NCBI GenBank assembly: GCA_963662665.2
Contig: CAXXJS010000025.1
Span: forward strand, 1 to 64,000
Length of the DNA stretch: 64,000 bases
Reading direction: 5' to 3'
Origin: Candidatus Latescibacterota bacterium
GTDB lineage: Bacteria; Latescibacterota; UBA2968; GCA-2709665
Position 1 is the stretch's first letter; each line of letters begins with the position of its first letter. Below, piece by piece: positions 1 to 64,000 of the stretch. A program made the position numbers and the translations under genes. The notes under the pieces were generated by a model that was not told the origin of the DNA, did not search any database, and saw only the letters and a list, made by a program, of their open reading frames with translations.

Positions 1-240
1 CTCACTGGCGAACGAATTCTGTGCTACGATCTCTGCTCGACCGGGGTTTACCCCGGCGGCCTCGGCCTGCATGACCACCGATCCGCTGATGGCGATAATC
101 CCGGACGACGTGGGAGCACTGGTACCTTCTCCGGTTTTCATGACGTGGGTCTCCTCCGCGTATGTTGAGGCGCCAATGAAGAACGTTGCGACGAACAGAC
201 GGTGCAACCCTCTCGTTATTCGATAGTTGTCTCTGAACAT
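1..240 (-). CDS. Partial hypothetical protein, possibly secreted (N-terminus only; runs off the window edge)
   Basis: Own translation from ATG at 240: MFRDNYRITRGLHRLFVATFFIGASTYAEETHVM..., open to position 1 with a signal-peptide-like start. Not in the ORF track. Confidence 0.4.
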   Translation of the reverse strand, partial: MFRDNYRITRGLHRLFVATFFIGASTYAEETHVMKTGEGTSAPTSSGIIAISGSVVMQAEAAGVNPGRAEIVAQNSFASE

Positions 241-335
241 CTGAATGCATGTTCGTTACGCTGTCCCGATCACCTCACAATTTCGCCTCGCATACAGTGC
301 GCTGTCCGAAAATATCCCTGGAAAAACCTGAGAGC

Positions 336-470
336 GGGGAGACGTTAGACGTGAGCCGGTAGACGGTAGAAGACATCTTTGCCCGATTGGCTCCTCCTTA
401 TATGCCTCCGGCAGGAAATGAAACCGCACAGGGCGGACAATCTCTCCCGTCTCCCGTCTTGCGTCTACCC
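336..470. repeat. ~130 bp dispersed element with heptameric (NNAGACG)n inverted termini, copy 1
   Basis: GGGGAGACGTTAGACGTGAGCCGGTAGACGG...CCCGTCTCCCGTCTTGCGTCTACCC. Its reverse complement aligns end to end, including the spacer, with 43636-43762. Confidence 0.85.
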
Positions 471-504
471 GTTCTTAGCTGATCGCTGCTTCTTTTGTTT
501 CCCA

Positions 505-1347
505 TCAACCTGACGGTGCATTGTACAGACCCAGGCTGTGCAGCCAATCGAGGCAAAGCTGAGGCCAGCTGGAAGGCAGCTTGCCGTCGCGGCGCACGCC
601 GAAATCGTGTTCGCCGGAAGCGTAGACATGCAATTCCGCCGGAACCCCTGCACGGTGCAACCCAAGATACGCGATCACGCTATGCGCGACGTCGGACTCG
701 CTGTCATCGCTGGCGTGGGTTAGAAAAACCGGAGGCGTATCGGCCGGGATGTGGATCCCGTCCGCAACTCTATCGCAGTCCTTATCCTTCAGGTACCCCG
801 AATAACACAGCACGGCGAAGTCCGGCCGGCAACTCACGGCGTCGATTGCGTCAATTTGCCCGTAGTTTCGTTCCTGGAAACCGGTGGCCGTTGCCAGCGC
901 GAGATGACCCCCCGCTGAGAAACCGACAATGCCGATGCGATCGGGATCGATATGCCATTCGCTCGCATAGGCGCGCACCATGCTGACCGCGCGCTGGGCG
1001 TCAGAGAGAGGGCCTGGCGGAGGAACCCCTGTTGCATCGCCGGGACGGCGGGGGACTCTGTATTTCAGAATAAGAGCGGCGATGCCCCGGGAATTTAGCC
1101 AGGCCGCAACCTCCTCACCTTCAAGTTCCCAAAATAGGTCCCAGTACCCGCCTCCCGGACAGATGATCGTGGCAGCGCCGGTGTTCTTTTCCGCCGGCGG
1201 AAGGTGAACCGTCAGGGAGGGTCGTGTGACATTGGTGATCAACAGCGTGTTTCCAACAAACCTGGAGTCGTGTATTCGGCTTTTCTCCTGACCGGCTATA
1301 CCGACGTCTCCGGGAACCTCGTCCGGCCACAATTCCATCACGGTCAC
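505..1347 (-). CDS. Alpha/beta hydrolase (acetyl esterase/BD-FAE-like carbohydrate esterase)
   Basis: PGGGY oxyanion motif, GFSAGG nucleophile elbow, C-terminal GEHDFG catalytic His. Confidence 0.85.
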   Translation of the reverse strand: MTVMELWPDEVPGDVGIAGQEKSRIHDSRFVGNTLLITNVTRPSLTVHLPPAEKNTGAATIICPGGGYWDLFWELEGEEVAAWLNSRGIAALILKYRVPRRPGDATGVPPPGPLSDAQRAVSMVRAYASEWHIDPDRIGIVGFSAGGHLALATATGFQERNYGQIDAIDAVSCRPDFAVLCYSGYLKDKDCDRVADGIHIPADTPPVFLTHASDDSESDVAHSVIAYLGLHRAGVPAELHVYASGEHDFGVRRDGKLPSSWPQLCLDWLHSLGLYNAPSG

Positions 1348-2366
1348 ACTGATTCTCCTGTACAGATCTCCGCCAGCGCGACGGTCCTCTGTTCCCTCGC
1401 TGAGACGGAAATGGCTTCGGCGATTTCGACGTCAAGTAACGCGTCTTCCGGAGGATTACGCGCCTCGCGGCGGTTCTCTATGGCGTCGAGAAAAGCGTGT
1501 GCCTGCCGGACAGTGGAAGACGGCTCGTTTTCGAATTCCCGAGCCCTTGAGCGGCCCTCTCGAAAAACGGTAATGGAATCCTTGCCTGGCGGGCTGTCCG
1601 CATTGGGCATGATGGCGCCCTCGGCACAGACAAAACGCGGTTGCGGGTCGGGCATTCCCTCAGGGCCGATATAGCTGGCAGTGGCCGAAGCGAAAGCGCC
1701 GTTTTCGAATCCGATCAGGGCCCCGCAAGTTTCTTCCGTTACGTGACCGGTCGCCGTATTTCGCTTCCGGTTGGCCAATGCGGAAACGGTGGTCGGCCTG
1801 CCCAGAATCCAGCGAACCGCATTCAGATAGCAGTAGCTCATATGGGTCAGCGGCATGCCCCCACTGGCCTGCTGTTCGTAGTACCAGGCGTCGGGGTCCG
1901 CGTTCCACAGGGCCATGGTGACCGCCATCACCGGCGGCCCCAGTTCTCCGCCCGTCACAAGTCGCCGGATTTCCTCCCAGGCCGGGTCGTAGCGGCGCTG
2001 AAACCCCGCCTCCACGATCCGCCCCGACCGGTCCGCCTCCTCCACAATCCTGCGTCCATTTTCCCGGGACGACGCGAGGCAGCCGCCGATGAGGAGGTCG
2101 AAGCCCGCATCCAGCGCCCACATGGTCGCCTCGTCCTGAACCCGATGCGGTACCTCGATCAGGACGGCATCCGGACGGGATTGGACCAGCTTCCTGAAAT
2201 CGTCTCCAAAAACCGCGCAACCCAATTCCGCCGCACAGCGTTCGGCCGTACCCCGTCGTCGCGCGGCCACGCCGCAGATCTCCGCCCGCCCGGTATCCAG
2301 AAACGCCCTGCCCCGAACCCGGGCCATGTTACCCGCTCCCACAATCGCGATTCGTACTTTCGACAT
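1344..2366 (-). CDS. Gfo/Idh/MocA family oxidoreductase (atypical, lacks the EKP motif)
   Basis: IAIVGAGNMA Rossmann motif, GFQRRYDP. Start at ATG 2366 after a GAGGGA RBS; 4-bp overlap with the esterase gene. Confidence 0.85.
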   Translation of the reverse strand: MSKVRIAIVGAGNMARVRGRAFLDTGRAEICGVAARRRGTAERCAAELGCAVFGDDFRKLVQSRPDAVLIEVPHRVQDEATMWALDAGFDLLIGGCLASSRENGRRIVEEADRSGRIVEAGFQRRYDPAWEEIRRLVTGGELGPPVMAVTMALWNADPDAWYYEQQASGGMPLTHMSYCYLNAVRWILGRPTTVSALANRKRNTATGHVTEETCGALIGFENGAFASATASYIGPEGMPDPQPRFVCAEGAIMPNADSPPGKDSITVFREGRSRAREFENEPSSTVRQAHAFLDAIENRREARNPPEDALLDVEIAEAISVSAREQRTVALAEICTGESV

Positions 2367-2522
2367 GGCGCAATCCCTCATCGGTTTTCGCCTCTACATC
2401 GAATAAGCGTCCAATCCTTCCGGTCACGCAACCCTGGCTTACCGAACTTGAAACCGATTCTTCACCCCGGAGGCGACTTCGGGACTGGTTCGTCCACATT
2501 ATCTACCGGAAAGGGCAGCCTG

Positions 2523-3518
2523 TTAGAGGTCGTACATGAACGAGATGGACGCCGAATAGTACACGATGCCACTGAGCACCAGGTCGAAGGTCGCGGGCGT
2601 CGTCCCGTCCGCGAGTACCGACGCGTGACTTCGCACCAGGTCCCACTTACCAGTTTTTCGGACATCCCGGTAACGCGCATAACGACCCCTAAGCGCAATG
2701 CTGAATCGATCGTCCGCCTCGAACGCCACCCCTCCAATCAGATTCGATCCATATGTCGATTCGGCCAAAGGGAGCGACACGGTATCGACCGTGCCCGCCG
2801 CCCGCGCCTGCCATGCAGGGATAACCGTGCCCGCGCGAGGATCGACGCCGCCTGCGGGCGCGAATCCGTCACTGAGGGTTCGTCGGACCCGCAAACCGTC
2901 AAAGACGAGAATCACATTGGACACGCCGCCTCCAACACCGAGGAAAGGCGTAAAGCGCGAGGAATTGTTGTAGTCGAGATGTACGTTCAGGAACAGGTCC
3001 GTGACGCTGAACCCCGAAATTCTGGCTCGAGGTTGTTCGACCGCGCTCCACTCGTGCACCTTCTCCGGCGCCTGTCGCCACGCGTCCAACAACGGCGCCG
3101 AGGTTGCGCCCAGCGCCGTGTTGTTCAGTTCGGCTTCCAGTCTGACCCATCCACGGGTGTATCCAAGCGCGAGCGAGGTTGCGCTGGTCATGGTTTCCGC
3201 GCCCCGATCAAACGCGACTGTCGCGAATACGCCGGAAGCAGATTCAGAGCATGCCGGATCGCGCGGGATCATGGCGGGATCCGGATACAACAGCCGGTCA
3301 CAACGCGTCGGCTGATCGACGCCCTCGATGCTCCCCCGAACGGTCAGCGCGTCCGAATCCCCGAAGTCGCCCCGCAGATAGAATCCGTCCTGCCCCTGGG
3401 CGCTCGCCGCCGGGTGGGCGACAAACCAACTCAACGCGGCGAGGACGACTGCCGTCGCGAGGCGAACGCCGGTGGCGACCCGGCAGGACCATCGATTCGC
3501 AATCAGTGTTTTCGACAT
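2523..3518 (-). CDS. Outer-membrane beta-barrel protein (opacity/OmpA-barrel-like)
   Basis: Signal peptide ending AASA, GFYLRGDFG first strand, RLEAEL, FTPFLGVGGG, alternating C-terminal strand SASISFMYDL. ATG 3518 after AAAGGAAG. Confidence 0.7.
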   Translation of the reverse strand: MSKTLIANRWSCRVATGVRLATAVVLAALSWFVAHPAASAQGQDGFYLRGDFGDSDALTVRGSIEGVDQPTRCDRLLYPDPAMIPRDPACSESASGVFATVAFDRGAETMTSATSLALGYTRGWVRLEAELNNTALGATSAPLLDAWRQAPEKVHEWSAVEQPRARISGFSVTDLFLNVHLDYNNSSRFTPFLGVGGGVSNVILVFDGLRVRRTLSDGFAPAGGVDPRAGTVIPAWQARAAGTVDTVSLPLAESTYGSNLIGGVAFEADDRFSIALRGRYARYRDVRKTGKWDLVRSHASVLADGTTPATFDLVLSGIVYYSASISFMYDL

Positions 3519-3610
3519 GACGCTTCCTTTCGAGTTTTCGTTTGACATCCGCACGCCGGAGACGTACGCTTTGAAAAGCCCTCCCATCTTCCAACTGAAA
3601 TGGCAAGGCG

Positions 3611-4861
3611 ATGCCAAGGGTTGTCTTCAGATCGATTCTTCTCGGTCTCGCTGCGGTCCTGGCGCTGGGCGTTCCATTTATTTTTGGGGACGCCGGGGAC
3701 GTGGACGGCGAAACCCGGTCATCCGGCTACATCGGCGCCCAAGCCTGCGCGGAGTGTCACCGGGACCGGTTCGAGGAGTTCCGCCGCACGGCCCACCATC
3801 TCACCTCCCGTTTTCCCGATCCAAAATCGTTTCTGGGCAGCTTCTCTCCGGATCACGCGATCGTCCGTACCCGGAATGCCAATCTCCGCTTCAAAATCAC
3901 CGCTGAAGAAGACGGATTCTATCAGACGGCCATTATCGGAAAGGGAGATGGCAGCTACCGCCGGACCGAGCGCATCGACATCGTCACCGGTTCGGGAAAA
4001 ATCGGCCAGACCTACCTATTCTGGAAGGGCGACCGTCTCTATCAGTTGCCCATCTCCTATTTCACGCAGCAAAAGCGGTGGATCAACAGCCCTGGCTATC
4101 CCGACGGCGAGGTGAACTTCTCCCGTGGCGTCGTCCCCCGATGTCTGGAGTGCCACGCAACCTGGTTCGAATCCGAATCCTATTCCAGTAACGCATATAC
4201 CAGGGACCGCTTTGTACTCGGCGTCTCCTGCGAACGGTGCCACGGACCCGGCGCGGGCCACGCGGCCTATCAGCGCGACCATCCCGACGTGAAGGAAGTA
4301 CCGCACATTTTGCACCCCGGACGGCTCGACCCGCCGCGGCTGATCGATCTCTGCGCGCAATGCCATTCCGGCGTCGGCGCGCCGAGCCAGCGGCCTTTTT
4401 CCTTCCGGCCCGGGGAGTCCCTGAGTGATTATCTCGAACTGGACGCTCACGAAGAACTGAACAGGATCGGGGTCCACAGTACGAACCAGCTGCCGCGGCT
4501 GACCAAATCGAAGTGTTTCCAGCAGAGTTCAGCGATGACCTGCATCACCTGCCACAACCCGCACACCCTCGAGCGTGGAAACCTCGCCCTGTTCTCCCGG
4601 CGCTGCGCCGCGTGTCACGACATCCATGCCTGCGGCATGGCCGCCGAACTCGGAGACGCGATCCGCACCAACTGTATCGACTGCCACATGCCCCGTAAAC
4701 AGGACCTCGAAACGAAATTCGAAACCGCCGAGGCCTTTCAGTTTCCGACCATGCGAGACCATTTCATCGCCATCTATCCGGAGATCAGCCGGCGTGAGAG
4801 CACCCGGTTCCCAGACACGGAGGCACCGACAAATTCTCGACCTCACCAGGGGGGAAACTGA
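3611..4861 (+). CDS. Multiheme c-type cytochrome (c554/c552-like, 7 CxxCH)
   Basis: CAECH, CLECH, CERCH, CAQCH, CITCH, CAACH, CIDCH; N-terminal hydrophobic anchor or signal. Confidence 0.85.
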   Translation: MPRVVFRSILLGLAAVLALGVPFIFGDAGDVDGETRSSGYIGAQACAECHRDRFEEFRRTAHHLTSRFPDPKSFLGSFSPDHAIVRTRNANLRFKITAEEDGFYQTAIIGKGDGSYRRTERIDIVTGSGKIGQTYLFWKGDRLYQLPISYFTQQKRWINSPGYPDGEVNFSRGVVPRCLECHATWFESESYSSNAYTRDRFVLGVSCERCHGPGAGHAAYQRDHPDVKEVPHILHPGRLDPPRLIDLCAQCHSGVGAPSQRPFSFRPGESLSDYLELDAHEELNRIGVHSTNQLPRLTKSKCFQQSSAMTCITCHNPHTLERGNLALFSRRCAACHDIHACGMAAELGDAIRTNCIDCHMPRKQDLETKFETAEAFQFPTMRDHFIAIYPEISRRESTRFPDTEAPTNSRPHQGGN

Positions 4862-4862
4862 T

Positions 4863-6683
4863 ATGCGCCAATATAGAACGCTCACCCTGGCGGACAGGGG
4901 TCAGCCCCGTACCGCCATCATCCTGCCGGATGGCGCCGGAGATGCGCTCCGGGACGCCGCCGCGGACCTGCAAGCCACCCTCGAAAAAATCACCGGAATG
5001 GCGCCCCCTATGGGAACGGACAGTGGCAAGCCCGCGCCGCGGGGCAGAACGGCCATCCACGTCGGCGCCACCGCGTACGCCCGGTCGCTGAACCTGGATG
5101 CCGCAGGCGCCGGCGTGGAGGGGTACCGCATCCATACCGCGGGCAGGGACCTCTTCATCCTTGGCGGGAGCGAAGCCGGTACGTCGTACGGCGTCTACGG
5201 TCTGTTGGAAGACCACCTCGACGTGCGCTGGTTCATGCCCGGGGAACTCTTCGAAGACATCCCCGTGCGAACCACCCTGAAAATCGCGCCGATAAACGAA
5301 ACGAAAACCCCCGACTTCCTCTTCCGCGTCTTCAGCGGAATCGCCGGGCTGGAGGGACATCGATGGGAACGCCGCAACCGCGTCTCCAGCCGCAGGCACG
5401 AACTTCCCTATGCCGGCTTCCACCACGCCCTGTACAAGATCTTCCCCGTCGCTCAGTTCGGGAAGACCCACCCCGAATTCTACGCGCTCATCGACGGAGA
5501 ACGTCTGGTTCCGGAGAGCGACGCTGTCAGCAACGGCCTGTTCGGGCAGCCCTGCACCAGCAACCCCGAGGTCATGGATATCACGATCAGGGCCACGCGA
5601 GCCTACTTCGACGAGCACCCGGAAGCGCACTGTTTCTCTCTGGGTATGAATGACAACGGTAACTTCTGCCTATGCGAAAACTGCCTGTCGCTCGACGTTC
5701 CCGGCCTGAAATTCCGTGATCGCCCGATCTACTCCGACCGGTGGTTCACGTACTTCAACGCCGTCGCACGCGCGCTTCAGGAATCCCATCCCGGAAAATT
5801 CGTGGGATGCCTGGCGTACCATAACGTGGAAGAGCCGCCCAGACGCATCGAACGCCTGGAACCCAATACGGCCATTTACCTCACCCAGGATACCGCACAG
5901 CACCTGGACTCGGAATACCGGGACAAAGACCGTGAATTCATCCTCTCCTGGCTCAAGCAGTGCGACCACGTCTGCAAGTACGACTATTACGGCCTGGGCT
6001 GGGTGCTGCCGCGCTACTTCCCGGGCCTGATGGCCGACGATATCAAGTTCCAGCACAGTGCGGGCGTCAAGGGCTTCTATGCCGAAGCCTATCCCCACTG
6101 GCCGGCAGCCGGGCCGCAGATCTGGCTGGCATCCAGGCTCTGGTGGGACGCCGGCCAGGACCCGGAAAAGCTCCTCGATGAATTCTTCGCGCGACTGTTC
6201 GGCGGGGCGGCGGGCGAGATGCGCGCGTTCTACGACCTTCTCGAAGCCATCTGGCGCCGACCGCGGCCGGGCTGGTGGTTCCAGGGCCTGCGAGGATTGC
6301 GCGACCAGGTACCCTGTTACACGTCCGACGACGCGGACGCCCTCGAAGCCACGCTCGCCCGTGCCTACATCGCCACGCGCGACCCGCTTGTCCGCCTCAG
6401 GATCGACTACATCCGCCGCTGGTTTAACTTTCCTGCAACCCTCATCCGCGGCTGGCACGGCGCCGATGAACTCCTGGCTCTTCCCCGCGGACCCGAAGCC
6501 GGGCGGAAGGCGGCGGACCTGCGCAGACTCAGGCCGCGCCTCAAACGTTCCCACCGCCAGGCCGTCCTCGAAGACCGCAACATGCCCAAATCCGCCTACT
6601 TCAACGACGGAAGGTACGAGGCGCGGGTCGTGGATCCGTGGACGGAAAAGATCGACAGCGCCCTGGCGCACGAGGGAGGCTGA
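4863..6683 (+). CDS. DUF4838-like protein with a GH67/GH20-type N-terminal domain (putative carbohydrate-active)
   Basis: EGYRIHT...LFILGG...GTSYGVYGLLEDHLDVRWFMPG, HPEFYALIDG, QPCTSNPEV, SLGMND, CLCENC. ATG 4863 follows the cytochrome stop, after a GGGGGA RBS. Confidence 0.75.
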   Translation: MRQYRTLTLADRGQPRTAIILPDGAGDALRDAAADLQATLEKITGMAPPMGTDSGKPAPRGRTAIHVGATAYARSLNLDAAGAGVEGYRIHTAGRDLFILGGSEAGTSYGVYGLLEDHLDVRWFMPGELFEDIPVRTTLKIAPINETKTPDFLFRVFSGIAGLEGHRWERRNRVSSRRHELPYAGFHHALYKIFPVAQFGKTHPEFYALIDGERLVPESDAVSNGLFGQPCTSNPEVMDITIRATRAYFDEHPEAHCFSLGMNDNGNFCLCENCLSLDVPGLKFRDRPIYSDRWFTYFNAVARALQESHPGKFVGCLAYHNVEEPPRRIERLEPNTAIYLTQDTAQHLDSEYRDKDREFILSWLKQCDHVCKYDYYGLGWVLPRYFPGLMADDIKFQHSAGVKGFYAEAYPHWPAAGPQIWLASRLWWDAGQDPEKLLDEFFARLFGGAAGEMRAFYDLLEAIWRRPRPGWWFQGLRGLRDQVPCYTSDDADALEATLARAYIATRDPLVRLRIDYIRRWFNFPATLIRGWHGADELLALPRGPEAGRKAADLRRLRPRLKRSHRQAVLEDRNMPKSAYFNDGRYEARVVDPWTEKIDSALAHEGG

Positions 6684-6742
6684 AAACCTCACCACTGCCT
6701 ATGCAGAAAACCCGGGAGTAGCCCAAAAAGCAGGAGAATCAC

Positions 6743-7576
6743 ATGATCGTGAAGTCCGTTTATATGATGACCGATTTGGAAGGCGTGGCCGGCGTCGATG
6801 ATTGGGACCCGCGGCACCGGGAAGATGCGACAACGGCGAAAGGCGTGTACGACCGCGCCGAGATGCAGCGCCTGCTGACAGGCGAGGTCAATGCCGCGGC
6901 CGAAGGTTTATTTGAAGCGGGTGTCGAAGAAGTGATCATCAATGACGCACATGGGGCCGGGCGCACGATTCTGTCGGAAGAATTGGTGTCTGGCGTGAAA
7001 CTGGTGCAGGGTGTCAATCGGCCGTGCTGGCTGCCGGGCTTATCGCCCAGGTTTGACGCGTTGATCCAGGTCGGCATGCATGCGATGACCGGCACCCCCA
7101 ACGGATGCCTCGCACACTCGATGAGCCGCGATATGGTCTATCGCGTGAATGGCGCCGAAGTCGGTGAGATGGAAATGGCGGCGTATCTGTGCGGTCATGT
7201 GGGCATTCCCTGGGTCTTTACATCGGGCGATCTGCACGCATGCGCCGAATCCGAGCGCTGGGTCAGCGGCATTGTCACGGCGCCTGTCAAAGAAGGCCTG
7301 GGAGAATTATGCGCCCTTCACATGGCGCCGGCAGATGCCCGCGCGCTGATCAAGGCGCGCGTTCAGGAAGCCGTGGCGGTTGCAAGGAACATTGAACCGC
7401 TCACTGCCACGAGCCCTGTGGTGGTGGAGGTGACGCGTCCCGAACCCGGTCAACTTTCCGTGCGGGACGGGGTTGAACGCGTGGACGACTTTACGATCCG
7501 GTGCAAAGGCGAATCCTTCTGGCAGGCGTTTCACAACATGGTCTATGGCAAGCCCGATTTTCCGGTTCCCGTGTAA
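6743..7576 (+). CDS. dppA: M55 family D-aminopeptidase (DppA-like)
   Basis: TDLEG, NDAHG, GMHA and LAHS zinc-ligand motifs; AGGAGA RBS. Confidence 0.85.
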   Translation: MIVKSVYMMTDLEGVAGVDDWDPRHREDATTAKGVYDRAEMQRLLTGEVNAAAEGLFEAGVEEVIINDAHGAGRTILSEELVSGVKLVQGVNRPCWLPGLSPRFDALIQVGMHAMTGTPNGCLAHSMSRDMVYRVNGAEVGEMEMAAYLCGHVGIPWVFTSGDLHACAESERWVSGIVTAPVKEGLGELCALHMAPADARALIKARVQEAVAVARNIEPLTATSPVVVEVTRPEPGQLSVRDGVERVDDFTIRCKGESFWQAFHNMVYGKPDFPVPV

Positions 7577-7581
7577 CGGGG

Positions 7582-8445
7582 CTATTCGTAAAGAAGCTCA
7601 TCCACTTCCCGCATCAGATTCAGCCAGTCCACATGGGATGTCGCCACTCGCCCGGGCTGCGCTCTGCTGCGCGCCCGAAATCCCGGAACTTCGTCACGCC
7701 CTGTTGGCATTGATGGATCGGAGTAGCGAATATCCACGCTCCACCGGATGCGTTCCGTCCGGTTCGGGAACGAGCGGTGCGCGGTCTTGTGCTGGAACAC
7801 GACCACGCCTCCCTTTCGCACCGGGCAGGCGACGGCCCGCCCGCCGGGTACGTACCCATCCTGGATCCCTTCGTTCGGATACCCGCTGACCTTGCCGTGC
7901 GGCTTCAGGCCGGCGCGATGACTCCCCGGAATCACCTCCAGACATCCATTTTCGATGGTGACGTCCACCAGTGGAATCCAGAAGTTGACCATAAACGTAG
8001 CTTCCGCCTCGGGATGCAGAAAGCCCAGGTCCTGGTGCCAGGGAATCTGCGACCGGGTTTCGTTGGGCATTTTCGCCTGGCAGTTGAATTGGGGATGGGC
8101 CAGGATCTCCGGTCCGATGACCGATTCCACGATGTCCAGGATCGCCGGGTGCGTGATCAGCGAAAACATCCCTGCCGTCTTCAGACGCTTTCCCGTTACC
8201 TCCTGCTCGATTTCCGACGCATCATCCATCGCGGCGCAAAGACACGCCAATCGCCGGTCGAAGGGCGCATCTTCGAACGGATCGGACAGCTTTCCACCCG
8301 AGCGGGCTTCCCTCGCCTTTTGATCAATACCCTCGTTGATGTCGTCGATCAACGGCTGCAAGTCTCCGGGCGCCAGCACATCCTCCAGCAACAGGTAGCC
8401 GTCGTTCAGAAAGGTGAAGAGCTGGCTTTGGTTCAGGCCGGCCAT
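7582..8445 (-). CDS. Phytanoyl-CoA dioxygenase (PhyH) family Fe(II)/2-oxoglutarate enzyme
   Basis: WHQD, FWIPL, ENGCLEVIPGSH, distal HRS..N...R. Confidence 0.9.
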   Translation of the reverse strand: MAGLNQSQLFTFLNDGYLLLEDVLAPGDLQPLIDDINEGIDQKAREARSGGKLSDPFEDAPFDRRLACLCAAMDDASEIEQEVTGKRLKTAGMFSLITHPAILDIVESVIGPEILAHPQFNCQAKMPNETRSQIPWHQDLGFLHPEAEATFMVNFWIPLVDVTIENGCLEVIPGSHRAGLKPHGKVSGYPNEGIQDGYVPGGRAVACPVRKGGVVVFQHKTAHRSFPNRTERIRWSVDIRYSDPSMPTGRDEVPGFRARSRAQPGRVATSHVDWLNLMREVDELLYE

Positions 8446-8502
8446 ATGAATAAACTCACGAAATCACTCCTCGAATCCCCTGTCACCACTCCGAAACCGT
8501 TA

Positions 8503-11500
8503 CTAAACAACCGGCCGGAACGCGGTCAACGTCCCCGCCGACGTGCCGCACACGATTCGATCGCCGTCTGCGCGAAGGTACGTCACTTCGCCGTCGACCC
8601 GATCTCCTGCGATCAAATTTCCCTTTTCGTCAAAGGTCCGGATTTCGCCCGTTACGAAACCCACCATGACCCTCAGCTGCCTGCCGCCGCCGACGGTCGT
8701 CAGCCACGTGATCTTGTCCACCAGGTCGCGCCGCCAGACGACGTTTCCATCGCCCGCGATGCAGACCAGTTGCCCCACGTCGCTACCCGCGATCACTTCG
8801 GGCCGTCCGTCGCCGTTCACGTCCGCAAGTGCGATATCCTCGACTTCGCCGCCCATATTCACTCGCCAGGTGAGGGCGCCCATCCTGCCGGGACGGCTGC
8901 TGTAGGTCCCCGGCCCCGTGAACTTGCCACTGCCGCCTAATCCGGTCTGGCCGAACAACTCCCCGCTCGACGCCGCGTTTACGGCCCGCCAGTCCCCGTA
9001 GACCACCTCTATTGACCCGTCGCCGTCCAGATCGGACGCAAGAATCGTCGGTGAGACACAGCCGGTGCTCCGCCGCCACCGCGCCGTCCCATCGGGGTTC
9101 AGGCAGTTGATCGTGTAGTACTCCGTGCCAACCAGCATCTCGTCCCGCCCGTCGCCGTCCAGGTCCACGGCCAGGCATCCGGTAATACAGTGGTAGTGGG
9201 TTTCCGTCTGCCACCTCAGCGCGCCATCCGCCTCGAACGCATGGAAAAGCCACCCCTCCGCGCCGGCCAGTATCTGCCTTCTGCCGTCGCCGTCCAGATC
9301 GGCAGTGGACAGGGTCGTCAACCGTTGCGGGCGCATCCCGCTTCCCGGCGGGAACTCGTGCTCCCAGCGTACATCGCCTCCGTCATTCAGGACGTGCATC
9401 CAGCAGTCTCGAGTACCGACGATCGCCTCCGACTCCCCGTCTCCATCGATATCCTCCAGATGCACGGCGCGCACCCCGCCCTTCGATCGGAACGACCATT
9501 TCTCGGCGCCGTCCCCGCCAAGCAGGCGAACGTCTCCGGCGTCCGTCCCGACCAGCGTGCCGCCCGATGCATCCGAGGCCGCCGCCGATACAGCCGCGCC
9601 GGCCTGTACGGACCACAACGGCGCCAGCCCGGCGCCGGGACCGGATGTCCCAACCTTGCGTGCGGCCCGTTCATGGCAGGGCGCCGCATCTCGCAACACC
9701 TGGTCGAAAACCGCCTCCACGGACGGCGAGACCTTCAGGCGGTGCCGGCCGGCAGGCAGCGAGAACCAGAGCAACTTCCCCTCCCCGCCGCCGGAAATCC
9801 GTTCGCCGTTCAGACGGACGGCGTCGGTGCGGATACCAATCCGGGTCTCGGTACGGGAATCGACAACTCCCACGCCACTGTCCAGGTCCATCTCAACCGA
9901 CACCGGCGCCCAACTTCTGAAAAGCGGGCCTTCCCACACGAGCGAGGTCCCCTCCACCAGCGCGAATCCGCTGCTGTCGATCCGGAACAGTTCCGCATCC
10001 ACGTGCAATTCCCCGGATGCGCAGGCCCCGACTCCGGCCATATACGCCTCGCCGGAACGCCTGTCCCGGACCAGTGCGACGGACGGGCCCACACGCTCCA
10101 GGTCGAATGCCTGGTCCATCTCCGAATTGGACGGATACAACAGGTTGACGAAGGCGGCCTGCTCACCGGTTTCCAATGTGAGCCGTTGCTTCTGGTGCCA
10201 CATCCGAACAGTTCCGTCGGCGTGTTCGTAGTTCTCCCAGTTGTTCTCCCAGTCCGGCGCAAAATCGGCCTCCCGGTCCGTCAGCGATTTCTCGGACCCG
10301 TCCGCGTTCACAACGTGGAAACACTCTCCGTCCTGTTCCAGGTCCAACCCGTTTTCGACCATGTCCACGTTACCGAGCACCCGCCAGATGGCGTCCAGGA
10401 GAAAGTCCCCCTGCTCGAGCGCGTTTACCGTATCGATCACCAGGAAATGCGACCCCTTCCGCCAGAAGATATTGCGCGCCCAATCCGCGCCATTGTCCCC
10501 GGGAGAAACGGTCTGGCTGTACCCCCAGTTCTCAAAATCACCGATCGCCCTGAGCGCCACCTGTCCCGGCTTCGAGAAGCACGTTCCGTCCTTAACAATT
10601 ACCACGGTATTGTGATATCTCGCAAGGCGGCGGATGTAGTCCAGGTCCGCCAGCCAGATCCGGTCGTTCCAGCAGAGGCGGATGATCGAGTTGCCGTCCT
10701 CCTGGGAATGGGAAAACCCTGTCGGGCCGTCGATCAGCAGGTATTCGCTACGCCTGTCGAAGGTTCGCCGAAACGCGAGCTTGTCGAATGCCTCGGCAAG
10801 GGGCACGTCCGACTCCAGCAGGGGATCGCCGTGGTACTGATCCGTATTTCTGGCGCGTTCCTTTGCAAACTCGTGCGCGGCCGCATCGAGCATGGATGCT
10901 CGTACCCCGAGCAATTCCACGGGCTCCACGGACGGCACGTCTTTGAAGAAGAACCCATCGTACACCTCCCATCCCCCGATCCCCCAGTTCCGGTCCCGCT
11001 GGAAGGAATCCTTCCACTCGTTTCCCTGCTCCATCCAGTCGTAAAGCCACCGGTAGCGCCCGTCATTGTAGAACCACGTGCCGATGGCGGCGGTCTGCAA
11101 TCCGCTCGGGCGGCTGGCGCGGGATGCCCGGTAGGCGCCCACGTCGCCGTACGAGCAGTCGTCGCCCCTGCTGTCGATGGTCAGCACGGCGCTGTCCAGC
11201 AGGCGGGCGAGATGGCCGTCTTCCAGGTACGAGAGATCGTCCGTCATCAACCCGTACTTGATCAGGTGCCCGGGCGTGATCCACACGTATCCGGTTCCCG
11301 CGTTGTCGTTCGGCTTGTACGACCTGGCATGCAGTTGCAGCGTCCGTTGCGCCAGCGGCAGCTTGTCGTCGAAATCCGTCAAGCCGTAGTACTTCTTGAA
11401 ATACCTCGCGCCGGTAAACAGACTCAGCGCGGCGAAGCTCTGATGGTTCTGGTTCTGGGCCACGTCGTCCACGGATTTGAACCGGAAGTGCGTCAGTTCG

Positions 11501-12378
11501 GCCGTCCACCGGATGATATTGTAGATCGCGTTCGTCATTTTCAGCCGGTCCGCGTCACTCAGCACGTCCCCTTCCTCCATCACGTCCCAGGCCGTCAGCA
11601 TGCGGTAGATCCAGAAGTAGAGATGCGTCCCCTGCGAGAGGCACCAGTCTCCGGCTTCGTGGGCCAGATCGATGAAATGCAGGAATTCCTCTCTGAAGAT
11701 CCGGCCCCAGGCGTCGTCGCCGGACAGATAGTAAAGCATCGCGTGATCCACCATGCGGCGAAGCGGACCCTGGCTGCCGGAAAGCGCCACCTGTTCGTTC
11801 ACCGTATCGATGATCTTCCCGGCCTCTGCCTCCGTCGGCGCCGATTCCGGGTTTTGCCGCGACACCGACCGGTTGATCCGTCCGATGCGCGATCCGTCTC
11901 TCTCCACGATTCCGAGGAACGCGCTCACCGCCCGCTCGACACCTTCGGGCGTGCTTCCGCCAAGCAGCACCGCGTTCCGGCCCGTCCCGAAGGGATTATG
12001 GACCGTTCTTACCTCGTACCCGTCCCCGCCGGGGTAGTACTCGTCCGTCCAGGCGTAGAAATTCATCCCCAGACGCCGGATCGCCCGGTTGGTGAAGACC
12101 TTTCCCGCCGCGACAATGTTCGCGTTTTCCCAGTCGCTATCGCCGACCTCCGAGTCGGGTTTTACTTCGGCAGCGTTTCCCAAAGCCTGTGCGATTCTAC
12201 GGCCGATTTCGACTCCGGCCTCGCCGTCGGGCGGCACAACCAGTACATCTCCGGACAGGTCCGTCTCGAGATGGAGATCCTTCAACGCCGGGATCTCCTT
12301 GTTCACGATCTCGATATCGTACGACTCCTGCCGCCGTCTTCTCGTGCTGCGACCTGATGTTTCGGCCATTTCTGTCAC
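8503..12378 (-). CDS. Giant heparinase II/III-like lyase-fold protein with C-terminal FG-GAP/PQQ-type beta-propeller (paralog 1)
   Basis: YPGGDGYEVRTVHNPFG N-domain, QNHQ, SHSQEDGNSI, HNT, repeated DLDGDG blades; no signal peptide. Confidence 0.7.
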   Translation of the reverse strand: MTEMAETSGRSTRRRRQESYDIEIVNKEIPALKDLHLETDLSGDVLVVPPDGEAGVEIGRRIAQALGNAAEVKPDSEVGDSDWENANIVAAGKVFTNRAIRRLGMNFYAWTDEYYPGGDGYEVRTVHNPFGTGRNAVLLGGSTPEGVERAVSAFLGIVERDGSRIGRINRSVSRQNPESAPTEAEAGKIIDTVNEQVALSGSQGPLRRMVDHAMLYYLSGDDAWGRIFREEFLHFIDLAHEAGDWCLSQGTHLYFWIYRMLTAWDVMEEGDVLSDADRLKMTNAIYNIIRWTAELTHFRFKSVDDVAQNQNHQSFAALSLFTGARYFKKYYGLTDFDDKLPLAQRTLQLHARSYKPNDNAGTGYVWITPGHLIKYGLMTDDLSYLEDGHLARLLDSAVLTIDSRGDDCSYGDVGAYRASRASRPSGLQTAAIGTWFYNDGRYRWLYDWMEQGNEWKDSFQRDRNWGIGGWEVYDGFFFKDVPSVEPVELLGVRASMLDAAAHEFAKERARNTDQYHGDPLLESDVPLAEAFDKLAFRRTFDRRSEYLLIDGPTGFSHSQEDGNSIIRLCWNDRIWLADLDYIRRLARYHNTVVIVKDGTCFSKPGQVALRAIGDFENWGYSQTVSPGDNGADWARNIFWRKGSHFLVIDTVNALEQGDFLLDAIWRVLGNVDMVENGLDLEQDGECFHVVNADGSEKSLTDREADFAPDWENNWENYEHADGTVRMWHQKQRLTLETGEQAAFVNLLYPSNSEMDQAFDLERVGPSVALVRDRRSGEAYMAGVGACASGELHVDAELFRIDSSGFALVEGTSLVWEGPLFRSWAPVSVEMDLDSGVGVVDSRTETRIGIRTDAVRLNGERISGGGEGKLLWFSLPAGRHRLKVSPSVEAVFDQVLRDAAPCHERAARKVGTSGPGAGLAPLWSVQAGAAVSAAASDASGGTLVGTDAGDVRLLGGDGAEKWSFRSKGGVRAVHLEDIDGDGESEAIVGTRDCWMHVLNDGGDVRWEHEFPPGSGMRPQRLTTLSTADLDGDGRRQILAGAEGWLFHAFEADGALRWQTETHYHCITGCLAVDLDGDGRDEMLVGTEYYTINCLNPDGTARWRRSTGCVSPTILASDLDGDGSIEVVYGDWRAVNAASSGELFGQTGLGGSGKFTGPGTYSSRPGRMGALTWRVNMGGEVEDIALADVNGDGRPEVIAGSDVGQLVCIAGDGNVVWRRDLVDKITWLTTVGGGRQLRVMVGFVTGEIRTFDEKGNLIAGDRVDGEVTYLRADGDRIVCGTSAGTLTAFRPVV

Positions 12379-12420
12379 CTCATGTCAAAACTTACCGCGA
12401 ACCGACATCGTTCGAACGGC

Positions 12421-14826
12421 TTACCGAGATTCAATTAGCGTGCCAGCCGCCACGAACGTCTCCTTCACCTCGCCCCCTGCGTCGAAGGTTGCGGCGCCGA
12501 CCTCGCCGTCGGTCCTGAGGCCCGCCCCTTCCAGGACGCTGCCGCCCGACGGCTGCAGGAGTACGCCCGCGCTGCCTTCCGCCAGGGGAATCGTGACCGC
12601 GTACCCGCCGTCGATCTCCACCAGTTCCGCCTCGCCGATCAACGTGTCCGCGGACCGGTGGGGCCTGAGAAGCGTCACGAATGTACGTTCACGGGCGGGC
12701 GCGGAGGGCGTTGCCGTCAGATGATATTCCACCAGTTTGATACGTGCCCGTGGCGGCGGTTCGAACCGGTCGGTCTGGCTGAGCGCCAGGTTGTCCGGCC
12801 AAAGGAATGACACCTGGCAACCCGCGGCGCCATTGACGACCCGCATATCTCGCTGGTTCCGGATGTCCATCTCCACGGGCGCGTGCAACCGCCACTCGAA
12901 GCTCGCGGGCTCTGGCGCGCGCACCGTATCGAATATGAGGATTGCTTCCGGTTTAACGAACAGGATGCGCCGGGTGAACCGCTCCAGTTTGCCCGCGTAG
13001 GCGCGCGACGCCTCGCCGGAAACGTAATCGAATGTCTCCGCGGTGTGGAACTCCAGGATTTTCCCGAGCGCATCGCTTGAGTTTGGCAACTGCCCTTCGC
13101 CGTTGACGGTAATGCAGTTCACCGACTTCGTATGGTGCATCCAGCGCCTGTGATGCTCGCTGCCGTGGATGTCCCGCCTGCCCGTTCGAATCAGCAGCCG
13201 TTCTCCGAAAGCGTAGAGGAGGAAGGCATTCTGGGCTTCGTACCCGTGGCTGTGGGACCCGAGCGGACTGCTTTTGAAGATCAGCTCCACGTTGTTACGG
13301 GCATCTTCCAGATCGGTATTGAACACGGTCTGGCCCGTACCCCGGAAGCATCGCGAGGTGGGCAGGTCAAACGGTCGCTTCGCCTCCACCCGGGGCAGGG
13401 CGCCCCTGACGAAGCCGACGTAACCGGGCTCGGAAGGCAACTCACCATGCGCCTCGACGTACCACTGCCAGTAGGGATTCTGTGCCATTGCCGCGAAGAG
13501 CGACATCACGCCGCGGTTCTGTGCGGATACGAGGTGAGCCGTCAGATCGCCGAAACCGCCTCCCCGGGTACCTGGAGGCTGGAGGTACATCGGATAATAG
13601 CCGACCTTTGAGAAATAGGGCTTATCGAAAGCGTCGACACCCATCGCCTCGCGCATAATGTCCGCCCACCAGGTAAACCGCTGGATGTAACTCCGCCAGT
13701 AGCCCATGCCCTGGTGCCAGCCCCCGTCGTCATCGCTCCAGACCGGGTACGTGTTGGCGAACACGTTTGCAGCGAACCACACCCAGTCCGCCGCCTCCGG
13801 AATCTCGTCCAGGAACGCGATGCCCGCCTCCCCCAGAAAGTGCCAGGACCGCGTATCGTGACTCCCGTAAGGACGCCAGAGGAAGCGTGGATTCAGATGC
13901 GCGTCCATTTCCCTGCCCCGGATCGTCATCACCTGCCGGCACTTTTCCCGCTCAGCTTCCGTCAGCAGATCGTTGAGGTAGCTGTACGTCCGGGAGAAAT
14001 AGTACGCGTAGGGCATCCCGGCTTCGTCGTTATACTTGAAACCCGTCGCCCCTTTCGGGTCCCATTCGGCACAGGCCATCAGGATCTTCCGGGCGAGTTG
14101 TCCGTACTCCTGGCGCCCGCCCAGCAGCCGGGTAAAGGCGAGTGTCGCCGCGCCGTTCAGAGCAGCGATCGTGTATTCCCGGTTCGGCCACCAGATGGCC
14201 CGCCACTCTTCGCTCAACCGTACCGTCCCCTCCGGGTAGAGCGGGGGCTCTTCGGTGGGCGGCGGATTCTCGAGCAGCTTCTCCGAGGCGGCGACGAGTT
14301 CCTCGTATTTGTGCGCCAGGTCCGTTTTCGCTCTCTCGCGGAGTCCCGGCATCTGTTCCGGCCGTACGAACAGCCTTGGATGGCGCTGTGGAATTCGCGC
14401 CAGGAGGTCGTCTCGCGAGGGAAGCGGAAGGGCGTTTGCATCCGTTGCAATTGTAAACATCCGCACGATGCTCCACTCGGACGTCTCTCCGGCCCGATTG
14501 GTAAATCGGAATCGCCAGTACCATCGGCCCTCCGGCAGAGTACGGGACGGACAATGGACGTTGAACGTAACGCCGCGCGCCTCGTACTTCACGTCCTCGA
14601 AGTTGCTATCTGCCGCGCACTGAAGGTGGTAACTTGCGGCGTCCTTCTGCGGCCGCCAGGAAAACCCGGGAGGGGTCACCTGTGAAACGCTCCCTTCCGC
14701 GGGTCGAAAGCCCCATTCGCCGGGCCGCGCCGGCGTCTCGTCGAGTTCGAGCTGCCGGGCCAAGGCTCTCCCGGTTGCCGCCAACAGCAGTGAAACCGCC
14801 GCAACAAAGACCAGAATCCCAATCAT
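12421..14826 (-). CDS. DUF4962 + heparinase II/III family polysaccharide lyase-like protein, secreted
   Basis: PPGFSWRP N-domain, HPRLFV, YNDEAGM, DDDGGWHQGMGY, FKSSPLGSHSHGY. Signal peptide from ATG 14826 after AAAGGAG. Confidence 0.8.
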   Translation of the reverse strand: MIGILVFVAAVSLLLAATGRALARQLELDETPARPGEWGFRPAEGSVSQVTPPGFSWRPQKDAASYHLQCAADSNFEDVKYEARGVTFNVHCPSRTLPEGRWYWRFRFTNRAGETSEWSIVRMFTIATDANALPLPSRDDLLARIPQRHPRLFVRPEQMPGLRERAKTDLAHKYEELVAASEKLLENPPPTEEPPLYPEGTVRLSEEWRAIWWPNREYTIAALNGAATLAFTRLLGGRQEYGQLARKILMACAEWDPKGATGFKYNDEAGMPYAYYFSRTYSYLNDLLTEAEREKCRQVMTIRGREMDAHLNPRFLWRPYGSHDTRSWHFLGEAGIAFLDEIPEAADWVWFAANVFANTYPVWSDDDGGWHQGMGYWRSYIQRFTWWADIMREAMGVDAFDKPYFSKVGYYPMYLQPPGTRGGGFGDLTAHLVSAQNRGVMSLFAAMAQNPYWQWYVEAHGELPSEPGYVGFVRGALPRVEAKRPFDLPTSRCFRGTGQTVFNTDLEDARNNVELIFKSSPLGSHSHGYEAQNAFLLYAFGERLLIRTGRRDIHGSEHHRRWMHHTKSVNCITVNGEGQLPNSSDALGKILEFHTAETFDYVSGEASRAYAGKLERFTRRILFVKPEAILIFDTVRAPEPASFEWRLHAPVEMDIRNQRDMRVVNGAAGCQVSFLWPDNLALSQTDRFEPPPRARIKLVEYHLTATPSAPARERTFVTLLRPHRSADTLIGEAELVEIDGGYAVTIPLAEGSAGVLLQPSGGSVLEGAGLRTDGEVGAATFDAGGEVKETFVAAGTLIESR

Positions 14827-14903
14827 CCTGTAACTCCTTTCGAGCCGCTTTGCAGATGCGCTCGTGGCAGGCATTTCGTCTTCGGCCGACCTCTGGACTA
14901 AAA

Positions 14904-15133
14904 TCTCTCCCTACCCCCTAACTTCCCTATTCCCTTGCCACATTGTTTGCGTAGGGCGCCCCTTATGGTCGCCCGCCCTTGACGTTGTTTCCGGATTTTC
15001 TTGTGTCTCCGTATTAGGCCGGTTTTCCTGGTTTTCTCCCGGTCTCTCCTTGGGAGAGGGGGTTGGGGGGTGCGGGTCTCCGCACATCGCTGATTGGTAT
15101 CGCCAGTCCTTATCGCTTACCGGTTTTGGCTGA
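14904..15133. repeat. Composite REP-like element, copy A (C-rich block + GTAG hairpin + GTGTCTCCGT block + CTCTCC/GGAGAG hairpin)
   Basis: GTAGGGCGCCCCTTATGGTCGCCC at 14951-14974. 14950-15133 aligns with 15719-15912, and 14904-14939 resembles 19267-19303. Confidence 0.8.
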
Positions 15134-15338
15134 CCGCCGAGAGCTAGCCTTGATTCGTAATTCTTCGGGGAAGTGAAACCGAATATATGCAAGTAGATAA
15201 AGGCGATTTGACTTCGGATTACCAGGATACACCAGGTCACTGGACGTGAACTGAAAAAACGTCCTTTTGGACGACCATTACGCCCCGTTTCAGGGATTTT
15301 CGTCGCGTCGCCGAGTTGCTGTTTTTTTCGCATTGGAG

Positions 15339-15578
15339 CTAATGGCTGATCGCTGATTCCTGAGTCGCCCAATTCATCTGCAATTTTCGTTTATGGACCG
15401 CGCAATCGCGAAGGTAGAGATTGATCAGGGTCTGGTACGGTATCCCTGCTTCCGCCGCCATATCCTTGAACCAGGAGACCGTATCCCGATCCAGCCGCAT
15501 GGTGACTGGCTGCTTCAGGTACTTGATGTAGGGATTCTTGCGTCCCTTCATCTCTGAGAAATCATAATGGTCTCTCAT
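15339..15578 (-). CDS. brnA: BrnA-family antitoxin
   Basis: MRDHYDFS...KQPVTMRLD...FK...GIPYQTLINLYL ribbon-helix-helix pattern; GGAGGAG RBS; TGATG coupling to the upstream brnT remnant. Confidence 0.85.
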   Translation of the reverse strand: MRDHYDFSEMKGRKNPYIKYLKQPVTMRLDRDTVSWFKDMAAEAGIPYQTLINLYLRDCAVHKRKLQMNWATQESAISH

Positions 15579-15718
15579 CAGCGTCTCCTCCAGTAGTCAA
15601 GTTCTTCGGTCTTGTTGACCTTTCGAGCGGAGATGATGCGCACGACGGATTCACTCTCTCGAAAGCAATGGCAGACAACCAGCACGCGCAGTTTGAAGCT
15701 CATTCCCAGAAGCAGGAA
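15578..15718 (-). pseudogene. brnT: 5'-truncated BrnT toxin (C-terminal half only)
   Basis: Own translation FLLLGMSFKLRVLVVCHCFRESESVVRIISARKVNKTEELDYWRRR*, with the RIISAR hallmark. The N-terminal FEWD/KHG half is absent and the homology stops at a REP. Confidence 0.8.
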
Positions 15719-15912
15719 CGTCGGGGCGACTCTTGTGGTCGCCCGCCTTTGCCGTTGTTTCCGGACTTTCTCTGTGTCTTCGTGTCTCCGTGTGACGCCG
15801 GTTTTCCAGGTTTTCTCCCCCTCTCCCCTTGGGAGAGGGTGCTGGGGGGTGAGGGTCTCCGGATATCGCAGATTGACTTCGGCAGGCCGTATCGCTGACC
15901 TGGTTTGGCTGA
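15719..15912. repeat. Composite REP-like element, copy B
   Basis: CGTCGGGGCGACTCTTGTGGTCGCCC...CCCCTCTCCCCTTGGGAGAGGG...; direct repeat of 14950-15133. Confidence 0.8.
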
Positions 15913-15932
15913 ATACTGATCGCTGCTTTTCC

Positions 15933-16985
15933 TCATCTGTTATATTTCGGGTTCGTCACCGACAGAGAGGTGTCTTCCAGCGGCAATTCGACCCTGGCGC
16001 CGCCCTCGCGGTGGGAAACATGGAAAGCCAGCGCTATTTCCAGCGCCTTTCGTCCGTCCTCGCCCGTGCAGGAAGGCGCGCTTCCCGTGTCGATGCAGGT
16101 TACCAGGTCCTCGATCGCCTTGACAACGCCGCTCCTGGCTTCGATGTTCTGGGGGATCTTCCTCCCGATCAGGGCGCGTCCCTCGTAAAGGCCTTCCTCC
16201 ACGGTCCAGAGCTCGTCCACGTGATATCCGATGCGGATCCTCCCTCCGGTTCCCACCAGATCGAACTCGAATCCCACCGGACTTCCTTCGACCGCGTTCA
16301 CGAAGGCGTGCATCCCCTTTTTGAACCGGATATACCCGCTGCCACCCGGATCGTCGGCCGGATCCCGTCCCCCGTCCAGTTGCCCGAACACCCAGGCCGC
16401 GTCGTCGCCCGACCAGAACCGCATCAGGTCGAACATGTGGGTTCCCTCGTGCACCAGTTCGGGGCCCATATTGCCGCCGATGCTGATCAACTCGCCGATC
16501 GTACCCTCGGCAACCAGTTCTTTCACGCGGACCATCAGGGGGTCCCACCGGTTGTGATAGAGGACGGACAGCACGGTTTCCGATTCATTACACGCGTCGA
16601 TCATCCGGTCCGCGTCTCGCAGGCTGGTGGCCATCGCCTTCTCGCACAGGACAGCCTTCGCGCCTGCTTCGGCGGCCGCCACCGTCATCTCGGCGTGCAG
16701 GTTCGCGTGCGTGGCAACGCTGACGATGTCCAGCGATTCCGCCGCCAGCATCTCGCGATAGTCGTAGTAGAGACGCTGGACACCCCACCGGGCCGAAAAA
16801 TCGACCAGCCGGTCCTGGTTGATGTCGGCGACTGCAACCACCTCCGTCCGCTCCACCTGACCGTATGCGGCCGCCAGCACCGACGGCTGGGGGACCCGGC
16901 CCGGCTTCTTCTGCTTTTCGTCGTCCATCGTACTGGCCATGCGACCGCAGCCGATGATTCCCACGCGATAGGTCGCTTCGCTCAA
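15933..16985 (-). CDS. Gfo/Idh/MocA family oxidoreductase
   Basis: VGIIGCG, CEKAM, HEGTHMFD. Likely TTG start at 16985 after GAGG; the longer ORF overlaps the upstream gene. Confidence 0.85.
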   Translation of the reverse strand: MSEATYRVGIIGCGRMASTMDDEKQKKPGRVPQPSVLAAAYGQVERTEVVAVADINQDRLVDFSARWGVQRLYYDYREMLAAESLDIVSVATHANLHAEMTVAAAEAGAKAVLCEKAMATSLRDADRMIDACNESETVLSVLYHNRWDPLMVRVKELVAEGTIGELISIGGNMGPELVHEGTHMFDLMRFWSGDDAAWVFGQLDGGRDPADDPGGSGYIRFKKGMHAFVNAVEGSPVGFEFDLVGTGGRIRIGYHVDELWTVEEGLYEGRALIGRKIPQNIEARSGVVKAIEDLVTCIDTGSAPSCTGEDGRKALEIALAFHVSHREGGARVELPLEDTSLSVTNPKYNR

Positions 16986-17005
16986 GTTTGTGCCCGCCTC
17001 AGCAG

Positions 17006-17977
17006 TTACATCACCCGGCATTCCAGCTCCGTCGCCATTGCCGCCGCCGGCGTATGATGGTGGTCCATCGGGGGAGTTGTCAGGTAGTGGACATACAGGA
17101 TCCCGGGTTTCTCCAGGGACGGAAATAGCGTCCGGAAGCGCCCATTGGCTTCGACCTCGTAGCGGACGGCATCCTTCCCGGACCACGCGCCCACCGCCGC
17201 GACGTCCACCGTCGCCGCATTGTCCGTTACCACGGCCCAACTCGTACCCTCACCGTCGGACCTTTGACGTGCTCCAAACGCGGAAACAAGGGGCCCATCC
17301 GGCAGGGTGAAGGTGTTTTCGACGACAACTGTCGCAATTTGCGACACATCTCCCGACACAATCTCGTGTTCCGCCTTGAACCAGGAAACCCCCGAATAAA
17401 AGGTCAGATACGCGACAAACTCGTACCCACCGCCATAGGTCCCATCCACACGCAGACGCGCCGACCTGGGACCCCGCGTCTCGACGTCGATCCGGACCTC
17501 GCCGGACGGAAACAGGATCCTGCCGTCCTTGCGGAGGAGCGCCGGCCCGGGCGATCCGGGACCGTGAAACGCCTTGCCGTCGAAAATGACGTTTTCCACG
17601 AAGTTGAAACGCCACTTCCGGACCTGGTAAATCACGGGCCCCTGTTGCACTTCGATAGGGTCTTTGCGATCACGGACCCTGATGGGATTCGGCTGCGGCG
17701 GGGGAGGCGGCGTCCCATCTCCGTATTCGAACGCGAGGACCTCCTCGCCTCCCGCGGGCAGCCGCGCGGTAAACGAGACCTCCGCGGTCCTCACGCTGCC
17801 GTCCTCCCAGGTCTCCAGCGCGTCCACCTGCACGGGCCGCGGTTCGCCGCCTGCATCCAGCATTCGTGCGGGACAACGCTCCGCGAACTCGCCGGACTCA
17901 AAGCCCAGGGTAACCGCGCAAGGGAAATTTCTCCTGTTAAAACCGTCCCTCTCGGAAACGCGGATCTGTTTGCGCAT
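17006..17977 (-). CDS. Hypothetical protein resembling the N-terminal beta domains of YetA/exo-rhamnogalacturonan-lyase-like proteins
   Basis: PVQVDALETWEDGSVR motif and VETRGPRSARLRVDG beta-sandwich pattern; ATG 17977 after GGGAGG. No catalytic barrel follows. Confidence 0.5.
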   Translation of the reverse strand: MRKQIRVSERDGFNRRNFPCAVTLGFESGEFAERCPARMLDAGGEPRPVQVDALETWEDGSVRTAEVSFTARLPAGGEEVLAFEYGDGTPPPPPQPNPIRVRDRKDPIEVQQGPVIYQVRKWRFNFVENVIFDGKAFHGPGSPGPALLRKDGRILFPSGEVRIDVETRGPRSARLRVDGTYGGGYEFVAYLTFYSGVSWFKAEHEIVSGDVSQIATVVVENTFTLPDGPLVSAFGARQRSDGEGTSWAVVTDNAATVDVAAVGAWSGKDAVRYEVEANGRFRTLFPSLEKPGILYVHYLTTPPMDHHHTPAAAMATELECRVM

Positions 17978-18064
17978 TCCGGCACCTCCCGAAATCGCCG
18001 CCATCCTCCGTATCCTGTCCCGGAAGGGCGCCAACATTCGGCAATCTGTTGCCGGGATGGAACA

Positions 18065-18835
18065 CTATTGCAAACCGAGTTCCACCCACTTTGAGGCCAT
18101 GCGGCGGATGCGAGGCCTTTTGCTTTCGAGGAAGTCGTCGGTGAAAGCCCGGCCAGGCTGGCTGTACTGGAACCGCGCCATCAGATCGATCAGGACGCGG
18201 TGGTTTTTTTCCATCATCTCAACGTGTTCGGGCTTCGTGGCTTTGGGGACGAAATTTACCGCCAGGTGACGTCGTCCCGCCGCTCCGCCGTAGGCCGCAT
18301 GCCAGATGTTCATGTTCAGAAACAGTACGTCGCCCGGTTTGGACTCCAGAAAGTAGCACGGTACGTCCGCTCCGGGCACGCCCAGTTTCTCAATGGGCCT
18401 CAGCGCCTCGTGAAACGGCAGGCGGTGCGATCCGGGAATCACACGCAGGCAACCAGTGCTTTTCATAAGGACATCCAGATAGAGCGAGACCTTCATCGGC
18501 GGAAAGTTCAGCCGGCTTCCGTCCGGATGCCATTCCGTTGCGCCCACGTACAGATTGCCCTCGGAGCAGAGCCAGTGAAACCCCCGCCCCAGCAGGCGTT
18601 CCACGGTTGTATAGATGCGGTCGTCCGCGGCGAGTTCCGTCAGCAGAGGATGGCGCTCCGCGATTCCATAGAGCGCCTGCCGTGTCTCGCCTCGAAAAGG
18701 CTGGCCCTCGCGGTCTTTCTCAAGCATGTCGTCGAAAGTTCGGCTGATCGTGTCCATCTCCTCCGGGCTGAACGCTTCGCGCAGCGGAAGAAAGCCGAAT
18801 GTCCTGAAGAATTCGACCTGTTGATCGCTAATCAT
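18065..18835 (-). CDS. Phytanoyl-CoA dioxygenase (PhyH) family protein
   Basis: FFRTFGFL, WHPD, GCLRVIPGSH, distal WHA...RR. Confidence 0.9.
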   Translation of the reverse strand: MISDQQVEFFRTFGFLPLREAFSPEEMDTISRTFDDMLEKDREGQPFRGETRQALYGIAERHPLLTELAADDRIYTTVERLLGRGFHWLCSEGNLYVGATEWHPDGSRLNFPPMKVSLYLDVLMKSTGCLRVIPGSHRLPFHEALRPIEKLGVPGADVPCYFLESKPGDVLFLNMNIWHAAYGGAAGRRHLAVNFVPKATKPEHVEMMEKNHRVLIDLMARFQYSQPGRAFTDDFLESKRPRIRRMASKWVELGLQ

Positions 18836-18916
18836 ACCCGCCCCTTTCGCTGTGTGGAACGCCTATCCCTTTGATCCGATGAGGTGTACCCATGCAGCCG
18901 GCGCCGTGCGCGCGGC

Positions 18917-19242
18917 CTATTCCGGTTGGATGTTCCAGTTTACAAGACCCACGTCCTGCGGACCGTACAGCCCGGGTCCACCGGATCGCTCCACGTGGCG
19001 CCAAGGTCGTCGCTGAACAGCACCATGGCGAAATGTACCCAGGGACTGCCGGGATAGTCGCAGCTCAGCAGCATCAGGACCCGGTCCTTCTCCGGAATAT
19101 AGACGATGTGCGGCACGGCCGTCACCCGGTTCCAACTCTCGGTCACGATCTGCGATCGAGCCGGAAGTACGACCCCATCCGCATCCGGATTCAATCGGAT
19201 GACACTGTGTTCTTTCCAGTTATTCTGCTCTACGGCTGGCAC
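18917..19242 (-). pseudogene. Internally deleted sialidase/BNR-repeat (Asp-box) protein
   Basis: GTG 19242 after AAGGA. The frame reads to one Asp-box (SDDLGATWS) and ends at 18940; a second frame carries a C-terminus-like GLYGPQDVGLVNWNIQPE* ending at 18917. Confidence 0.6.
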
Positions 19243-19266
19243 GTATGTGTCCTTGATAGACGCAAC

Positions 19267-19750
19267 GTCTCCCCCAACCCCCTGAATTCCCCTATTTCCT
19301 TGCCCTTTTTCTTGCTTCGCCCAAGAAAAAGGGCGAAAAAGAAGGGCGCCGCTCGGCGCGGGGCCGGTTTTTCCGTGAAACACCTCATAGGCGCAAACGG
19401 GAATCCGGTGCCCTGTCACGGGACCCGCCCATCCCAAGCGATGTTGCCGGACGGAATCGCACGGAAAAACCCCCAACACCACCACCCGCCGCGTGATTGG
19501 ACGATGCGACGTTACGAACAACGAAAATGTCTCACCTTTAGCCGCGGAACGTGGCTCCACCCGCGTCCAATTCGTATTCGTAGGGGCAACCCTTGTGGTT
19601 GCCCGCCTAACGGGTGTTTCGGATCTTACCCTTTGTGTTTCTTTGTGCCTTTGTGTCTCCGTGTGAGCTAATTTTCGGTTTCGGCTGAGAGCCCACGCCT
19701 GGTTTTGCTCTCCCTCTCCCCACGGGAAAGGGGGCTGCGGGGAGAGGTTT
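19267..19750. repeat. Composite REP-like element, copy C, with a structured insert
   Basis: C-rich block 19267-19303; 13-bp hairpin 19302-19334; 12-bp inverted repeat 19366-19377/19460-19471; REP GTAGGGGCAACCCTTGTGGTTGCCC at 19580-19604; CTTTGTG tandem; CCCTCTCCC/GGGAAAGGG hairpin. Confidence 0.75.
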
Positions 19751-19767
19751 GCTCCACGTCCGCCCGT

Positions 19768-20760
19768 CTACACCTCAATCCAGCTTCCCTCATTGGACGA
19801 CGCGACGACCGCATCCAGGATCCGGAGCACGCGAAGACCGTCCGATACCGGAATGGGAGCAGGTGCTCCCGAGTTCGCGGCCTCCACGAACGCGGCCAGC
19901 TCCCGGTAACACATCTCCTCAAGGTTATCGCCGGGAATGCGCAGGACCGTGGGATGCGCGTATTCAGGGATCACCCGGCTTTCCACGGTCACAACGTCAC
20001 CCTTCCAGTCGCCCCGGACCCGCCCTCGGGTTCCGAACACGTCTACGAAATCGTAACCGACGCCGGAGGCCTGCGAGACGGAAAACGTCGCGACGGCGCC
20101 GCCCTTGAGCCGTACGGTATAGGCCGACGTCTCGTCCGTCCCTCCCGCATTCCATCGTACGGTGCCCGAAACGGATTCCGCATCGTCTCCCGTCATCCAC
20201 AACACCTGGTCCGTCAGGTGGGAGCCCAGAAAGAAGAGTTGACCGCCGCCTTCCGTCCAGGGCCCTCCGAGCCACCCTCCCAGGGGACCGCCGCCCTTGC
20301 CGGCCGCCACGAAGCTGACGTCACCCACCGCACCCCGGTCCAGCAGCGATTTGATGTACATCCGGCTGAGCGAATAGCGCATGCAGTAACCCACCATCGC
20401 CACCACGCCGTGCCTTTCGGCGGCTTCCACCACCTCAGCGCCCTCCGCGGCATTCAGTCCCATCGGCTTCTCGATAAAGACGTGCTTCCCGGCGCCGATG
20501 GCCGACAGCGCCACGGCCTTGAGGTACCGGTGCGGAACCGCCACGACCACCGCGTCCACACATGAGCTTTCCGTGACTTCCGCCACAGAATCGTGCACCG
20601 CTTCGATTCCGAAGGCGTCAGCCACCTGTCGAGCCCTGGCTTCATCCACGTCCGCGCACGAAACCAGCCGGGCGGAATCTATCCGTGAGAGTGCCGGGGC
20701 GAGATTCATGCGGGTCTGCCCGCCGCATCCAACCAGCCCGACACGCAGTGTATCCGACAT
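19768..20760 (-). CDS. Gfo/Idh/MocA family oxidoreductase
   Basis: VGLVGCGG, GKHVFIEKPM, GGGQLFFLGSHLTD; AGGAGA RBS. Confidence 0.9.
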   Translation of the reverse strand: MSDTLRVGLVGCGGQTRMNLAPALSRIDSARLVSCADVDEARARQVADAFGIEAVHDSVAEVTESSCVDAVVVAVPHRYLKAVALSAIGAGKHVFIEKPMGLNAAEGAEVVEAAERHGVVAMVGYCMRYSLSRMYIKSLLDRGAVGDVSFVAAGKGGGPLGGWLGGPWTEGGGQLFFLGSHLTDQVLWMTGDDAESVSGTVRWNAGGTDETSAYTVRLKGGAVATFSVSQASGVGYDFVDVFGTRGRVRGDWKGDVVTVESRVIPEYAHPTVLRIPGDNLEEMCYRELAAFVEAANSGAPAPIPVSDGLRVLRILDAVVASSNEGSWIEV

Positions 20761-20831
20761 GGGAGTCTCCTGAGGAAGGTACGTTCGAGGATTCTGCTGT
20801 ATTCAGCCGGCCAGAAACATCGCGAAGCGCA

Positions 20832-23800
20832 TCACAGACCCAGCATCGAGAGCGTCCCGTCCGAACAACCCAGCAGCAGGCGACCGCCCTCGTGCGGCGT
20901 CAGGGCATGAATCTTCGCCTCGGTACGGTGGATGCCCGTCGTTCGTCCGTCTGCGTCAAGAATCCATACGCTCCCGTCTTCACATCCGGCGACGAGCTCC
21001 GGCGCGCCGTCCTGATTCACGTCGGCGGCGAAAAGCCGGCGCACCGGAGCTCCCAGATTGCGCCGCCATCGCTCGGCCCCCGTATCGTCGAAGAGGTAGA
21101 GGTAGTAACAATCCGACCCGGCCGCCACCTCGGGCTTCCCGTCGCCGTCCACGTCCACCGCGGCGACCGCGTGTACCTCTTCGCCCACGTCCCGCGTCCA
21201 CAGTGCCGCCAGTGTCTGACCGTCCAGCCTCAGCGCGTGTACCTTCGACCTGGTCGTTCCACACGCGATCAGATTGTCGCCGTTCCCGTAAAGATACACG
21301 TCGCATCCGGGCAGCATCGACGGCCATCCGTCCAGCCCGTTGCTGGCGATCTCATTGCCGTCCGCGTCCAGCACGTAGCAGGTCCCACCGCAGGATATCC
21401 GGCCGGGCCCACCGACCACCTCAGGCAGACCGTCTCCGTCCACGTCCGCCAGGCAGAACGGGTCGAAGATACCGTAAATGAAGAAATTCCAGCGCTTGTT
21501 GCCGTCCGCGTCGAAACAATGAAGTTGCCGGTCGGTGACCGCCGCGAGGATATCGGACCGTCCCGTGCCGCGAAGGTCTGCTGCTTTGACCAGTTCGACT
21601 GAGGAATTGCGGGTATACCACGCCCATCCTCCGCGGAAGATCTCGAACCTCTGGGACCACTGCACGGCGCCTCCGCCATCCAGGTAGTAGAGACATCGGT
21701 CATTGGCGCCGGCCGCCACCGGACCGCTTTCGTCGCCGTCCCGCCCCGCCGCGCACACCGACAACACGGCATCCCCGGCCTGAAACGTCCACATGGCTTC
21801 TCCTTCCCGAGACAGCGCCACAACGCGCCCATCCTGCGTCCCTGCAACCACGCCACCTCCCCTGAGCGACGCGCATCGCACGGCGGAGCCGAAGTCGTGC
21901 GACCATACGGGACGCAATGATGGCGTCGATCCCTTCCGGATGGACGCTCCCGCACCGGGACGCCATTCAGGAAGTCTCCGCAGCGTTGGTGAAATACGTG
22001 CGCCGTCCCCGGCCGCCAGGCGTACGTGATGCCGTCCGGCCTGCAACGTTTGCTTCTCGCCGCACAAAACGGCGTTTGCGGTGTCCTTCGTGTCCGCCAC
22101 GCCGACGCCGGACTCCAGGTCCAACTCTATGGACACCGGCGCGTCGCTTTCGAAAAGCGTTTTGTCTGTGCGTAACAACGCGCCTCCGAGCAGGGCGAAC
22201 CAACCCTCTCCGATCGCGTATACGTCCGCCCCTCCCGATACCGGGCCGGCCGCAAACGAGCCGTCCGCGCCGCCGGTCCCGATGAGCATTCGCCCCTCCG
22301 ATCCTTCGATCAGGACCGCGGTCTCTCCAATGCGCCGCATCCGTACGTCCACGGGTTTCGCATCGTTTGTCGCGTAGAACAGATTGATGAACGTGTGCCG
22401 GTCGTCCGCCTTCATCTCGCGGCTGACGGACTGGCGCAGGATATTGACGAAATCATCCGAATACGGATAGTCTTTCCACCAGTGTCCGAAGGCCTCCCAG
22501 TCCCGTTCCATGGTGACCCGGTCGCCTCCGGCGCCTTCCAGGACGAATCGATCTTCCCGCCCGCTGTCCGGGTCGCGCTGCAGGGTCTCCAGCCGATCCC
22601 CATCCAGCGTCGGCGTCCCCAGCGTTCGCCAGTTGCATTCCAGCGCGAACGTCCCCGCCTTGCTGGCTTCGACCTCATCGATGACTACGAAAAAACGCCC
22701 CTTGCGCCAGACTACGTTTCTTGTCCATCGCGCTCCCCATTCCCCATCCATCGAGGTCCGGCTCATGCCCGTCCGATCCAGGTCCGCCATGCCATCCAGT
22801 CGGCACAGGGCGGGCACCCCCCACGGCTCTCCGTTCCGGACCGCCGTCACCCCGTTGTGATGTTTCAGGGTAGGCCCTTCCGTGTAAGAGGCATCCACGA
22901 GAAACACACGGTCGTTCGCCGAAAACTCCACGATGGTGTTTCCGTCGTCGTGCCCGTGGTTGCCGTATGAAATCCCGTGGATCATCAGGTACTGGTCGTC
23001 CCGGTCGAACCCCTCGCGAAAACAGACCGTATCGAACGCCGCGTCGCGCGGCAGATTGAGAGGCTTCACTTCAGACGGCCGCGCCCTGGGGTCGGCGGCG
23101 AAGTCGTAGAAGCCCTTCGCGACCTCCAGCACTCCCGCACCGGCCATTTCCGAGGGCGTCTCGGGCTCCAGACCGTCGCCGTAGTATCTCTCGAATCCAT
23201 GGATGAGCGACACCCGGTCCGAATGTGCGCGAATCAGGAACTCCGCGCGGCCGTCCCGAAGCACGTGCCCCGCCTTGGCAAGGAAACTGGCGGGCGGCGG
23301 CACCTGGCACCCCCCCGAGTCGCCAAATGGCGGCATCGCTCCGCGGTTGTTGCAATACATCACCGCCTGGTCCAGCGACCGGCGGCAATTCCCGTTCTCG
23401 ACGTACGTCTGGTCTCCGCTGGCCAGCGTATAAGTCAGAAGATGGTCCAGTGTGGTCCACTGGTAGGCATTCGCGTCCTCGGTGGGCTTGAACGATTCCG
23501 CCTGCCCCTTGAACAGGTCCGCGGACGCCGCCTGCCACTCCTGTGCCTCCGGCATCCCGTAATGCGTGGCGAAGTACCGGCCCGCGAACCACGAAGACAG
23601 ACCCACCAGCGTCTGGTGGTTCTGACGCACCATCCTGTGACCCACTCCCTCACGAAAAAATCTGTTGTACGCGCCTTCGTGGGAATCCATTAACCACAGC
23701 AGATAGCGCGTGATCCGCAGGCGGTCCTCGTCTGAAAATACCGGACTCTCCTCGATCAGGTCCCAGATGACCGCCAGCCACCACACGTTGAAGTGCGCCA

Positions 23801-24533
23801 TCACGCCATGCTCACCCATCTTCAGGTGCGCATCCACCGCTTCGCGTAACGCCTTCGCATGGACCTCGAACCCCGTCCGATGATACGCATAGCCCTGCCT
23901 TCCCGCTTCAGTAACCATCCCATGCCCCGCCCCGGCTTTCGAGGCGTGCGGCTGGCTGACCTGCCGGATGTAGTCCTCCCGCCGCTCGTCGAGCCAGCCG
24001 CGGGCCGGACGGGTGAGCGAATCGAAGGCCTGGCCTTGTCCGACCTCCATCAGCCATACGAAACTCACACTCGCGTCCGTGCCGACTCGCGCCATAAACC
24101 GCGACGCCGCGCGGTCCAGCCCGGCTTCGTCGCTGGCTCCAAGCAGGACGACGTTCTTTCCGTTTCCCGACAGGTTGTGAAGCGTCCGCAACGTGTACCC
24201 TCCCACGCCCGGATAACAGAGATCTTCGATGGCCCACCACTGGTAATACAGCCAACGGATGAAGGGGTTGGCGGCCATATTCCCCAGCGCAACAACGTGT
24301 GTATCGAGCAGCGGCCCGGAGGCCGTCACGTCATCGGCGCAAACGACCGGAAGACGGGCGCCCGTGGCCGCCTCAATCCGTTCGACGATTCGCACTGCCA
24401 ACCGCCGCTGCGCCGGATTCTCCCCGATGACGATCTTCCCTCGGGGCTCACCGTTCGCCGCCAGCACAGTTTCAGTGTGCATTTCCTTCAACGTATCGAT
24501 GTTCAGTCCGACCGACCCCTGATCCGAGTCCAT
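20832..24533 (-). CDS. Giant heparinase-like + beta-propeller protein (paralog 2)
   Basis: YPGVGGYTLRTLHN, WDLIEESPVFSD, RQNHQ, NHGHDDGNTI, DVDGDG blades. ATG 24533 after AGGAGG; no signal peptide. Confidence 0.75.
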   Translation of the reverse strand: MDSDQGSVGLNIDTLKEMHTETVLAANGEPRGKIVIGENPAQRRLAVRIVERIEAATGARLPVVCADDVTASGPLLDTHVVALGNMAANPFIRWLYYQWWAIEDLCYPGVGGYTLRTLHNLSGNGKNVVLLGASDEAGLDRAASRFMARVGTDASVSFVWLMEVGQGQAFDSLTRPARGWLDERREDYIRQVSQPHASKAGAGHGMVTEAGRQGYAYHRTGFEVHAKALREAVDAHLKMGEHGVMAHFNVWWLAVIWDLIEESPVFSDEDRLRITRYLLWLMDSHEGAYNRFFREGVGHRMVRQNHQTLVGLSSWFAGRYFATHYGMPEAQEWQAASADLFKGQAESFKPTEDANAYQWTTLDHLLTYTLASGDQTYVENGNCRRSLDQAVMYCNNRGAMPPFGDSGGCQVPPPASFLAKAGHVLRDGRAEFLIRAHSDRVSLIHGFERYYGDGLEPETPSEMAGAGVLEVAKGFYDFAADPRARPSEVKPLNLPRDAAFDTVCFREGFDRDDQYLMIHGISYGNHGHDDGNTIVEFSANDRVFLVDASYTEGPTLKHHNGVTAVRNGEPWGVPALCRLDGMADLDRTGMSRTSMDGEWGARWTRNVVWRKGRFFVVIDEVEASKAGTFALECNWRTLGTPTLDGDRLETLQRDPDSGREDRFVLEGAGGDRVTMERDWEAFGHWWKDYPYSDDFVNILRQSVSREMKADDRHTFINLFYATNDAKPVDVRMRRIGETAVLIEGSEGRMLIGTGGADGSFAAGPVSGGADVYAIGEGWFALLGGALLRTDKTLFESDAPVSIELDLESGVGVADTKDTANAVLCGEKQTLQAGRHHVRLAAGDGARISPTLRRLPEWRPGAGASIRKGSTPSLRPVWSHDFGSAVRCASLRGGGVVAGTQDGRVVALSREGEAMWTFQAGDAVLSVCAAGRDGDESGPVAAGANDRCLYYLDGGGAVQWSQRFEIFRGGWAWYTRNSSVELVKAADLRGTGRSDILAAVTDRQLHCFDADGNKRWNFFIYGIFDPFCLADVDGDGLPEVVGGPGRISCGGTCYVLDADGNEIASNGLDGWPSMLPGCDVYLYGNGDNLIACGTTRSKVHALRLDGQTLAALWTRDVGEEVHAVAAVDVDGDGKPEVAAGSDCYYLYLFDDTGAERWRRNLGAPVRRLFAADVNQDGAPELVAGCEDGSVWILDADGRTTGIHRTEAKIHALTPHEGGRLLLGCSDGTLSMLGL

Positions 24534-24546
24534 TTTTCCTCCTGCC

Positions 24547-27500
24547 CTACCGGCCGTCATCCACGCGCCACCGGCTGATCTCCCCCTGGTCCGTCGCCAG
24601 GATTACGGTTCCGTTCACTCTCTCTATGCAGGTCGGCCTCCCGGTGAACCTGCCCGACCGCACGACCTCCCCGCCGCCATCCAGGACGACAAGCGTCCCG
24701 TCTTCACAGCCAACCGCAACCCTTGCGCCGCCCTCGACCCCCAGTGCCGCCATCACTGTCGGCGGTGATGGCAACCGCCTCGACCAGATCATTTCACACC
24801 GGTGATCCAGAGCGAGAATAAGGCCGCCTGACAACGCCGCAAGCAACTCTTTCTTTCCATCGCCATCCAGGTCGACAACGTCGAAGTCCCGTACGTTGTC
24901 CGCCGGAATGCGCTGCCCGGGGCCAAGTTGAACGTTGTGCAACGCCCGCCCGTCCTCAGACCAGACAGTCACCCGGTTCCATGTCCCGTTGATCTCACTG
25001 ACCACTTCCTTCCTGCCGTCCCCATCCAGATCCTCATTGATGATGTGCTTGCGGCTCATGCAGGCCCACCCGCCGATATTCGTATGTCCGTCCGGCACGT
25101 CGCGGAAGGCGCGCTGTTTCGGATCCAGTTCCCGGTTGTTCACCACGGCCATCGCGTGGGAATCCGTGGGCTGCCGCGCAATCAGCAGATCGATGCTGCC
25201 CTTCGGTCCGTCGATCAGGGCGAACCGGGAACCCGGGCCCCAGAATACCGGGAGCCGTTTTACCAGATTCCCGTCCCGATCCAGAATCTCGAGCGTACAG
25301 GCGCTGCCCACGAATGCCTGGCTCCTGCCTTCCAGAAAAACGCCGGAATGGAGTCCGTGAACCCCCGCGTGTCCCGGCGCCGTCTTAAACCAGTAGGGTT
25401 TTGCGGCCATGAACACTGCGGAGTCTTCCTCGGAGACGAAGTCCCACTTCCGGTTGCCGGAGTGCGGATCGACCGCGATTACCTTTTCATCCTCGCATCC
25501 GGCCAGAAGGAGGTCGTGCTCCCCCCACCAGTGGAGAAGACGGATGGGACCGTCCGTCGGCAGGGTTCGAAGTGCTTCTCCATCCCGGGACAACACGTGA
25601 ATTTTCTCAGCCTCTGCCGCACAGATCCGCGTTTCCCCGCCGGAGTCGACGGCGACGAGGTCCACAACCGCGCCACCGACGCAGGATACGAAAACCGGGG
25701 CCATGGCAGGGACGTCCGGGAGAGCGGGCGAAGGCGCGGCCGCTGCAAGCCGTCTGGCATCCCGGCCCTGCTCCAGAAGGCCGTCGAGCCGCGCCGTAAC
25801 CCTTTCAAGCGCGGCCGCGTCGGGCGCCGCGCCGGTAATTGAATGCCTTCCCGCGGGGATTCGGATGGTCGCCGGGCCCTGTCCATCCCCCCCGTACTCC
25901 GAAACGCTTCCGCCAACGCGCACGCCGCGTGGATCGGAAACGGTCAGCAGGATTTCGGTCTCTTCATCCGCGACCACCTCCATCGCGCCACTTTGAAAGT
26001 CCCAGTCGACCTGCACGGGCACGCTTGCGCAAAACAGCGTGGCGCCCAGAGACGCCCCGGAAAGGTTGACGCCGTGCAGATGGGTACCGGCCAGCACGAC
26101 CAGGTCGCCGTTCAGACCCTCGTATTCGCCCACGGCGGCCACGGCAGGCTCCGGGAGCGCAAGTGCCGCGGCGTTTTCGTCCAGCCGCGCGCACGTCGTG
26201 GCATCCCCTGCCAGCAGCGAAAAGATGCATCTCTCGTCTCCCTTTGCTACTCGTCCCCGCCAGATCATACGCGCCTGACCGTCCGCAACCTCGGTATCCA
26301 ACGGTTCCGACGTGCGTATCCGTCCTGCATCCCGGATACGCACGGCCCCTCCCTCCGGCAGCGCCTCCCACGCACCCTTTCCCTGCCACAGCACCTCCAC
26401 TTCCAGTTCCTCGCTGTCCTCGCTGAACGCCAGGTGGTCCACAAACAGCGCGTAACGCCCCACCCGCTGCGCCAGCGTTCTTTGCCACACGCAGAAGGCA
26501 GCCTTCGGTACCTCGGCCGCGATCAGGGCGGTCCTCCCCACCACGTTCCGGTACTTCAGCGCCGAGTCCATCGCCACCACCGGTTCCACCGTTCCCTCCG
26601 AGCGGGTCAACACCTGGTTCAGATAGCCTTCCAGCAGCGTTTCTCCATCCAGCCGCAGTTCAAGGACGACAAAGGTGTGATACGCGTTCCGGGAGGCACC
26701 GTTCATCCCCTTCACCAGGATGAAATCGCCCGTTGAATCCGCCGCGCTCCGAAAACTGCCGAACAGAAAGGAGTCCTCCAGCGGCAGTCCGCTGTTTCGG
26801 CCCCGCCACATCGGTTCCGGGATCGGATGGATGGACCACCTGTTTACCAGGTCCGTTGGCAGCCGCGGCTCGATATCGTCTTCCGGCCAGAAGGACTGCC
26901 CCAGCCGGAAGACGTCAAGGTCCATCCCGGTCCGGCGAAGGTATTCGCGGTAACGGCCGTCGCCCGTGAGATAGGCGGCTTTGTTGAGTAATCCGATGGA
27001 CGCGGAATTCAGGGCCCAGTCGGGCTCGCGTCCCGAGGCGAGGATCTCCTGCCCGCGAAGCAGGGTGTCCATCACGCCGTTTTCAATCGGCTTCCGGTCG
27101 CCCGTAAGCAGCATATAGCTGAGAACAGGGGCCATACCGGTATTGTACCAGAACAGATTGTCGTGCTCCCCGTCAACCCACGCGTGACGATGCAGAGATG
27201 CGAAATGCCACCGGGCCGCCTCCATGGATTGCTCCCAGAGCGGGCTCGGGTAGCAGGTCTGAAAGTATCGTCCAAGGCAGTAGAGCGATATCGCGGACCA
27301 CTGTCCGTGCCGCGATCCCACGCTTTGTGGCGGGTCTCCGAATCCCCTCGCTCCGCGCCGCGCATTCTCCGCGACCTGCCGCCGCGCGCCCTGGTCCTGC
27401 GCGTGACCGAATTGTGCGGCAAAAGCGTTCGTCACCCGCAACCGTTCGGCGTCCGTAAATACCGGGCTCTCCTCTATCAGATCCCAGTACAGGATCATCA

Positions 27501-28263
27501 TATGCGCGTTGTAGTGGTAGGGACCGCTAAGCGGCTCGTCCTTGTTTTCGATCCGTTCGCCGTCGATATCTGTAATTTCGGCCATCGCAGCCTCGTCCGG
27601 AAAGGCCAGCCGGATGGCTTCCCGCGCGTGAAAGGCGTCTCCGGTCATGTAGTACATCGCCATTCGCTTGCTGATGCTGTTCCACCCGAAATACCCCACC
27701 GATCCGTACCCGGCGGACGCCTCCCAGGTTTCGAATTCCCGGATGTCCCCGGGAATCTGGATCCCGCGCCCCAGTTCGATCTCCATCAGCCAGCCCAGCG
27801 AAAGCCGGCCCTTCCCTCCCTCCGCTTCCGACACCCTCTCCACCAGCGCGTCAGACGCCGCCGCCACACCGTCTTCATCACTGCCGCCCGCAAAGATAAC
27901 ATTGTACCCGTTGCCGAACGGATTATGAAGCGACCGAACTTCGTAACCGCCCGTGCCGGGATACCGCAGATCCAGCAGCGTGCAGTACTGGTTGTAGAGT
28001 ATTTCAATCGTGCGGTTGCTGGACCGGTTGCCCAGTAAGATGACATGGCCCGTAACAGGCACGGCGGCTGCCGCGGACGTGTCCGCGGCAATGGGCACGC
28101 GCACGCCGGTTTGCGCCTGAATCGCCGCCTGAATGCGATTCGCGGCCCCGGCGTAAAGTCCACTTTCCGGGACAACGATTGTCGCATTCGCCTTACCGCC
28201 CACGACCAGTTGCGTATCGAGATTCAGACCCTTCAGTTCCGTGTACACCGGTGGTATACGCAT
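24547..28263 (-). CDS. Giant heparinase-like + beta-propeller protein (paralog 3, divergent)
   Basis: YPGTGGYEVRSLHNPFGNG, WDLIEESPVFTD, SRHGQW, DLDGDG blades. ATG 28263 after GGAGGG. Confidence 0.7.
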   Translation of the reverse strand: MRIPPVYTELKGLNLDTQLVVGGKANATIVVPESGLYAGAANRIQAAIQAQTGVRVPIAADTSAAAAVPVTGHVILLGNRSSNRTIEILYNQYCTLLDLRYPGTGGYEVRSLHNPFGNGYNVIFAGGSDEDGVAAASDALVERVSEAEGGKGRLSLGWLMEIELGRGIQIPGDIREFETWEASAGYGSVGYFGWNSISKRMAMYYMTGDAFHAREAIRLAFPDEAAMAEITDIDGERIENKDEPLSGPYHYNAHMMILYWDLIEESPVFTDAERLRVTNAFAAQFGHAQDQGARRQVAENARRGARGFGDPPQSVGSRHGQWSAISLYCLGRYFQTCYPSPLWEQSMEAARWHFASLHRHAWVDGEHDNLFWYNTGMAPVLSYMLLTGDRKPIENGVMDTLLRGQEILASGREPDWALNSASIGLLNKAAYLTGDGRYREYLRRTGMDLDVFRLGQSFWPEDDIEPRLPTDLVNRWSIHPIPEPMWRGRNSGLPLEDSFLFGSFRSAADSTGDFILVKGMNGASRNAYHTFVVLELRLDGETLLEGYLNQVLTRSEGTVEPVVAMDSALKYRNVVGRTALIAAEVPKAAFCVWQRTLAQRVGRYALFVDHLAFSEDSEELEVEVLWQGKGAWEALPEGGAVRIRDAGRIRTSEPLDTEVADGQARMIWRGRVAKGDERCIFSLLAGDATTCARLDENAAALALPEPAVAAVGEYEGLNGDLVVLAGTHLHGVNLSGASLGATLFCASVPVQVDWDFQSGAMEVVADEETEILLTVSDPRGVRVGGSVSEYGGDGQGPATIRIPAGRHSITGAAPDAAALERVTARLDGLLEQGRDARRLAAAAPSPALPDVPAMAPVFVSCVGGAVVDLVAVDSGGETRICAAEAEKIHVLSRDGEALRTLPTDGPIRLLHWWGEHDLLLAGCEDEKVIAVDPHSGNRKWDFVSEEDSAVFMAAKPYWFKTAPGHAGVHGLHSGVFLEGRSQAFVGSACTLEILDRDGNLVKRLPVFWGPGSRFALIDGPKGSIDLLIARQPTDSHAMAVVNNRELDPKQRAFRDVPDGHTNIGGWACMSRKHIINEDLDGDGRKEVVSEINGTWNRVTVWSEDGRALHNVQLGPGQRIPADNVRDFDVVDLDGDGKKELLAALSGGLILALDHRCEMIWSRRLPSPPTVMAALGVEGGARVAVGCEDGTLVVLDGGGEVVRSGRFTGRPTCIERVNGTVILATDQGEISRWRVDDGR

Positions 28264-28307
28264 CGGATCATTCCCTCCGTTACATACGGACTTCGCCTGC
28301 TTCCGAA

Positions 28308-30275
28308 TCAATATGCGTGTACGGCGTGGCCCTGCCCCTGGAACCAGATCACGTCCAGCACGTACCCCAGGGCAACGGCCAACGCATAACCGACAATGGT
28401 CCCGATAAAAAACGGCACGGTCCGACGGTAAAGCAGCATGCCGCCGGTTTTGATCACAATCAGTTTGCAGACCCATGCGGCAAAGATGCTGAATGCCGCG
28501 TGCCTCGTCATGCCGGTGTACCCCACCGCCAGCCCGGCAGGGTGTACCGGCCACCAGTTGAACCGGTATCGCAGGAACGCCAGCAGGGCCATCCCCGCCG
28601 CGCCGGCCGCAAAGAGGATGAACGGCGCGGCATGAACGGGGTCCGGGCTGCGCATGTGGCTCACGTATCCGTTCACGCTCGGCACAGTTCTCCGGAAGAG
28701 CGCGATACTACCGAAATTGTACGCCCCGCCCGAATACCCCCAATAAAGTGTCAGGGCCACAGACGTCGCGATGCTCGTCAGCAGCCCCAGCCCCACAACC
28801 CACCCCAGCCGCCTCCGGTGCCGTTCCACCCTTTCGGCCAGCTTTGCAATCTGCGCGAAAGCCGGCATGAACAAACCCATGTGGTCATTGGCGAAAACAT
28901 TGGTAAACGCCATGGCCGTGAGCCCCGACGCCGGAATGGACGCCGCGCCTGCGGTGCCCAGAATGAGACCCTGGGCGCTCTGCGGCAGGTTGACGTAGAG
29001 CAGGCCGGTCTGCGCCACGATCCGCGCGAGACCCAGGTAACTGATAAACAGCAGCACGGTCAACGCCGTGGACAGAAGCAGTCCCATCCCGGCAATCCGC
29101 AACCAGCAGATGACAAAAGCCACCCCCAGAACCAGACCCCACACGGCCCATCGGTACCGCATCATCTCCCCGGCGTCCTCTGCTCCGTCCGATCGACCCA
29201 GCGCCCGGCGAACCACACGCCCGAGGTGTCCCCGGGCCGTCCACAGCGCCAGGCCCACGTAACACATCATCGCCCCGCCGCCCTGCCACGACACGTCTCC
29301 GCCCGAGAACCCCGCAACGCCAAGTCCAACCCTGGCGAACGCCGCGATCTCCAGAATGTAGAACAGATGAAACAGCCAGATACTGAGCAGCAGATCCAGG
29401 CCCGTCAGGTACGCGAACCCGATCGTATAGAAATTCAGGCTCACGTGGACCATCGAGTACTGCGTAAAGTACACCCACAACTGCTGGTGAAACAAACGGA
29501 TCATGGGAAACCCGTGCACGAAAGCCGGCACGAGGTTCCAGACCTTGATGGCCAGTGCGGCCGACAATCCCGCAATGAACAGCCGGTTCCGCAACAATCC
29601 GGCCCACTCGCCTCTGCCTGCGGCCCCCTCCGCCATGTCCGCGGCCACCGCGGGAATGGGATAGGCCAGCCGTTCGTGCCCCGACCACTGCCGGTGAAGC
29701 ACTGCAACCGTACAGAACGAAACCAGCGCCAATCCGCCCAGCAGCGCCGTCCACCAGAAGAGGGGAACGGCCCACTCTCCCCAGGGAATCCCTTCACCAG
29801 GTGGAAGTCCCTCGAAGAGCCATCTCATGGCCCCCTGCGCGTTGGACGGCACCATCCATCCGGGCACGTGGGGCAGGAGGTACTCTCCCCACTGATTCTC
29901 CGGCGTGGCGAGATAATGCGGGATGGCCAGCATGCCGATCCAGGTCGTGGACAGACCGAACGTCGGCACCATTCCCCCCGCCAGACCCGCACACAGCGCC
30001 ACCAGGAGTTCCGGGCCGGACATCGCCAACCTGGGAATAAACCGCCGGAGGGCCGGAGTCGCCAGAACGAGGATCAGGAACGGCACGAACACGCCCATTG
30101 GGAAATGGGTCCGGTTCAGCCACGATCCCCGGATGATATAGAGCGAGTGCAGGCTCCAGAAATTGTGCAGAGCGGCAATACCCAGGCCTACGCTCAGGGC
30201 GCGCGCCGAAACCCCGCGCATTGCCAACTTCGTGCCGCCTGCTTCCGCTTCACGTCGGCCGGCAGGACTCGACAT
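28308..30275 (-). CDS. DUF6785/DUF6784-like polytopic membrane protein (OPT-like putative transporter)
   Basis: Many hydrophobic segments; YLATPENQW, HERLAYP, RIVAQTG, WWPVHPAG motifs shared with 35026-37047. Confidence 0.75.
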   Translation of the reverse strand: MSSPAGRREAEAGGTKLAMRGVSARALSVGLGIAALHNFWSLHSLYIIRGSWLNRTHFPMGVFVPFLILVLATPALRRFIPRLAMSGPELLVALCAGLAGGMVPTFGLSTTWIGMLAIPHYLATPENQWGEYLLPHVPGWMVPSNAQGAMRWLFEGLPPGEGIPWGEWAVPLFWWTALLGGLALVSFCTVAVLHRQWSGHERLAYPIPAVAADMAEGAAGRGEWAGLLRNRLFIAGLSAALAIKVWNLVPAFVHGFPMIRLFHQQLWVYFTQYSMVHVSLNFYTIGFAYLTGLDLLLSIWLFHLFYILEIAAFARVGLGVAGFSGGDVSWQGGGAMMCYVGLALWTARGHLGRVVRRALGRSDGAEDAGEMMRYRWAVWGLVLGVAFVICWLRIAGMGLLLSTALTVLLFISYLGLARIVAQTGLLYVNLPQSAQGLILGTAGAASIPASGLTAMAFTNVFANDHMGLFMPAFAQIAKLAERVERHRRRLGWVVGLGLLTSIATSVALTLYWGYSGGAYNFGSIALFRRTVPSVNGYVSHMRSPDPVHAAPFILFAAGAAGMALLAFLRYRFNWWPVHPAGLAVGYTGMTRHAAFSIFAAWVCKLIVIKTGGMLLYRRTVPFFIGTIVGYALAVALGYVLDVIWFQGQGHAVHAY

Positions 30276-30300
30276 ACAGCGTTTTCCCTCGCGTGCGCGT

Positions 30301-33300
30301 TCAAGACACGACCTCCCGGCCCACGGGCGTATTCAGTTTCGCCTCCCCCTGCCGGGCATAGTCCGTCTTCGTTTCCGGAGGCATTGTCTTCCAAACCAGA
30401 AAGAGCTTGCGGAGGTCGTTCAGGAAGCCTCGATTCACCCGCTGCCAGGAGTTCACGTCTCCGCTCAGGCGATGGATTTGGACTTCAATGCGGTATATAT
30501 CGTGTTCTCCCGTGGGAATCGCATGCATCTCCACGTCCTGGCTGATCCCCATATCGTATGGCGCCAGCCACATCCGCAACCCGATCTTGTATCCCGTACC
30601 GGCGGGAAGCGGCTCGGACTCGAAACGCACGTCCCTCGAAACGAACCGGCCCAGGGAACCTTCGCCGTACGACTCGAAACACCGGAAGAGATAGGAATAC
30701 ATACCGAGGGCTTCCGATCCCGCCAGGGTAAACGGAAAGTCGAAAAACCAGTCGTCGCCCTTCGGATGCGGAAACTGCCACCGTCGGGTCACGTCGGGAA
30801 CGGACATCTGCTCGGCCTTCCTGGCCGGATAGAGCGTGGACAGGAACACCGCGATCATCACCAGCAGCGTGGAAGAGACCGCCGACAGCGAAGAATAGTT
30901 CAATGACAACCCGCCAAGCGCGCCATGTTCGTACAGGAACATCGCCACTGCCTGGCCGATGAGGTAACCGAACGCCGCGCCCAGCGTGGCGAACACGGCG
31001 GCTTCGGCCAGGAAAAGCGCGGAAATGTGGCTGGGCGCCAACCCCACTGCCGAATAGACGCCGATTTCCCTGAACCTTTCGTACACCGCGCCCATCATCG
31101 TATTCAGCACGATCAGCGAGGCAATTACCAGCGGGACGAAGAGATTCGCGATGCCCGAAAGCGAGGTGGTGCCGATGGAACTGTATACCGTCACCTCGTT
31201 GCCGATCCCAACGAACATCGTCAGCGCAACCCGGGACATAAAGTCCTCGATCTGCCCCCGGACGTCCCGGCTCGGGTTGCCCTGCGCATCTCTGAAATCG
31301 GTGACTGCAATCGATCGGAGCGTACCTCCCATTTCAATCACGAATTCGTACGGAAGCAGCGCAGTATTGCTCGCGTCCAGGTGGACGAACGCCTCGATCG
31401 GCTCCGCGCCCATCAGTCTCGGATCCTGGCTCAGGTTGCGCCAGTCGCTCGTGCCGGCTGTCTCCATCGTGGTGTCAATGGGGGTGAGTCGTTCGTCGTC
31501 CATATCCTCCAGTCTGTCGACCGCCCTGGAGTCCAGAATGCCAATAACGGCAAGCTCCACCCCCAGCATGCGAACCCGTGCCCGGCCGGCCTCCACGTTT
31601 TCGGGAGAAATCCCAACGAGCTCCGCCAGTTCCCCGGGCAGGATGACCGCGTGCCGCTCCCCTTCACGGAACCACCGGCCGGCCGTCAGCAACCGGTCCA
31701 TACCCATCACCCCGGGTTCCTCCGGCGTAACCCCCAGCAACCCGTTTGCGAAACTCCGCCGGCCGCTTTGCGGCTCTTCAAAGTCTATATAGGCCCGCTC
31801 CCCCCGCTTTTCGGAAATGTAAAATGCCCGGGGCGCTACCCGGGCGAAACCGCCGAAATGACTCTCCATATAGTTCAGTACGGAAGGCTGCATTCCCCTC
31901 CAGTTCCTGTCTCTCACCAGCGCACCCTCGTACGGTGGCCTATTGTCCCTGGGCAGCTTGTAGAAACGCAAATAGGTCTGTACAGAGGTGAAGGAAAGCA
32001 CCGTAAACGTAAGCAAAGTCAGCGTGACCGCCGTCAGTCCGCTGCGCAAGGGTCGCTTCCGCAGATTCGAAACCCCCAGCGTAAATGCCACGACTGTTGC
32101 CGAGATCCGCCCAACGTCCTCCTCGTACACACCCGTAGCGGACTGCTTCAGACGCCTTACCTGATCGGCGAACCTGGACACCACGATCACCATTGCAACG
32201 CCGCCCAGACACAGAATCACAAAAGCCAGAAAGATGATGTAAGGAGAACCGGACAGCTGGAACGCTGGATGCACCCACCGGAGCGCAAGGAACATGGCCA
32301 CGAGAATCCCGGCGAATCCGACGATCCGTCTCTGGACGTCGGGAAATCCGAAAAACAGCCGCTCGCAGAAGAACGAAAACGGCAGCAGCAGGACGAAATA
32401 GAAAATGACGCCCCGCACCGTGTCGTTGGCCGTCTCCTTTACCTCGGGGTAGCCGCGCGCCTCCAGCCCCCACGCCTCCCTCGACGCCGCAATGAACCGG
32501 TCGTAGCTGCGGTCTTCCAGGTGACGCTGCGCCTCTAGAAGGGATGCGCGCGCGCGGTCGTGCAGCCGGGTAAGCCGCTGGTTCTCCACGCCGTAGCGCG
32601 CCAGTTGCTTCATCCGCACGTCATCCACGATCCACATATCCCGCGCCGCCCGGTAGGAAGGCAGGGTAATCGCGCTTCCGTCCGGGACGTAGCCAACACC
32701 CATGGAACGTTTCACCGTCGCCGCGTCCACCCGCCGCGGAGCGACGGGATTGGTCAACAGGTCTTCCGGCGCGTTGATAAGCAGGTACTTGATTCCGAAC
32801 AGCCCGCTGCTCATCAGGATCTTGATCCGTTCACCGGGCGGCGCGAATGCCACCGACGCCTGGGTGACCTTTCCCTCCTTCCGGCCCTGGTTGGCCACGT
32901 AACGAAATCCGTATTCTATCGGTTCGCTGTTGTCCCTTCCCAGTACCTTCATATGGTCCAGCACGGACAGATAGCTGGAATCTACAATCTCGAACAGGCT
33001 CAACGACCGGCACCTGAAAAGCACCCCCATCATCTCGTTGTCCCACCACCCGTATCCCTGAACCAGGGGATACTTCCCGTTTCTTCCATCCGAACCGGCG
33101 CCATCTATTCCCATATCCGGCGCCGAGACTATCCGTCCCTCCGCGTCGAGTTCGTATGCCAGAACCTGATTTGAAAAGCGGTTTCTCACAATATCGAATT
33201 CAAACCGGCCGGTCTGTGCGACCACATCCCTGGATCCGTACAACGTCCCTCCGGATGCCGAACCTTCGTAAATCGGGCCTCTGGTGGTCTGTGTGACCAT

Positions 33301-35013
33301 CAGCGTCCGGACGCCCGCCACGCTCACCGGCCCGGGCTGTTTGTACGTCACGAGCGCGCCGGGTACGGGAACCCGCGGAATCGCGAAATCCACGTCCCGG
33401 TCGAACCAGAGAATGCGGCCGGACAGACGATGCCCGCGGTCCATCAGCCGAAGCTGGGTTTCCCGGAAGAAGGCCGGGTCGTTCCCGGCCCTGATCATCA
33501 TGGAAGCCAACGACCGCACCTGGTCGGTCAGCCGGTCAAACGCCATGGCCTCCGGAAGATCGAGCGGCGTGTCCGTGCGAACACGGCCGTCGTACAGCGT
33601 CACCAGCGTCATGGCCTCCTGGCCGACGAATACCGCCGCCTCGCTCTCCAGGGCCAGGGGAACCGGCATGAACGACGTCCAGGGTCGCTTGGCCGGCGCC
33701 ACCACGTCTACGTAGCGCGCTTCTCCGGGGAAGAGCGTCGTTGCATATTCACGGAGCCTGTGGGAATAGGGCGTCAGCAGATTCTTGAGGTATTCGTCCG
33801 TCGCTTTGCCCGGATTGTAGAACGTGCCCATCGCGAATCCGCCCATCTGCCGGCTTCTGCTGGACAGGTCGAGTCCAATGAAAAGGCTGAAGTCGATCCG
33901 TTGGGCGTCAGGAATCTTGTCCAGGAAATAATCGCTCCTCCGGGAATGCCTGAAGAGGAAATCGTTGATTCCCGACAGGCCCTCGAAATGAGCCGAGGTG
34001 GCCAGAAAGAGAAACGAATGCCTGGAACCGTAGTGCTTCAGAGACCGGATCACCTCCAGCATCGCGGCAACGCCCGAGGCGCTCTCGGCGCCCGGGGCAA
34101 GCGCCGGCACCACGGACATCGCGTCCAGGTAGGCGCCGACGACAATCAGCCGGTCCTTCCACCTTCGGCCGGTCCCACCGGGTATGTACTCGTCCGATCC
34201 CGGCAGATATCCGTAGACATTCGCCGCCTCCACAGTCTCCCAGTCCATCCGGGCCGTCAGGTGCGCCCTGGCGTCCCCCATTTCAACCCGCTTCAGGAGG
34301 CGTTTCGCATCCTCCCGGTTAACCCAGAACCGGGGCACATTCACCGGTACCTCGAGAAGCTTGTCCTCCGCCTCCCCGCGCGTTACGTTTCCGTCGTCGA
34401 AGAACAGAATCGCCTTCGCACCCAGTGCGAGCGCATTCAGGTAGTTTTGCCCGCAGCCGAAGTCCATCAGCACCACACTGCCTTCCACAACCGCACCGTT
34501 GAAATCCGAAAACTCGCCCTTGCGTCCATAGATCAACGGCCCGGTAACACCGTCTGCCGGCAGCGTGGAGGTACGCACGTCGTTCGGCCAGAGGCAGTAA
34601 ACGGGCACTTTCTCCCCCGTGTTCTCCACCTTCAACACACCACCTCTGTCGATCGGCACGGTCACGTCGAACGTCTCCGTGGTAATTCGCTCCAGACCCA
34701 TCGCCTCGAATTGCGACCGGACGTAGTCCCGCGCGTGGCGCTCTCCGCCGTACCCCACCACGCGAGACGGCATCCGTGTCATCGCCGCCACATGGGACCG
34801 TACCTGTTCTTCGGTAATCGCATCCGCGACCCGTCGAACCGCCCGATCTTCGGCCGAGAGATCACCACGCACCAGTTCCGGAGGCGCCGCCTGCCGGATA
34901 TGGAGTGTATCCCGTATCACGTCGGACACTTCCTCGGGGTCGAACACCACCACGAGTGCGAGAACGCCAAGCGTCAGAAGAACGAGAAGAACCCTGTTGA
35001 TAACTGCAAACAT
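30301..35013 (-). CDS. 1570 aa fusion: PA domain + degenerate M28 peptidase fold + TM bundle + MacB/FtsX-like permease
   Basis: SRVVGYGG, GPLIYG...GSVVLMD (PA), GAYLD...PGAESASG (M28-like), RKRPLRSGLT and NTMMGAVYERFREIGVYSAVG (FtsX). Confidence 0.8.
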   Translation of the reverse strand: MFAVINRVLLVLLTLGVLALVVVFDPEEVSDVIRDTLHIRQAAPPELVRGDLSAEDRAVRRVADAITEEQVRSHVAAMTRMPSRVVGYGGERHARDYVRSQFEAMGLERITTETFDVTVPIDRGGVLKVENTGEKVPVYCLWPNDVRTSTLPADGVTGPLIYGRKGEFSDFNGAVVEGSVVLMDFGCGQNYLNALALGAKAILFFDDGNVTRGEAEDKLLEVPVNVPRFWVNREDAKRLLKRVEMGDARAHLTARMDWETVEAANVYGYLPGSDEYIPGGTGRRWKDRLIVVGAYLDAMSVVPALAPGAESASGVAAMLEVIRSLKHYGSRHSFLFLATSAHFEGLSGINDFLFRHSRRSDYFLDKIPDAQRIDFSLFIGLDLSSRSRQMGGFAMGTFYNPGKATDEYLKNLLTPYSHRLREYATTLFPGEARYVDVVAPAKRPWTSFMPVPLALESEAAVFVGQEAMTLVTLYDGRVRTDTPLDLPEAMAFDRLTDQVRSLASMMIRAGNDPAFFRETQLRLMDRGHRLSGRILWFDRDVDFAIPRVPVPGALVTYKQPGPVSVAGVRTLMVTQTTRGPIYEGSASGGTLYGSRDVVAQTGRFEFDIVRNRFSNQVLAYELDAEGRIVSAPDMGIDGAGSDGRNGKYPLVQGYGWWDNEMMGVLFRCRSLSLFEIVDSSYLSVLDHMKVLGRDNSEPIEYGFRYVANQGRKEGKVTQASVAFAPPGERIKILMSSGLFGIKYLLINAPEDLLTNPVAPRRVDAATVKRSMGVGYVPDGSAITLPSYRAARDMWIVDDVRMKQLARYGVENQRLTRLHDRARASLLEAQRHLEDRSYDRFIAASREAWGLEARGYPEVKETANDTVRGVIFYFVLLLPFSFFCERLFFGFPDVQRRIVGFAGILVAMFLALRWVHPAFQLSGSPYIIFLAFVILCLGGVAMVIVVSRFADQVRRLKQSATGVYEEDVGRISATVVAFTLGVSNLRKRPLRSGLTAVTLTLLTFTVLSFTSVQTYLRFYKLPRDNRPPYEGALVRDRNWRGMQPSVLNYMESHFGGFARVAPRAFYISEKRGERAYIDFEEPQSGRRSFANGLLGVTPEEPGVMGMDRLLTAGRWFREGERHAVILPGELAELVGISPENVEAGRARVRMLGVELAVIGILDSRAVDRLEDMDDERLTPIDTTMETAGTSDWRNLSQDPRLMGAEPIEAFVHLDASNTALLPYEFVIEMGGTLRSIAVTDFRDAQGNPSRDVRGQIEDFMSRVALTMFVGIGNEVTVYSSIGTTSLSGIANLFVPLVIASLIVLNTMMGAVYERFREIGVYSAVGLAPSHISALFLAEAAVFATLGAAFGYLIGQAVAMFLYEHGALGGLSLNYSSLSAVSSTLLVMIAVFLSTLYPARKAEQMSVPDVTRRWQFPHPKGDDWFFDFPFTLAGSEALGMYSYLFRCFESYGEGSLGRFVSRDVRFESEPLPAGTGYKIGLRMWLAPYDMGISQDVEMHAIPTGEHDIYRIEVQIHRLSGDVNSWQRVNRGFLNDLRKLFLVWKTMPPETKTDYARQGEAKLNTPVGREVVS

Positions 35014-35025
35014 CAGTGCGCCAGC

Positions 35026-37047
35026 CTATTCAATCCACGGGTGGATGCTGTGTCCGGCTCCGGGAAACATGAACATATCTACGAGGAATGCGCCCGTTAT
35101 CCCAAGTACGTGCCCCACCAGCAGGCCGAGGAAGAACGGCTGCGCCTGTCTGAACAGGGTGTTCCCGCCCACACGCAGGATGACCGTTTTGCACGACCAC
35201 GCCAGAAACAGCGTGAGCGCGAAATTCCGTACCAGATCGGTCCCCATTATGGCAAACCCCACGGGATGGATTGGCCACCAGGGAAACCTGTAGCGGAGGA
35301 ACGTGAGAACCACCATAGCCCCGGCCCCGATACCGAAAAACATGATTCGATTCCAGTCGACCTCGAACGGTTCCTTGATCTTGCTTACGGTGTCCGGAAA
35401 ATTGTGCACGCCACCGCAGATGAAACCGTGTCCGAAATTCTCGGCCCCGCCGGTATAACCCAGATAGAGGGTCCCGATAATCACGACCAGGGTCGTTGCC
35501 ACGAACGACAGACCGACCGCCCAGAACAGCCGCCTCCCCCGGTCCCGGATCTGTTCGCCCACCTTGGCCACGTGCGACATTTGCGACGTCGAATTCGCGT
35601 GAATCGGGTACGAAAACAGGAGCGTGGTGAGACTCGATGGCGACACAGCCCTGGCGCCGAGCAGATACACCGAAAAGCTCTGCGCGGTCATCGGCCCCTG
35701 TACATACAACAGGCCGGATTCGGCAATGATTCGCGCCACTCCGATGTAGAGAATAAACAGCATTGTCACCAGCGGAATGGCCATCTGCAAGTCCATTCCC
35801 GCCCTGTTCAGCCACACAACGGCAAATACGAAACCCACCAGAATCCCGACGACCGCGGTCCGATACGACAGCATCTCCCTCGAATCGTCCACCGAATGGT
35901 CCGACCGCCAGGCCTTCAACAGCACGTCCTTCAAGTGGCGCCTGGCCATCCACAGGCCGAACAGCACAAAGACGCAGAACGCCCCGAGCCCCTGCCAGCT
36001 TGACGCGGCGTCGTAGGATCCGTACCGGTCGCCTCGACCTCCGATGCTGTAGCCCACCCGGTTGAAAATGCCGAATTCCAGCACGAACACGGCGAAGAAG
36101 AACCAGACGCTGAACAGAACGTCCAGGTTTGCGAAATAGGAAAACGCAAAGGTGAACGGGTCAATATAGCTGAACATCGGCGGCATATCCCGCCCGAAGA
36201 AGGCGTATACTCGGCCGCGAACCGGCATCTCGGGAAAGGCAGGGGAAATCCATGGCAGCGCATTCCAGAAAATAAAGACAAAAGCGATCCCCGCGCCGAA
36301 CCAGAACAGCTTTCCTCGGGCGAATTTCGGCCACAAACCGCCCGAGTCGGACCCGGAGGCCATCTCCACAATCGGTTCCAGGACCGGGTATCGCAGCCGC
36401 TCGTGCTCCACCCACTGTTTCCGGAGTATCACCGAAAGCGAAGCCGCGGCGAAAGCCAGCACGCAGAACAGAAGCACCCACCAGAACATGGGAACGACCC
36501 ACGCCCCCCATGGAATCGTGCCCTGACCGCCCGGCAGGCCGTTGAAGAGAAGGGTGACGGCGCCGTCCACGTCCAGGGGCGCGACCCACGAAGGCAGGTG
36601 CGGATGAAGCAGGTTGCCCCACTGGTTTTCCGGAGTGGCCAGGTAGTACGGAATGGTTATAAAAGCATACAATGCCGAGATGGGAGCGCCGCCCATCAGC
36701 CCCATCGCGAATATGGTAAGGATCTCCGCGAGGCTCAGCCCCGCGGACCGGACGACCCGCTTCAGGAAAGGATTGAGGGCGAACAGGACGAGGAGGATCG
36801 CGATAAACAGGGCTGGCGAAAGAAATCCGGCCGTCACACCGGACGATCGGATCACGCGGCTGGAAAAGATGCCCCAGCCCTGAATGAACAGGGCTACGCC
36901 AAGACCGATGGCGACCGCCCGCACGGTTACGCCGCGTCGTTCCGGGCCTGACGCCGCTTCAGGAATCGAATCCCGTTGTGCTTGCTGCATATCCTTCTCC
37001 AGGCTTGTCTGCACCATGTGTGTTGGGTCTTCACGCGTCCCGGCCAC
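35026..37047 (-). CDS. DUF6785/DUF6784-like polytopic membrane protein (OPT-like putative transporter)
   Basis: GVTVRAVAIG, YYLATPENQW, HERLRYP, RIIAESG, WWPIHPVG. The start could also be the ATG at 37017. Confidence 0.75.
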   Translation of the reverse strand: MAGTREDPTHMVQTSLEKDMQQAQRDSIPEAASGPERRGVTVRAVAIGLGVALFIQGWGIFSSRVIRSSGVTAGFLSPALFIAILLVLFALNPFLKRVVRSAGLSLAEILTIFAMGLMGGAPISALYAFITIPYYLATPENQWGNLLHPHLPSWVAPLDVDGAVTLLFNGLPGGQGTIPWGAWVVPMFWWVLLFCVLAFAAASLSVILRKQWVEHERLRYPVLEPIVEMASGSDSGGLWPKFARGKLFWFGAGIAFVFIFWNALPWISPAFPEMPVRGRVYAFFGRDMPPMFSYIDPFTFAFSYFANLDVLFSVWFFFAVFVLEFGIFNRVGYSIGGRGDRYGSYDAASSWQGLGAFCVFVLFGLWMARRHLKDVLLKAWRSDHSVDDSREMLSYRTAVVGILVGFVFAVVWLNRAGMDLQMAIPLVTMLFILYIGVARIIAESGLLYVQGPMTAQSFSVYLLGARAVSPSSLTTLLFSYPIHANSTSQMSHVAKVGEQIRDRGRRLFWAVGLSFVATTLVVIIGTLYLGYTGGAENFGHGFICGGVHNFPDTVSKIKEPFEVDWNRIMFFGIGAGAMVVLTFLRYRFPWWPIHPVGFAIMGTDLVRNFALTLFLAWSCKTVILRVGGNTLFRQAQPFFLGLLVGHVLGITGAFLVDMFMFPGAGHSIHPWIE

Positions 37048-37086
37048 CGTACCGCCTGCTTCGGAAGACGGGAAATGACAACGCGC

Positions 37087-37114
37087 ATAATATGGAAATA
37101 TCTCGAATTTTCAA
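37087..37114 (-). promoter_or_regulatory. Putative sigma70 promoter for the DUF6785-FtsX-lyase operon
   Basis: Minus-strand TTGAAA-N16-TATTAT in an AT-rich gap, 40 bp upstream of 37047. Confidence 0.5.
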
Positions 37115-37168
37115 GGGAAAAGGCCCTCCACGTCCGAACTCCGGGCCGTGCTATCGAACCCCGCAGCG

Positions 37169-40100
37169 TCATTTCCGCGACCCGATTCCCATCGGATTTC
37201 GGGTCCGCCGTACCAGGCATTCGCTGCCTGAATTCGGAATCGAAATCCGATCGCCGGGTTTGAAGTCCAGGACTTCGAAACGGCTGCCCGGCCGCAGCCC
37301 TGCGACCGATTCCAGCCGGATCTTCTTGAATGCAAGCAGTTCGACGATCCGCGACGCGAACGAGCCGTCCTCCGTACGCAGCACCTTTCCACTGTATTCG
37401 CCCTTGTCACCGCTGTTGTTGAAACCCCAGGCAAACGCAAGCGGGACGTCACAGTCCAGAATATCCGGAGCCTCCACGGAGACAACCCTCCCTCTGGCCA
37501 GCCGGGGATCGCCGTGTTGCAGAACAAGCCGGGGCCTTCGCCCGTCGGCGACGGCCGTAACCCGGTAGCCCGAACCGTGGGAATAGGCCGTGTCTCCGGG
37601 GTACGCTTCCACGCGGCACAACCGCCCCTCCAGCGGCATCCCTTCCGGCAGGCCGCGGTCGATCGACACGGACTCTCCATCGGCATCCACTTCCGCTATC
37701 CGCGCTTCGAAACGAGCCCGGGAGAGCGTCGTTTCGGCGTGTCCAAACCGGAGGCGCGTACCTTCCACCAGGAATAGAGCCACCTCTCCGTCTCGTTCGC
37801 GTACGACGCCGAACCGCCCGGAAAGCGCTATGGGTACCCCGTCGGAATCCCGGATTTCGATTGAGCCATCCCTCGAAAAGAGCAGCGTATCCCGCCTGCC
37901 GTCCGCCAGTTCGATCCTCACCGCTGCGCTGCCTGTTTCCGCGTCGCGAGCAAGCACCCTGGCCTGCACCACGTTGCGTGAAACGGAAAACGCCTCGAAC
38001 ACGCTGACGAACAGGCTTTTCAGATCCTCTCCTTCCCTCCGTACTATCAGCCGCTGGATCTGCTGGGCGCCTTTCAAATCGGGTCCCTTCGCGGCGATCA
38101 GGGTCGCAGAGGGGTCGGCGGGAAACCAGATACCGTATCGGGTGTCTCGCGCATCTCCGAACCGCCAGTGCGCGTACGCGTCCCGATCCAGCGGCGCGGT
38201 TCTGACGTCGTGGATGAACGCGTACCCGTTTCCGGGAGGCGGCAGCCATCCGTAGGGCAGCGGGCTTCCATCCGGGGCGGCCACGCCCTGAATCCGGTCG
38301 TTCGGGCCGATCCGCTCCCCCCAGCTTTTCCCAGGCGCGTTCGCCCCTTCGGAACCGTCCACCGTCCCGAGCCCCGCCAGTGTCCAGACTCCCGGGCGGG
38401 CCTCCGGAGACACGCCGTCCAGCGAAAACGACCCTGTATCCCCCTCGAAAAACCTGGGACCGTTCATCGCATAGTCATGAATTAGTCCGCCTGCCACCAG
38501 GAAAAGATCCAGCGTATAGGACGTCTCCTCGTCGACGTCGCAGAAAATCAGCGCCCTGCGGTATTCGGTCGCACCCTGGTGGATCCTGGACAGCGGCGCG
38601 GAGTACTCCGCGATCTTCACGCCGCCCAGATCCTCAAAGGTCACCAGGTCCGCACTGGGCACAAACTCGTAGCCCTGAGACGTCGGGATGTCCTCGTCTA
38701 CCGTCACCATCGCGTGGGAAATCGCCCGCATGCCCCATCCTTTGTGCACGTGCGAACCGGCCAGGGCGTAACCAACGTCTTCGATAACTGTGCGGCCCTT
38801 GTCATACAGAAAAACCGCCAACTGATCGTCCTGCGACAGCAGATTCGCGCCCCCGCGCACAACCAGCGCGCGCGACCGGTCGCCGGTCCCGCTGCGGAGC
38901 ACCACCACGCCCTTGTGACCGGCGAACGAAGAGGCGGATTGCGGCTCGGCCCGGTCTTCCCCGGCGGGCCCGGGCTCCGAATTGAACAGGGCCCAGGCGC
39001 CGTTACGGACATTTTCCGCCGCGCCGTCCGACAGGTCCAGCATCAGTTCCTTCGCCCGAAGCCTCGTTTCCACATCGTCGCTCCGAATGTGGAGCCGTTC
39101 CAGCAGAGCCCATTGCGAGGGCATCACCTGGCGTTCCGAAGGCGGCAGATAGCCCGGGAGCGCGTTCGTATTTCCATAAGAGGGGATGCGCCCACACGCC
39201 CGCGTCAGCTCCGGGTATTCAAGGCACAAGCGGACGAGGCGGGGGTGATCAAAGGCGTTTCTCATCCCCATCAGCGCTTCCGCCCCTGGATACTCGTCGG
39301 GTGACGCGTACTTGCCGGGATCGTATTGGTACATCAGTTCCGCCACGTCCTGCATCAGCGTACCGGAGAAATACGCGTACATCTCGGAGTTCTCGTAGTA
39401 TCCCCCGTCCCGGCCGATCACATTGTCCAGAAAGGACCGGAACGCGCTGCCCGCCCACGTGATGAAATCGGGTCTGTCCGTTGCCAGACCGATCGACAGC
39501 AGCGCCCGGAATCCATCCAGTTCGTGATTCTGGAAATGGGTGAGATTTCCCTCTCGCAGGTTATACCCGCCTCCTTCCGTCATCACGTAGTCTTCCAGCA
39601 TACCCTCGGCGATATTTCCCCGAATGCTCACGCGCCGGTCGCCCCGAGTCGGAGACGGTTCATCCATCATTGCAAGACCGGAGATCAGGTCGTAAGCCTG
39701 CATGTCCACGAAACGTTGCCGGTTGACGTGGCACGTCTCCGCGTGCATGCGCCCCATTTCCCGCTCCCGCGAGCCCTCCGGAATATCCAGCGGACCGATC
39801 GTCGTAGGCGCCAGCGTGGCCAGTGCGTCGTAAATAAGCAGCGCTTTTTCGCCGAACCGGGTCTCGCCGGTAATCGCGTAGGCGAGGGCCAGATTCAGCA
39901 GTGCGTTGTCCGTGGGGCCGCCGGACCCGTATGAGTAGGTACTCAGCATGCTCACCACAAAGCTGTTCCATACGGGCACCGGCGCGAACCATTTTCCCTC
40001 GAAGTAAAAGCCGTGCCCGCCGTCGCGGAATGGAGATCCCTTTCGGTCCTCGGGATACTCCCGCCCACACGCCTCGCAAGAAGCCCGCCCGGGCTGTGAC

Positions 40101-40363
40101 AGGTCGCACCGCCACGCCGCCTTGCAGCAGGGACTCCCGTTCCGCCCGCTGCAGAAAATCGCCCCCCTGTCCGGCACCAGTGCGTGTATCTGCTCGTCGG
40201 ACATGCGGACCCACTTCTCCCCAATCGCGCTGATCCGCGCCCACTCCTTCGCCGCCCACGCCTGGGTACGGATGTTCTCCCGGGCCCTGCGAATCGCATC
40301 CACCGTGTACCAGATGGATCGACCCGGCCGCGGGACCCGCGCATCCTGCACAACAGGCAACAT
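37169..40363 (-). CDS. Large heparinase II/III-like protein with an N-terminal Cys cluster (putative Zn ribbon)
   Basis: SPCCK...CEACGREYP, FQNHE, DGGYYENSEMY, SQDDQL, ISHAMVTVD. ATG 40363 after GGAGGGG; no signal peptide. Confidence 0.7.
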   Translation of the reverse strand: MLPVVQDARVPRPGRSIWYTVDAIRRARENIRTQAWAAKEWARISAIGEKWVRMSDEQIHALVPDRGAIFCSGRNGSPCCKAAWRCDLSQPGRASCEACGREYPEDRKGSPFRDGGHGFYFEGKWFAPVPVWNSFVVSMLSTYSYGSGGPTDNALLNLALAYAITGETRFGEKALLIYDALATLAPTTIGPLDIPEGSREREMGRMHAETCHVNRQRFVDMQAYDLISGLAMMDEPSPTRGDRRVSIRGNIAEGMLEDYVMTEGGGYNLREGNLTHFQNHELDGFRALLSIGLATDRPDFITWAGSAFRSFLDNVIGRDGGYYENSEMYAYFSGTLMQDVAELMYQYDPGKYASPDEYPGAEALMGMRNAFDHPRLVRLCLEYPELTRACGRIPSYGNTNALPGYLPPSERQVMPSQWALLERLHIRSDDVETRLRAKELMLDLSDGAAENVRNGAWALFNSEPGPAGEDRAEPQSASSFAGHKGVVVLRSGTGDRSRALVVRGGANLLSQDDQLAVFLYDKGRTVIEDVGYALAGSHVHKGWGMRAISHAMVTVDEDIPTSQGYEFVPSADLVTFEDLGGVKIAEYSAPLSRIHQGATEYRRALIFCDVDEETSYTLDLFLVAGGLIHDYAMNGPRFFEGDTGSFSLDGVSPEARPGVWTLAGLGTVDGSEGANAPGKSWGERIGPNDRIQGVAAPDGSPLPYGWLPPPGNGYAFIHDVRTAPLDRDAYAHWRFGDARDTRYGIWFPADPSATLIAAKGPDLKGAQQIQRLIVRREGEDLKSLFVSVFEAFSVSRNVVQARVLARDAETGSAAVRIELADGRRDTLLFSRDGSIEIRDSDGVPIALSGRFGVVRERDGEVALFLVEGTRLRFGHAETTLSRARFEARIAEVDADGESVSIDRGLPEGMPLEGRLCRVEAYPGDTAYSHGSGYRVTAVADGRRPRLVLQHGDPRLARGRVVSVEAPDILDCDVPLAFAWGFNNSGDKGEYSGKVLRTEDGSFASRIVELLAFKKIRLESVAGLRPGSRFEVLDFKPGDRISIPNSGSECLVRRTRNPMGIGSRK

Positions 40364-40407
40364 AGGTTTCCCCTCCAGGTGTATTCCCGAGATGTCCCAG
40401 GGATCAC

Positions 40408-41466
40408 TTACGCGTCCTGAATCAATATTGCCTTTCCCGTACTGGCCGCCTCTCTTGCCGCAAGCGCGATTCTCATGGCGAGTTTGCCGTCTTCGCCCTT
40501 CGTCAGCGGCGTTTTTCCCTCTCGCACGCACCCGACGAAATGCTCGACTTCGGCGAGCAGCGTTCCCTGGATGCCGCGCTCACCCATTGGCCACGTCACC
40601 GAATCGGCCACCTGGTAGCCGGCATCCGAAAACACCTTCAGGGGCTGGGACATGAAGTCCACGTGCAGGACGCCGCTGTCTCCCAGAATCTCGATGTTCC
40701 GGTCCACGCCGTGAGGATAGGTTCCCGGGTACGCAAAGGTCTCGTAGAGCGCCGCGATGGACCCGTTGGGGAACCTGAACGTCATCACCGCGCAATCGGT
40801 AAAGTTCTGGTCCTTCAGAATCAGCTGTCCCATCTCGCCGTACACCCGTTCGGGTGCGCCTCCCATCAACCAGCAAACCAGATCGATATTATGTGGTCCG
40901 GCATAGTTCAGGACGCCGCCGGTCTCATCGTCATTCACCCATGCCCTGCCCCTCAACACGGAAAGCGGATGGCATCGCCTGGCAAACATCATCCTGGGCG
41001 TGCCGATCTCGCCGGCGTCAATCCGCCTTTTGGCTTCGGCGCAGGGATGGCTGTACCGCTCGGTGAACCCGATCATCAGGATCACGCCACTCTCCCGCGC
41101 CGCCCCAATCATCCGGTCCGCCTCTGCGGGAGTTCGGCACATCGGCTTCTCGCACAGTACGTGTTTTCTTGCCTGCGCGGCCAGGACGGTGTGTTCGCAG
41201 TGGAATTCGTCGGGAGTAGCGACAATAACCGCATGGATATCCGGATCCCCCAACATGGAACGATAGTCGGCGGTCCATCCGGGAACCCCGCAGGACTCAG
41301 CCGCCGCCCTGGCCGAATCCTCGCTCCGCGTGCAGAACGTCCGCACCTCGGCGCCCGCGCAGGACCGGATGGCCAGGGCAAAATTCCGCCCGGCCTTCCC
41401 CCCGCCGATAATTCCGATCCCAACGTCTTCATTTGACATGTCGATGCTCACAGGATTCTTCGGCAT
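40408..41466 (-). CDS. Gfo/Idh/MocA family oxidoreductase
   Basis: IGIIGGGKAG, KHVLCEKPM, GGVLNYAGPHNID. The true start may be MSNEDVG, slightly downstream. Confidence 0.9.
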   Translation of the reverse strand: MPKNPVSIDMSNEDVGIGIIGGGKAGRNFALAIRSCAGAEVRTFCTRSEDSARAAAESCGVPGWTADYRSMLGDPDIHAVIVATPDEFHCEHTVLAAQARKHVLCEKPMCRTPAEADRMIGAARESGVILMIGFTERYSHPCAEAKRRIDAGEIGTPRMMFARRCHPLSVLRGRAWVNDDETGGVLNYAGPHNIDLVCWLMGGAPERVYGEMGQLILKDQNFTDCAVMTFRFPNGSIAALYETFAYPGTYPHGVDRNIEILGDSGVLHVDFMSQPLKVFSDAGYQVADSVTWPMGERGIQGTLLAEVEHFVGCVREGKTPLTKGEDGKLAMRIALAAREAASTGKAILIQDA

Positions 41467-41528
41467 CGCTCAGAATGGCATTCTGAGCGATGCCGGTGTG
41501 AGGGTGGGGCAGACATTCCTGTCTGCCC
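41461..41528. repeat. Perfect 17-bp palindrome plus an adjacent REP-like hairpin
   Basis: CGGCATCGCTCAGAATG-G-CATTCTGAGCGATGCCG at 41461-41495; GTGGGGCAGACATTCCTGTCTGCCC at 41504-41528. Confidence 0.75.
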
Positions 41529-41604
41529 GCTTCGCTGACCTTGAAACGTGCTCTTCACATGTATCTCATGCAATAATAATGCGTGACCAGGGTCAGCAGC
41601 AAGC

Positions 41605-43569
41605 TCACGGCCCCGCCGGCACAACGACCTTTATGGACAGGCTCTCCAGGCCCTGCAGGACCAGATCGACGTCCTTCTGTACCGAGGCGGACGGCCGCAC
41701 GCCGCCCCCCTGGCCGGGCGGGCGGCCCTGAGGCGGTCCGAAGGGCATATCGAAGGTCAGCACGGCTTCCAACACGACGTTGTCGTCTGCGCTATTGACC
41801 TCGTTAAAGGTTTCTTCCAGCGTCTGTCGGATAGGGAAACGGCCGAATCCGGGTCCACCACCCGCCGCAAGCTCCGCGGCCGATCCCAGGGCGAGACTGT
41901 AGACACCCGGAGGAAATTCTTCGGGAACGCCGAGCGCGAGTTCAATCTCCCGATCAATCCGGCGTCCCACCCGTAACGACGCGGTAACGGCCAGCGTGTC
42001 TCCGGGACTGATCACCGAATCCGCGTTCACTTCGACGAGCCTGGCGAAACGGGGTTCGGCGATCACCTCTACCTGGACCGCGGCATCCGTCACCTGCACC
42101 GCGTAGTCGTCTCTCGTCATCAACGGGGCGAGCGAGGAGTACACGTCGGAGGTCGCATTCCTGATCAACGAACCGAGCCGTCCTTCCGGCGAGGCGAAGA
42201 GGCGGGTACGTGACAACGTGGAGTCTGTAACGTCAAAGGAAACACTCGCAGTAACACGTATGCTGTGATCCGGGTCCAACTCGACCCGGTTGGAAAGCGG
42301 TCCGAAGAACCCGCGAACGACCAGGTCGACAGACATATCCGGGCTTACGCCGACGGTGGGCATTGTATGCAAGAGCTCAACTTCGCCGCCCGATGGAAAT
42401 GAATACACGCTTCTGATCGGTACCAGTTCCGGTCCTTTGCCCAGAATTCCCCGGACCGCGGGAATGCGGTCTTCTGTGAGCGTGCCGCGTACCGTCGGGT
42501 TCAGCGTCACGAACTTGAACGGCGCCGACAGATTGGAGATTTCTCCAAGCACTTTCGCTTCGATGATAGGCAGGGAAACCGGGCCGGCGTCATCCATTGA
42601 ATGTCCGAAACCGTAAACCCGGTCGCCGTCCACGAAGGAGATGGTCCCGAAACTGCCCAGTGTCAGTTCACCCAGGAGCAAACCGACCGCCAGCGGCCTG
42701 CCTGGCGCGAAGCTGGTCTGGCGCTGCGTGGTCAGACCGGCGGCAACCGCGTCATTCAGGATAGACGGATGCCCTTCCGGATGCAGCTGAACACGGTTGA
42801 GGCCGGTACTCACGAGTGGGATATCCAGGGGTACGATCTGGCTTTCACCCCAGGTTGCCGCGCGTTTGGCCAATGGTACCGTTCCCCTGTCCCCAATGAC
42901 CCATTCGATGGGCGTGGCGAAAAAGTAGTAGGGCGGGCTGTCCTGGGCATTAAAGCCGTAGGCGATCGCGCCCCAGACGCCCTGCGGCGAAAAAATCGGG
43001 GAACCGCTCATGCCCCTGGCAATGCCTCCCAGGGCGACCAGCACGGAATCGGAGGCCTCCACCATGTAGACGGGCATGGGCGGCAGGAAATCGTCGACGA
43101 CCTGGATGAACGTCATCTCCAGGTCGACGAGTTCGCCGTTGTCGAATTCGGTCCGCATGAAAACACGCTTGCCCACGGGCGCCGAACGGACGGATTCGAT
43201 CGGCACGATCCTGGAAAGGTCCCAGGGCAGGAGCATCCCGTATTCAAAGTCCTTCCCGAAGTTTTTAGAAAAGACTACAAAGTCCGAAAACCCGATTTCC
43301 CCGTCGCCATTCAGATCGAACCGGGTTTCGTATCCTTCATCGCCTTCACTACGTCCGAATTTTTCCGCGAACTGCGAAAAGTCGCTGAAACCGACCGTCC
43401 CGTCACCGTCGAAGTCCGGCAGAAACGCCGTGTCCTGGTCATTGGAATTGACGGTGGTACCTTGTAATGTCGTCCCATCTGCAAACGCGTACGAACCCGA
43501 CGCAACGAATACCGCTACTGCAACCAGCGCGAACGTGGTAATTGACACCAAATTATCTCTCGAAATCAT
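41605..43569 (-). CDS. Secreted SpoIVB-like S55 peptidase with an N-terminal dockerin-like double EF-hand
   Basis: Signal peptide; DFDGDGTVGFSDF...DLNGDGEIGFSDF; GIARGMSGSP; GTISFVDGDRVYGFGHS. ATG 43569 after GGAGGAGG. Confidence 0.8.
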   Translation of the reverse strand: MISRDNLVSITTFALVAVAVFVASGSYAFADGTTLQGTTVNSNDQDTAFLPDFDGDGTVGFSDFSQFAEKFGRSEGDEGYETRFDLNGDGEIGFSDFVVFSKNFGKDFEYGMLLPWDLSRIVPIESVRSAPVGKRVFMRTEFDNGELVDLEMTFIQVVDDFLPPMPVYMVEASDSVLVALGGIARGMSGSPIFSPQGVWGAIAYGFNAQDSPPYYFFATPIEWVIGDRGTVPLAKRAATWGESQIVPLDIPLVSTGLNRVQLHPEGHPSILNDAVAAGLTTQRQTSFAPGRPLAVGLLLGELTLGSFGTISFVDGDRVYGFGHSMDDAGPVSLPIIEAKVLGEISNLSAPFKFVTLNPTVRGTLTEDRIPAVRGILGKGPELVPIRSVYSFPSGGEVELLHTMPTVGVSPDMSVDLVVRGFFGPLSNRVELDPDHSIRVTASVSFDVTDSTLSRTRLFASPEGRLGSLIRNATSDVYSSLAPLMTRDDYAVQVTDAAVQVEVIAEPRFARLVEVNADSVISPGDTLAVTASLRVGRRIDREIELALGVPEEFPPGVYSLALGSAAELAAGGGPGFGRFPIRQTLEETFNEVNSADDNVVLEAVLTFDMPFGPPQGRPPGQGGGVRPSASVQKDVDLVLQGLESLSIKVVVPAGP

Positions 43570-43635
43570 TAAGCACAATCCTCCTCCCGGCGGTTGGTTG
43601 GGGCAAGTACTATTTTCAGTTAAAAAAGGAGAGGC

Positions 43636-43762
43636 GGGGAGACGGAAGACGCAAGACGTGAGAGATTGCCTGCCCTGTGAGGTTTCAGTTCAGACCGGAG
43701 GCACTGAGGAAGAGCATATCGGGCGAGAATTTCTTCTACCGTCTCCCGTCTCACGTCTCCCC
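43636..43762. repeat. ~130 bp heptamer-ended element, copy 2 (inverted relative to copy 1)
   Basis: GGGGAGACGGAAGACGCAAGACGTGAGA...CTACCGTCTCCCGTCTCACGTCTCCCC; spacer homologous to 336-470. Confidence 0.85.
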
Positions 43763-43779
43763 TCATTCAGTTTCTTTGC

Positions 43780-45057
43780 TTACGACTTCCTCAGCAGCAC
43801 GATACGGTTGGTATTGGTTCCCTTCTTGCGGTTATCCACGCCCCAGCAGTTCGACGTCTTGGTGAAGACCTGGTCGTTTACCAGGACCATGAGCGGTTCG
43901 AGCCCCGCTTCCGCCGCCGCGGGGACAACGAGCGATTCCAAAAGGATTTTCCCGCTCCGGACTTCCCCGACCTCGAAAGCAACATAGCCCGCGGGTTTGA
44001 GAACTCTCTTGAGTTCAACGAATACGCTCGTCATGGCTGCCTGCCATTCGTGCGGTTTCCTGAAGTGCCACACCTGGACGGATTGCGCGTCGATACCGTT
44101 GAACCAGCACCGCAGCCAGTTGTCCGTCTGGTAGTCCACCACGTCCAGGAACGGTGGCGAGGTGACGACGAGGCTGACGGAATCGCTCTCTATCCCCGGC
44201 GTGTTGTTCGAAGATCCGGTGATTAGCAATGCCTCTTGCGAGGTTTCGCGCATTCTTTCCGCGTCGTCTTCATTCAGCTTGCTGAGGAGTGACCGGGATT
44301 TCTTCATAATCGACAGCCGAACGTCCCGTTCGGGCGGCGTCTGCTTTCGATTCCGGTTGATGCCTCGCTGCCGCTCCACCGTGACGGCCTGGTTCGGTGG
44401 CAGCGTGTAAACCGAAAAGAAACCGGGCGAATGCCCCGTCAGCCGGTTGGTCGCCACCATTCTGATCCACCTGTCGACCGCGTCCAGGCTGCCGTCATCC
44501 TGCTCTGCAAGTAAGTAATCGCGCAGGTTCGTTATCTGCATCAGCGTGTTCGGATGATAGAACGCCAACAGGTCGTCCCGCGTCTCGCAGTCACCTTCGA
44601 GAGGAAGGTCCCTCAGGCGTTGGGAAACGGCGTCAAGAGGGGGAGGGGAGAGCCGCGGCGCCACGAGTATCTCGCTCAGCGGATTGACGTCCGTGCCGAC
44701 GGGCGTACGCCTCAGCAACGCAGCCTCGATGGCAGTCGTCCCGCGGCCCAGAAAGGGATCGTAGACCGCGTCGCCGGGTCGTGTCAGCCGCTCAATGAAA
44801 AACCGCGGCAACTGAGGCTTGAAACACGCACGGTACGAAACCTCGTGGAGCGAGTGGGCCACCCTTTGCCTGGACGTCCAGAACTCGTTGACACAGACCG
44901 GTATATCGAATTCCGGATCCGGGAATTCCAGGACTGCCGTTTCTTTCCGAAAATTGTCAAAGCGCTCGATATCGCAGAGGAACTCTTCATACGACATGGG
45001 CCCTGTTGACGTGTCGGGCTGGTTGAACATCTGTAACTGGCTTGCTGTCACTGACAT
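43780..45057 (-). CDS. Site-specific DNA amino-methyltransferase (likely m4C, alpha-type motif order)
   Basis: VYDPFLGRGTT SAM-binding motif I, followed far downstream by LVVTSPPF catalytic motif IV. Confidence 0.85.
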   Translation of the reverse strand: MSVTASQLQMFNQPDTSTGPMSYEEFLCDIERFDNFRKETAVLEFPDPEFDIPVCVNEFWTSRQRVAHSLHEVSYRACFKPQLPRFFIERLTRPGDAVYDPFLGRGTTAIEAALLRRTPVGTDVNPLSEILVAPRLSPPPLDAVSQRLRDLPLEGDCETRDDLLAFYHPNTLMQITNLRDYLLAEQDDGSLDAVDRWIRMVATNRLTGHSPGFFSVYTLPPNQAVTVERQRGINRNRKQTPPERDVRLSIMKKSRSLLSKLNEDDAERMRETSQEALLITGSSNNTPGIESDSVSLVVTSPPFLDVVDYQTDNWLRCWFNGIDAQSVQVWHFRKPHEWQAAMTSVFVELKRVLKPAGYVAFEVGEVRSGKILLESLVVPAAAEAGLEPLMVLVNDQVFTKTSNCWGVDNRKKGTNTNRIVLLRKS

Positions 45058-45061
45058 TCTC

Positions 45062-45793
45062 CTACAAATCTATGCCGCCGCACTGTTGGACCACGCTCCC
45101 AAAGTGTGAAGTGAACTTACGCAAGTTCAACTCCGACACCTCTCCAATTCCTCTGGTAACGGCGCGGGCGATGTCTTTTCCTTCGCTGTTAAGGTTTGCC
45201 CAGATGCAATCGCAAAGACGCTGTACCTCAGCCTCACTGGGGTTCGAATTAGGACCCAGCGTAAACTCCGGGATGGGCTGTGGGCATACAACGACAAAGG
45301 GATCCGCAGCAACATAATTTGTCATCCCCAGTAGGTCAAGCGCCCAACCAAAGGGAGCGAGCATTAGATGCGGCCAGATCGCGAAAACGACATATGCTAT
45401 CAGAGCGACGGTGGAATACATAAACGTGCCAGAGACGATTCCTCGTTCTTCCTTGAGAGATTCGCTCGACTGTCGTTCCTTGTGGCTCAGCCAACCGATG
45501 AGCGCCGTACACCACGTGAAACCATTAATAAAATACATCCAATCCCAGGTTACTTCCGGCTTGATGGTGTATTTGTAAGTCAAGGCAACGATGAAGGCTG
45601 ACCAAAGTCCCCAGAAATAGATTTGGTAAAGTCCGGCCAATCCTACGATCGGTAACGACAGGGCTTTGGGCACTCTCTCCGACTTCGAGAATAGCGAAAG
45701 GGGAGATAAGAGTCCCATCACGCCGAGAGAAAAAATGAAAAGAGCCGGAAAACTCGCAGCGAGTAGAAGAAGATTGTAGGTTGCGAGGTTCAT
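45062..45793 (-). CDS. Hypothetical membrane protein with a 4-Cys C-terminal domain
   Basis: About 4-5 hydrophobic helices, then CPQPIPEF...LCDCIW...QQCGG. Lower GC; stop lies 4 bp before the methyltransferase start. Confidence 0.6.
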   Translation of the reverse strand: MNLATYNLLLLAASFPALFIFSLGVMGLLSPLSLFSKSERVPKALSLPIVGLAGLYQIYFWGLWSAFIVALTYKYTIKPEVTWDWMYFINGFTWCTALIGWLSHKERQSSESLKEERGIVSGTFMYSTVALIAYVVFAIWPHLMLAPFGWALDLLGMTNYVAADPFVVVCPQPIPEFTLGPNSNPSEAEVQRLCDCIWANLNSEGKDIARAVTRGIGEVSELNLRKFTSHFGSVVQQCGGIDL

Positions 45794-46094
45794 TTCGTAC
45801 GCCCGCTTTTTATCTCTATATGTGTAACTCGTTGCAGAGCAGTGACTAATGCAACTTGCGTTTCTGTCGTAGGAGAAAAATGCTACAGCGTGAGAGCTAC
45901 CATAATCAGATGTGATTCAACGACTTGGCCATAATTGAACACACGATGCGAAGATCAAGGCGTAGTATGACACGGAAACACAGCCGCCGCCGCACATATA
46001 CGACCGCCCTACGGAAGTGGAAATCATGGCCAGAGTCTGTGCGAGTACTTTCAACTCGCCTGATTGAGCCAATCCAAGTACTCAGGGACATTGG

Positions 46095-47108
46095 CTATCG
46101 TTGATCGATGACTTTTCGTATTTCAGTCGCGCTTTCCTCATCTATTGAGAACATCGTTCCACGAAAACTATAGTTCCGGCCTGATATTGACTTTATCTCG
46201 GCTGCGGGTAGCGGCGGGTCGACTAGCCGAAATCTCTTCAACGTCATAAAATACTCTTCGTCCGCATACTTCTGGTTACCCTGATAGGGTGCCTTCTCAC
46301 GCGTTCCCGAGGCGTCTCCGCATGCGACAATGCCGACTCCAGACTGATAGAGAAAGACCATATCCCCTGGAGAGAGCTGATCGATCTTGCGCTTCCAGGG
46401 TGAAAAGTACGCCGCGGCTTTCTGGAGACGTAACATTTCGTCGTGATCTGTAGGGTTATTCCTATAGTTCGTGTTCAGGATAAAGTACTTCGATGCGACA
46501 TCCTCATATGGATTGTCTATGGTCGAGAAACGAGACATCTCAAGTAGGAATGAGTCGTTTGAGTCTGGTTTTGGATCTGAATAGATCCGATAGACCCATG
46601 CGCGAATGTCCAGTCCGCGTGAACGCCAATACCGAACTGCCTCTCTTGTCTTAAGATCCAGGCCGTTAGTGACAACGACGAACACTTGCTTGTTGTTGAA
46701 CCGCTCCCTTTGTAGCGACGGCTCAATACCGAAAACACACCTGTGGACTTCTTCCAACGAGCGACCCTGATCATCAAACTTGGTAAAGAGATTGTTCAAT
46801 TTTTCGTAACTGTATTGACCGAATTTCTGACCATATCGCAATGCTTGGAGGATATTTTCTGACCGTGCCTCCCAAACCTTTAGCTCGAAAATGAATAGGC
46901 GTCCTTTTTCGTCCAGAGCTATAATATCGGGTTCTTCCTGCCAATTTCGTGATTGTGCTATGGTCAGAAGCTCCTCATCCGGTAAGAAACGCTCTATATT
47001 GTCGAATAAAATGGCTTGAAAGTCGCGCTCTGAGATTCCATAGTCTCTCAGTTGGCGACCCTCGACACGAAGAACACTTCGTGTGCTGGTTTCGACGCGA
47101 AAAAGCAT
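46095..47108 (-). CDS. NucS/DUF91-like PD-(D/E)xK nuclease with a C-terminal EVE/PUA-like domain
   Basis: ERDFQ...PDIIALD...IFELK...QALRY nuclease core; C-terminal YFILNTN...LSPGDMVFLYQSGVGIVACG. AGGAGA RBS. Confidence 0.7.
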   Translation of the reverse strand: MLFRVETSTRSVLRVEGRQLRDYGISERDFQAILFDNIERFLPDEELLTIAQSRNWQEEPDIIALDEKGRLFIFELKVWEARSENILQALRYGQKFGQYSYEKLNNLFTKFDDQGRSLEEVHRCVFGIEPSLQRERFNNKQVFVVVTNGLDLKTREAVRYWRSRGLDIRAWVYRIYSDPKPDSNDSFLLEMSRFSTIDNPYEDVASKYFILNTNYRNNPTDHDEMLRLQKAAAYFSPWKRKIDQLSPGDMVFLYQSGVGIVACGDASGTREKAPYQGNQKYADEEYFMTLKRFRLVDPPLPAAEIKSISGRNYSFRGTMFSIDEESATEIRKVIDQR

Positions 47109-47708
47109 TTAGCGTTCTTCTCCTGAGATATTGTCAAATGAGTTTGGCGGCGCAGAGCGCATTCAGTGTGCTGACCGCCTGCGACCAGATGGAGACTATG
47201 CCCTCTGTCTTCCGCGGGATCACACACGGAAAAAACTCCCGATGAATTCCCGGATCTGTGTGCAACTGCTTAGGTGACCTTATAGTTTCAGCTGGACAGC
47301 TTAACGCCTGAGCGCCGGGCACAAATCACAGCGACTCCCTTACCAACCGGGAGTCCGTGTCCAAGCGCGTCCGGTCCTCACGGTCGAAGTACATGAAACG
47401 GCAACTTCCATCGTCCTAAGAGGCAGCACGCTGCCAGGCGTTAAGGGGGGAGAGTTTCTTGCGGTTGATCATACGGAAGAAGTGCGCCACAAACAGCGTA
47501 TGTTCGATTGCGAGGGAGATGAGGCCCGTATTGAGGTAGCACTGAGCGCTTCCGGAATGTGTCAACGAAAACAGGGAAATGGGCCGTGATTGCTTCCCAT
47601 CCCTGTATCCTCCTACATTGTCACACGACTCCGAAAATGCTCATAACGACCCGATAATTTGCTGCATTTATTCAGGCAGGGCCTCGTGGCGGGCTTCCGC
47701 TTCAGTGG

Positions 47709-48770
47709 TCATGGGGAATCCGGCAGATTCGGACGCTCAATCCAGCCTTTCTCCGACAAGACATCAAATGCGATCCTGATTTGGCGGCGTGAGAACTGTC
47801 TCTTCCTCGCCCCCCAGGCGTAAGTGTGTCTTACGACGTCCTCGAAAGTCTCCGCATTTTCCCGGTGAATGACCCAGTGAACTGTAGAGAGTAACTCCAG
47901 CCCCAGCGGCGACTCGAATCCTTCAACCAGATCGGCAACCTCGTTAAACCGCTCGTTCGTTTTCGGCTGACTCTCAAGAAACGCCGTCGCATCCTCGATT
48001 GCACCGGGCACAAGATCAAGTTGTTTATTTGGTTTTTCATCGCCATCGGCAAATCCCGATATGAAGTGTCCTTCAATTCTTTGTAGGACGTGCCGCAAAT
48101 TGTCCGCATAAGGTCCATAAGTTGCCTTTTTGTATTTTAGTCTCAGGCGCTCACCGGACTCCTGCATAAAGTACATAAGCTTATGCACTTCCAGCAGTGT
48201 CACGAACGGATCAAGCAGGCCCTGAAAGTATCGGTATGTCAAGCCGACTAACGCGGCTCGCCCCGCCGTCATTGCCGGGATGTCGGTGCAATGGTTGATG
48301 CGCTTGTCCACAGGCCCGCCGCCCGGCTCGAATATGACGATCTTGACGTCTTCAAAATCCTCCAGGACCGCTTGCATACGGGCACGCACGTCCCGCCAGT
48401 TCAATCCGCCGAGCCCACTGCCGAGTGGAGGAATCGCAATCGAGCGGATGCCAAGCGACCTGATTTCCTCGACGAGCGATACCAGGCCGGATTCAACGTC
48501 CTCAATGCGGCTCTTGCCTCTCCAGTGCCGCTTTGTTGGGAAATTGATTATGTAGCGCGGCGGCAGCATCCCGCCTGTCTCGAAAACGAACACACGCCCC
48601 GGTTGCATCTCATGCCGCTTGCACCGGGCCGCGTACGCCTTGAAGTTTTCGGGGAAGGCGCGTTTAAACTGGAGCGCGATGCCACGCCCCATGACGCCGA
48701 CGCAGTTTACGGTGTTGACCAGAGCTTCGGCTTGTTCGGCGAGGATGTCGCCGGTTTTGAATTCGATCAT
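47709..48770 (-). CDS. darG: DarG antitoxin, macrodomain ADP-ribosylglycohydrolase
   Basis: ALVNTVNCVGVMGRGIALQFK, IINFPTKRHW, IPPLGSGLGGL, C-terminal HKLMYFMQ/YGPYA/GLELLSTVHW. Confidence 0.92.
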   Translation of the reverse strand: MIEFKTGDILAEQAEALVNTVNCVGVMGRGIALQFKRAFPENFKAYAARCKRHEMQPGRVFVFETGGMLPPRYIINFPTKRHWRGKSRIEDVESGLVSLVEEIRSLGIRSIAIPPLGSGLGGLNWRDVRARMQAVLEDFEDVKIVIFEPGGGPVDKRINHCTDIPAMTAGRAALVGLTYRYFQGLLDPFVTLLEVHKLMYFMQESGERLRLKYKKATYGPYADNLRHVLQRIEGHFISGFADGDEKPNKQLDLVPGAIEDATAFLESQPKTNERFNEVADLVEGFESPLGLELLSTVHWVIHRENAETFEDVVRHTYAWGARKRQFSRRQIRIAFDVLSEKGWIERPNLPDSP

Positions 48771-48788
48771 GCCTGTTTTCCTCTGTTC

Positions 48789-49427
48789 TCAGTAATACCA
48801 CTCCGGCTTGACTTCGATAACGGGTTTGTGCGCGGCGTCTGCAAGGGCCGCGACGGCCTGTTTGTAGACCCGTTGCGATAACACGCCAATACGCGATATC
48901 TGTTCCCAGGGAAACGAGTGCTCCACCAGAAACTCAGCTTGTTTGAGTTCCATGCAATCCGTCCATTTCGCAGCTTGCACCGCTTTCCAGTCAATCTTGT
49001 CCAGTAGGGCGAGATCGGAATAATCCTCAAAGAATCGAGATCCTGCATTTGAAGTGGTAAATGCCCAACGCCGTTTCTTCTGACTCAACCGAACAATAGT
49101 CTGCCGCAGATTCGCCTCCAGGTGAACAATGGCGCCCTGGCCGCCTCGATAGGACAACTCCACGTGGTTCGCCCTATAGATCACGTAAAGCATAACGGAG
49201 CGTGGACAGAAATAAAACGGCACGCAGTCACCGACGAAGAGATTGAAGTGGCTGTCAAGGGGCAACTTCAATCGCCGTTCCTTGATCTTGTTCATGCCAA
49301 TCACAGTTCCACCCGGTGGACGCTTCGCAATTTTCGCGTCACATAAGAGACCGTTGTCCGCGATGAGCGACGGTAGACGGTCTACGTGGACAATGTGATA
49401 AATATTCAGTTCTTCGGGAACCGGCAT
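48789..49427 (-). CDS. darT: DarT DNA ADP-ribosyltransferase toxin (DUF4433)
   Basis: IYHIVHVDRL, VPFYFCPRSVMLY, FTTSNAG, KQAEFLV with catalytic Glu, C-terminal WYY; immediately upstream of darG. Confidence 0.92.
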   Translation of the reverse strand: MPVPEELNIYHIVHVDRLPSLIADNGLLCDAKIAKRPPGGTVIGMNKIKERRLKLPLDSHFNLFVGDCVPFYFCPRSVMLYVIYRANHVELSYRGGQGAIVHLEANLRQTIVRLSQKKRRWAFTTSNAGSRFFEDYSDLALLDKIDWKAVQAAKWTDCMELKQAEFLVEHSFPWEQISRIGVLSQRVYKQAVAALADAAHKPVIEVKPEWYY

Positions 49428-49635
49428 GGTCAATCTTCTATGGGCGTGACCGCCTGCCCACGACGCTGTCAATGACCCGCTGTAAAGGCGACGGTGTGAC
49501 CCGGAAATTTGGGGGTCTCGGACAGCGCTTCCATTTAGGATTTATGATTTTTTGGCCTCGTTTGCAAGGGTGATTTTACCTGGCGTATGTCGAGGTCGTG
49601 TTGCACGATAGTTGTAGATGTCGATCAGGATGTCG

Positions 49636-50670
49636 CTACTCCCTCTCCGATACCTGACGGCGGCGGCGGCGCGCCAGTTCCCTCATGTCCGTAACCGTAT
49701 CGGACTCATCCACGATCTCCCGCCCCAGAATTTCCTCCAGGACGTCTTCCAACGTCAGTATCCCGGCCAGTCCGCCATATTCGTCGATTACAGCGAAGAG
49801 GTGCTGCTTGCGTTCCAGAAACATCTCGAGAACGCGGTCCAGCGAGACCTGCTCTGAGACAAAGTGAACCGGCTGCATCAGTTCCGAAATGGGCGTTTGC
49901 CCCCGCCCGTCGGTCAGAGCGTTGAATGCATCCCGGCGCATCACAACGCCAATCACATCCTCGAATTCATTCTCGTAAACGGGAACCCGGCTGTACGGCC
50001 AGACGCCGGCCTCTCTCTGGGCCTGCTCGACGGTCAGATCGGCGCTCAACGCGAATACGACCGTTCGCGGCGTCATCACGTCCTTCGCGGTCTTGCGTTT
50101 CAGCGAAAGGATATTCTGCATCACGCGGGCTTCATGCGGCTCTATGGCGCCGGTCCTCCTGCCCATGCGCGCCATGGAGGCAATTTCTTCCTCCGAAACT
50201 TCGTGGGTTGTCCCACCCTTTGAGAATGCCCGTGTCACAAGCCGGCAGGTCACCACGAACGGGTACATGATCCAGACAAGGAATCGCAGGGGAATCGCGA
50301 TCGGTCCCGCCAAGGAACGACTGTGGACCACGCCGATGGTCTTCGGAACGACCTCGGAAAGGAGCAGGACCGAAAGTGTGATAAATATCGTAAAATAGTG
50401 TTCCCACTGTGCCCCGAACACTTTAATGAACGCCGTACCCGCAAGGAACGCCCCGCCAGTATTGGCAATCGTGTTCAGAGAAAGAATCGCCGAGATGGGA
50501 CGGTCCACCTTGCGCATACGCAGGTCTTTCAGAATACGGCCCGAGACAGTACCCTTCTGCGCAAGGCTCTCGACGTAGCTCACCGGAACGGCGTAAAGAA
50601 CCGCCTCTGCGAGAGAACAAGTCGCGGAAACGAATATCACGGTGCAAACCGCAATAATGAGTTCGATCAA
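49636..50670 (-). CDS. CNNM (DUF21)/CBS domain protein, hemolysin/CorB family
   Basis: SLAEAVL, ILSLNTIAN, SEVVPKT, VMTPR, YSRVPVY, VIDEYGG...TLEDVLEEILGREIVDE. TTG start after GGAGG. Confidence 0.9.
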   Translation of the reverse strand: MIELIIAVCTVIFVSATCSLAEAVLYAVPVSYVESLAQKGTVSGRILKDLRMRKVDRPISAILSLNTIANTGGAFLAGTAFIKVFGAQWEHYFTIFITLSVLLLSEVVPKTIGVVHSRSLAGPIAIPLRFLVWIMYPFVVTCRLVTRAFSKGGTTHEVSEEEIASMARMGRRTGAIEPHEARVMQNILSLKRKTAKDVMTPRTVVFALSADLTVEQAQREAGVWPYSRVPVYENEFEDVIGVVMRRDAFNALTDGRGQTPISELMQPVHFVSEQVSLDRVLEMFLERKQHLFAVIDEYGGLAGILTLEDVLEEILGREIVDESDTVTDMRELARRRRRQVSERE

Positions 50671-50780
50671 GTCTGTTTACCTCCCGTACCGAACGAAAAA
50701 GTCGTGAGTTTATGGTGAATAACACGTTGCCGCATTTCGGTCGCCAGGTCCCATGGATCGCGGTACCACAGAATACAAAG

Positions 50781-51176
50781 TCAATTCCCGATGTTGCGCC
50801 TTCCAAATTGAGCCGCAAGGATCAGGAAATCCCGAAACCCCACCGCGCCGTCGCCGTTCAGGTCGAATCTGGCGTCCCATCCCACCGTTCCCGCGCGTGA
50901 CCCGAAAGCCTGCGCAAGCGTCACAAAGTCACTGAAACCCACCGTACCGTTCCCGTCGAAGTCAGCGCTCAACACAACGGGCGCCTCCTTGAACGCCGGC
51001 AGCCAGACGCCATTCGACAGGACGAATTCACCCTCGCCGCCCGGGAAGTCGCGCAACCTGCCGGACCCGTCGCGGTACCGAAACATGTCCAGCACCCGGG
51101 CACTGCGTCTCCCGGATCCATCAATCGTGATCACCACGGCCCGCCCGTCGGTCTCAAGACCATCCACCGCGACCAC
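50781..51176 (-). pseudogene. C-terminal remnant of a protein ending in a dockerin-like double EF-hand
   Basis: ADFDGNGTVGFSDF...FDLNGDGAVGFRDFLILAAQFG. No signal peptide, an in-frame stop 14 codons upstream, and no room for the N-terminal part. Confidence 0.55.
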
Positions 51177-51272
51177 CTCCCCGGTCGGGCTCCGACATCC
51201 GGAGCCGGCGGTGGCCTATTACCTGCCTATCAGCGGTGGTCGAAACGAGGAAACGCCGCAATGGGGCCGGCC

Positions 51273-54200
51273 TCACGTGGCCAGCACCGAAAACGACCCG
51301 TCCGAACCGCCCAGCATCAGGCGACCCTTTGCGTCCGCCGCCAGCACGTGAATCGCCCCCTCCGCCTTGTGGCTGGCAACCGGCGCGGTATCCGCGTCCA
51401 GGACCCACAAGGACCCGTCCTCACACCCCGCCACGATCTTCGCGTCACCGTCCAGGTCATTCACCATCACCTGTTGAACGGGCGCCCCCAGGTTTCGCCG
51501 CCATCGTTCCTTACCGTGTTCATCCAATAGATACAGATAGAAACAGTCCGACCCGACCAGGACCTCCGGCCTGCCGTCTCCATCCACGTCCGCGGCGCAG
51601 ACCGCGTTGACTTCCTCGCCCACCCGCTGCTTCCAGAGCGTATCCAGTCGATTTCCGTTCAGCTTCAACCCGAAGACGTGCGACCGGTTCGTCCCGCACA
51701 CGATGAGGTGCTCTTTCTCCTGCGTCCAGACGTCGCACGCGGGCATCATAGACGCCCACCCGTCCAGCCCGTTGCTTGCGGTCTCGGCGCCGTCGGCATC
51801 CAGCACGTAACAGGTCCCCCCGCATGTGATCCGGCCCGGACCGCCAATCACCTCCTGCCTTCCGTCCCCATCGATGTCCGCGACGCGCAACGGCGCGAAT
51901 ATCCCGTAAATCATGAAACTCCACCGCTCGCAACCATCCGTGTCAAAACAGTGGAGCTTCCGGTCTGAAACCGCGGCCAGGACGTCCATCCGGCCGTCAC
52001 CGCGCAGGTCCGCCGCCGTCACGAACTCCACGGCGGAATTCCGGGCGTACCGATCCCACGTCCCCCTGTATATCTCAAAAACGCGGGACCACCGTACGTC
52101 TCCGCCTTCCTCGAGTAGATAGAGGCGCCGGTCGTCCGCGCCCGCAACCACGCAACGCCGGCCGTCAAGTTCCACCGAACACACCGAAAGTACGCGCCCC
52201 TCCGCCTGGAAGGACCAGGACGTCCTTCCGTTTTCATCCAGCGCCACTACCCGTCCGTCATCCGTCCCCAGGACCACCCCGTCCCCGTCCGCGGCGGCGC
52301 AACGCACGCCGGATCCGGCGTCATGAGTCCAGACCCTTCGCAACACGGGAACAGACGCCGCCCGCGTGCGTGCGGGGGGACTCGCCTTCCACACAGGCAG
52401 GTCCGCAACTCCGTCCAGCGACAATGCGCCCGGCCCGGATGTCCGCGTCTTCACCTTGTGCCGTCCGGCGCCAACGCAGAACTGCTCTCCGCACAGCGTG
52501 ATCTCGGCGGGTTCCGGCGCTACGACAACGCCCTCACCCGCATCCAGATCAAACTCGATCGAAACAGGGCGCCTGGATTCGAAAATCGCGCTTGCCGTGC
52601 ACAACTCCGTTCCGTTACACAGCGCAAACCACCCGTTGCCGGCCGCGAAGATTCCGGCGCGACCGGAAAATGGCCCGACCTCAAACGCGCCATCGCCGCC
52701 CCCGGTCCCTACCACCATACAGCCGTCCGAGCCTTCGACCACAACGGCCGAATCGCCCACGCGGCGCATCCGGTCGTCTACGGGCTTCTGAGGATTTGTC
52801 GCATAGAACAGGTTGATAAACGTATGCCGTTCTCCAACCGCCATTTCCCGGTTGACGGACTCGTGCAGGATATTCACGTAATTATCCGCATAGGGATACG
52901 CGTCCCACCAGTGACCGAAATTCTCCCAGTCCCGATCCAGCGACATCCGGCCTCCACCCACGCTCTGAAGAACAAACCGGTCTTCCCGGCCGCTGTCCTG
53001 GTCTTTCTGAACCACCTCCAGCGTCCCGTCTTCCAAAGCGGGCGTCCCCAATGTGCGCCAGTGACACTGAATCGCGAACGCGCCCGGCTTTGTCGCTTCC
53101 ACCTCATCCACCACCACGAAACAGCGCCCTCTGCGCCACATGACGTTCCGAACCCACCGTGCGCCCCATTCGCCATCGACCGACGTCCGGCTCAGGCCCA
53201 CGCGGCCCAGGTCCGCCACACCCTCCAGCCGGCACAGCGCCGGAACGTCCCACGCTTCCCCGTCCCGCACGGCCGTCACGCCGTTGTGGTGCTTCAGCGT
53301 CGGACCCTCCGTATAAGACGCATCCACCAGGAAAATCCGGTTGTTCGCCGAAAACTCCGGGATCGTATTTCCGTCTTCGTGGCTGTGGTTGCCGTAGTAG
53401 ATACCGTGCAGCATCAGGTACTGGTCGTCCCTGTCGAATCCCTCCCGGAAACAAATCGTATCGAACGCCTCTTCTCTCGGAAGGTTCAGTGGCTTCACTT
53501 CCCGCGGCCTCGCCTTCGGGTCTTCGGCGAGATCATAAAAACCGCTGTCGACCTCCAGTACAATTACTCCCGCCATCTCCCCGGGGACCTCAGGCGCCAG
53601 TCCGTCGCAGAAGTACTTTTCAAAACTCCTCACCAGCAACGGATCGCTCACCGTCTCGTAACGCTCTCCCGGCGGCTGGGGCCGAAAATAGTCCGACGGC
53701 CTGTCGAACCGTTTGTCAAGCAGGAACGCGGCGCGCCCGTCCTGCAATACATGCCCCGCCTTGACCAGGAAATTCGTCGGGTATCCATCCATTGGAGCGC
53801 CCGTATCTCCAAACGCGGGCAGCGCGCCGCGGTTGTTGCAGTAGAGTACCGCCTGGTCCAGGGAGCGCCTGCAGTTTCCATTGTCGATATACGTAGTATC
53901 CCCGCTCGCCAGCGAATAGGTCAATATGTGATCCAGCGTCATCCACTGATAGGCGTTGGCATCCTCGATGGGCTTGAACGACCCCGCCTGCCCCCTGAAC
54001 ACCTCCGCCGACGCGGCCATCCACTCCTTCGCATCTTCGAAACCGTAGTGGGTTGCAAAATAGCGGCCGCCAAACCATGCCGCCAGCGCCACCAGCGTCT
54101 GGTGGTTCTGCCGGACCATCCGGTGCCCCACGCCCTCACGGAAGAACCGGGTGTACGCCCCCTCCGTGGAGTCCATAATCCACAGCAGATATTGCGTGAT

Positions 54201-55016
54201 CTTCAGCCGGTCCTCGTCGGAAAACACCGGGCTTTCCTCGATCAGGTCCCAGACCGCGGCCAGCCACCATACGTGAAAGTGGGCCATCACCCCGTGCTCA
54301 CCCATCCTCAGATGCGCCTGGGCAATTTCACGCACGGCCGCCGCATACGCATCGTGACCGGTCCGGTGATACATCAGCCCGTAGGCGCCTGCCTCCGAGA
54401 TCAGCTGAAACCCTGCGCCCGACTCGGAAGCGTGCGGTGTGGTCGCCCGCGCGACGAAGTCCTCACGCCGCTCCTGCAACCACCTCTCCGGCGGACGTCC
54501 GAAAGCGTCGAACTCGGGACCGAGACGAATTTTCATCAGCCTCCCGACGTTGAACGTCTTCCTATACGGCACGAGCGTCAGAAAACGCGAAACGACCCGG
54601 CCCAGCCCGGCCTCGTCGCTGGCCCCGAGCAGCACCACGTTCTTTCCGTTTCCCAGAGGGTTGTGCAGCGTGCGCAGCGCGTAACCGCCGCTGCCGGGAT
54701 AACAGCGGTCTTCCACAGCCCACCACTGGTAATAGAGCCAACGGATAAAGGCGTTGTCAGCCATATTCCCCAGCGCCACCACGTGCCGGTCCTGCAGTAA
54801 TCCGGCCTCGGCCGCTCCCGCCCGGACCACCTCCAGCCGTGCCCCCGTCGCCGCTTCGACCCGATCGACGATTCTTTTTGCCTGACGCTCCTGCACGACG
54901 TCCTCGCCGATGACGATCGTCGCCCGCGGCTCGCCGTTGACAACCAGCGCCGTCTCCGGACACAAGTCTTTCAAGATATCCACTTTCAGGCCTACCGGTC
55001 CGTTCTCCACGGTCAT
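51273..55016 (-). CDS. Giant heparinase-like + beta-propeller protein (paralog 4, close homologue of 20832-24533)
   Basis: Long identical blocks with paralog 2 (FFREGVGHRMVRQNHQTLV, FLVDASYTEGPTLKHHNGVTAVR); AAGGAGG RBS. Confidence 0.78.
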   Translation of the reverse strand: MTVENGPVGLKVDILKDLCPETALVVNGEPRATIVIGEDVVQERQAKRIVDRVEAATGARLEVVRAGAAEAGLLQDRHVVALGNMADNAFIRWLYYQWWAVEDRCYPGSGGYALRTLHNPLGNGKNVVLLGASDEAGLGRVVSRFLTLVPYRKTFNVGRLMKIRLGPEFDAFGRPPERWLQERREDFVARATTPHASESGAGFQLISEAGAYGLMYHRTGHDAYAAAVREIAQAHLRMGEHGVMAHFHVWWLAAVWDLIEESPVFSDEDRLKITQYLLWIMDSTEGAYTRFFREGVGHRMVRQNHQTLVALAAWFGGRYFATHYGFEDAKEWMAASAEVFRGQAGSFKPIEDANAYQWMTLDHILTYSLASGDTTYIDNGNCRRSLDQAVLYCNNRGALPAFGDTGAPMDGYPTNFLVKAGHVLQDGRAAFLLDKRFDRPSDYFRPQPPGERYETVSDPLLVRSFEKYFCDGLAPEVPGEMAGVIVLEVDSGFYDLAEDPKARPREVKPLNLPREEAFDTICFREGFDRDDQYLMLHGIYYGNHSHEDGNTIPEFSANNRIFLVDASYTEGPTLKHHNGVTAVRDGEAWDVPALCRLEGVADLGRVGLSRTSVDGEWGARWVRNVMWRRGRCFVVVDEVEATKPGAFAIQCHWRTLGTPALEDGTLEVVQKDQDSGREDRFVLQSVGGGRMSLDRDWENFGHWWDAYPYADNYVNILHESVNREMAVGERHTFINLFYATNPQKPVDDRMRRVGDSAVVVEGSDGCMVVGTGGGDGAFEVGPFSGRAGIFAAGNGWFALCNGTELCTASAIFESRRPVSIEFDLDAGEGVVVAPEPAEITLCGEQFCVGAGRHKVKTRTSGPGALSLDGVADLPVWKASPPARTRAASVPVLRRVWTHDAGSGVRCAAADGDGVVLGTDDGRVVALDENGRTSWSFQAEGRVLSVCSVELDGRRCVVAGADDRRLYLLEEGGDVRWSRVFEIYRGTWDRYARNSAVEFVTAADLRGDGRMDVLAAVSDRKLHCFDTDGCERWSFMIYGIFAPLRVADIDGDGRQEVIGGPGRITCGGTCYVLDADGAETASNGLDGWASMMPACDVWTQEKEHLIVCGTNRSHVFGLKLNGNRLDTLWKQRVGEEVNAVCAADVDGDGRPEVLVGSDCFYLYLLDEHGKERWRRNLGAPVQQVMVNDLDGDAKIVAGCEDGSLWVLDADTAPVASHKAEGAIHVLAADAKGRLMLGGSDGSFSVLAT

Positions 55017-55088
55017 CGCCTCCTTGTCACGACCTCAAGCGGGTATTGTGCCTGTGCGGGTCAAGCTCAGCTACCAGTCAGCAGGCAT

Positions 55089-57431
55089 TCACTGCCCTGA
55101 AACCACGCCCCTGTCCCGGAGCACATACGTGTGACCCTGGACCACCAGCCGCGCCAGTCCTTCCGAGCGATGGCCGCCGTATTCCACGCCGTCCCGACCG
55201 CCAACAAGCACAAGGTCGTCCCCGATCCGCGCCACTTCCGTTTCGCCCGATCGCTCGGTCTGTACTCCAGGCCGATCCAGCAATGCATGTCCCGGACACA
55301 ACACAACCCCCAGGTTGCGCCGGCTAACCAGACCGGAGGTTGTAAACCGCAGGTGGTACTGCTGGTGCCACTGCGATTCGTCCTTGCCGGTCCGCATCGG
55401 CGGGGGGTCCCATCCCTCGCTCAGCGAGAAGAACGCGTTGTTGTGGTACATGAAATGCCCTTCAAGGGAACTCCCTTCACGTTCCAGCAGGAAGGTCCTT
55501 CTCTCTTCGTTTACCGAAAATCGGTTCCAGGAGTGGATATTCCACTGGAGCGCCGAGTCGATGCCAGGAACCGCAACGAACTCGTCAATCATCACGAAAC
55601 AGCTCTGAGGCTTCAGGAAGAAAACGTGCCGCCGGCACCGTTGGGCGCGGTCGCTGTAGCTGGCGTCCGCGTTGCCTGCAAAATAGACGATCCGCTCGTC
55701 CTCGAACGCGTTTTCTATTTTCCCGAGCGAGTTGTGCGACCGCATGATCTGGGAGGCATCCGAAAGCGTGACGCAGTTGTGGGACTTGGTGTGCCATACC
55801 CAGTGGGTGTGATGGTCGGAACCGTACCCGATATAATAGCCGCTGGGCATCGCCATCACCTTGCCACCGGCGTGCAGGATAAAATCGTTGTTGTTTGCGT
55901 GGGAATGGCTGATGGCGCCAAGCGGAGAAGAGCGAAAGATCAGCGCAACATCCCGTGCGGCGTCGTTCAGGTTCGTCCGGACCGCGGCCCATCCAGCGGC
56001 CGGGAACACGCGAAACATCGACTCCTCCGCGCCGGTCATCGGACGTGCTTTGTCAACTTGCGCCAGGAAGAGCTGCGACATCACGCCCGAGCTTCGCCGC
56101 TCCGCAGGCGTCTGCATCTCCTCTGCCTCCGCCCGGAAGGATTCCACGTATCCCGTGAACTCATCGGTATCCGTCTCGCGCCCGATCAGGTCCACCAGGT
56201 CCGCATTGGACCGCCACGTACCGGCCCAGCGCTCCGTATGGTCGCCAAATCCCATCCACTCCGCGTAGGGCGGCAGACAGTACTGGCGCCACCGGGCGTG
56301 GTTCTTCCAGAAGGGTCTCCGGTAGAGATCCACCCCGATACCCCGCTTCAGCGCCGAGGCGAACATCGTCATAATTGTCACATAAGCCAGTCCGTAGGAG
56401 GGACCTTCCGCCCACGCACCGTCGTCGCCCGCCCAGATCGGCCAGATGCCGCAGAGCACCGGCCTTAGCCATTCCAGCCACGCCTGCGCTTCGGGAATAT
56501 GCTCGTGAAACACCAGCGCGATGTGCGCAAGGAACACGATCTCGCGCCCGGCATGCGAGTCGAAACGCGTCACCCCGTAGGACCCCCTGTTGTGCATATG
56601 GTCGAATGTAATTCGCCCGCGCTGCCGGAACTGCGCCACAACGGCCTCGCGTTCCTGTTCCGTAAACCGGTCCCACACCCAGTCGCAGGCGTTCGAGCCG
56701 TTCCAGATCACCGACATGTGGGCTTCGTCATTGTGGGGGAGGTGGCTGGACCCCTCCGGATCCCATCCGGATATGGACGCCATCCTCCGGCACGCGGCGC
56801 GGGCGTACCGGTCCTCTCCGCCCACCAGATATGCCAGCGCCAGGGTCTCCGCGCCTTTGACGAAGCGCCTGGATTCCCACATCACCGGCGCCCAGGTCTC
56901 GTGATATTTCTGATAGTTCTCGCTGCGGTCCGGGAGAAAGGGCGGCTCGTCGATCTCGTGCGGTTCGGCCAACACGGCTTCGGCGCTCCTTCGCAGGCCT
57001 TCCCACGCCTGTGCGCCGTCGCCGGCGGCGGCTGCCCGAAGCGCAGGCAACTCCTCCGGCCGCACATAGATCCGCGGGTGTTCAGCCGGGAATCGCTTCA
57101 GCCACTCGCCAGCCGGCGGCACCTCCACCACCGCGGCTTCGGGCCTGATCTCAAACGCGAAAACCTCGGAGATCGCGGCAGGTCCCGCGGACCAGCGCCA
57201 GAAATACCTTCCAGGTTCAAATGCCGTATCGGGAAGGAAAAGGGGATCCTTAAGTCCGTCCTTATCCAGAACGACCTTTTCAAAGCTCAAATCTCGCGCC
57301 ACCTGCAGGCGATAGCCCGACGCGGAGTCCACGGGAAGCCAGGTAAAAACAGGGGGATTGGCTGCCGGCCTGGCGCCGTCCCTGGGTTGGCGCGGGTCCT
57401 TGTGCGGGTGCGGATGTCTGTGTTCCTTCAT
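55089..57431 (-). CDS. DUF4962 + heparinase II/III family protein, cytoplasmic
   Basis: NPPVFTW, HPRIYV, HNDEAHM, DDGAWAEGPSY, FRSSPLGAISHSHANNNDF, HTKSHNCVT; no signal peptide. Confidence 0.8.
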   Translation of the reverse strand: MKEHRHPHPHKDPRQPRDGARPAANPPVFTWLPVDSASGYRLQVARDLSFEKVVLDKDGLKDPLFLPDTAFEPGRYFWRWSAGPAAISEVFAFEIRPEAAVVEVPPAGEWLKRFPAEHPRIYVRPEELPALRAAAAGDGAQAWEGLRRSAEAVLAEPHEIDEPPFLPDRSENYQKYHETWAPVMWESRRFVKGAETLALAYLVGGEDRYARAACRRMASISGWDPEGSSHLPHNDEAHMSVIWNGSNACDWVWDRFTEQEREAVVAQFRQRGRITFDHMHNRGSYGVTRFDSHAGREIVFLAHIALVFHEHIPEAQAWLEWLRPVLCGIWPIWAGDDGAWAEGPSYGLAYVTIMTMFASALKRGIGVDLYRRPFWKNHARWRQYCLPPYAEWMGFGDHTERWAGTWRSNADLVDLIGRETDTDEFTGYVESFRAEAEEMQTPAERRSSGVMSQLFLAQVDKARPMTGAEESMFRVFPAAGWAAVRTNLNDAARDVALIFRSSPLGAISHSHANNNDFILHAGGKVMAMPSGYYIGYGSDHHTHWVWHTKSHNCVTLSDASQIMRSHNSLGKIENAFEDERIVYFAGNADASYSDRAQRCRRHVFFLKPQSCFVMIDEFVAVPGIDSALQWNIHSWNRFSVNEERRTFLLEREGSSLEGHFMYHNNAFFSLSEGWDPPPMRTGKDESQWHQQYHLRFTTSGLVSRRNLGVVLCPGHALLDRPGVQTERSGETEVARIGDDLVLVGGRDGVEYGGHRSEGLARLVVQGHTYVLRDRGVVSGQ

Positions 57432-57496
57432 GGCGTTACCTCGCGAATATTTAATTGGCGCCTGTTAGAGTAATACCCGTTTCCAGAACGCCCGCC

Positions 57497-58477
57497 TCAC
57501 ACCCTTGCAAGCGACGCGACGGGCTCCGGCCTGCCGTTTTCGATGCTTCGCCCTGCCTGGATCATCATCAGTGTGGCCATCAGCCCGTCCACGTGGTCCG
57601 CGGGCATTGGCGCGCCGGTTCTCAGCGCCTCGACGAACAACCGGTTTTCCTCAACGAATCCACCCTCTTCTCCGCGGAAAACCACCGGCTCCTTTCCGGT
57701 CTCCGTATATGTCAGCGTACAGAACCGGTCGGAAAGCAGCACGGAGCGGTTTTCCGAGAAAATCTCCATGAATAGCTTGCTCGTCAACGCCGGTTGATTC
57801 GCGTCTCCCTGAATCCAGCAGCCTGCCGCGCCGTTCTCAAACCTGAACGTCGCCGTCAAATTGTCCAGCCTGCCGTTTGCCTGATAGTAGTTCCCGCCCG
57901 CCGCGTAGACCTCTTGCGGATTCGATCCTGCCGTGTACCTCAGCAGATCACAGGAATGGCATCCCTGGCTATATACGTTGCCCCCACCCAGAATCGGATC
58001 GTTCGCCCAGGTATTCCCCCACCGGTTGTCCATCATCTGCATCACCACCATCAACGGCTCGGGGATCAGTTCCCTGGCCTTCTGTACCATTGGATAGTAC
58101 CGCATCTTGAAGGCCGTAAAAAGCTGAATCCCCTCCCGCTCCACCGCATCGCCGATCCTCCGGCAGTCCTCAACCGTCAGCGCCAGGGGCTTTTCCACCA
58201 GGATGTGCTTTCCCGATTCCGCCGCCCGGATACAATAGTCGGCATGGGTGTCGTGGTGAGTGCAGATATAGACGGTATCCAGCGAGTTGTCCGAGAGGAC
58301 GCGGCCGGCATCGTCGGTGGCGTAATCCCCGCCATAGCGCGTGCACAACGTGCGCGCCTTCTCTTCGATCACGTCGCAGAACGCCGCCATGCGTATGCCC
58401 TCAAGCCCGGCAACCGCCTCGCTGTGAACGCCGCCGATCGCTCCGCAACCGATCAGTCCCGCGCGAAGTTCCGTCAT
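57497..58477 (-). CDS. Gfo/Idh/MocA family oxidoreductase
   Basis: AGLIGCGAIG, GKHILVEKPL, GGGNVYSQGCHSCD. ATG 58477 after GGGAGGA. Confidence 0.9.
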   Translation of the reverse strand: MTELRAGLIGCGAIGGVHSEAVAGLEGIRMAAFCDVIEEKARTLCTRYGGDYATDDAGRVLSDNSLDTVYICTHHDTHADYCIRAAESGKHILVEKPLALTVEDCRRIGDAVEREGIQLFTAFKMRYYPMVQKARELIPEPLMVVMQMMDNRWGNTWANDPILGGGNVYSQGCHSCDLLRYTAGSNPQEVYAAGGNYYQANGRLDNLTATFRFENGAAGCWIQGDANQPALTSKLFMEIFSENRSVLLSDRFCTLTYTETGKEPVVFRGEEGGFVEENRLFVEALRTGAPMPADHVDGLMATLMMIQAGRSIENGRPEPVASLARV

Positions 58478-58588
58478 TTCGGGTTTCCTCCCTGTGGTCG
58501 ATGATGCCTGGGTATCTGAAAGACAACTACAAAAGCCGTCGTGCAGGCGCCGGGAACCCTTCTGAAACCTAGGAAGGGTGCGCAGACG

Positions 58589-58620
58589 CAAGTAGGGCGC
58601 AGCGTTCTGCGCCCTACTTG
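58589..58620. repeat. GTAG-type REP-like hairpin; may act as a terminator or stabiliser downstream of the GWxTD gene
   Basis: CAAGTAGGGCGCAG-CGTT-CTGCGCCCTACTTG, a perfect 14-bp stem. Confidence 0.65.
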
Positions 58621-58669
58621 TTTCCGTCCCGTCACGGGTGGGGCGTGACTGACGTTGCCGCACTATGAA

Positions 58670-61141
58670 TCAGATCCCGTAACGGAACTGAATCTCGCGG
58701 GTGTCGCTCTTTCCGCTGACCCTGTCCCTGATCTTCACCTCCAGGACCTGCACGCCCGGCTTGGCTTTGTCAAGGTCGATTTCAAAGTACTGCTGTTCGG
58801 TGGTGGCGGTTCCCGCGTGGTCGTACGCAACCGACACCTGCGTCTTCCTGCGCTTGAAAAGCGAAGTGATGGCGCCAACGACGCCTTCCGACTGCCCGAC
58901 GACGTTTCGGACGACGTATTTCACCTCGTAATCGGTCTGCCCGAAACGGTTTTTCTTGAGGTTGTAAATTTCGTAGTAGGCATATACCTTCTGCGCCTCC
59001 CTGTAATTCCTCGTGGGCATCGGTACGACCCGGATATCGCCCTTCTTGAATTTGCCCGCCGAATCCGTTTCGCGGATCTCCGAAGCCAGCAGGATATCGC
59101 TGATCTTGAGCTTCTCGACGTTATAGTCTGGAACCTCGACAGCCTGCTTGTAGAGCCCGGTGTATCCCGAGGCCAGGTCCTTGATCTGCACCTGGAGTTC
59201 GTATTTCCCCGGCGGCACGCCGGTCTTGAGCATTTCCGGAAGAAACGCGCCTCTGATCCTGTCGAAGTCGGCCCGTCCTTCGTAATTGAATTCCCGTGTG
59301 TCCCGATAAATCGTTGTGTGCCCGGCGTCGGCCAGGGCCATCGCGCACTGGACGCGGACTTGCGCGGAATCCGCCTGCTCGGCAATTTCGACCTGTTCGG
59401 GCGGAATGCCGTAATAGACTTCAACGTTCGTCTCCCCGTCGGAACCCTGGAAGTTGGCAAGATCGTAATAGAAGTTCAGCGCGGGACCCTGGATACCCGG
59501 CCGGTAGTAGTCGGGCGTCTCGTCCCTGGCATTCTGGTAGATGATCTCAGGCGCGTAATTGACCAGACGGGTCACGTTGACGAGCTGCCTCTCCAGGGAG
59601 GTAACTGGTGGAATCGGGGCGAAATTGAATACGCCGCTCTTGTTCTCGTCCGTAAACACGATCTCGATACCACCCTGAATCTGCGTATAGATCCAGGTTT
59701 CCCAGGGTACGGTGGCCATATCGGTGTGAATCGTCACCGGAATGTAGTCGCCGAACTTGATCCGGGCGATCTGATTTCCGAACTCATCGAACCGCGCCCC
59801 GTCCTGGTCATCGTAGTCGCTCCGGGTCAGCGGTGCGGTCAGCGGCGTTCCTTCCAGGTCCCGTTCCTGAAATTCCTCTTCATCCGCGGCATCGGTATTG
59901 CTGGTGAATCCGTCGTCCTGAAAACTGGCGTCGCGCTGATCGGCGGAACCGAAACCATGGAGTTCGTCAAGCGTTCGCCGGGTAATGGGATGTCGAAACG
60001 CCCGGATGGGAAACACCGGACCGGTAAACGTCATAAAGGAAGCCTCGGCGCCGTAGAGACTGGATGCCATGCGCATACGGACCGCCTCCACGTCCGGCGT
60101 CTGCGTCAGATCGCGATGATAGGACCGCGACCGGTAGTTCGGCTTCCCGTATCGGATATAGACCTCCCCCCGCTTGTCCCAGGGAGAAACCTTCTCGGCA
60201 AAATAAGCGCGCGCATACCAGACTCTCCGGTAATGTTCGACCACGCGTTCGTTGACGCGGGTCATCATATCGGGGTCGCGCCGGAGCCAGAACCGCTCCA
60301 CGTAGGCCTCACGTTCCGATTTGTCCGACAGCGCCTCATATTCCCGAAGTTCCTCGGAAGAAGCGGCATTTGCGATATCCGTGTAGAGGGCGCTTTCCTC
60401 CTTTCCCGAACGCTCCAGGTAACGCTCGAAGTACTTCTGCGCTTCTCCGTACTCTTCCTCGAAGAAGTATCCCTGCGCGATAATCGGCAGCAGCCGGGTC
60501 TCCTCGTCGAGCGCCTCGACGTGGGGAAAAATGTAGTCGGAGATCTTGTCGTAGGCTTCCGCCTCGATACACGCCAGGCCGAAATAATACAGGCCGTCCG
60601 GATCGTCCGGCACCTTTTCCAGGTAGGTCTCGAAATACCCGAGCGCCTTTTCGTGGTCCTCTTTGAAACGCGCATGCGCCTCTCCCAGCGCCCGGTAGGC
60701 CAGCGCCTGGCCGGAATCCAGTTCGATGGCTTTCTTTGCTTCACCAACCGCCCGGCGGAAGTTATGCAGGGCGCTGATCCCCTTGGCGGGAATCTCGGCG
60801 TAGGAGAGCGCGAGTCCCGCGCGGGCCGCGGCATTTTCCTTGTCCAGCTTAAGTGCCGATTCAAACGACCTCTTGGCTGTCACGAAGTCCTGGATTTTGA
60901 GTTGCGCGTAGCCCAGACGCGTGAGTATATGCGCATCTTCGGGAAAGGACTCGGCAAGCCGGGACAAGGTGGCCACGGCCTCGCTGTGTTGGCGGTCTTC
61001 CGTCTGGCGTTCCGCAACGGCAAACAGCGAATCTCGCGTTGAAAGCGCGCCCGCCGCAGGCGATACACTCAGTGCAACCAGCAGGAACGGAATGAAGCGT
61101 CGTGGATGAAGGACAGGCTGGAATCGATATCCGGTTTTCAT
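58670..61141 (-). CDS. TPR + GWxTD-domain-like secreted protein
   Basis: Signal peptide, N-terminal TPRs, FWLRRDPD...NE...EHYRRVWYA...WDKRGEVYIRYGKP, WETWIY. Confidence 0.8.
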   Translation of the reverse strand: MKTGYRFQPVLHPRRFIPFLLVALSVSPAAGALSTRDSLFAVAERQTEDRQHSEAVATLSRLAESFPEDAHILTRLGYAQLKIQDFVTAKRSFESALKLDKENAAARAGLALSYAEIPAKGISALHNFRRAVGEAKKAIELDSGQALAYRALGEAHARFKEDHEKALGYFETYLEKVPDDPDGLYYFGLACIEAEAYDKISDYIFPHVEALDEETRLLPIIAQGYFFEEEYGEAQKYFERYLERSGKEESALYTDIANAASSEELREYEALSDKSEREAYVERFWLRRDPDMMTRVNERVVEHYRRVWYARAYFAEKVSPWDKRGEVYIRYGKPNYRSRSYHRDLTQTPDVEAVRMRMASSLYGAEASFMTFTGPVFPIRAFRHPITRRTLDELHGFGSADQRDASFQDDGFTSNTDAADEEEFQERDLEGTPLTAPLTRSDYDDQDGARFDEFGNQIARIKFGDYIPVTIHTDMATVPWETWIYTQIQGGIEIVFTDENKSGVFNFAPIPPVTSLERQLVNVTRLVNYAPEIIYQNARDETPDYYRPGIQGPALNFYYDLANFQGSDGETNVEVYYGIPPEQVEIAEQADSAQVRVQCAMALADAGHTTIYRDTREFNYEGRADFDRIRGAFLPEMLKTGVPPGKYELQVQIKDLASGYTGLYKQAVEVPDYNVEKLKISDILLASEIRETDSAGKFKKGDIRVVPMPTRNYREAQKVYAYYEIYNLKKNRFGQTDYEVKYVVRNVVGQSEGVVGAITSLFKRRKTQVSVAYDHAGTATTEQQYFEIDLDKAKPGVQVLEVKIRDRVSGKSDTREIQFRYGI

Positions 61142-61156
61142 GATATGCCCTTTGTC

Positions 61157-62890
61157 TCAATCCGCCGCGGGTACAGCTCTCAGCGGCGTACTGGCAACAA
61201 TACCGCTTCCCTCCCTAATGGTCACCGTCTGCCCGGATGAAACTTTGTTGATTCGCTCTACGCGTCCGGAAGGCCAGTCCACCTCGATTTCATCGGCAAA
61301 ACGCCCGCCAGCCAGCCCGAACGTCAATATCTGTTCACTTTGCGAACAATAACTCGACCCGGCCCGCACGTAACGCGTCTGCACCCCCGCGCCTGACCGC
61401 ACACGAACGGTCGCGCCGATCCCGTCCCGGTTGGACCACGACTGATCTCCGTCCGGCTTCCGGAGCCCGGCGATCGCGGGCGTACCGCCGCCGATCAACC
61501 TGACTCTAAGGCACTGATTCCGGCTGCCGCCGTCGTTGCGTAAAAGCGCGGGACGGCCGTTGTTGGAGGACACGAGCACGTCCAGGTCGCCGTCGCCGTC
61601 ATAGTCGGCATATGCGGCGCCGCGCCCCACCCTGGGATCGGACAGATCGCCGCTTGTCGAACCCACTTCCGCAAAACTGCCGTCCCCCCTGTTCCTGTAA
61701 AGTAACGGGCGCTGGGCATGGCTGAGATGGGACTTGACCTCGCTGATCCGGTTGTCCACGTGTCCGTTTGCCGCGAAGAGATCCAGGCGGCCGTCCAGAT
61801 CGTAGTCGAAAAAGAAGACCCCGAAGGTGACAAACGGCGCGCTCGGGTGACCTATGCCCGAAGGCAGAGTTTTATCTGTGAAATACGCTCCATCCTGATT
61901 CTGGAACAGCGAGATCATCTCGAAGGCGAAATTTCCAACGGCCACGTCCTCCCTGCCGGCGTTGCGGAGATCTCCGGCGTCGACCCCCATACCCGACTTC
62001 GCCTCTCCGGCGGCGCTGTATGCCACGCCCGAAAGAAGCCCATCCTCCGTAAACGTGCCGTCCCCGTTGTTCCGGAACAGATAGTCCGGCATCGTGTCGT
62101 TGGACATCAGGATGTCGGACCATCCGTCGCCGTTGTAATCCATGGCGACGGCGGACATGCCCTTTCCCGGCTTTGCGCCGATTCCGGATGCGTTCGTGAC
62201 GTCCTTGAAACCGTCTCCGTCGTTGCGGTATAGCCGCGAGTACACGGGATCGTACAGCTGCGGGGCATAAGACCGTCCGCTGGAACGCGCCGACAGCCAG
62301 TCGTCCCGCTCCGCGGTCCACTGAAGGTAGTTTCCCACGAACAGGTCCAGGTCGCCGTCCCGATCGAAGTCCACCCAGACCGCGCACACGCTCCACGTCG
62401 AATCCCCCACCCCCATCTGCGCCGTGACGTCGTCAAACCTTCCATTCCCCTGATTCCGGTACAGCCGGTTGGCGCCAAGGCCGGCCACGTACAGGTCGCT
62501 GTCTCCGTCGTTGTCATAGTCTCCGGCCGCGCAGCCCATCCCGTACATTGGCTGATCCAGCCCTGCCCGGGCCGTCACGTCCGAAAAGCGTCCGTCTCCA
62601 TTGTTCCGGTAAAGCGCCATCGTGGGCGGCGGCTCAGATCCGCGTTCGTGCAGCGGGGCGCAGTTGATAAGGAGAATATCCGCATCCCCGTCGCCGTCAT
62701 AGTCCCAGAACGCGCATCCGGACCCCATCGATTCCGGCATATACTCCCTTCCGGACCCGCCGTTGTCGTGCATGAACCGGATCCCGGCGGACCGGGTTAC
62801 ATCCTTGAAGACCACCCCCTGCGCAAGGCTGTTTCCTTCAATGCCCATCGAGAACACGAAAACCGTAAATATAATCCTTGAACGTCTCAC
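61157..62890 (-). CDS. CRTAC1-family FG-GAP protein with ASPIC/UnbV C-terminal domain
   Basis: FKDVTRSAGI, repeated DYDxDGDxD, LYRNxGDG, SNRDGIGA...GSSYCSQ...FGL...WPSG. GTG 62890 overlaps the upstream TGA. Confidence 0.88.
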   Translation of the reverse strand: MRRSRIIFTVFVFSMGIEGNSLAQGVVFKDVTRSAGIRFMHDNGGSGREYMPESMGSGCAFWDYDGDGDADILLINCAPLHERGSEPPPTMALYRNNGDGRFSDVTARAGLDQPMYGMGCAAGDYDNDGDSDLYVAGLGANRLYRNQGNGRFDDVTAQMGVGDSTWSVCAVWVDFDRDGDLDLFVGNYLQWTAERDDWLSARSSGRSYAPQLYDPVYSRLYRNDGDGFKDVTNASGIGAKPGKGMSAVAMDYNGDGWSDILMSNDTMPDYLFRNNGDGTFTEDGLLSGVAYSAAGEAKSGMGVDAGDLRNAGREDVAVGNFAFEMISLFQNQDGAYFTDKTLPSGIGHPSAPFVTFGVFFFDYDLDGRLDLFAANGHVDNRISEVKSHLSHAQRPLLYRNRGDGSFAEVGSTSGDLSDPRVGRGAAYADYDGDGDLDVLVSSNNGRPALLRNDGGSRNQCLRVRLIGGGTPAIAGLRKPDGDQSWSNRDGIGATVRVRSGAGVQTRYVRAGSSYCSQSEQILTFGLAGGRFADEIEVDWPSGRVERINKVSSGQTVTIREGSGIVASTPLRAVPAAD

Positions 62891-63999
62891 TTTTTTCGCG
62901 ATTTCTCCAGCCGATTCAGTCTTGCCATCGCGTCGGCGACCCACGCCTCCTGCCTTGAATCCTTCCGGGCAAGTCTCAGATACGTCCGCCAGTGGTAAAT
63001 CGCGCTATCCACGCCGCCCGTCCGTTCGTGAATGATGCCCAGATTGTAATGTCCGTCGGCAAAATCCGGCGAAACACCGATCGCGCGCCCGTAGGCCTTA
63101 ATTGCCGCACGGTAGTCTCCGAGATTGAAATACGCGTTGGCCAGGCCCGCGTAGCGCATCGCGTGCTGGTGTCCTGCCACCGACCGGGTGTACGCTCCCT
63201 GATGCGCGTCGACGACCGACACAACCGAATCCGGCGGTGCGTTATCGGGTTTCAGCCGGATGGCCTCCCTGTACGAGGGCGCCGCCTCCGCGTACCTTCC
63301 CTGCCGGGAGTATGCATTGCCCAGGTTGTAGTGTGCTTCGGCAAGGTCCGGATCCAGCCGGATGGCCTCCAGTTGCCGGAATACGGCCCTCTCAAAGTCT
63401 CCGGTGAGCATGTGGACGAGCCCCAGATTCGCATGGGCCTCGGCGTAATCCGGCATCAGCGCAACGGCCTCGCCATATGCGGCACGCGCCTCCTCGACTT
63501 TTCCCCGATCCAGAAACTGTGTGCCCCGGGCAACCTGCTCCGCGGCGGCCTGGCAGCGGGAAACCGCCCCCAGGAATAGCGATTTCATCGGTTCGCCGGA
63601 ATAAGGCGACCCCGCGGCGGCGGCCCGCCGGTATGCCGCCAGCGCGTCCCCGTACCTGCGCTCCCGCGCATCCATCAGGCCCAGCAGATAGAAAGCCCCG
63701 GCGAAATCGGGTGCAGCCGCCAGGGCCTCACGCAGGCGCGCGGCCGCACGACCCATTGCCCGCTTGGTCAGATTCCAGCCCGGCCCACTTCCGGTTCGGT
63801 TCCTGGCCATGAGTCCGGCGGCCTCGGAAAATGGTGGATACGCGCCTTGCGTCGCCCCCACCCCGAATCCCGCCTTTGTCACCGGCGCCAGACCGGTCGC
63901 CGCATGCAACCGGGCGGCTACGCTGTCCTCCAGGGCGGTACCGGATGCCACGGCGGCGAAAGGTCGAGTACACGAGACGCAAACCGCGAGCAGTCCCAG
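62887..63999 (-). CDS. TPR-repeat protein (5'-partial)
   Basis: Multiple TPRs (AEAHANLG, AEAHYNLG, ADGHYNLG). The frame is open to the window edge with a signal-like LGLLAVCVSC. Confidence 0.8.
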   Translation of the reverse strand: MGLLAVCVSCTRPFAAVASGTALEDSVAARLHAATGLAPVTKAGFGVGATQGAYPPFSEAAGLMARNRTGSGPGWNLTKRAMGRAAARLREALAAAPDFAGAFYLLGLMDARERRYGDALAAYRRAAAAGSPYSGEPMKSLFLGAVSRCQAAAEQVARGTQFLDRGKVEEARAAYGEAVALMPDYAEAHANLGLVHMLTGDFERAVFRQLEAIRLDPDLAEAHYNLGNAYSRQGRYAEAAPSYREAIRLKPDNAPPDSVVSVVDAHQGAYTRSVAGHQHAMRYAGLANAYFNLGDYRAAIKAYGRAIGVSPDFADGHYNLGIIHERTGGVDSAIYHWRTYLRLARKDSRQEAWVADAMARLNRLEKSRKK

Positions 64000-64000
64000 C

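Follow-up and report, generated by a model that had tools for sequence, protein, structure and literature searches.

OPT-like DUF6785 carriers adjoining a MacB-like PA/M28/FtsX fusion protein in a six-gene cluster of a Candidatus Latescibacterota genome

A six-gene cluster behind a promoter-like block

The window, which is the whole stretch of 64,000 nucleotides analysed here, contains a cluster of six co-directional genes on the minus strand behind a promoter-like block. The gene order is A, Fus, B, Hep1, Hep2 and Gfo/Idh/MocA, and the features, including the upstream neighbour, are as follows.

37169..40531, minus strand: upstream neighbour, ~1060-1120 aa, probably heparinase II/III-like (Atlas lead only)
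37087..37114, minus strand: promoter-like TTGAAA-N16-TATTAT, ~97 nt 5' of the gene A start codon
35026..36990, minus strand: gene A, DUF6785 + DUF6784, 654 aa, OPT/YSL-like (Pfam; 36% identity to B)
30301..35013, minus strand: Fus, PA/M28/FtsX, 1570 aa (Pfam PA, Peptidase_M28 and FtsX)
28308..30275, minus strand: gene B, DUF6785 + DUF6784, 655 aa, predicted OPT/YSL fold (Pfam and AF2 model)
24547..28263, minus strand: Hep1, 1238 aa (profile comparison)
20832..24560, or 20832-24533 from the second ATG, minus strand: Hep2, 1233-1242 aa, Hep1 paralogue (Pfam, hhalign)
19768..20760, minus strand: Gfo/Idh/MocA NAD(P)-dependent sugar oxidoreductase, 330 aa (Pfam E 1.8e-25)

The original prediction had described six co-directional genes with gaps of 12-71 bp behind TTGAAA-N16-TATTAT, and this layout was borne out. 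The intergenic gaps measure 12, 25, 44 and 71 nt, and the Hep1/Hep2 junction is a 13-nt gap or a 14-nt overlap, depending on the start chosen for Hep2. Gene A begins at the ATG at 36990 with a GGAG ribosome-binding site, and both are kept in relatives. TTGAAA-N16-TATTAT is the sole 10/12 promoter match in 19000-38000, and promoter-like sites are no more numerous than chance predicts (5 vs 4.0 +/- 2.3 expected). The exact motif occurs at the same relative position in 6 related loci, and the -35/spacer/-10 block is conserved across 10 aligned relatives within intergenic DNA that is otherwise variable. When promoter-like and terminator-like sites were looked for in the gaps between the six genes, none were found. 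A, Fus, B, Hep1, Hep2 and Gfo form a probable operon. The upstream neighbour ends 55 nt ahead of the promoter-like site and precedes A in 10 of the 12 close relatives that share this gene order; it gave no match in the Pfam scan, and its Atlas score of 0.98 to Hepar_II_III_C-bearing clusters is a lead only.

Predicted folds of the encoded proteins

By sequence, A and B belong to DUF6785/DUF6784, with DUF6785 matched at E 3.6e-100 in A and 1.4e-102 in B, and DUF6784 matched at E 3.1e-23 in A and also present in B. The Pfam OPT model (PF03169) had no match for A or B at E <= 0.01, and in a relative in L071 it reached 19.7 bits, under the 25.8 cut-off; this relative is of the A3 type, which is distantly homologous to DUF6785 (hhalign 91.5%, E 8.6e-7, 566 columns). 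The AF2 model of B (pLDDT 90.8, pTM 0.92) was matched by Foldseek to 7wst/7wsr (E 4.5e-8, TM 0.64-0.72), and its comparison with barley YS1 (7wsr_A) gave a VIA Z of 24.5 with an rmsd of 4.0 over 554/600 residues, the runner-up having a Z of 5.1. The structure search asked for in the original prediction thus agrees with its view that the two DUF6785 proteins are OPT-like: the B model supports an OPT/YSL fold, and A appears to be OPT/YSL-like because it is 36% identical to B. Compared with the OPT/YSL family (TC 2.A.67; barley Yellow Stripe 1, 7wsr/7wst), which in plants imports metal chelates and peptides, B resembles YS1 in fold over nearly its full length and in size, whereas identity is only ~11% and the Pfam OPT model is silent. 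YS1 is described in the available text of PMC9691689 as a homodimeric, proton-coupled importer of the elevator type, and DUF6785 genes are likewise frequently paired.

Fus consists of an N-terminal TM helix, a periplasmic PA + M28-like ectodomain (~residues 30-860), three extra TM helices, a MacB-type FtsX unit (TM1, periplasmic core domain, TM2-4) and a C-terminal domain of ~165 aa, and the hydropathy peaks of the four-helix FtsX unit lie at residues 993-1011, 1292-1310, 1330-1348 and 1376-1394. PA (27.1 bits), Peptidase_M28 (23.7 vs 21.3) and FtsX (PF02687; 53.5 vs 25.5) each scored above the Pfam cut-off, in agreement with the predicted pseudo-M28-FtsX fusion, and Fus also matches MacB/YtrF/LolC in NCBIfam and the PDB. 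In the AF2 model of residues 860-1570, the best Foldseek match was MacB (E 1e-11, probability 1.00), with LolC/E, YtrF and HrtB also found, and the periplasmic domain aligned with that of MacB (3ftj) at a TM of 0.54. A Fus paralogue on contig C14 of the source genome carries MacB_PCD at 38 bits. The domain arrangement of Fus is unsure because the pTM of the model is only 0.46, while the matches of the modelled region identify it as a MacB-type (type VII ABC) permease. As in MacB, LolCDE, FtsEX, YbbAP, BceAB and HrtBA, a periplasmic core domain lies between TM1 and TM2 of the FtsX domain. In contrast with these systems, Fus has ~860 additional N-terminal residues comprising a TM helix and the PA/M28-like ectodomain, and it also carries three additional TM helices and, at its C-terminus, a conserved domain.

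The ectodomain profile matched the PA-M28 aminopeptidase 2ek8 (E 2e-18), nicalin (E 3.3e-7) and the transferrin receptor (E 5e-5), and nicastrin without significance (E 0.2), which points to an aminopeptidase-derived ectodomain. At the positions of His97, Asp117, Glu151 and Glu152 of Vibrio aminopeptidase, which we take to be zinc ligands and the catalytic Glu of M28, Fus has Tyr295, Glu310, His342 and Phe343, so the site is non-canonical at 4/4 positions. The comparison was made at these 4 positions, with the further ligands Asp179 and His256 left unaligned. Among 61 homologues, His occurred at position 1 in 5, Asp at position 2 in 2, and Glu at positions 3 and 4 in none. As the canonical site is not kept, peptide trimming is doubtful. 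In a 27-sequence Fus alignment (A6), Asp297 and His342 are invariant and Glu310 nearly so; since the substituted residues are themselves conserved, a changed activity is possible, and the site may retain some activity. Like nicalin, the transferrin receptor and nicastrin, Fus would set on a membrane complex a PA/M28-type fold that lacks the canonical zinc site, whereas those are eukaryotic receptors or complex subunits and the domain of Fus is fused to an ABC permease.

Hep1 is laid out as an N-terminal domain, a central heparinase-II/III-like region and a C-terminal beta-propeller, and the propeller of Hep2 is of the FG-GAP / lambda-carrageenase type (Pfam Beta-prop_CGLA E 1e-17; Atlas clusters). 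Pfam Hepar_II_III_C had no match in Hep1 or Hep2. The description of these ~1235 aa proteins as heparinase-like propeller proteins was nevertheless upheld by profile comparison, in which the Hep family aligned with the DUF4962/Hepar_II_III_C proteins of the window (hhalign 95.1%, E 3e-8, 395 columns) and found heparinase III in the PDB (E 1.7e-4). By this comparison, the toroid + sandwich region of Hep1 and Hep2 is homologous to heparinase II/III-like lyases, and lyase activity is predicted. Within the family alignment, the stretch RQNHQT is conserved and there are His/Tyr columns without variation. No signal-peptide-like hydrophobic N-terminus was present in any of 9 aligned Hep paralogues, as had been claimed for the two lyases; their best 12-residue Kyte-Doolittle means were 0.55-1.97, compared with 2.5-3.2 for proteins of the window that have an evident signal or anchor. 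From this N-terminal feature, Hep1 and Hep2 look cytoplasmic. Propellers of the FG-GAP kind that bear DxDGDG-type motifs are found more often in extracellular proteins, and this counts against a cytoplasmic placement of Hep1 and Hep2. For Gfo, the best NCBIfam match was inositol 2-dehydrogenase, under the cut-off.

Pairing of Fus with OPT-like carriers and its ATPase context

The original prediction asked for the neighbourhoods of DUF6785 and M28-FtsX genes to be compared across MAGs, and a same-strand adjoining DUF6785 or A3 gene was found at 61/67 Fus loci, on both sides at 30, upstream only at 14 and downstream only at 17. The MAGs in which they lie bear labels that include Latescibacterota, Armatimonadota, Planctomycetota, Desantisbacteria and Nitrospirota. 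Furthermore, M28/MacB_PCD/FtsX and DUF6785/DUF6784 are naturally combined in single reading frames of 2086-2134 aa; these occur in one genome (L109), nine 90%-identity clusters and one 50%-identity representative (P0193), and the first ten share 59-93% identity with L109. One long relative bears LysM. Among 101 genomes of the phylum, DUF6785 was found in 87 and Fus in 88; the short FtsX protein described below was found in 82, invariably as a single copy. None of the three was found in the 13 genomes of family f9, each was found in 44/52 high-quality genomes, and small genomes of the phylum retain a single Fus gene with one to three copies of DUF6785. Adjacency, fusions and the shared phyletic pattern support Fus and the OPT-like proteins as a conserved module and an ancient cross-phylum unit. 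The fusion would suit the predicted topology, which puts the C-terminus of Fus and the N-terminus of DUF6785 alike on the cytoplasmic side.

These data bear on another reading, in which A and B transport independently as ordinary secondary carriers, Fus is a MacB-like protein with no relation to them, and the genes adjoin only because they are regulated together. The source genome has 22 DUF6785 copies, 18 of which have no adjoining Fus, and in a tree of 60/96 collected proteins the Fus-linked copies did not form a single clade but were scattered, so the carriers need not depend on Fus. Against mere adjacency, in-frame fusions persist down to 59% identity with joined termini that are compatible with the topology, and the pairing extends across phyla, which makes this explanation highly improbable.

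As predicted, no ATPase for Fus was found in the window. The domain scan covered 35 window ORFs (ORFs <90 aa or failing a GC3 filter were left out), and ABC_tran, solute-binding and SusC/D-type families had no match among them. The absence does not extend to the genome: contig C5 carries a short FtsX gene beside a LolD/MacB-type ATPase gene, the pair coming after an S41 C-terminal processing peptidase gene, and on contig C19 a second ATPase gene adjoins tRNA-Phe, DUF6785 and a Fus paralogue. In other phyla, the operon comprises, in this order, Fus, A3, (~300-aa protein, PqqD-like), short FtsX and a LolD/MacB-type ATPase. Six scanned loci of other lineages contained the ATPase in 6/6, the PqqD-like domain in 5/6 and short FtsX in 5/6, and some of them also TPR, GGDEF, PilZ or radical SAM genes (GGDEF/PilZ in three). 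In the source genome, Fus probably has as partners the short FtsX, present in one copy, and a LolD/MacB-type ATPase whose gene lies elsewhere. The operons of other phyla thus share a LolD/MacB/FtsE-type ATPase with type VII ABC systems, and a possible heterodimer of Fus with short FtsX would recall LolC/LolE, whereas in the source genome the ATPase gene lies outside the Fus locus. A further difference is that the partner of Fus is a carrier of predicted OPT fold; no scanned ORF of the window or of the six other-lineage operons matched a MacA/HlyD-type adaptor or TolC family. The context of the module elsewhere and the S41 neighbour point to peptides or the envelope as much as to glycans.

Proposed role and alternative readings

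We propose, with a probability of about 0.5, that in this genus the carriers and Fus form an inner-membrane module feeding cytoplasmic breakdown by Hep1, Hep2 and Gfo. The OPT-like carriers would bring oligosaccharide, glycopeptide or peptide breakdown products from the periplasm into the cytoplasm and, since YS1 is a homodimer, A and B probably pair up. Fus would not itself move substrate; ATP-driven motion of its periplasmic domains might serve to gate the carriers or to catch, retain or pass on the substrate. Hep1 and Hep2, with their heparinase-II/III-like and propeller regions, and Gfo would then degrade the imported material. Import of oligomers for cytoplasmic breakdown seems the likeliest role, and we infer a physical complex of Fus with the OPT-like proteins, the ATPase partner, the transport direction, the substrate and co-transcription. 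The 22 DUF6785 genes of the source genome sit among Gfo/Idh/MocA, PhyH, amidohydrolase, aminotransferase, UxuA, sulfatase and heparinase-like genes, and this spread over many different catabolic clusters fits substrate-specialised importers. The locus resembles the polysaccharide utilisation loci of Bacteroidota in that transport genes and genes of glycan-cleaving type form one co-directional cluster. Since the Hep enzymes have no export signals, the substrate would have to enter the cell. In contrast with SusC/D-type loci, SusC/SusD, a solute-binding protein and a type I/II ABC importer are absent among the 35 scanned window ORFs, in line with the prediction, and the transport parts are instead the putative OPT-like carriers and a type VII ABC permease.

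The placement of the module with two lyase-like genes and a Gfo oxidoreductase is a genus-specific feature. The lyase-like genes are tied to Fus solely in 12 close relatives (Fus 81-93% identical), and at 74% Fus identity different genes follow the module. The predicted transporter-lyase unit thus stood for close relatives with at least 81% Fus identity, while across phyla the unit is Fus with the OPT-like proteins, in different gene contexts. Overall, the folds, the pairing and the lyases without signals agreed with the original interpretation, but an ATPase-less system and a broad link to lyases did not.

The narrow lyase linkage would also be expected if Fus, the OPT-like proteins, short FtsX and the ATPase were a long-standing housekeeping system concerned with peptides or the envelope, for example in peptide or muropeptide uptake or recycling, or in modified-peptide export and processing, with the lyase genes as recent, functionally unlinked neighbours. 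This is consistent with the other-lineage operons described above, with their ATPase, PqqD-like peptide-chaperone domain and short FtsX and, in some, TPR, GGDEF, PilZ or radical SAM genes. The S41 peptidase ahead of the short FtsX-ATPase pair, the putative aminopeptidase origin of the ectodomain, the LysM of one long relative and the low copy numbers kept by small genomes argue in the same direction. OPT-peptidase fusions are also known: the available text of PMC3061005 describes OPT proteins fused to pepsin or S41 peptidase domains in one plant and one fungus. As there, a peptidase-type domain is joined to an OPT-family carrier in one protein; in that account the peptidase is taken as cytoplasmic and active, whereas the M28-like domain of Fus is predicted to be periplasmic, is non-canonical and is joined via an entire FtsX permease. 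This housekeeping reading seems unlikely when set against gaps of 12-71 nt without promoter- or terminator-like sites, a gene order kept in 12 relatives though the intergenic DNA has diverged, the spread of DUF6785 paralogues over catabolic clusters and the loss of the canonical M28 site.

An argument against the import view is that type VII ABC systems are not known to be involved in import; MacB-like proteins are described in the available part of PMC5985334 as working within the periplasm or as expelling or extracting substrates. The OPT-like proteins could accordingly move a cytoplasmic or membrane product out, with Fus relaying it via the periplasm, like MacB/LolCDE, for secretion or surface assembly. 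The available parts of PMC5985334 and PMC12646458 have all characterised type VII ABC systems expelling, extracting or acting periplasmically, the PqqD-like and radical SAM neighbours in some loci resemble peptide-maturation clusters, and three loci have GGDEF or PilZ neighbours. Nevertheless, we consider export improbable: the available text of PMC3061005 gives every functionally characterised OPT member as an uptake symporter (prokaryotic members being, as of 2011, biochemically uncharacterised there), adaptor and TolC families went unmatched in the ORFs scanned, no precursor-peptide gene was noticed in an unsystematic look, and the DUF6785 paralogues lie among catabolic rather than biosynthetic genes.

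Beyond the import module that we prefer, it is reasonably possible, though less likely than not, that Fus and the OPT-like proteins are one hybrid machine of a type not yet described, in which a type VII ABC mechanotransducer is physically joined to elevator-type carriers. Linkage or fusion to an ABC-type permease sets A and B apart from OPT proteins, for which none such was reported in the literature searched. Such a machine would have a peptidase-derived, receptor-like ectodomain and would use ATP to capture or pass on the substrate on the periplasmic side, supplying import driven by protons; in some lineages Fus and the carrier are a single polypeptide. If so, Latescibacterota would take up nutrients mainly through DUF6785 carriers, which would have relatives in Armatimonadota, Planctomycetota and other groups. 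On a first look, DUF6785 candidates number about 20 to 70 copies per genome.

The six-gene locus and its promoter-like block

The original prediction described six co-directional genes behind one promoter, and all six were found on the minus strand, with families assigned by Pfam or by profile comparison.

Features of the six-gene locus
37114-37087, minus: promoter-like TTGAAA-N16-TATTAT, the sole 10/12 match in the region
35026-36990, minus: membrane protein A, DUF6785 + DUF6784 (Pfam)
30301-35013, minus: Fus, 1570 aa, PA / M28 / FtsX (Pfam)
28308-30275, minus: membrane protein B, DUF6785 + DUF6784 (Pfam)
24547-28263, minus: Hep1, heparinase-like + propeller (Pfam propeller family; heparinase by profile comparison)
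20832-24560, minus: Hep2, heparinase-like + propeller (Pfam propeller family; heparinase by profile comparison)
19768-20760, minus: Gfo, GFO_IDH_MocA (Pfam)

The intergenic gaps are 12, 25, 44 and 71 nt, and Hep1 and Hep2 are spaced by 13 nt, or overlap by 14 nt if another Hep2 start is used. Promoter-like sites as a whole are no more numerous in this region than chance predicts (5 versus 4.0 +/- 2.3 expected). The predicted promoter is present at its position, and the exact motif occurs at the same place in six relatives. In an alignment of 10 relatives, the -35 element, spacer and -10 element with the following GCGCG form a conserved block, the rest of the spacer being variable, and the GGAG site and the ATG of A at 36990 are also conserved. 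As had been noted from the sequence, no ABC ATPase, solute-binding protein or SusC/D-type family was detected among the 35 window ORFs scanned. The window belongs to a 4.86-Mb assembly of 66 contigs (genome G000), and its proteins and loci have their closest public counterparts in MAGs labelled Candidatus Latescibacterota, with a few labelled Gemmatimonadota.

Predicted carrier fold and the genomic link to a MacB-type permease

A model of B was built with AlphaFold2 from 73 sequences (pLDDT 90.8, pTM 0.92). When it was searched against the PDB with Foldseek, the only confident match was barley Yellow Stripe 1 (YS1; E 4.5e-8, TM 0.64-0.72), all later matches having TM < 0.2, and an independent aligner run over 48,161 chains selected 7wsr_A (Z 24.5, rmsd 4.0, 554 residues aligned) ahead of a runner-up at Z 5.1. 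Since both methods match the model to YS1, A and B are predicted to possess the OPT/YSL fold, in agreement with their first description as OPT-like, and by sequence they lie outside Pfam OPT in the Pfam scan. YS1 is presented in PMC9691689 as a homodimeric, proton-coupled importer of the elevator type, and PMC3061005 describes every functionally characterised OPT member as an uptake symporter, counting no characterised prokaryotic member as of 2011. No description of DUF6785 or DUF6784 was found by name in the literature searched. G000 carries 22 DUF6785 genes, 10 of them in pairs no more than about 5 kb apart, and such genes often stand in tandem in other genomes too. If the YS1 dimer is a guide, A/B-type carriers would form heterodimers. 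The other DUF6785 copies of G000 neighbour Gfo/Idh/MocA, PhyH, amidohydrolase, aminotransferase, UxuA, sulfatase, S-methyltransferase and heparinase-like genes.

Several of these neighbourhoods showed further features. On contig C63 (L028:13434-19658), two importer kinds lie in one cluster: downstream of a tandem DUF6785 pair, in the same orientation, come genes for a sugar-type solute-binding protein and an ABC permease, and a MalK-type ATPase gene is close by. PhyH-type dioxygenase genes recur beside DUF6785 or Hep-like genes (loci L031, L033, L039 and L029; window 7582-8445 and 18065-18835), one of them in L031 between two DUF6785 genes. Directly upstream of a tandem DUF6785 pair on contig C24 is a gene for a group II intron reverse transcriptase/maturase (L030:4718-6088).

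Based on hydropathy and models, Fus starts in the cytoplasm with a short N-terminus and a single TM helix, followed by a periplasmic region of ~830 aa with PA and M28-like domains, three extra TM helices and a MacB-type unit (TM1, periplasmic core domain, TM2-4), and it ends in a conserved domain of ~165 aa. When residues 860-1570 were modelled, the model matched MacB, LolC/E, YtrF, HrtB and BceB (best E 1e-11), and its periplasmic domain matched that of MacB; at a pLDDT of 78.7 and a pTM of 0.46, the arrangement of its domains is unsure. A complex prediction of B with residues 1283-1570 of Fus scored 0.14 against a mark of 0.32, a value that speaks neither for nor against binding. The Fus ectodomain family comprises 664 clusters at 50% identity (E <= 1e-30), and the Fus family profile matches PA-M28 aminopeptidases (E 2e-18); its matches to nicalin and the transferrin receptor are less strong, and that to nicastrin is not significant (E 0.2).

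His97, Asp117, Glu151 and Glu152 of the Vibrio aminopeptidase, which we take to be canonical M28 site residues, align with Tyr295, Glu310, His342 and Phe343 of Fus. Among 61 homologues, His holds the first position in 5 and Asp the second in 2; the third is His in 61/61, and Glu never occupies the fourth. Considering that these positions are substituted across the 61 homologues, the canonical di-zinc site is, as far as the alignment tells, absent from the Fus family as a whole, and the replacement residues are themselves conserved. Of the claim that this is a pseudo-M28 domain, the loss of the canonical site stands, but a "pseudo-peptidase" is likely and not proven. Four Fus relatives of 2450-3050 aa (P0138, P0139, P0141 and P0215) carry extra Big_5 (Ig-like) or LysM modules before the M28-like ectodomain, additions that fit a putative binding role of this region.

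The neighbourhood of Fus was surveyed with one genome per species, giving 68 loci, 67 of them with a true Fus homologue. The DUF6785 profile missed proteins of 656-710 aa that follow Fus in some loci; profile-profile comparison identified this family, denoted A3, as remotely homologous to DUF6785 (hhalign 91.5%, E 8.6e-7, 566 columns), and one A3-type protein matches Pfam OPT below cut-off. Of the 67 loci, 61 have a DUF6785 or A3 gene as the immediate, co-oriented neighbour of Fus: 30 have one on each side, 14 have one upstream alone and 17 have one downstream alone. The other six comprise one with a divergent DUF6785 (L057), one with a DUF6785 3.7 kb off (L086), one on a short contig (L063) and three on contigs ending early (L091, L098 and L101). 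By the labels of their MAGs, the loci belong to Latescibacterota, Armatimonadota, Planctomycetota, Desantisbacteria, Nitrospirota and Omnitrophota, so the adjacency of OPT-like and M28-FtsX genes, proposed from a single locus, extends over several phyla.

In a complete genome of the same class (L109), the two parts are joined in a single 2094-aa ORF at positions 1688-7972 with the order M28, MacB_PCD, FtsX, DUF6785 and DUF6784. Nine further database clusters of 2086-2134 aa have the same domain make-up, the fusion sequences being 59-93% identical to that of L109 (ten sequences compared), and one more representative of 2120 aa was present among the database relatives. Such a fusion would be topologically sound, since the Fus C-terminal domain and the carrier N-terminus that it joins are both predicted to be cytoplasmic. 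Among 101 sampled genomes of the phylum, DUF6785 occurs in 87 (up to 68 first-look candidates per genome), Fus in 88 and a separate short FtsX protein of ~220 aa in 82; each is present in 44 of the 52 high-quality genomes, and none of the three was found in the 13 genomes of one family (f9). Because the 101 genomes are kin, this pattern represents few independent events. In a midpoint-rooted FastTree of OPT-like proteins (60 of 96 rows, 36 near-duplicates from close relatives being dropped), linkage to Fus marks both the A3 outgroup and the deepest branches of DUF6785, and Fus-free copies are nested among linked ones. This suggests that the Fus link is old and that free DUF6785 copies arose by duplication, a reading kept tentative because of the rooting and the tree method. 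Taken all together, the link between Fus and OPT-like proteins is well supported.

Candidate partner ATPases and lyase-like enzymes

Six loci from other lineages are arranged as (TPR), Fus, A3, (a ~300-aa protein, PqqD-like), short FtsX and a LolD/MacB-type ATPase, with the ATPase in 6/6, PqqD in 5/6 and short FtsX in 5/6; a GGDEF, PilZ or radical SAM gene follows the ATPase in four of them. The ~300-aa operon protein has no Pfam or NCBIfam match. A search of G000 for a LolD/MacB-type ATPase, as had been proposed, found two candidates. One lies with the short FtsX on contig C5, after an S41 peptidase, and the second, 61% identical to it, adjoins tRNA-Phe, DUF6785 and a Fus paralogue on C19; the ~300-aa protein and the PqqD-like protein are on C34. 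The short FtsX is single-copy wherever found, and Fus gives 1 to 9 matches per genome, from which we infer that a common short FtsX and ATPase serve the Fus paralogues, perhaps in heterodimers like LolC/LolE.

A fourth Fus of G000, with an A3-type gene, spans the ends of contigs C10 and C26. Three contig ends (C19 start, C10 end and C26 start) are all inside Fus paralogues, those of C10 and C26 fitting as two ends of one Fus gene; the assembly apparently breaks at this repeated family. On C19, a 147-aa ORF that separates the ATPase from DUF6785 was rejected as a gene, as it is a translation of the tRNA-Phe gene (L024:6649-6724, between the ATPase gene and the DUF6785-Fus pair); apparent "homologues" of it appeared in relatives.

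The Hep1/Hep2 family has at least nine paralogues in the stretches examined. Its central region is homologous to the DUF4962/Hepar_II_III_C proteins of the window (95.1%, E 3e-8) and matches heparinase III with E 1.7e-4, and its C-terminus is a propeller. A signal-like N-terminus was seen in 0/9 paralogues, consistent with the earlier description of these proteins as lacking signal peptides, and a conserved N-terminal motif begins no more than about 25 residues from the start codon. The 1120-aa gene upstream of A, an atlas lead, is probably heparinase-like as well. Eleven close relatives have A, Fus, B, Hep1 and Hep2 in this order, and a twelfth (L049) has it with a fragmentary B, Fus being 81-93% identical in all twelve; in L046, where Fus is 74% identical, different genes follow. 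The expectation of a conserved locus was thus upheld across phyla for Fus and the OPT-like protein, but linkage to Hep only in the 12 close relatives.

In L049 (Fus 81% identical), the downstream DUF6785 consists only of two short pieces (14800-15204 and 22664-22888) flanking Hep1-Hep2, which may be a rearranged or broken copy. Within the window, a three-gene module of Gfo/Idh/MocA, a DUF4962 + Hepar_II_III_C protein and a Hep2-like protein of 1250-1290 aa occurs twice (8503-17240 and 51273-58663). The DUF4962 protein at 12421-14874 has a signal or anchor, that at 55089-57431 has none, and Hep2 shares 63-64% identity with the Hep2-like gene at 51273-55016.

Proposed mechanism and other features of the window

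The following account of mechanism, transport direction and substrate is inferred. Import by A and B is favoured because of their fold, the uptake role of all characterised OPT proteins, the catabolic neighbourhoods and the signal-less enzymes. MacB-type proteins, as outlined in PMC5985334, convert ATP hydrolysis into periplasmic movement and do not carry substrate across the inner membrane. For this reason the best reading of Fus is a periplasmic receptor, feeder or gate that is driven by ATP and serves the carriers; A and B themselves would import the substrate. Peptides or glycopeptides appear as likely as acidic oligosaccharides, since the context elsewhere is peptide-flavoured (M28 origin, PqqD-like, S41).

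The DUF6785 family thereby gains a predicted fold (OPT/YSL), and adjacency, fusion and phyletic distribution tie it to a giant permease of MacB type. As type VII ABC systems are held, in PMC5985334, not to carry substrates across the inner membrane, one hard-linked to a secondary carrier would be a new way of building a transporter. It is also a candidate answer to how uncultured glycan degraders with many large signal-less lyase-like proteins bring substrates into the cytoplasm, and the natural single-chain fusions are ready-made objects for structural and transport work. The parts come from known superfamilies; their conserved coupling and fusion appear undescribed. FtsX was absent from the literature matches listed for FtsX with M28 and PA domains, and OPT and FtsX are unmentioned in the Latescibacteria genome paper PMC4454575, the supplements of which might list transporters.

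Elsewhere in the window, a low-GC island (43780-50700; GC 0.51-0.55 versus about 0.62) looks like a DarT/DarG-type toxin-antitoxin or defence islet and also holds two ORFs without family.

Genes of the low-GC island
43780-45057: DNA methylase
47709-48770: Macro-domain protein, directly after DarT
48789-49472: DarT ssDNA ADP-ribosyltransferase

A multi-haem cytochrome c-type ORF at 3611-4861 (Cytochrome_C554, paired CXXCH) extends over the beginning of a DUF4838/GH20b-type gene (4575-6683), whose true start is probably further downstream.
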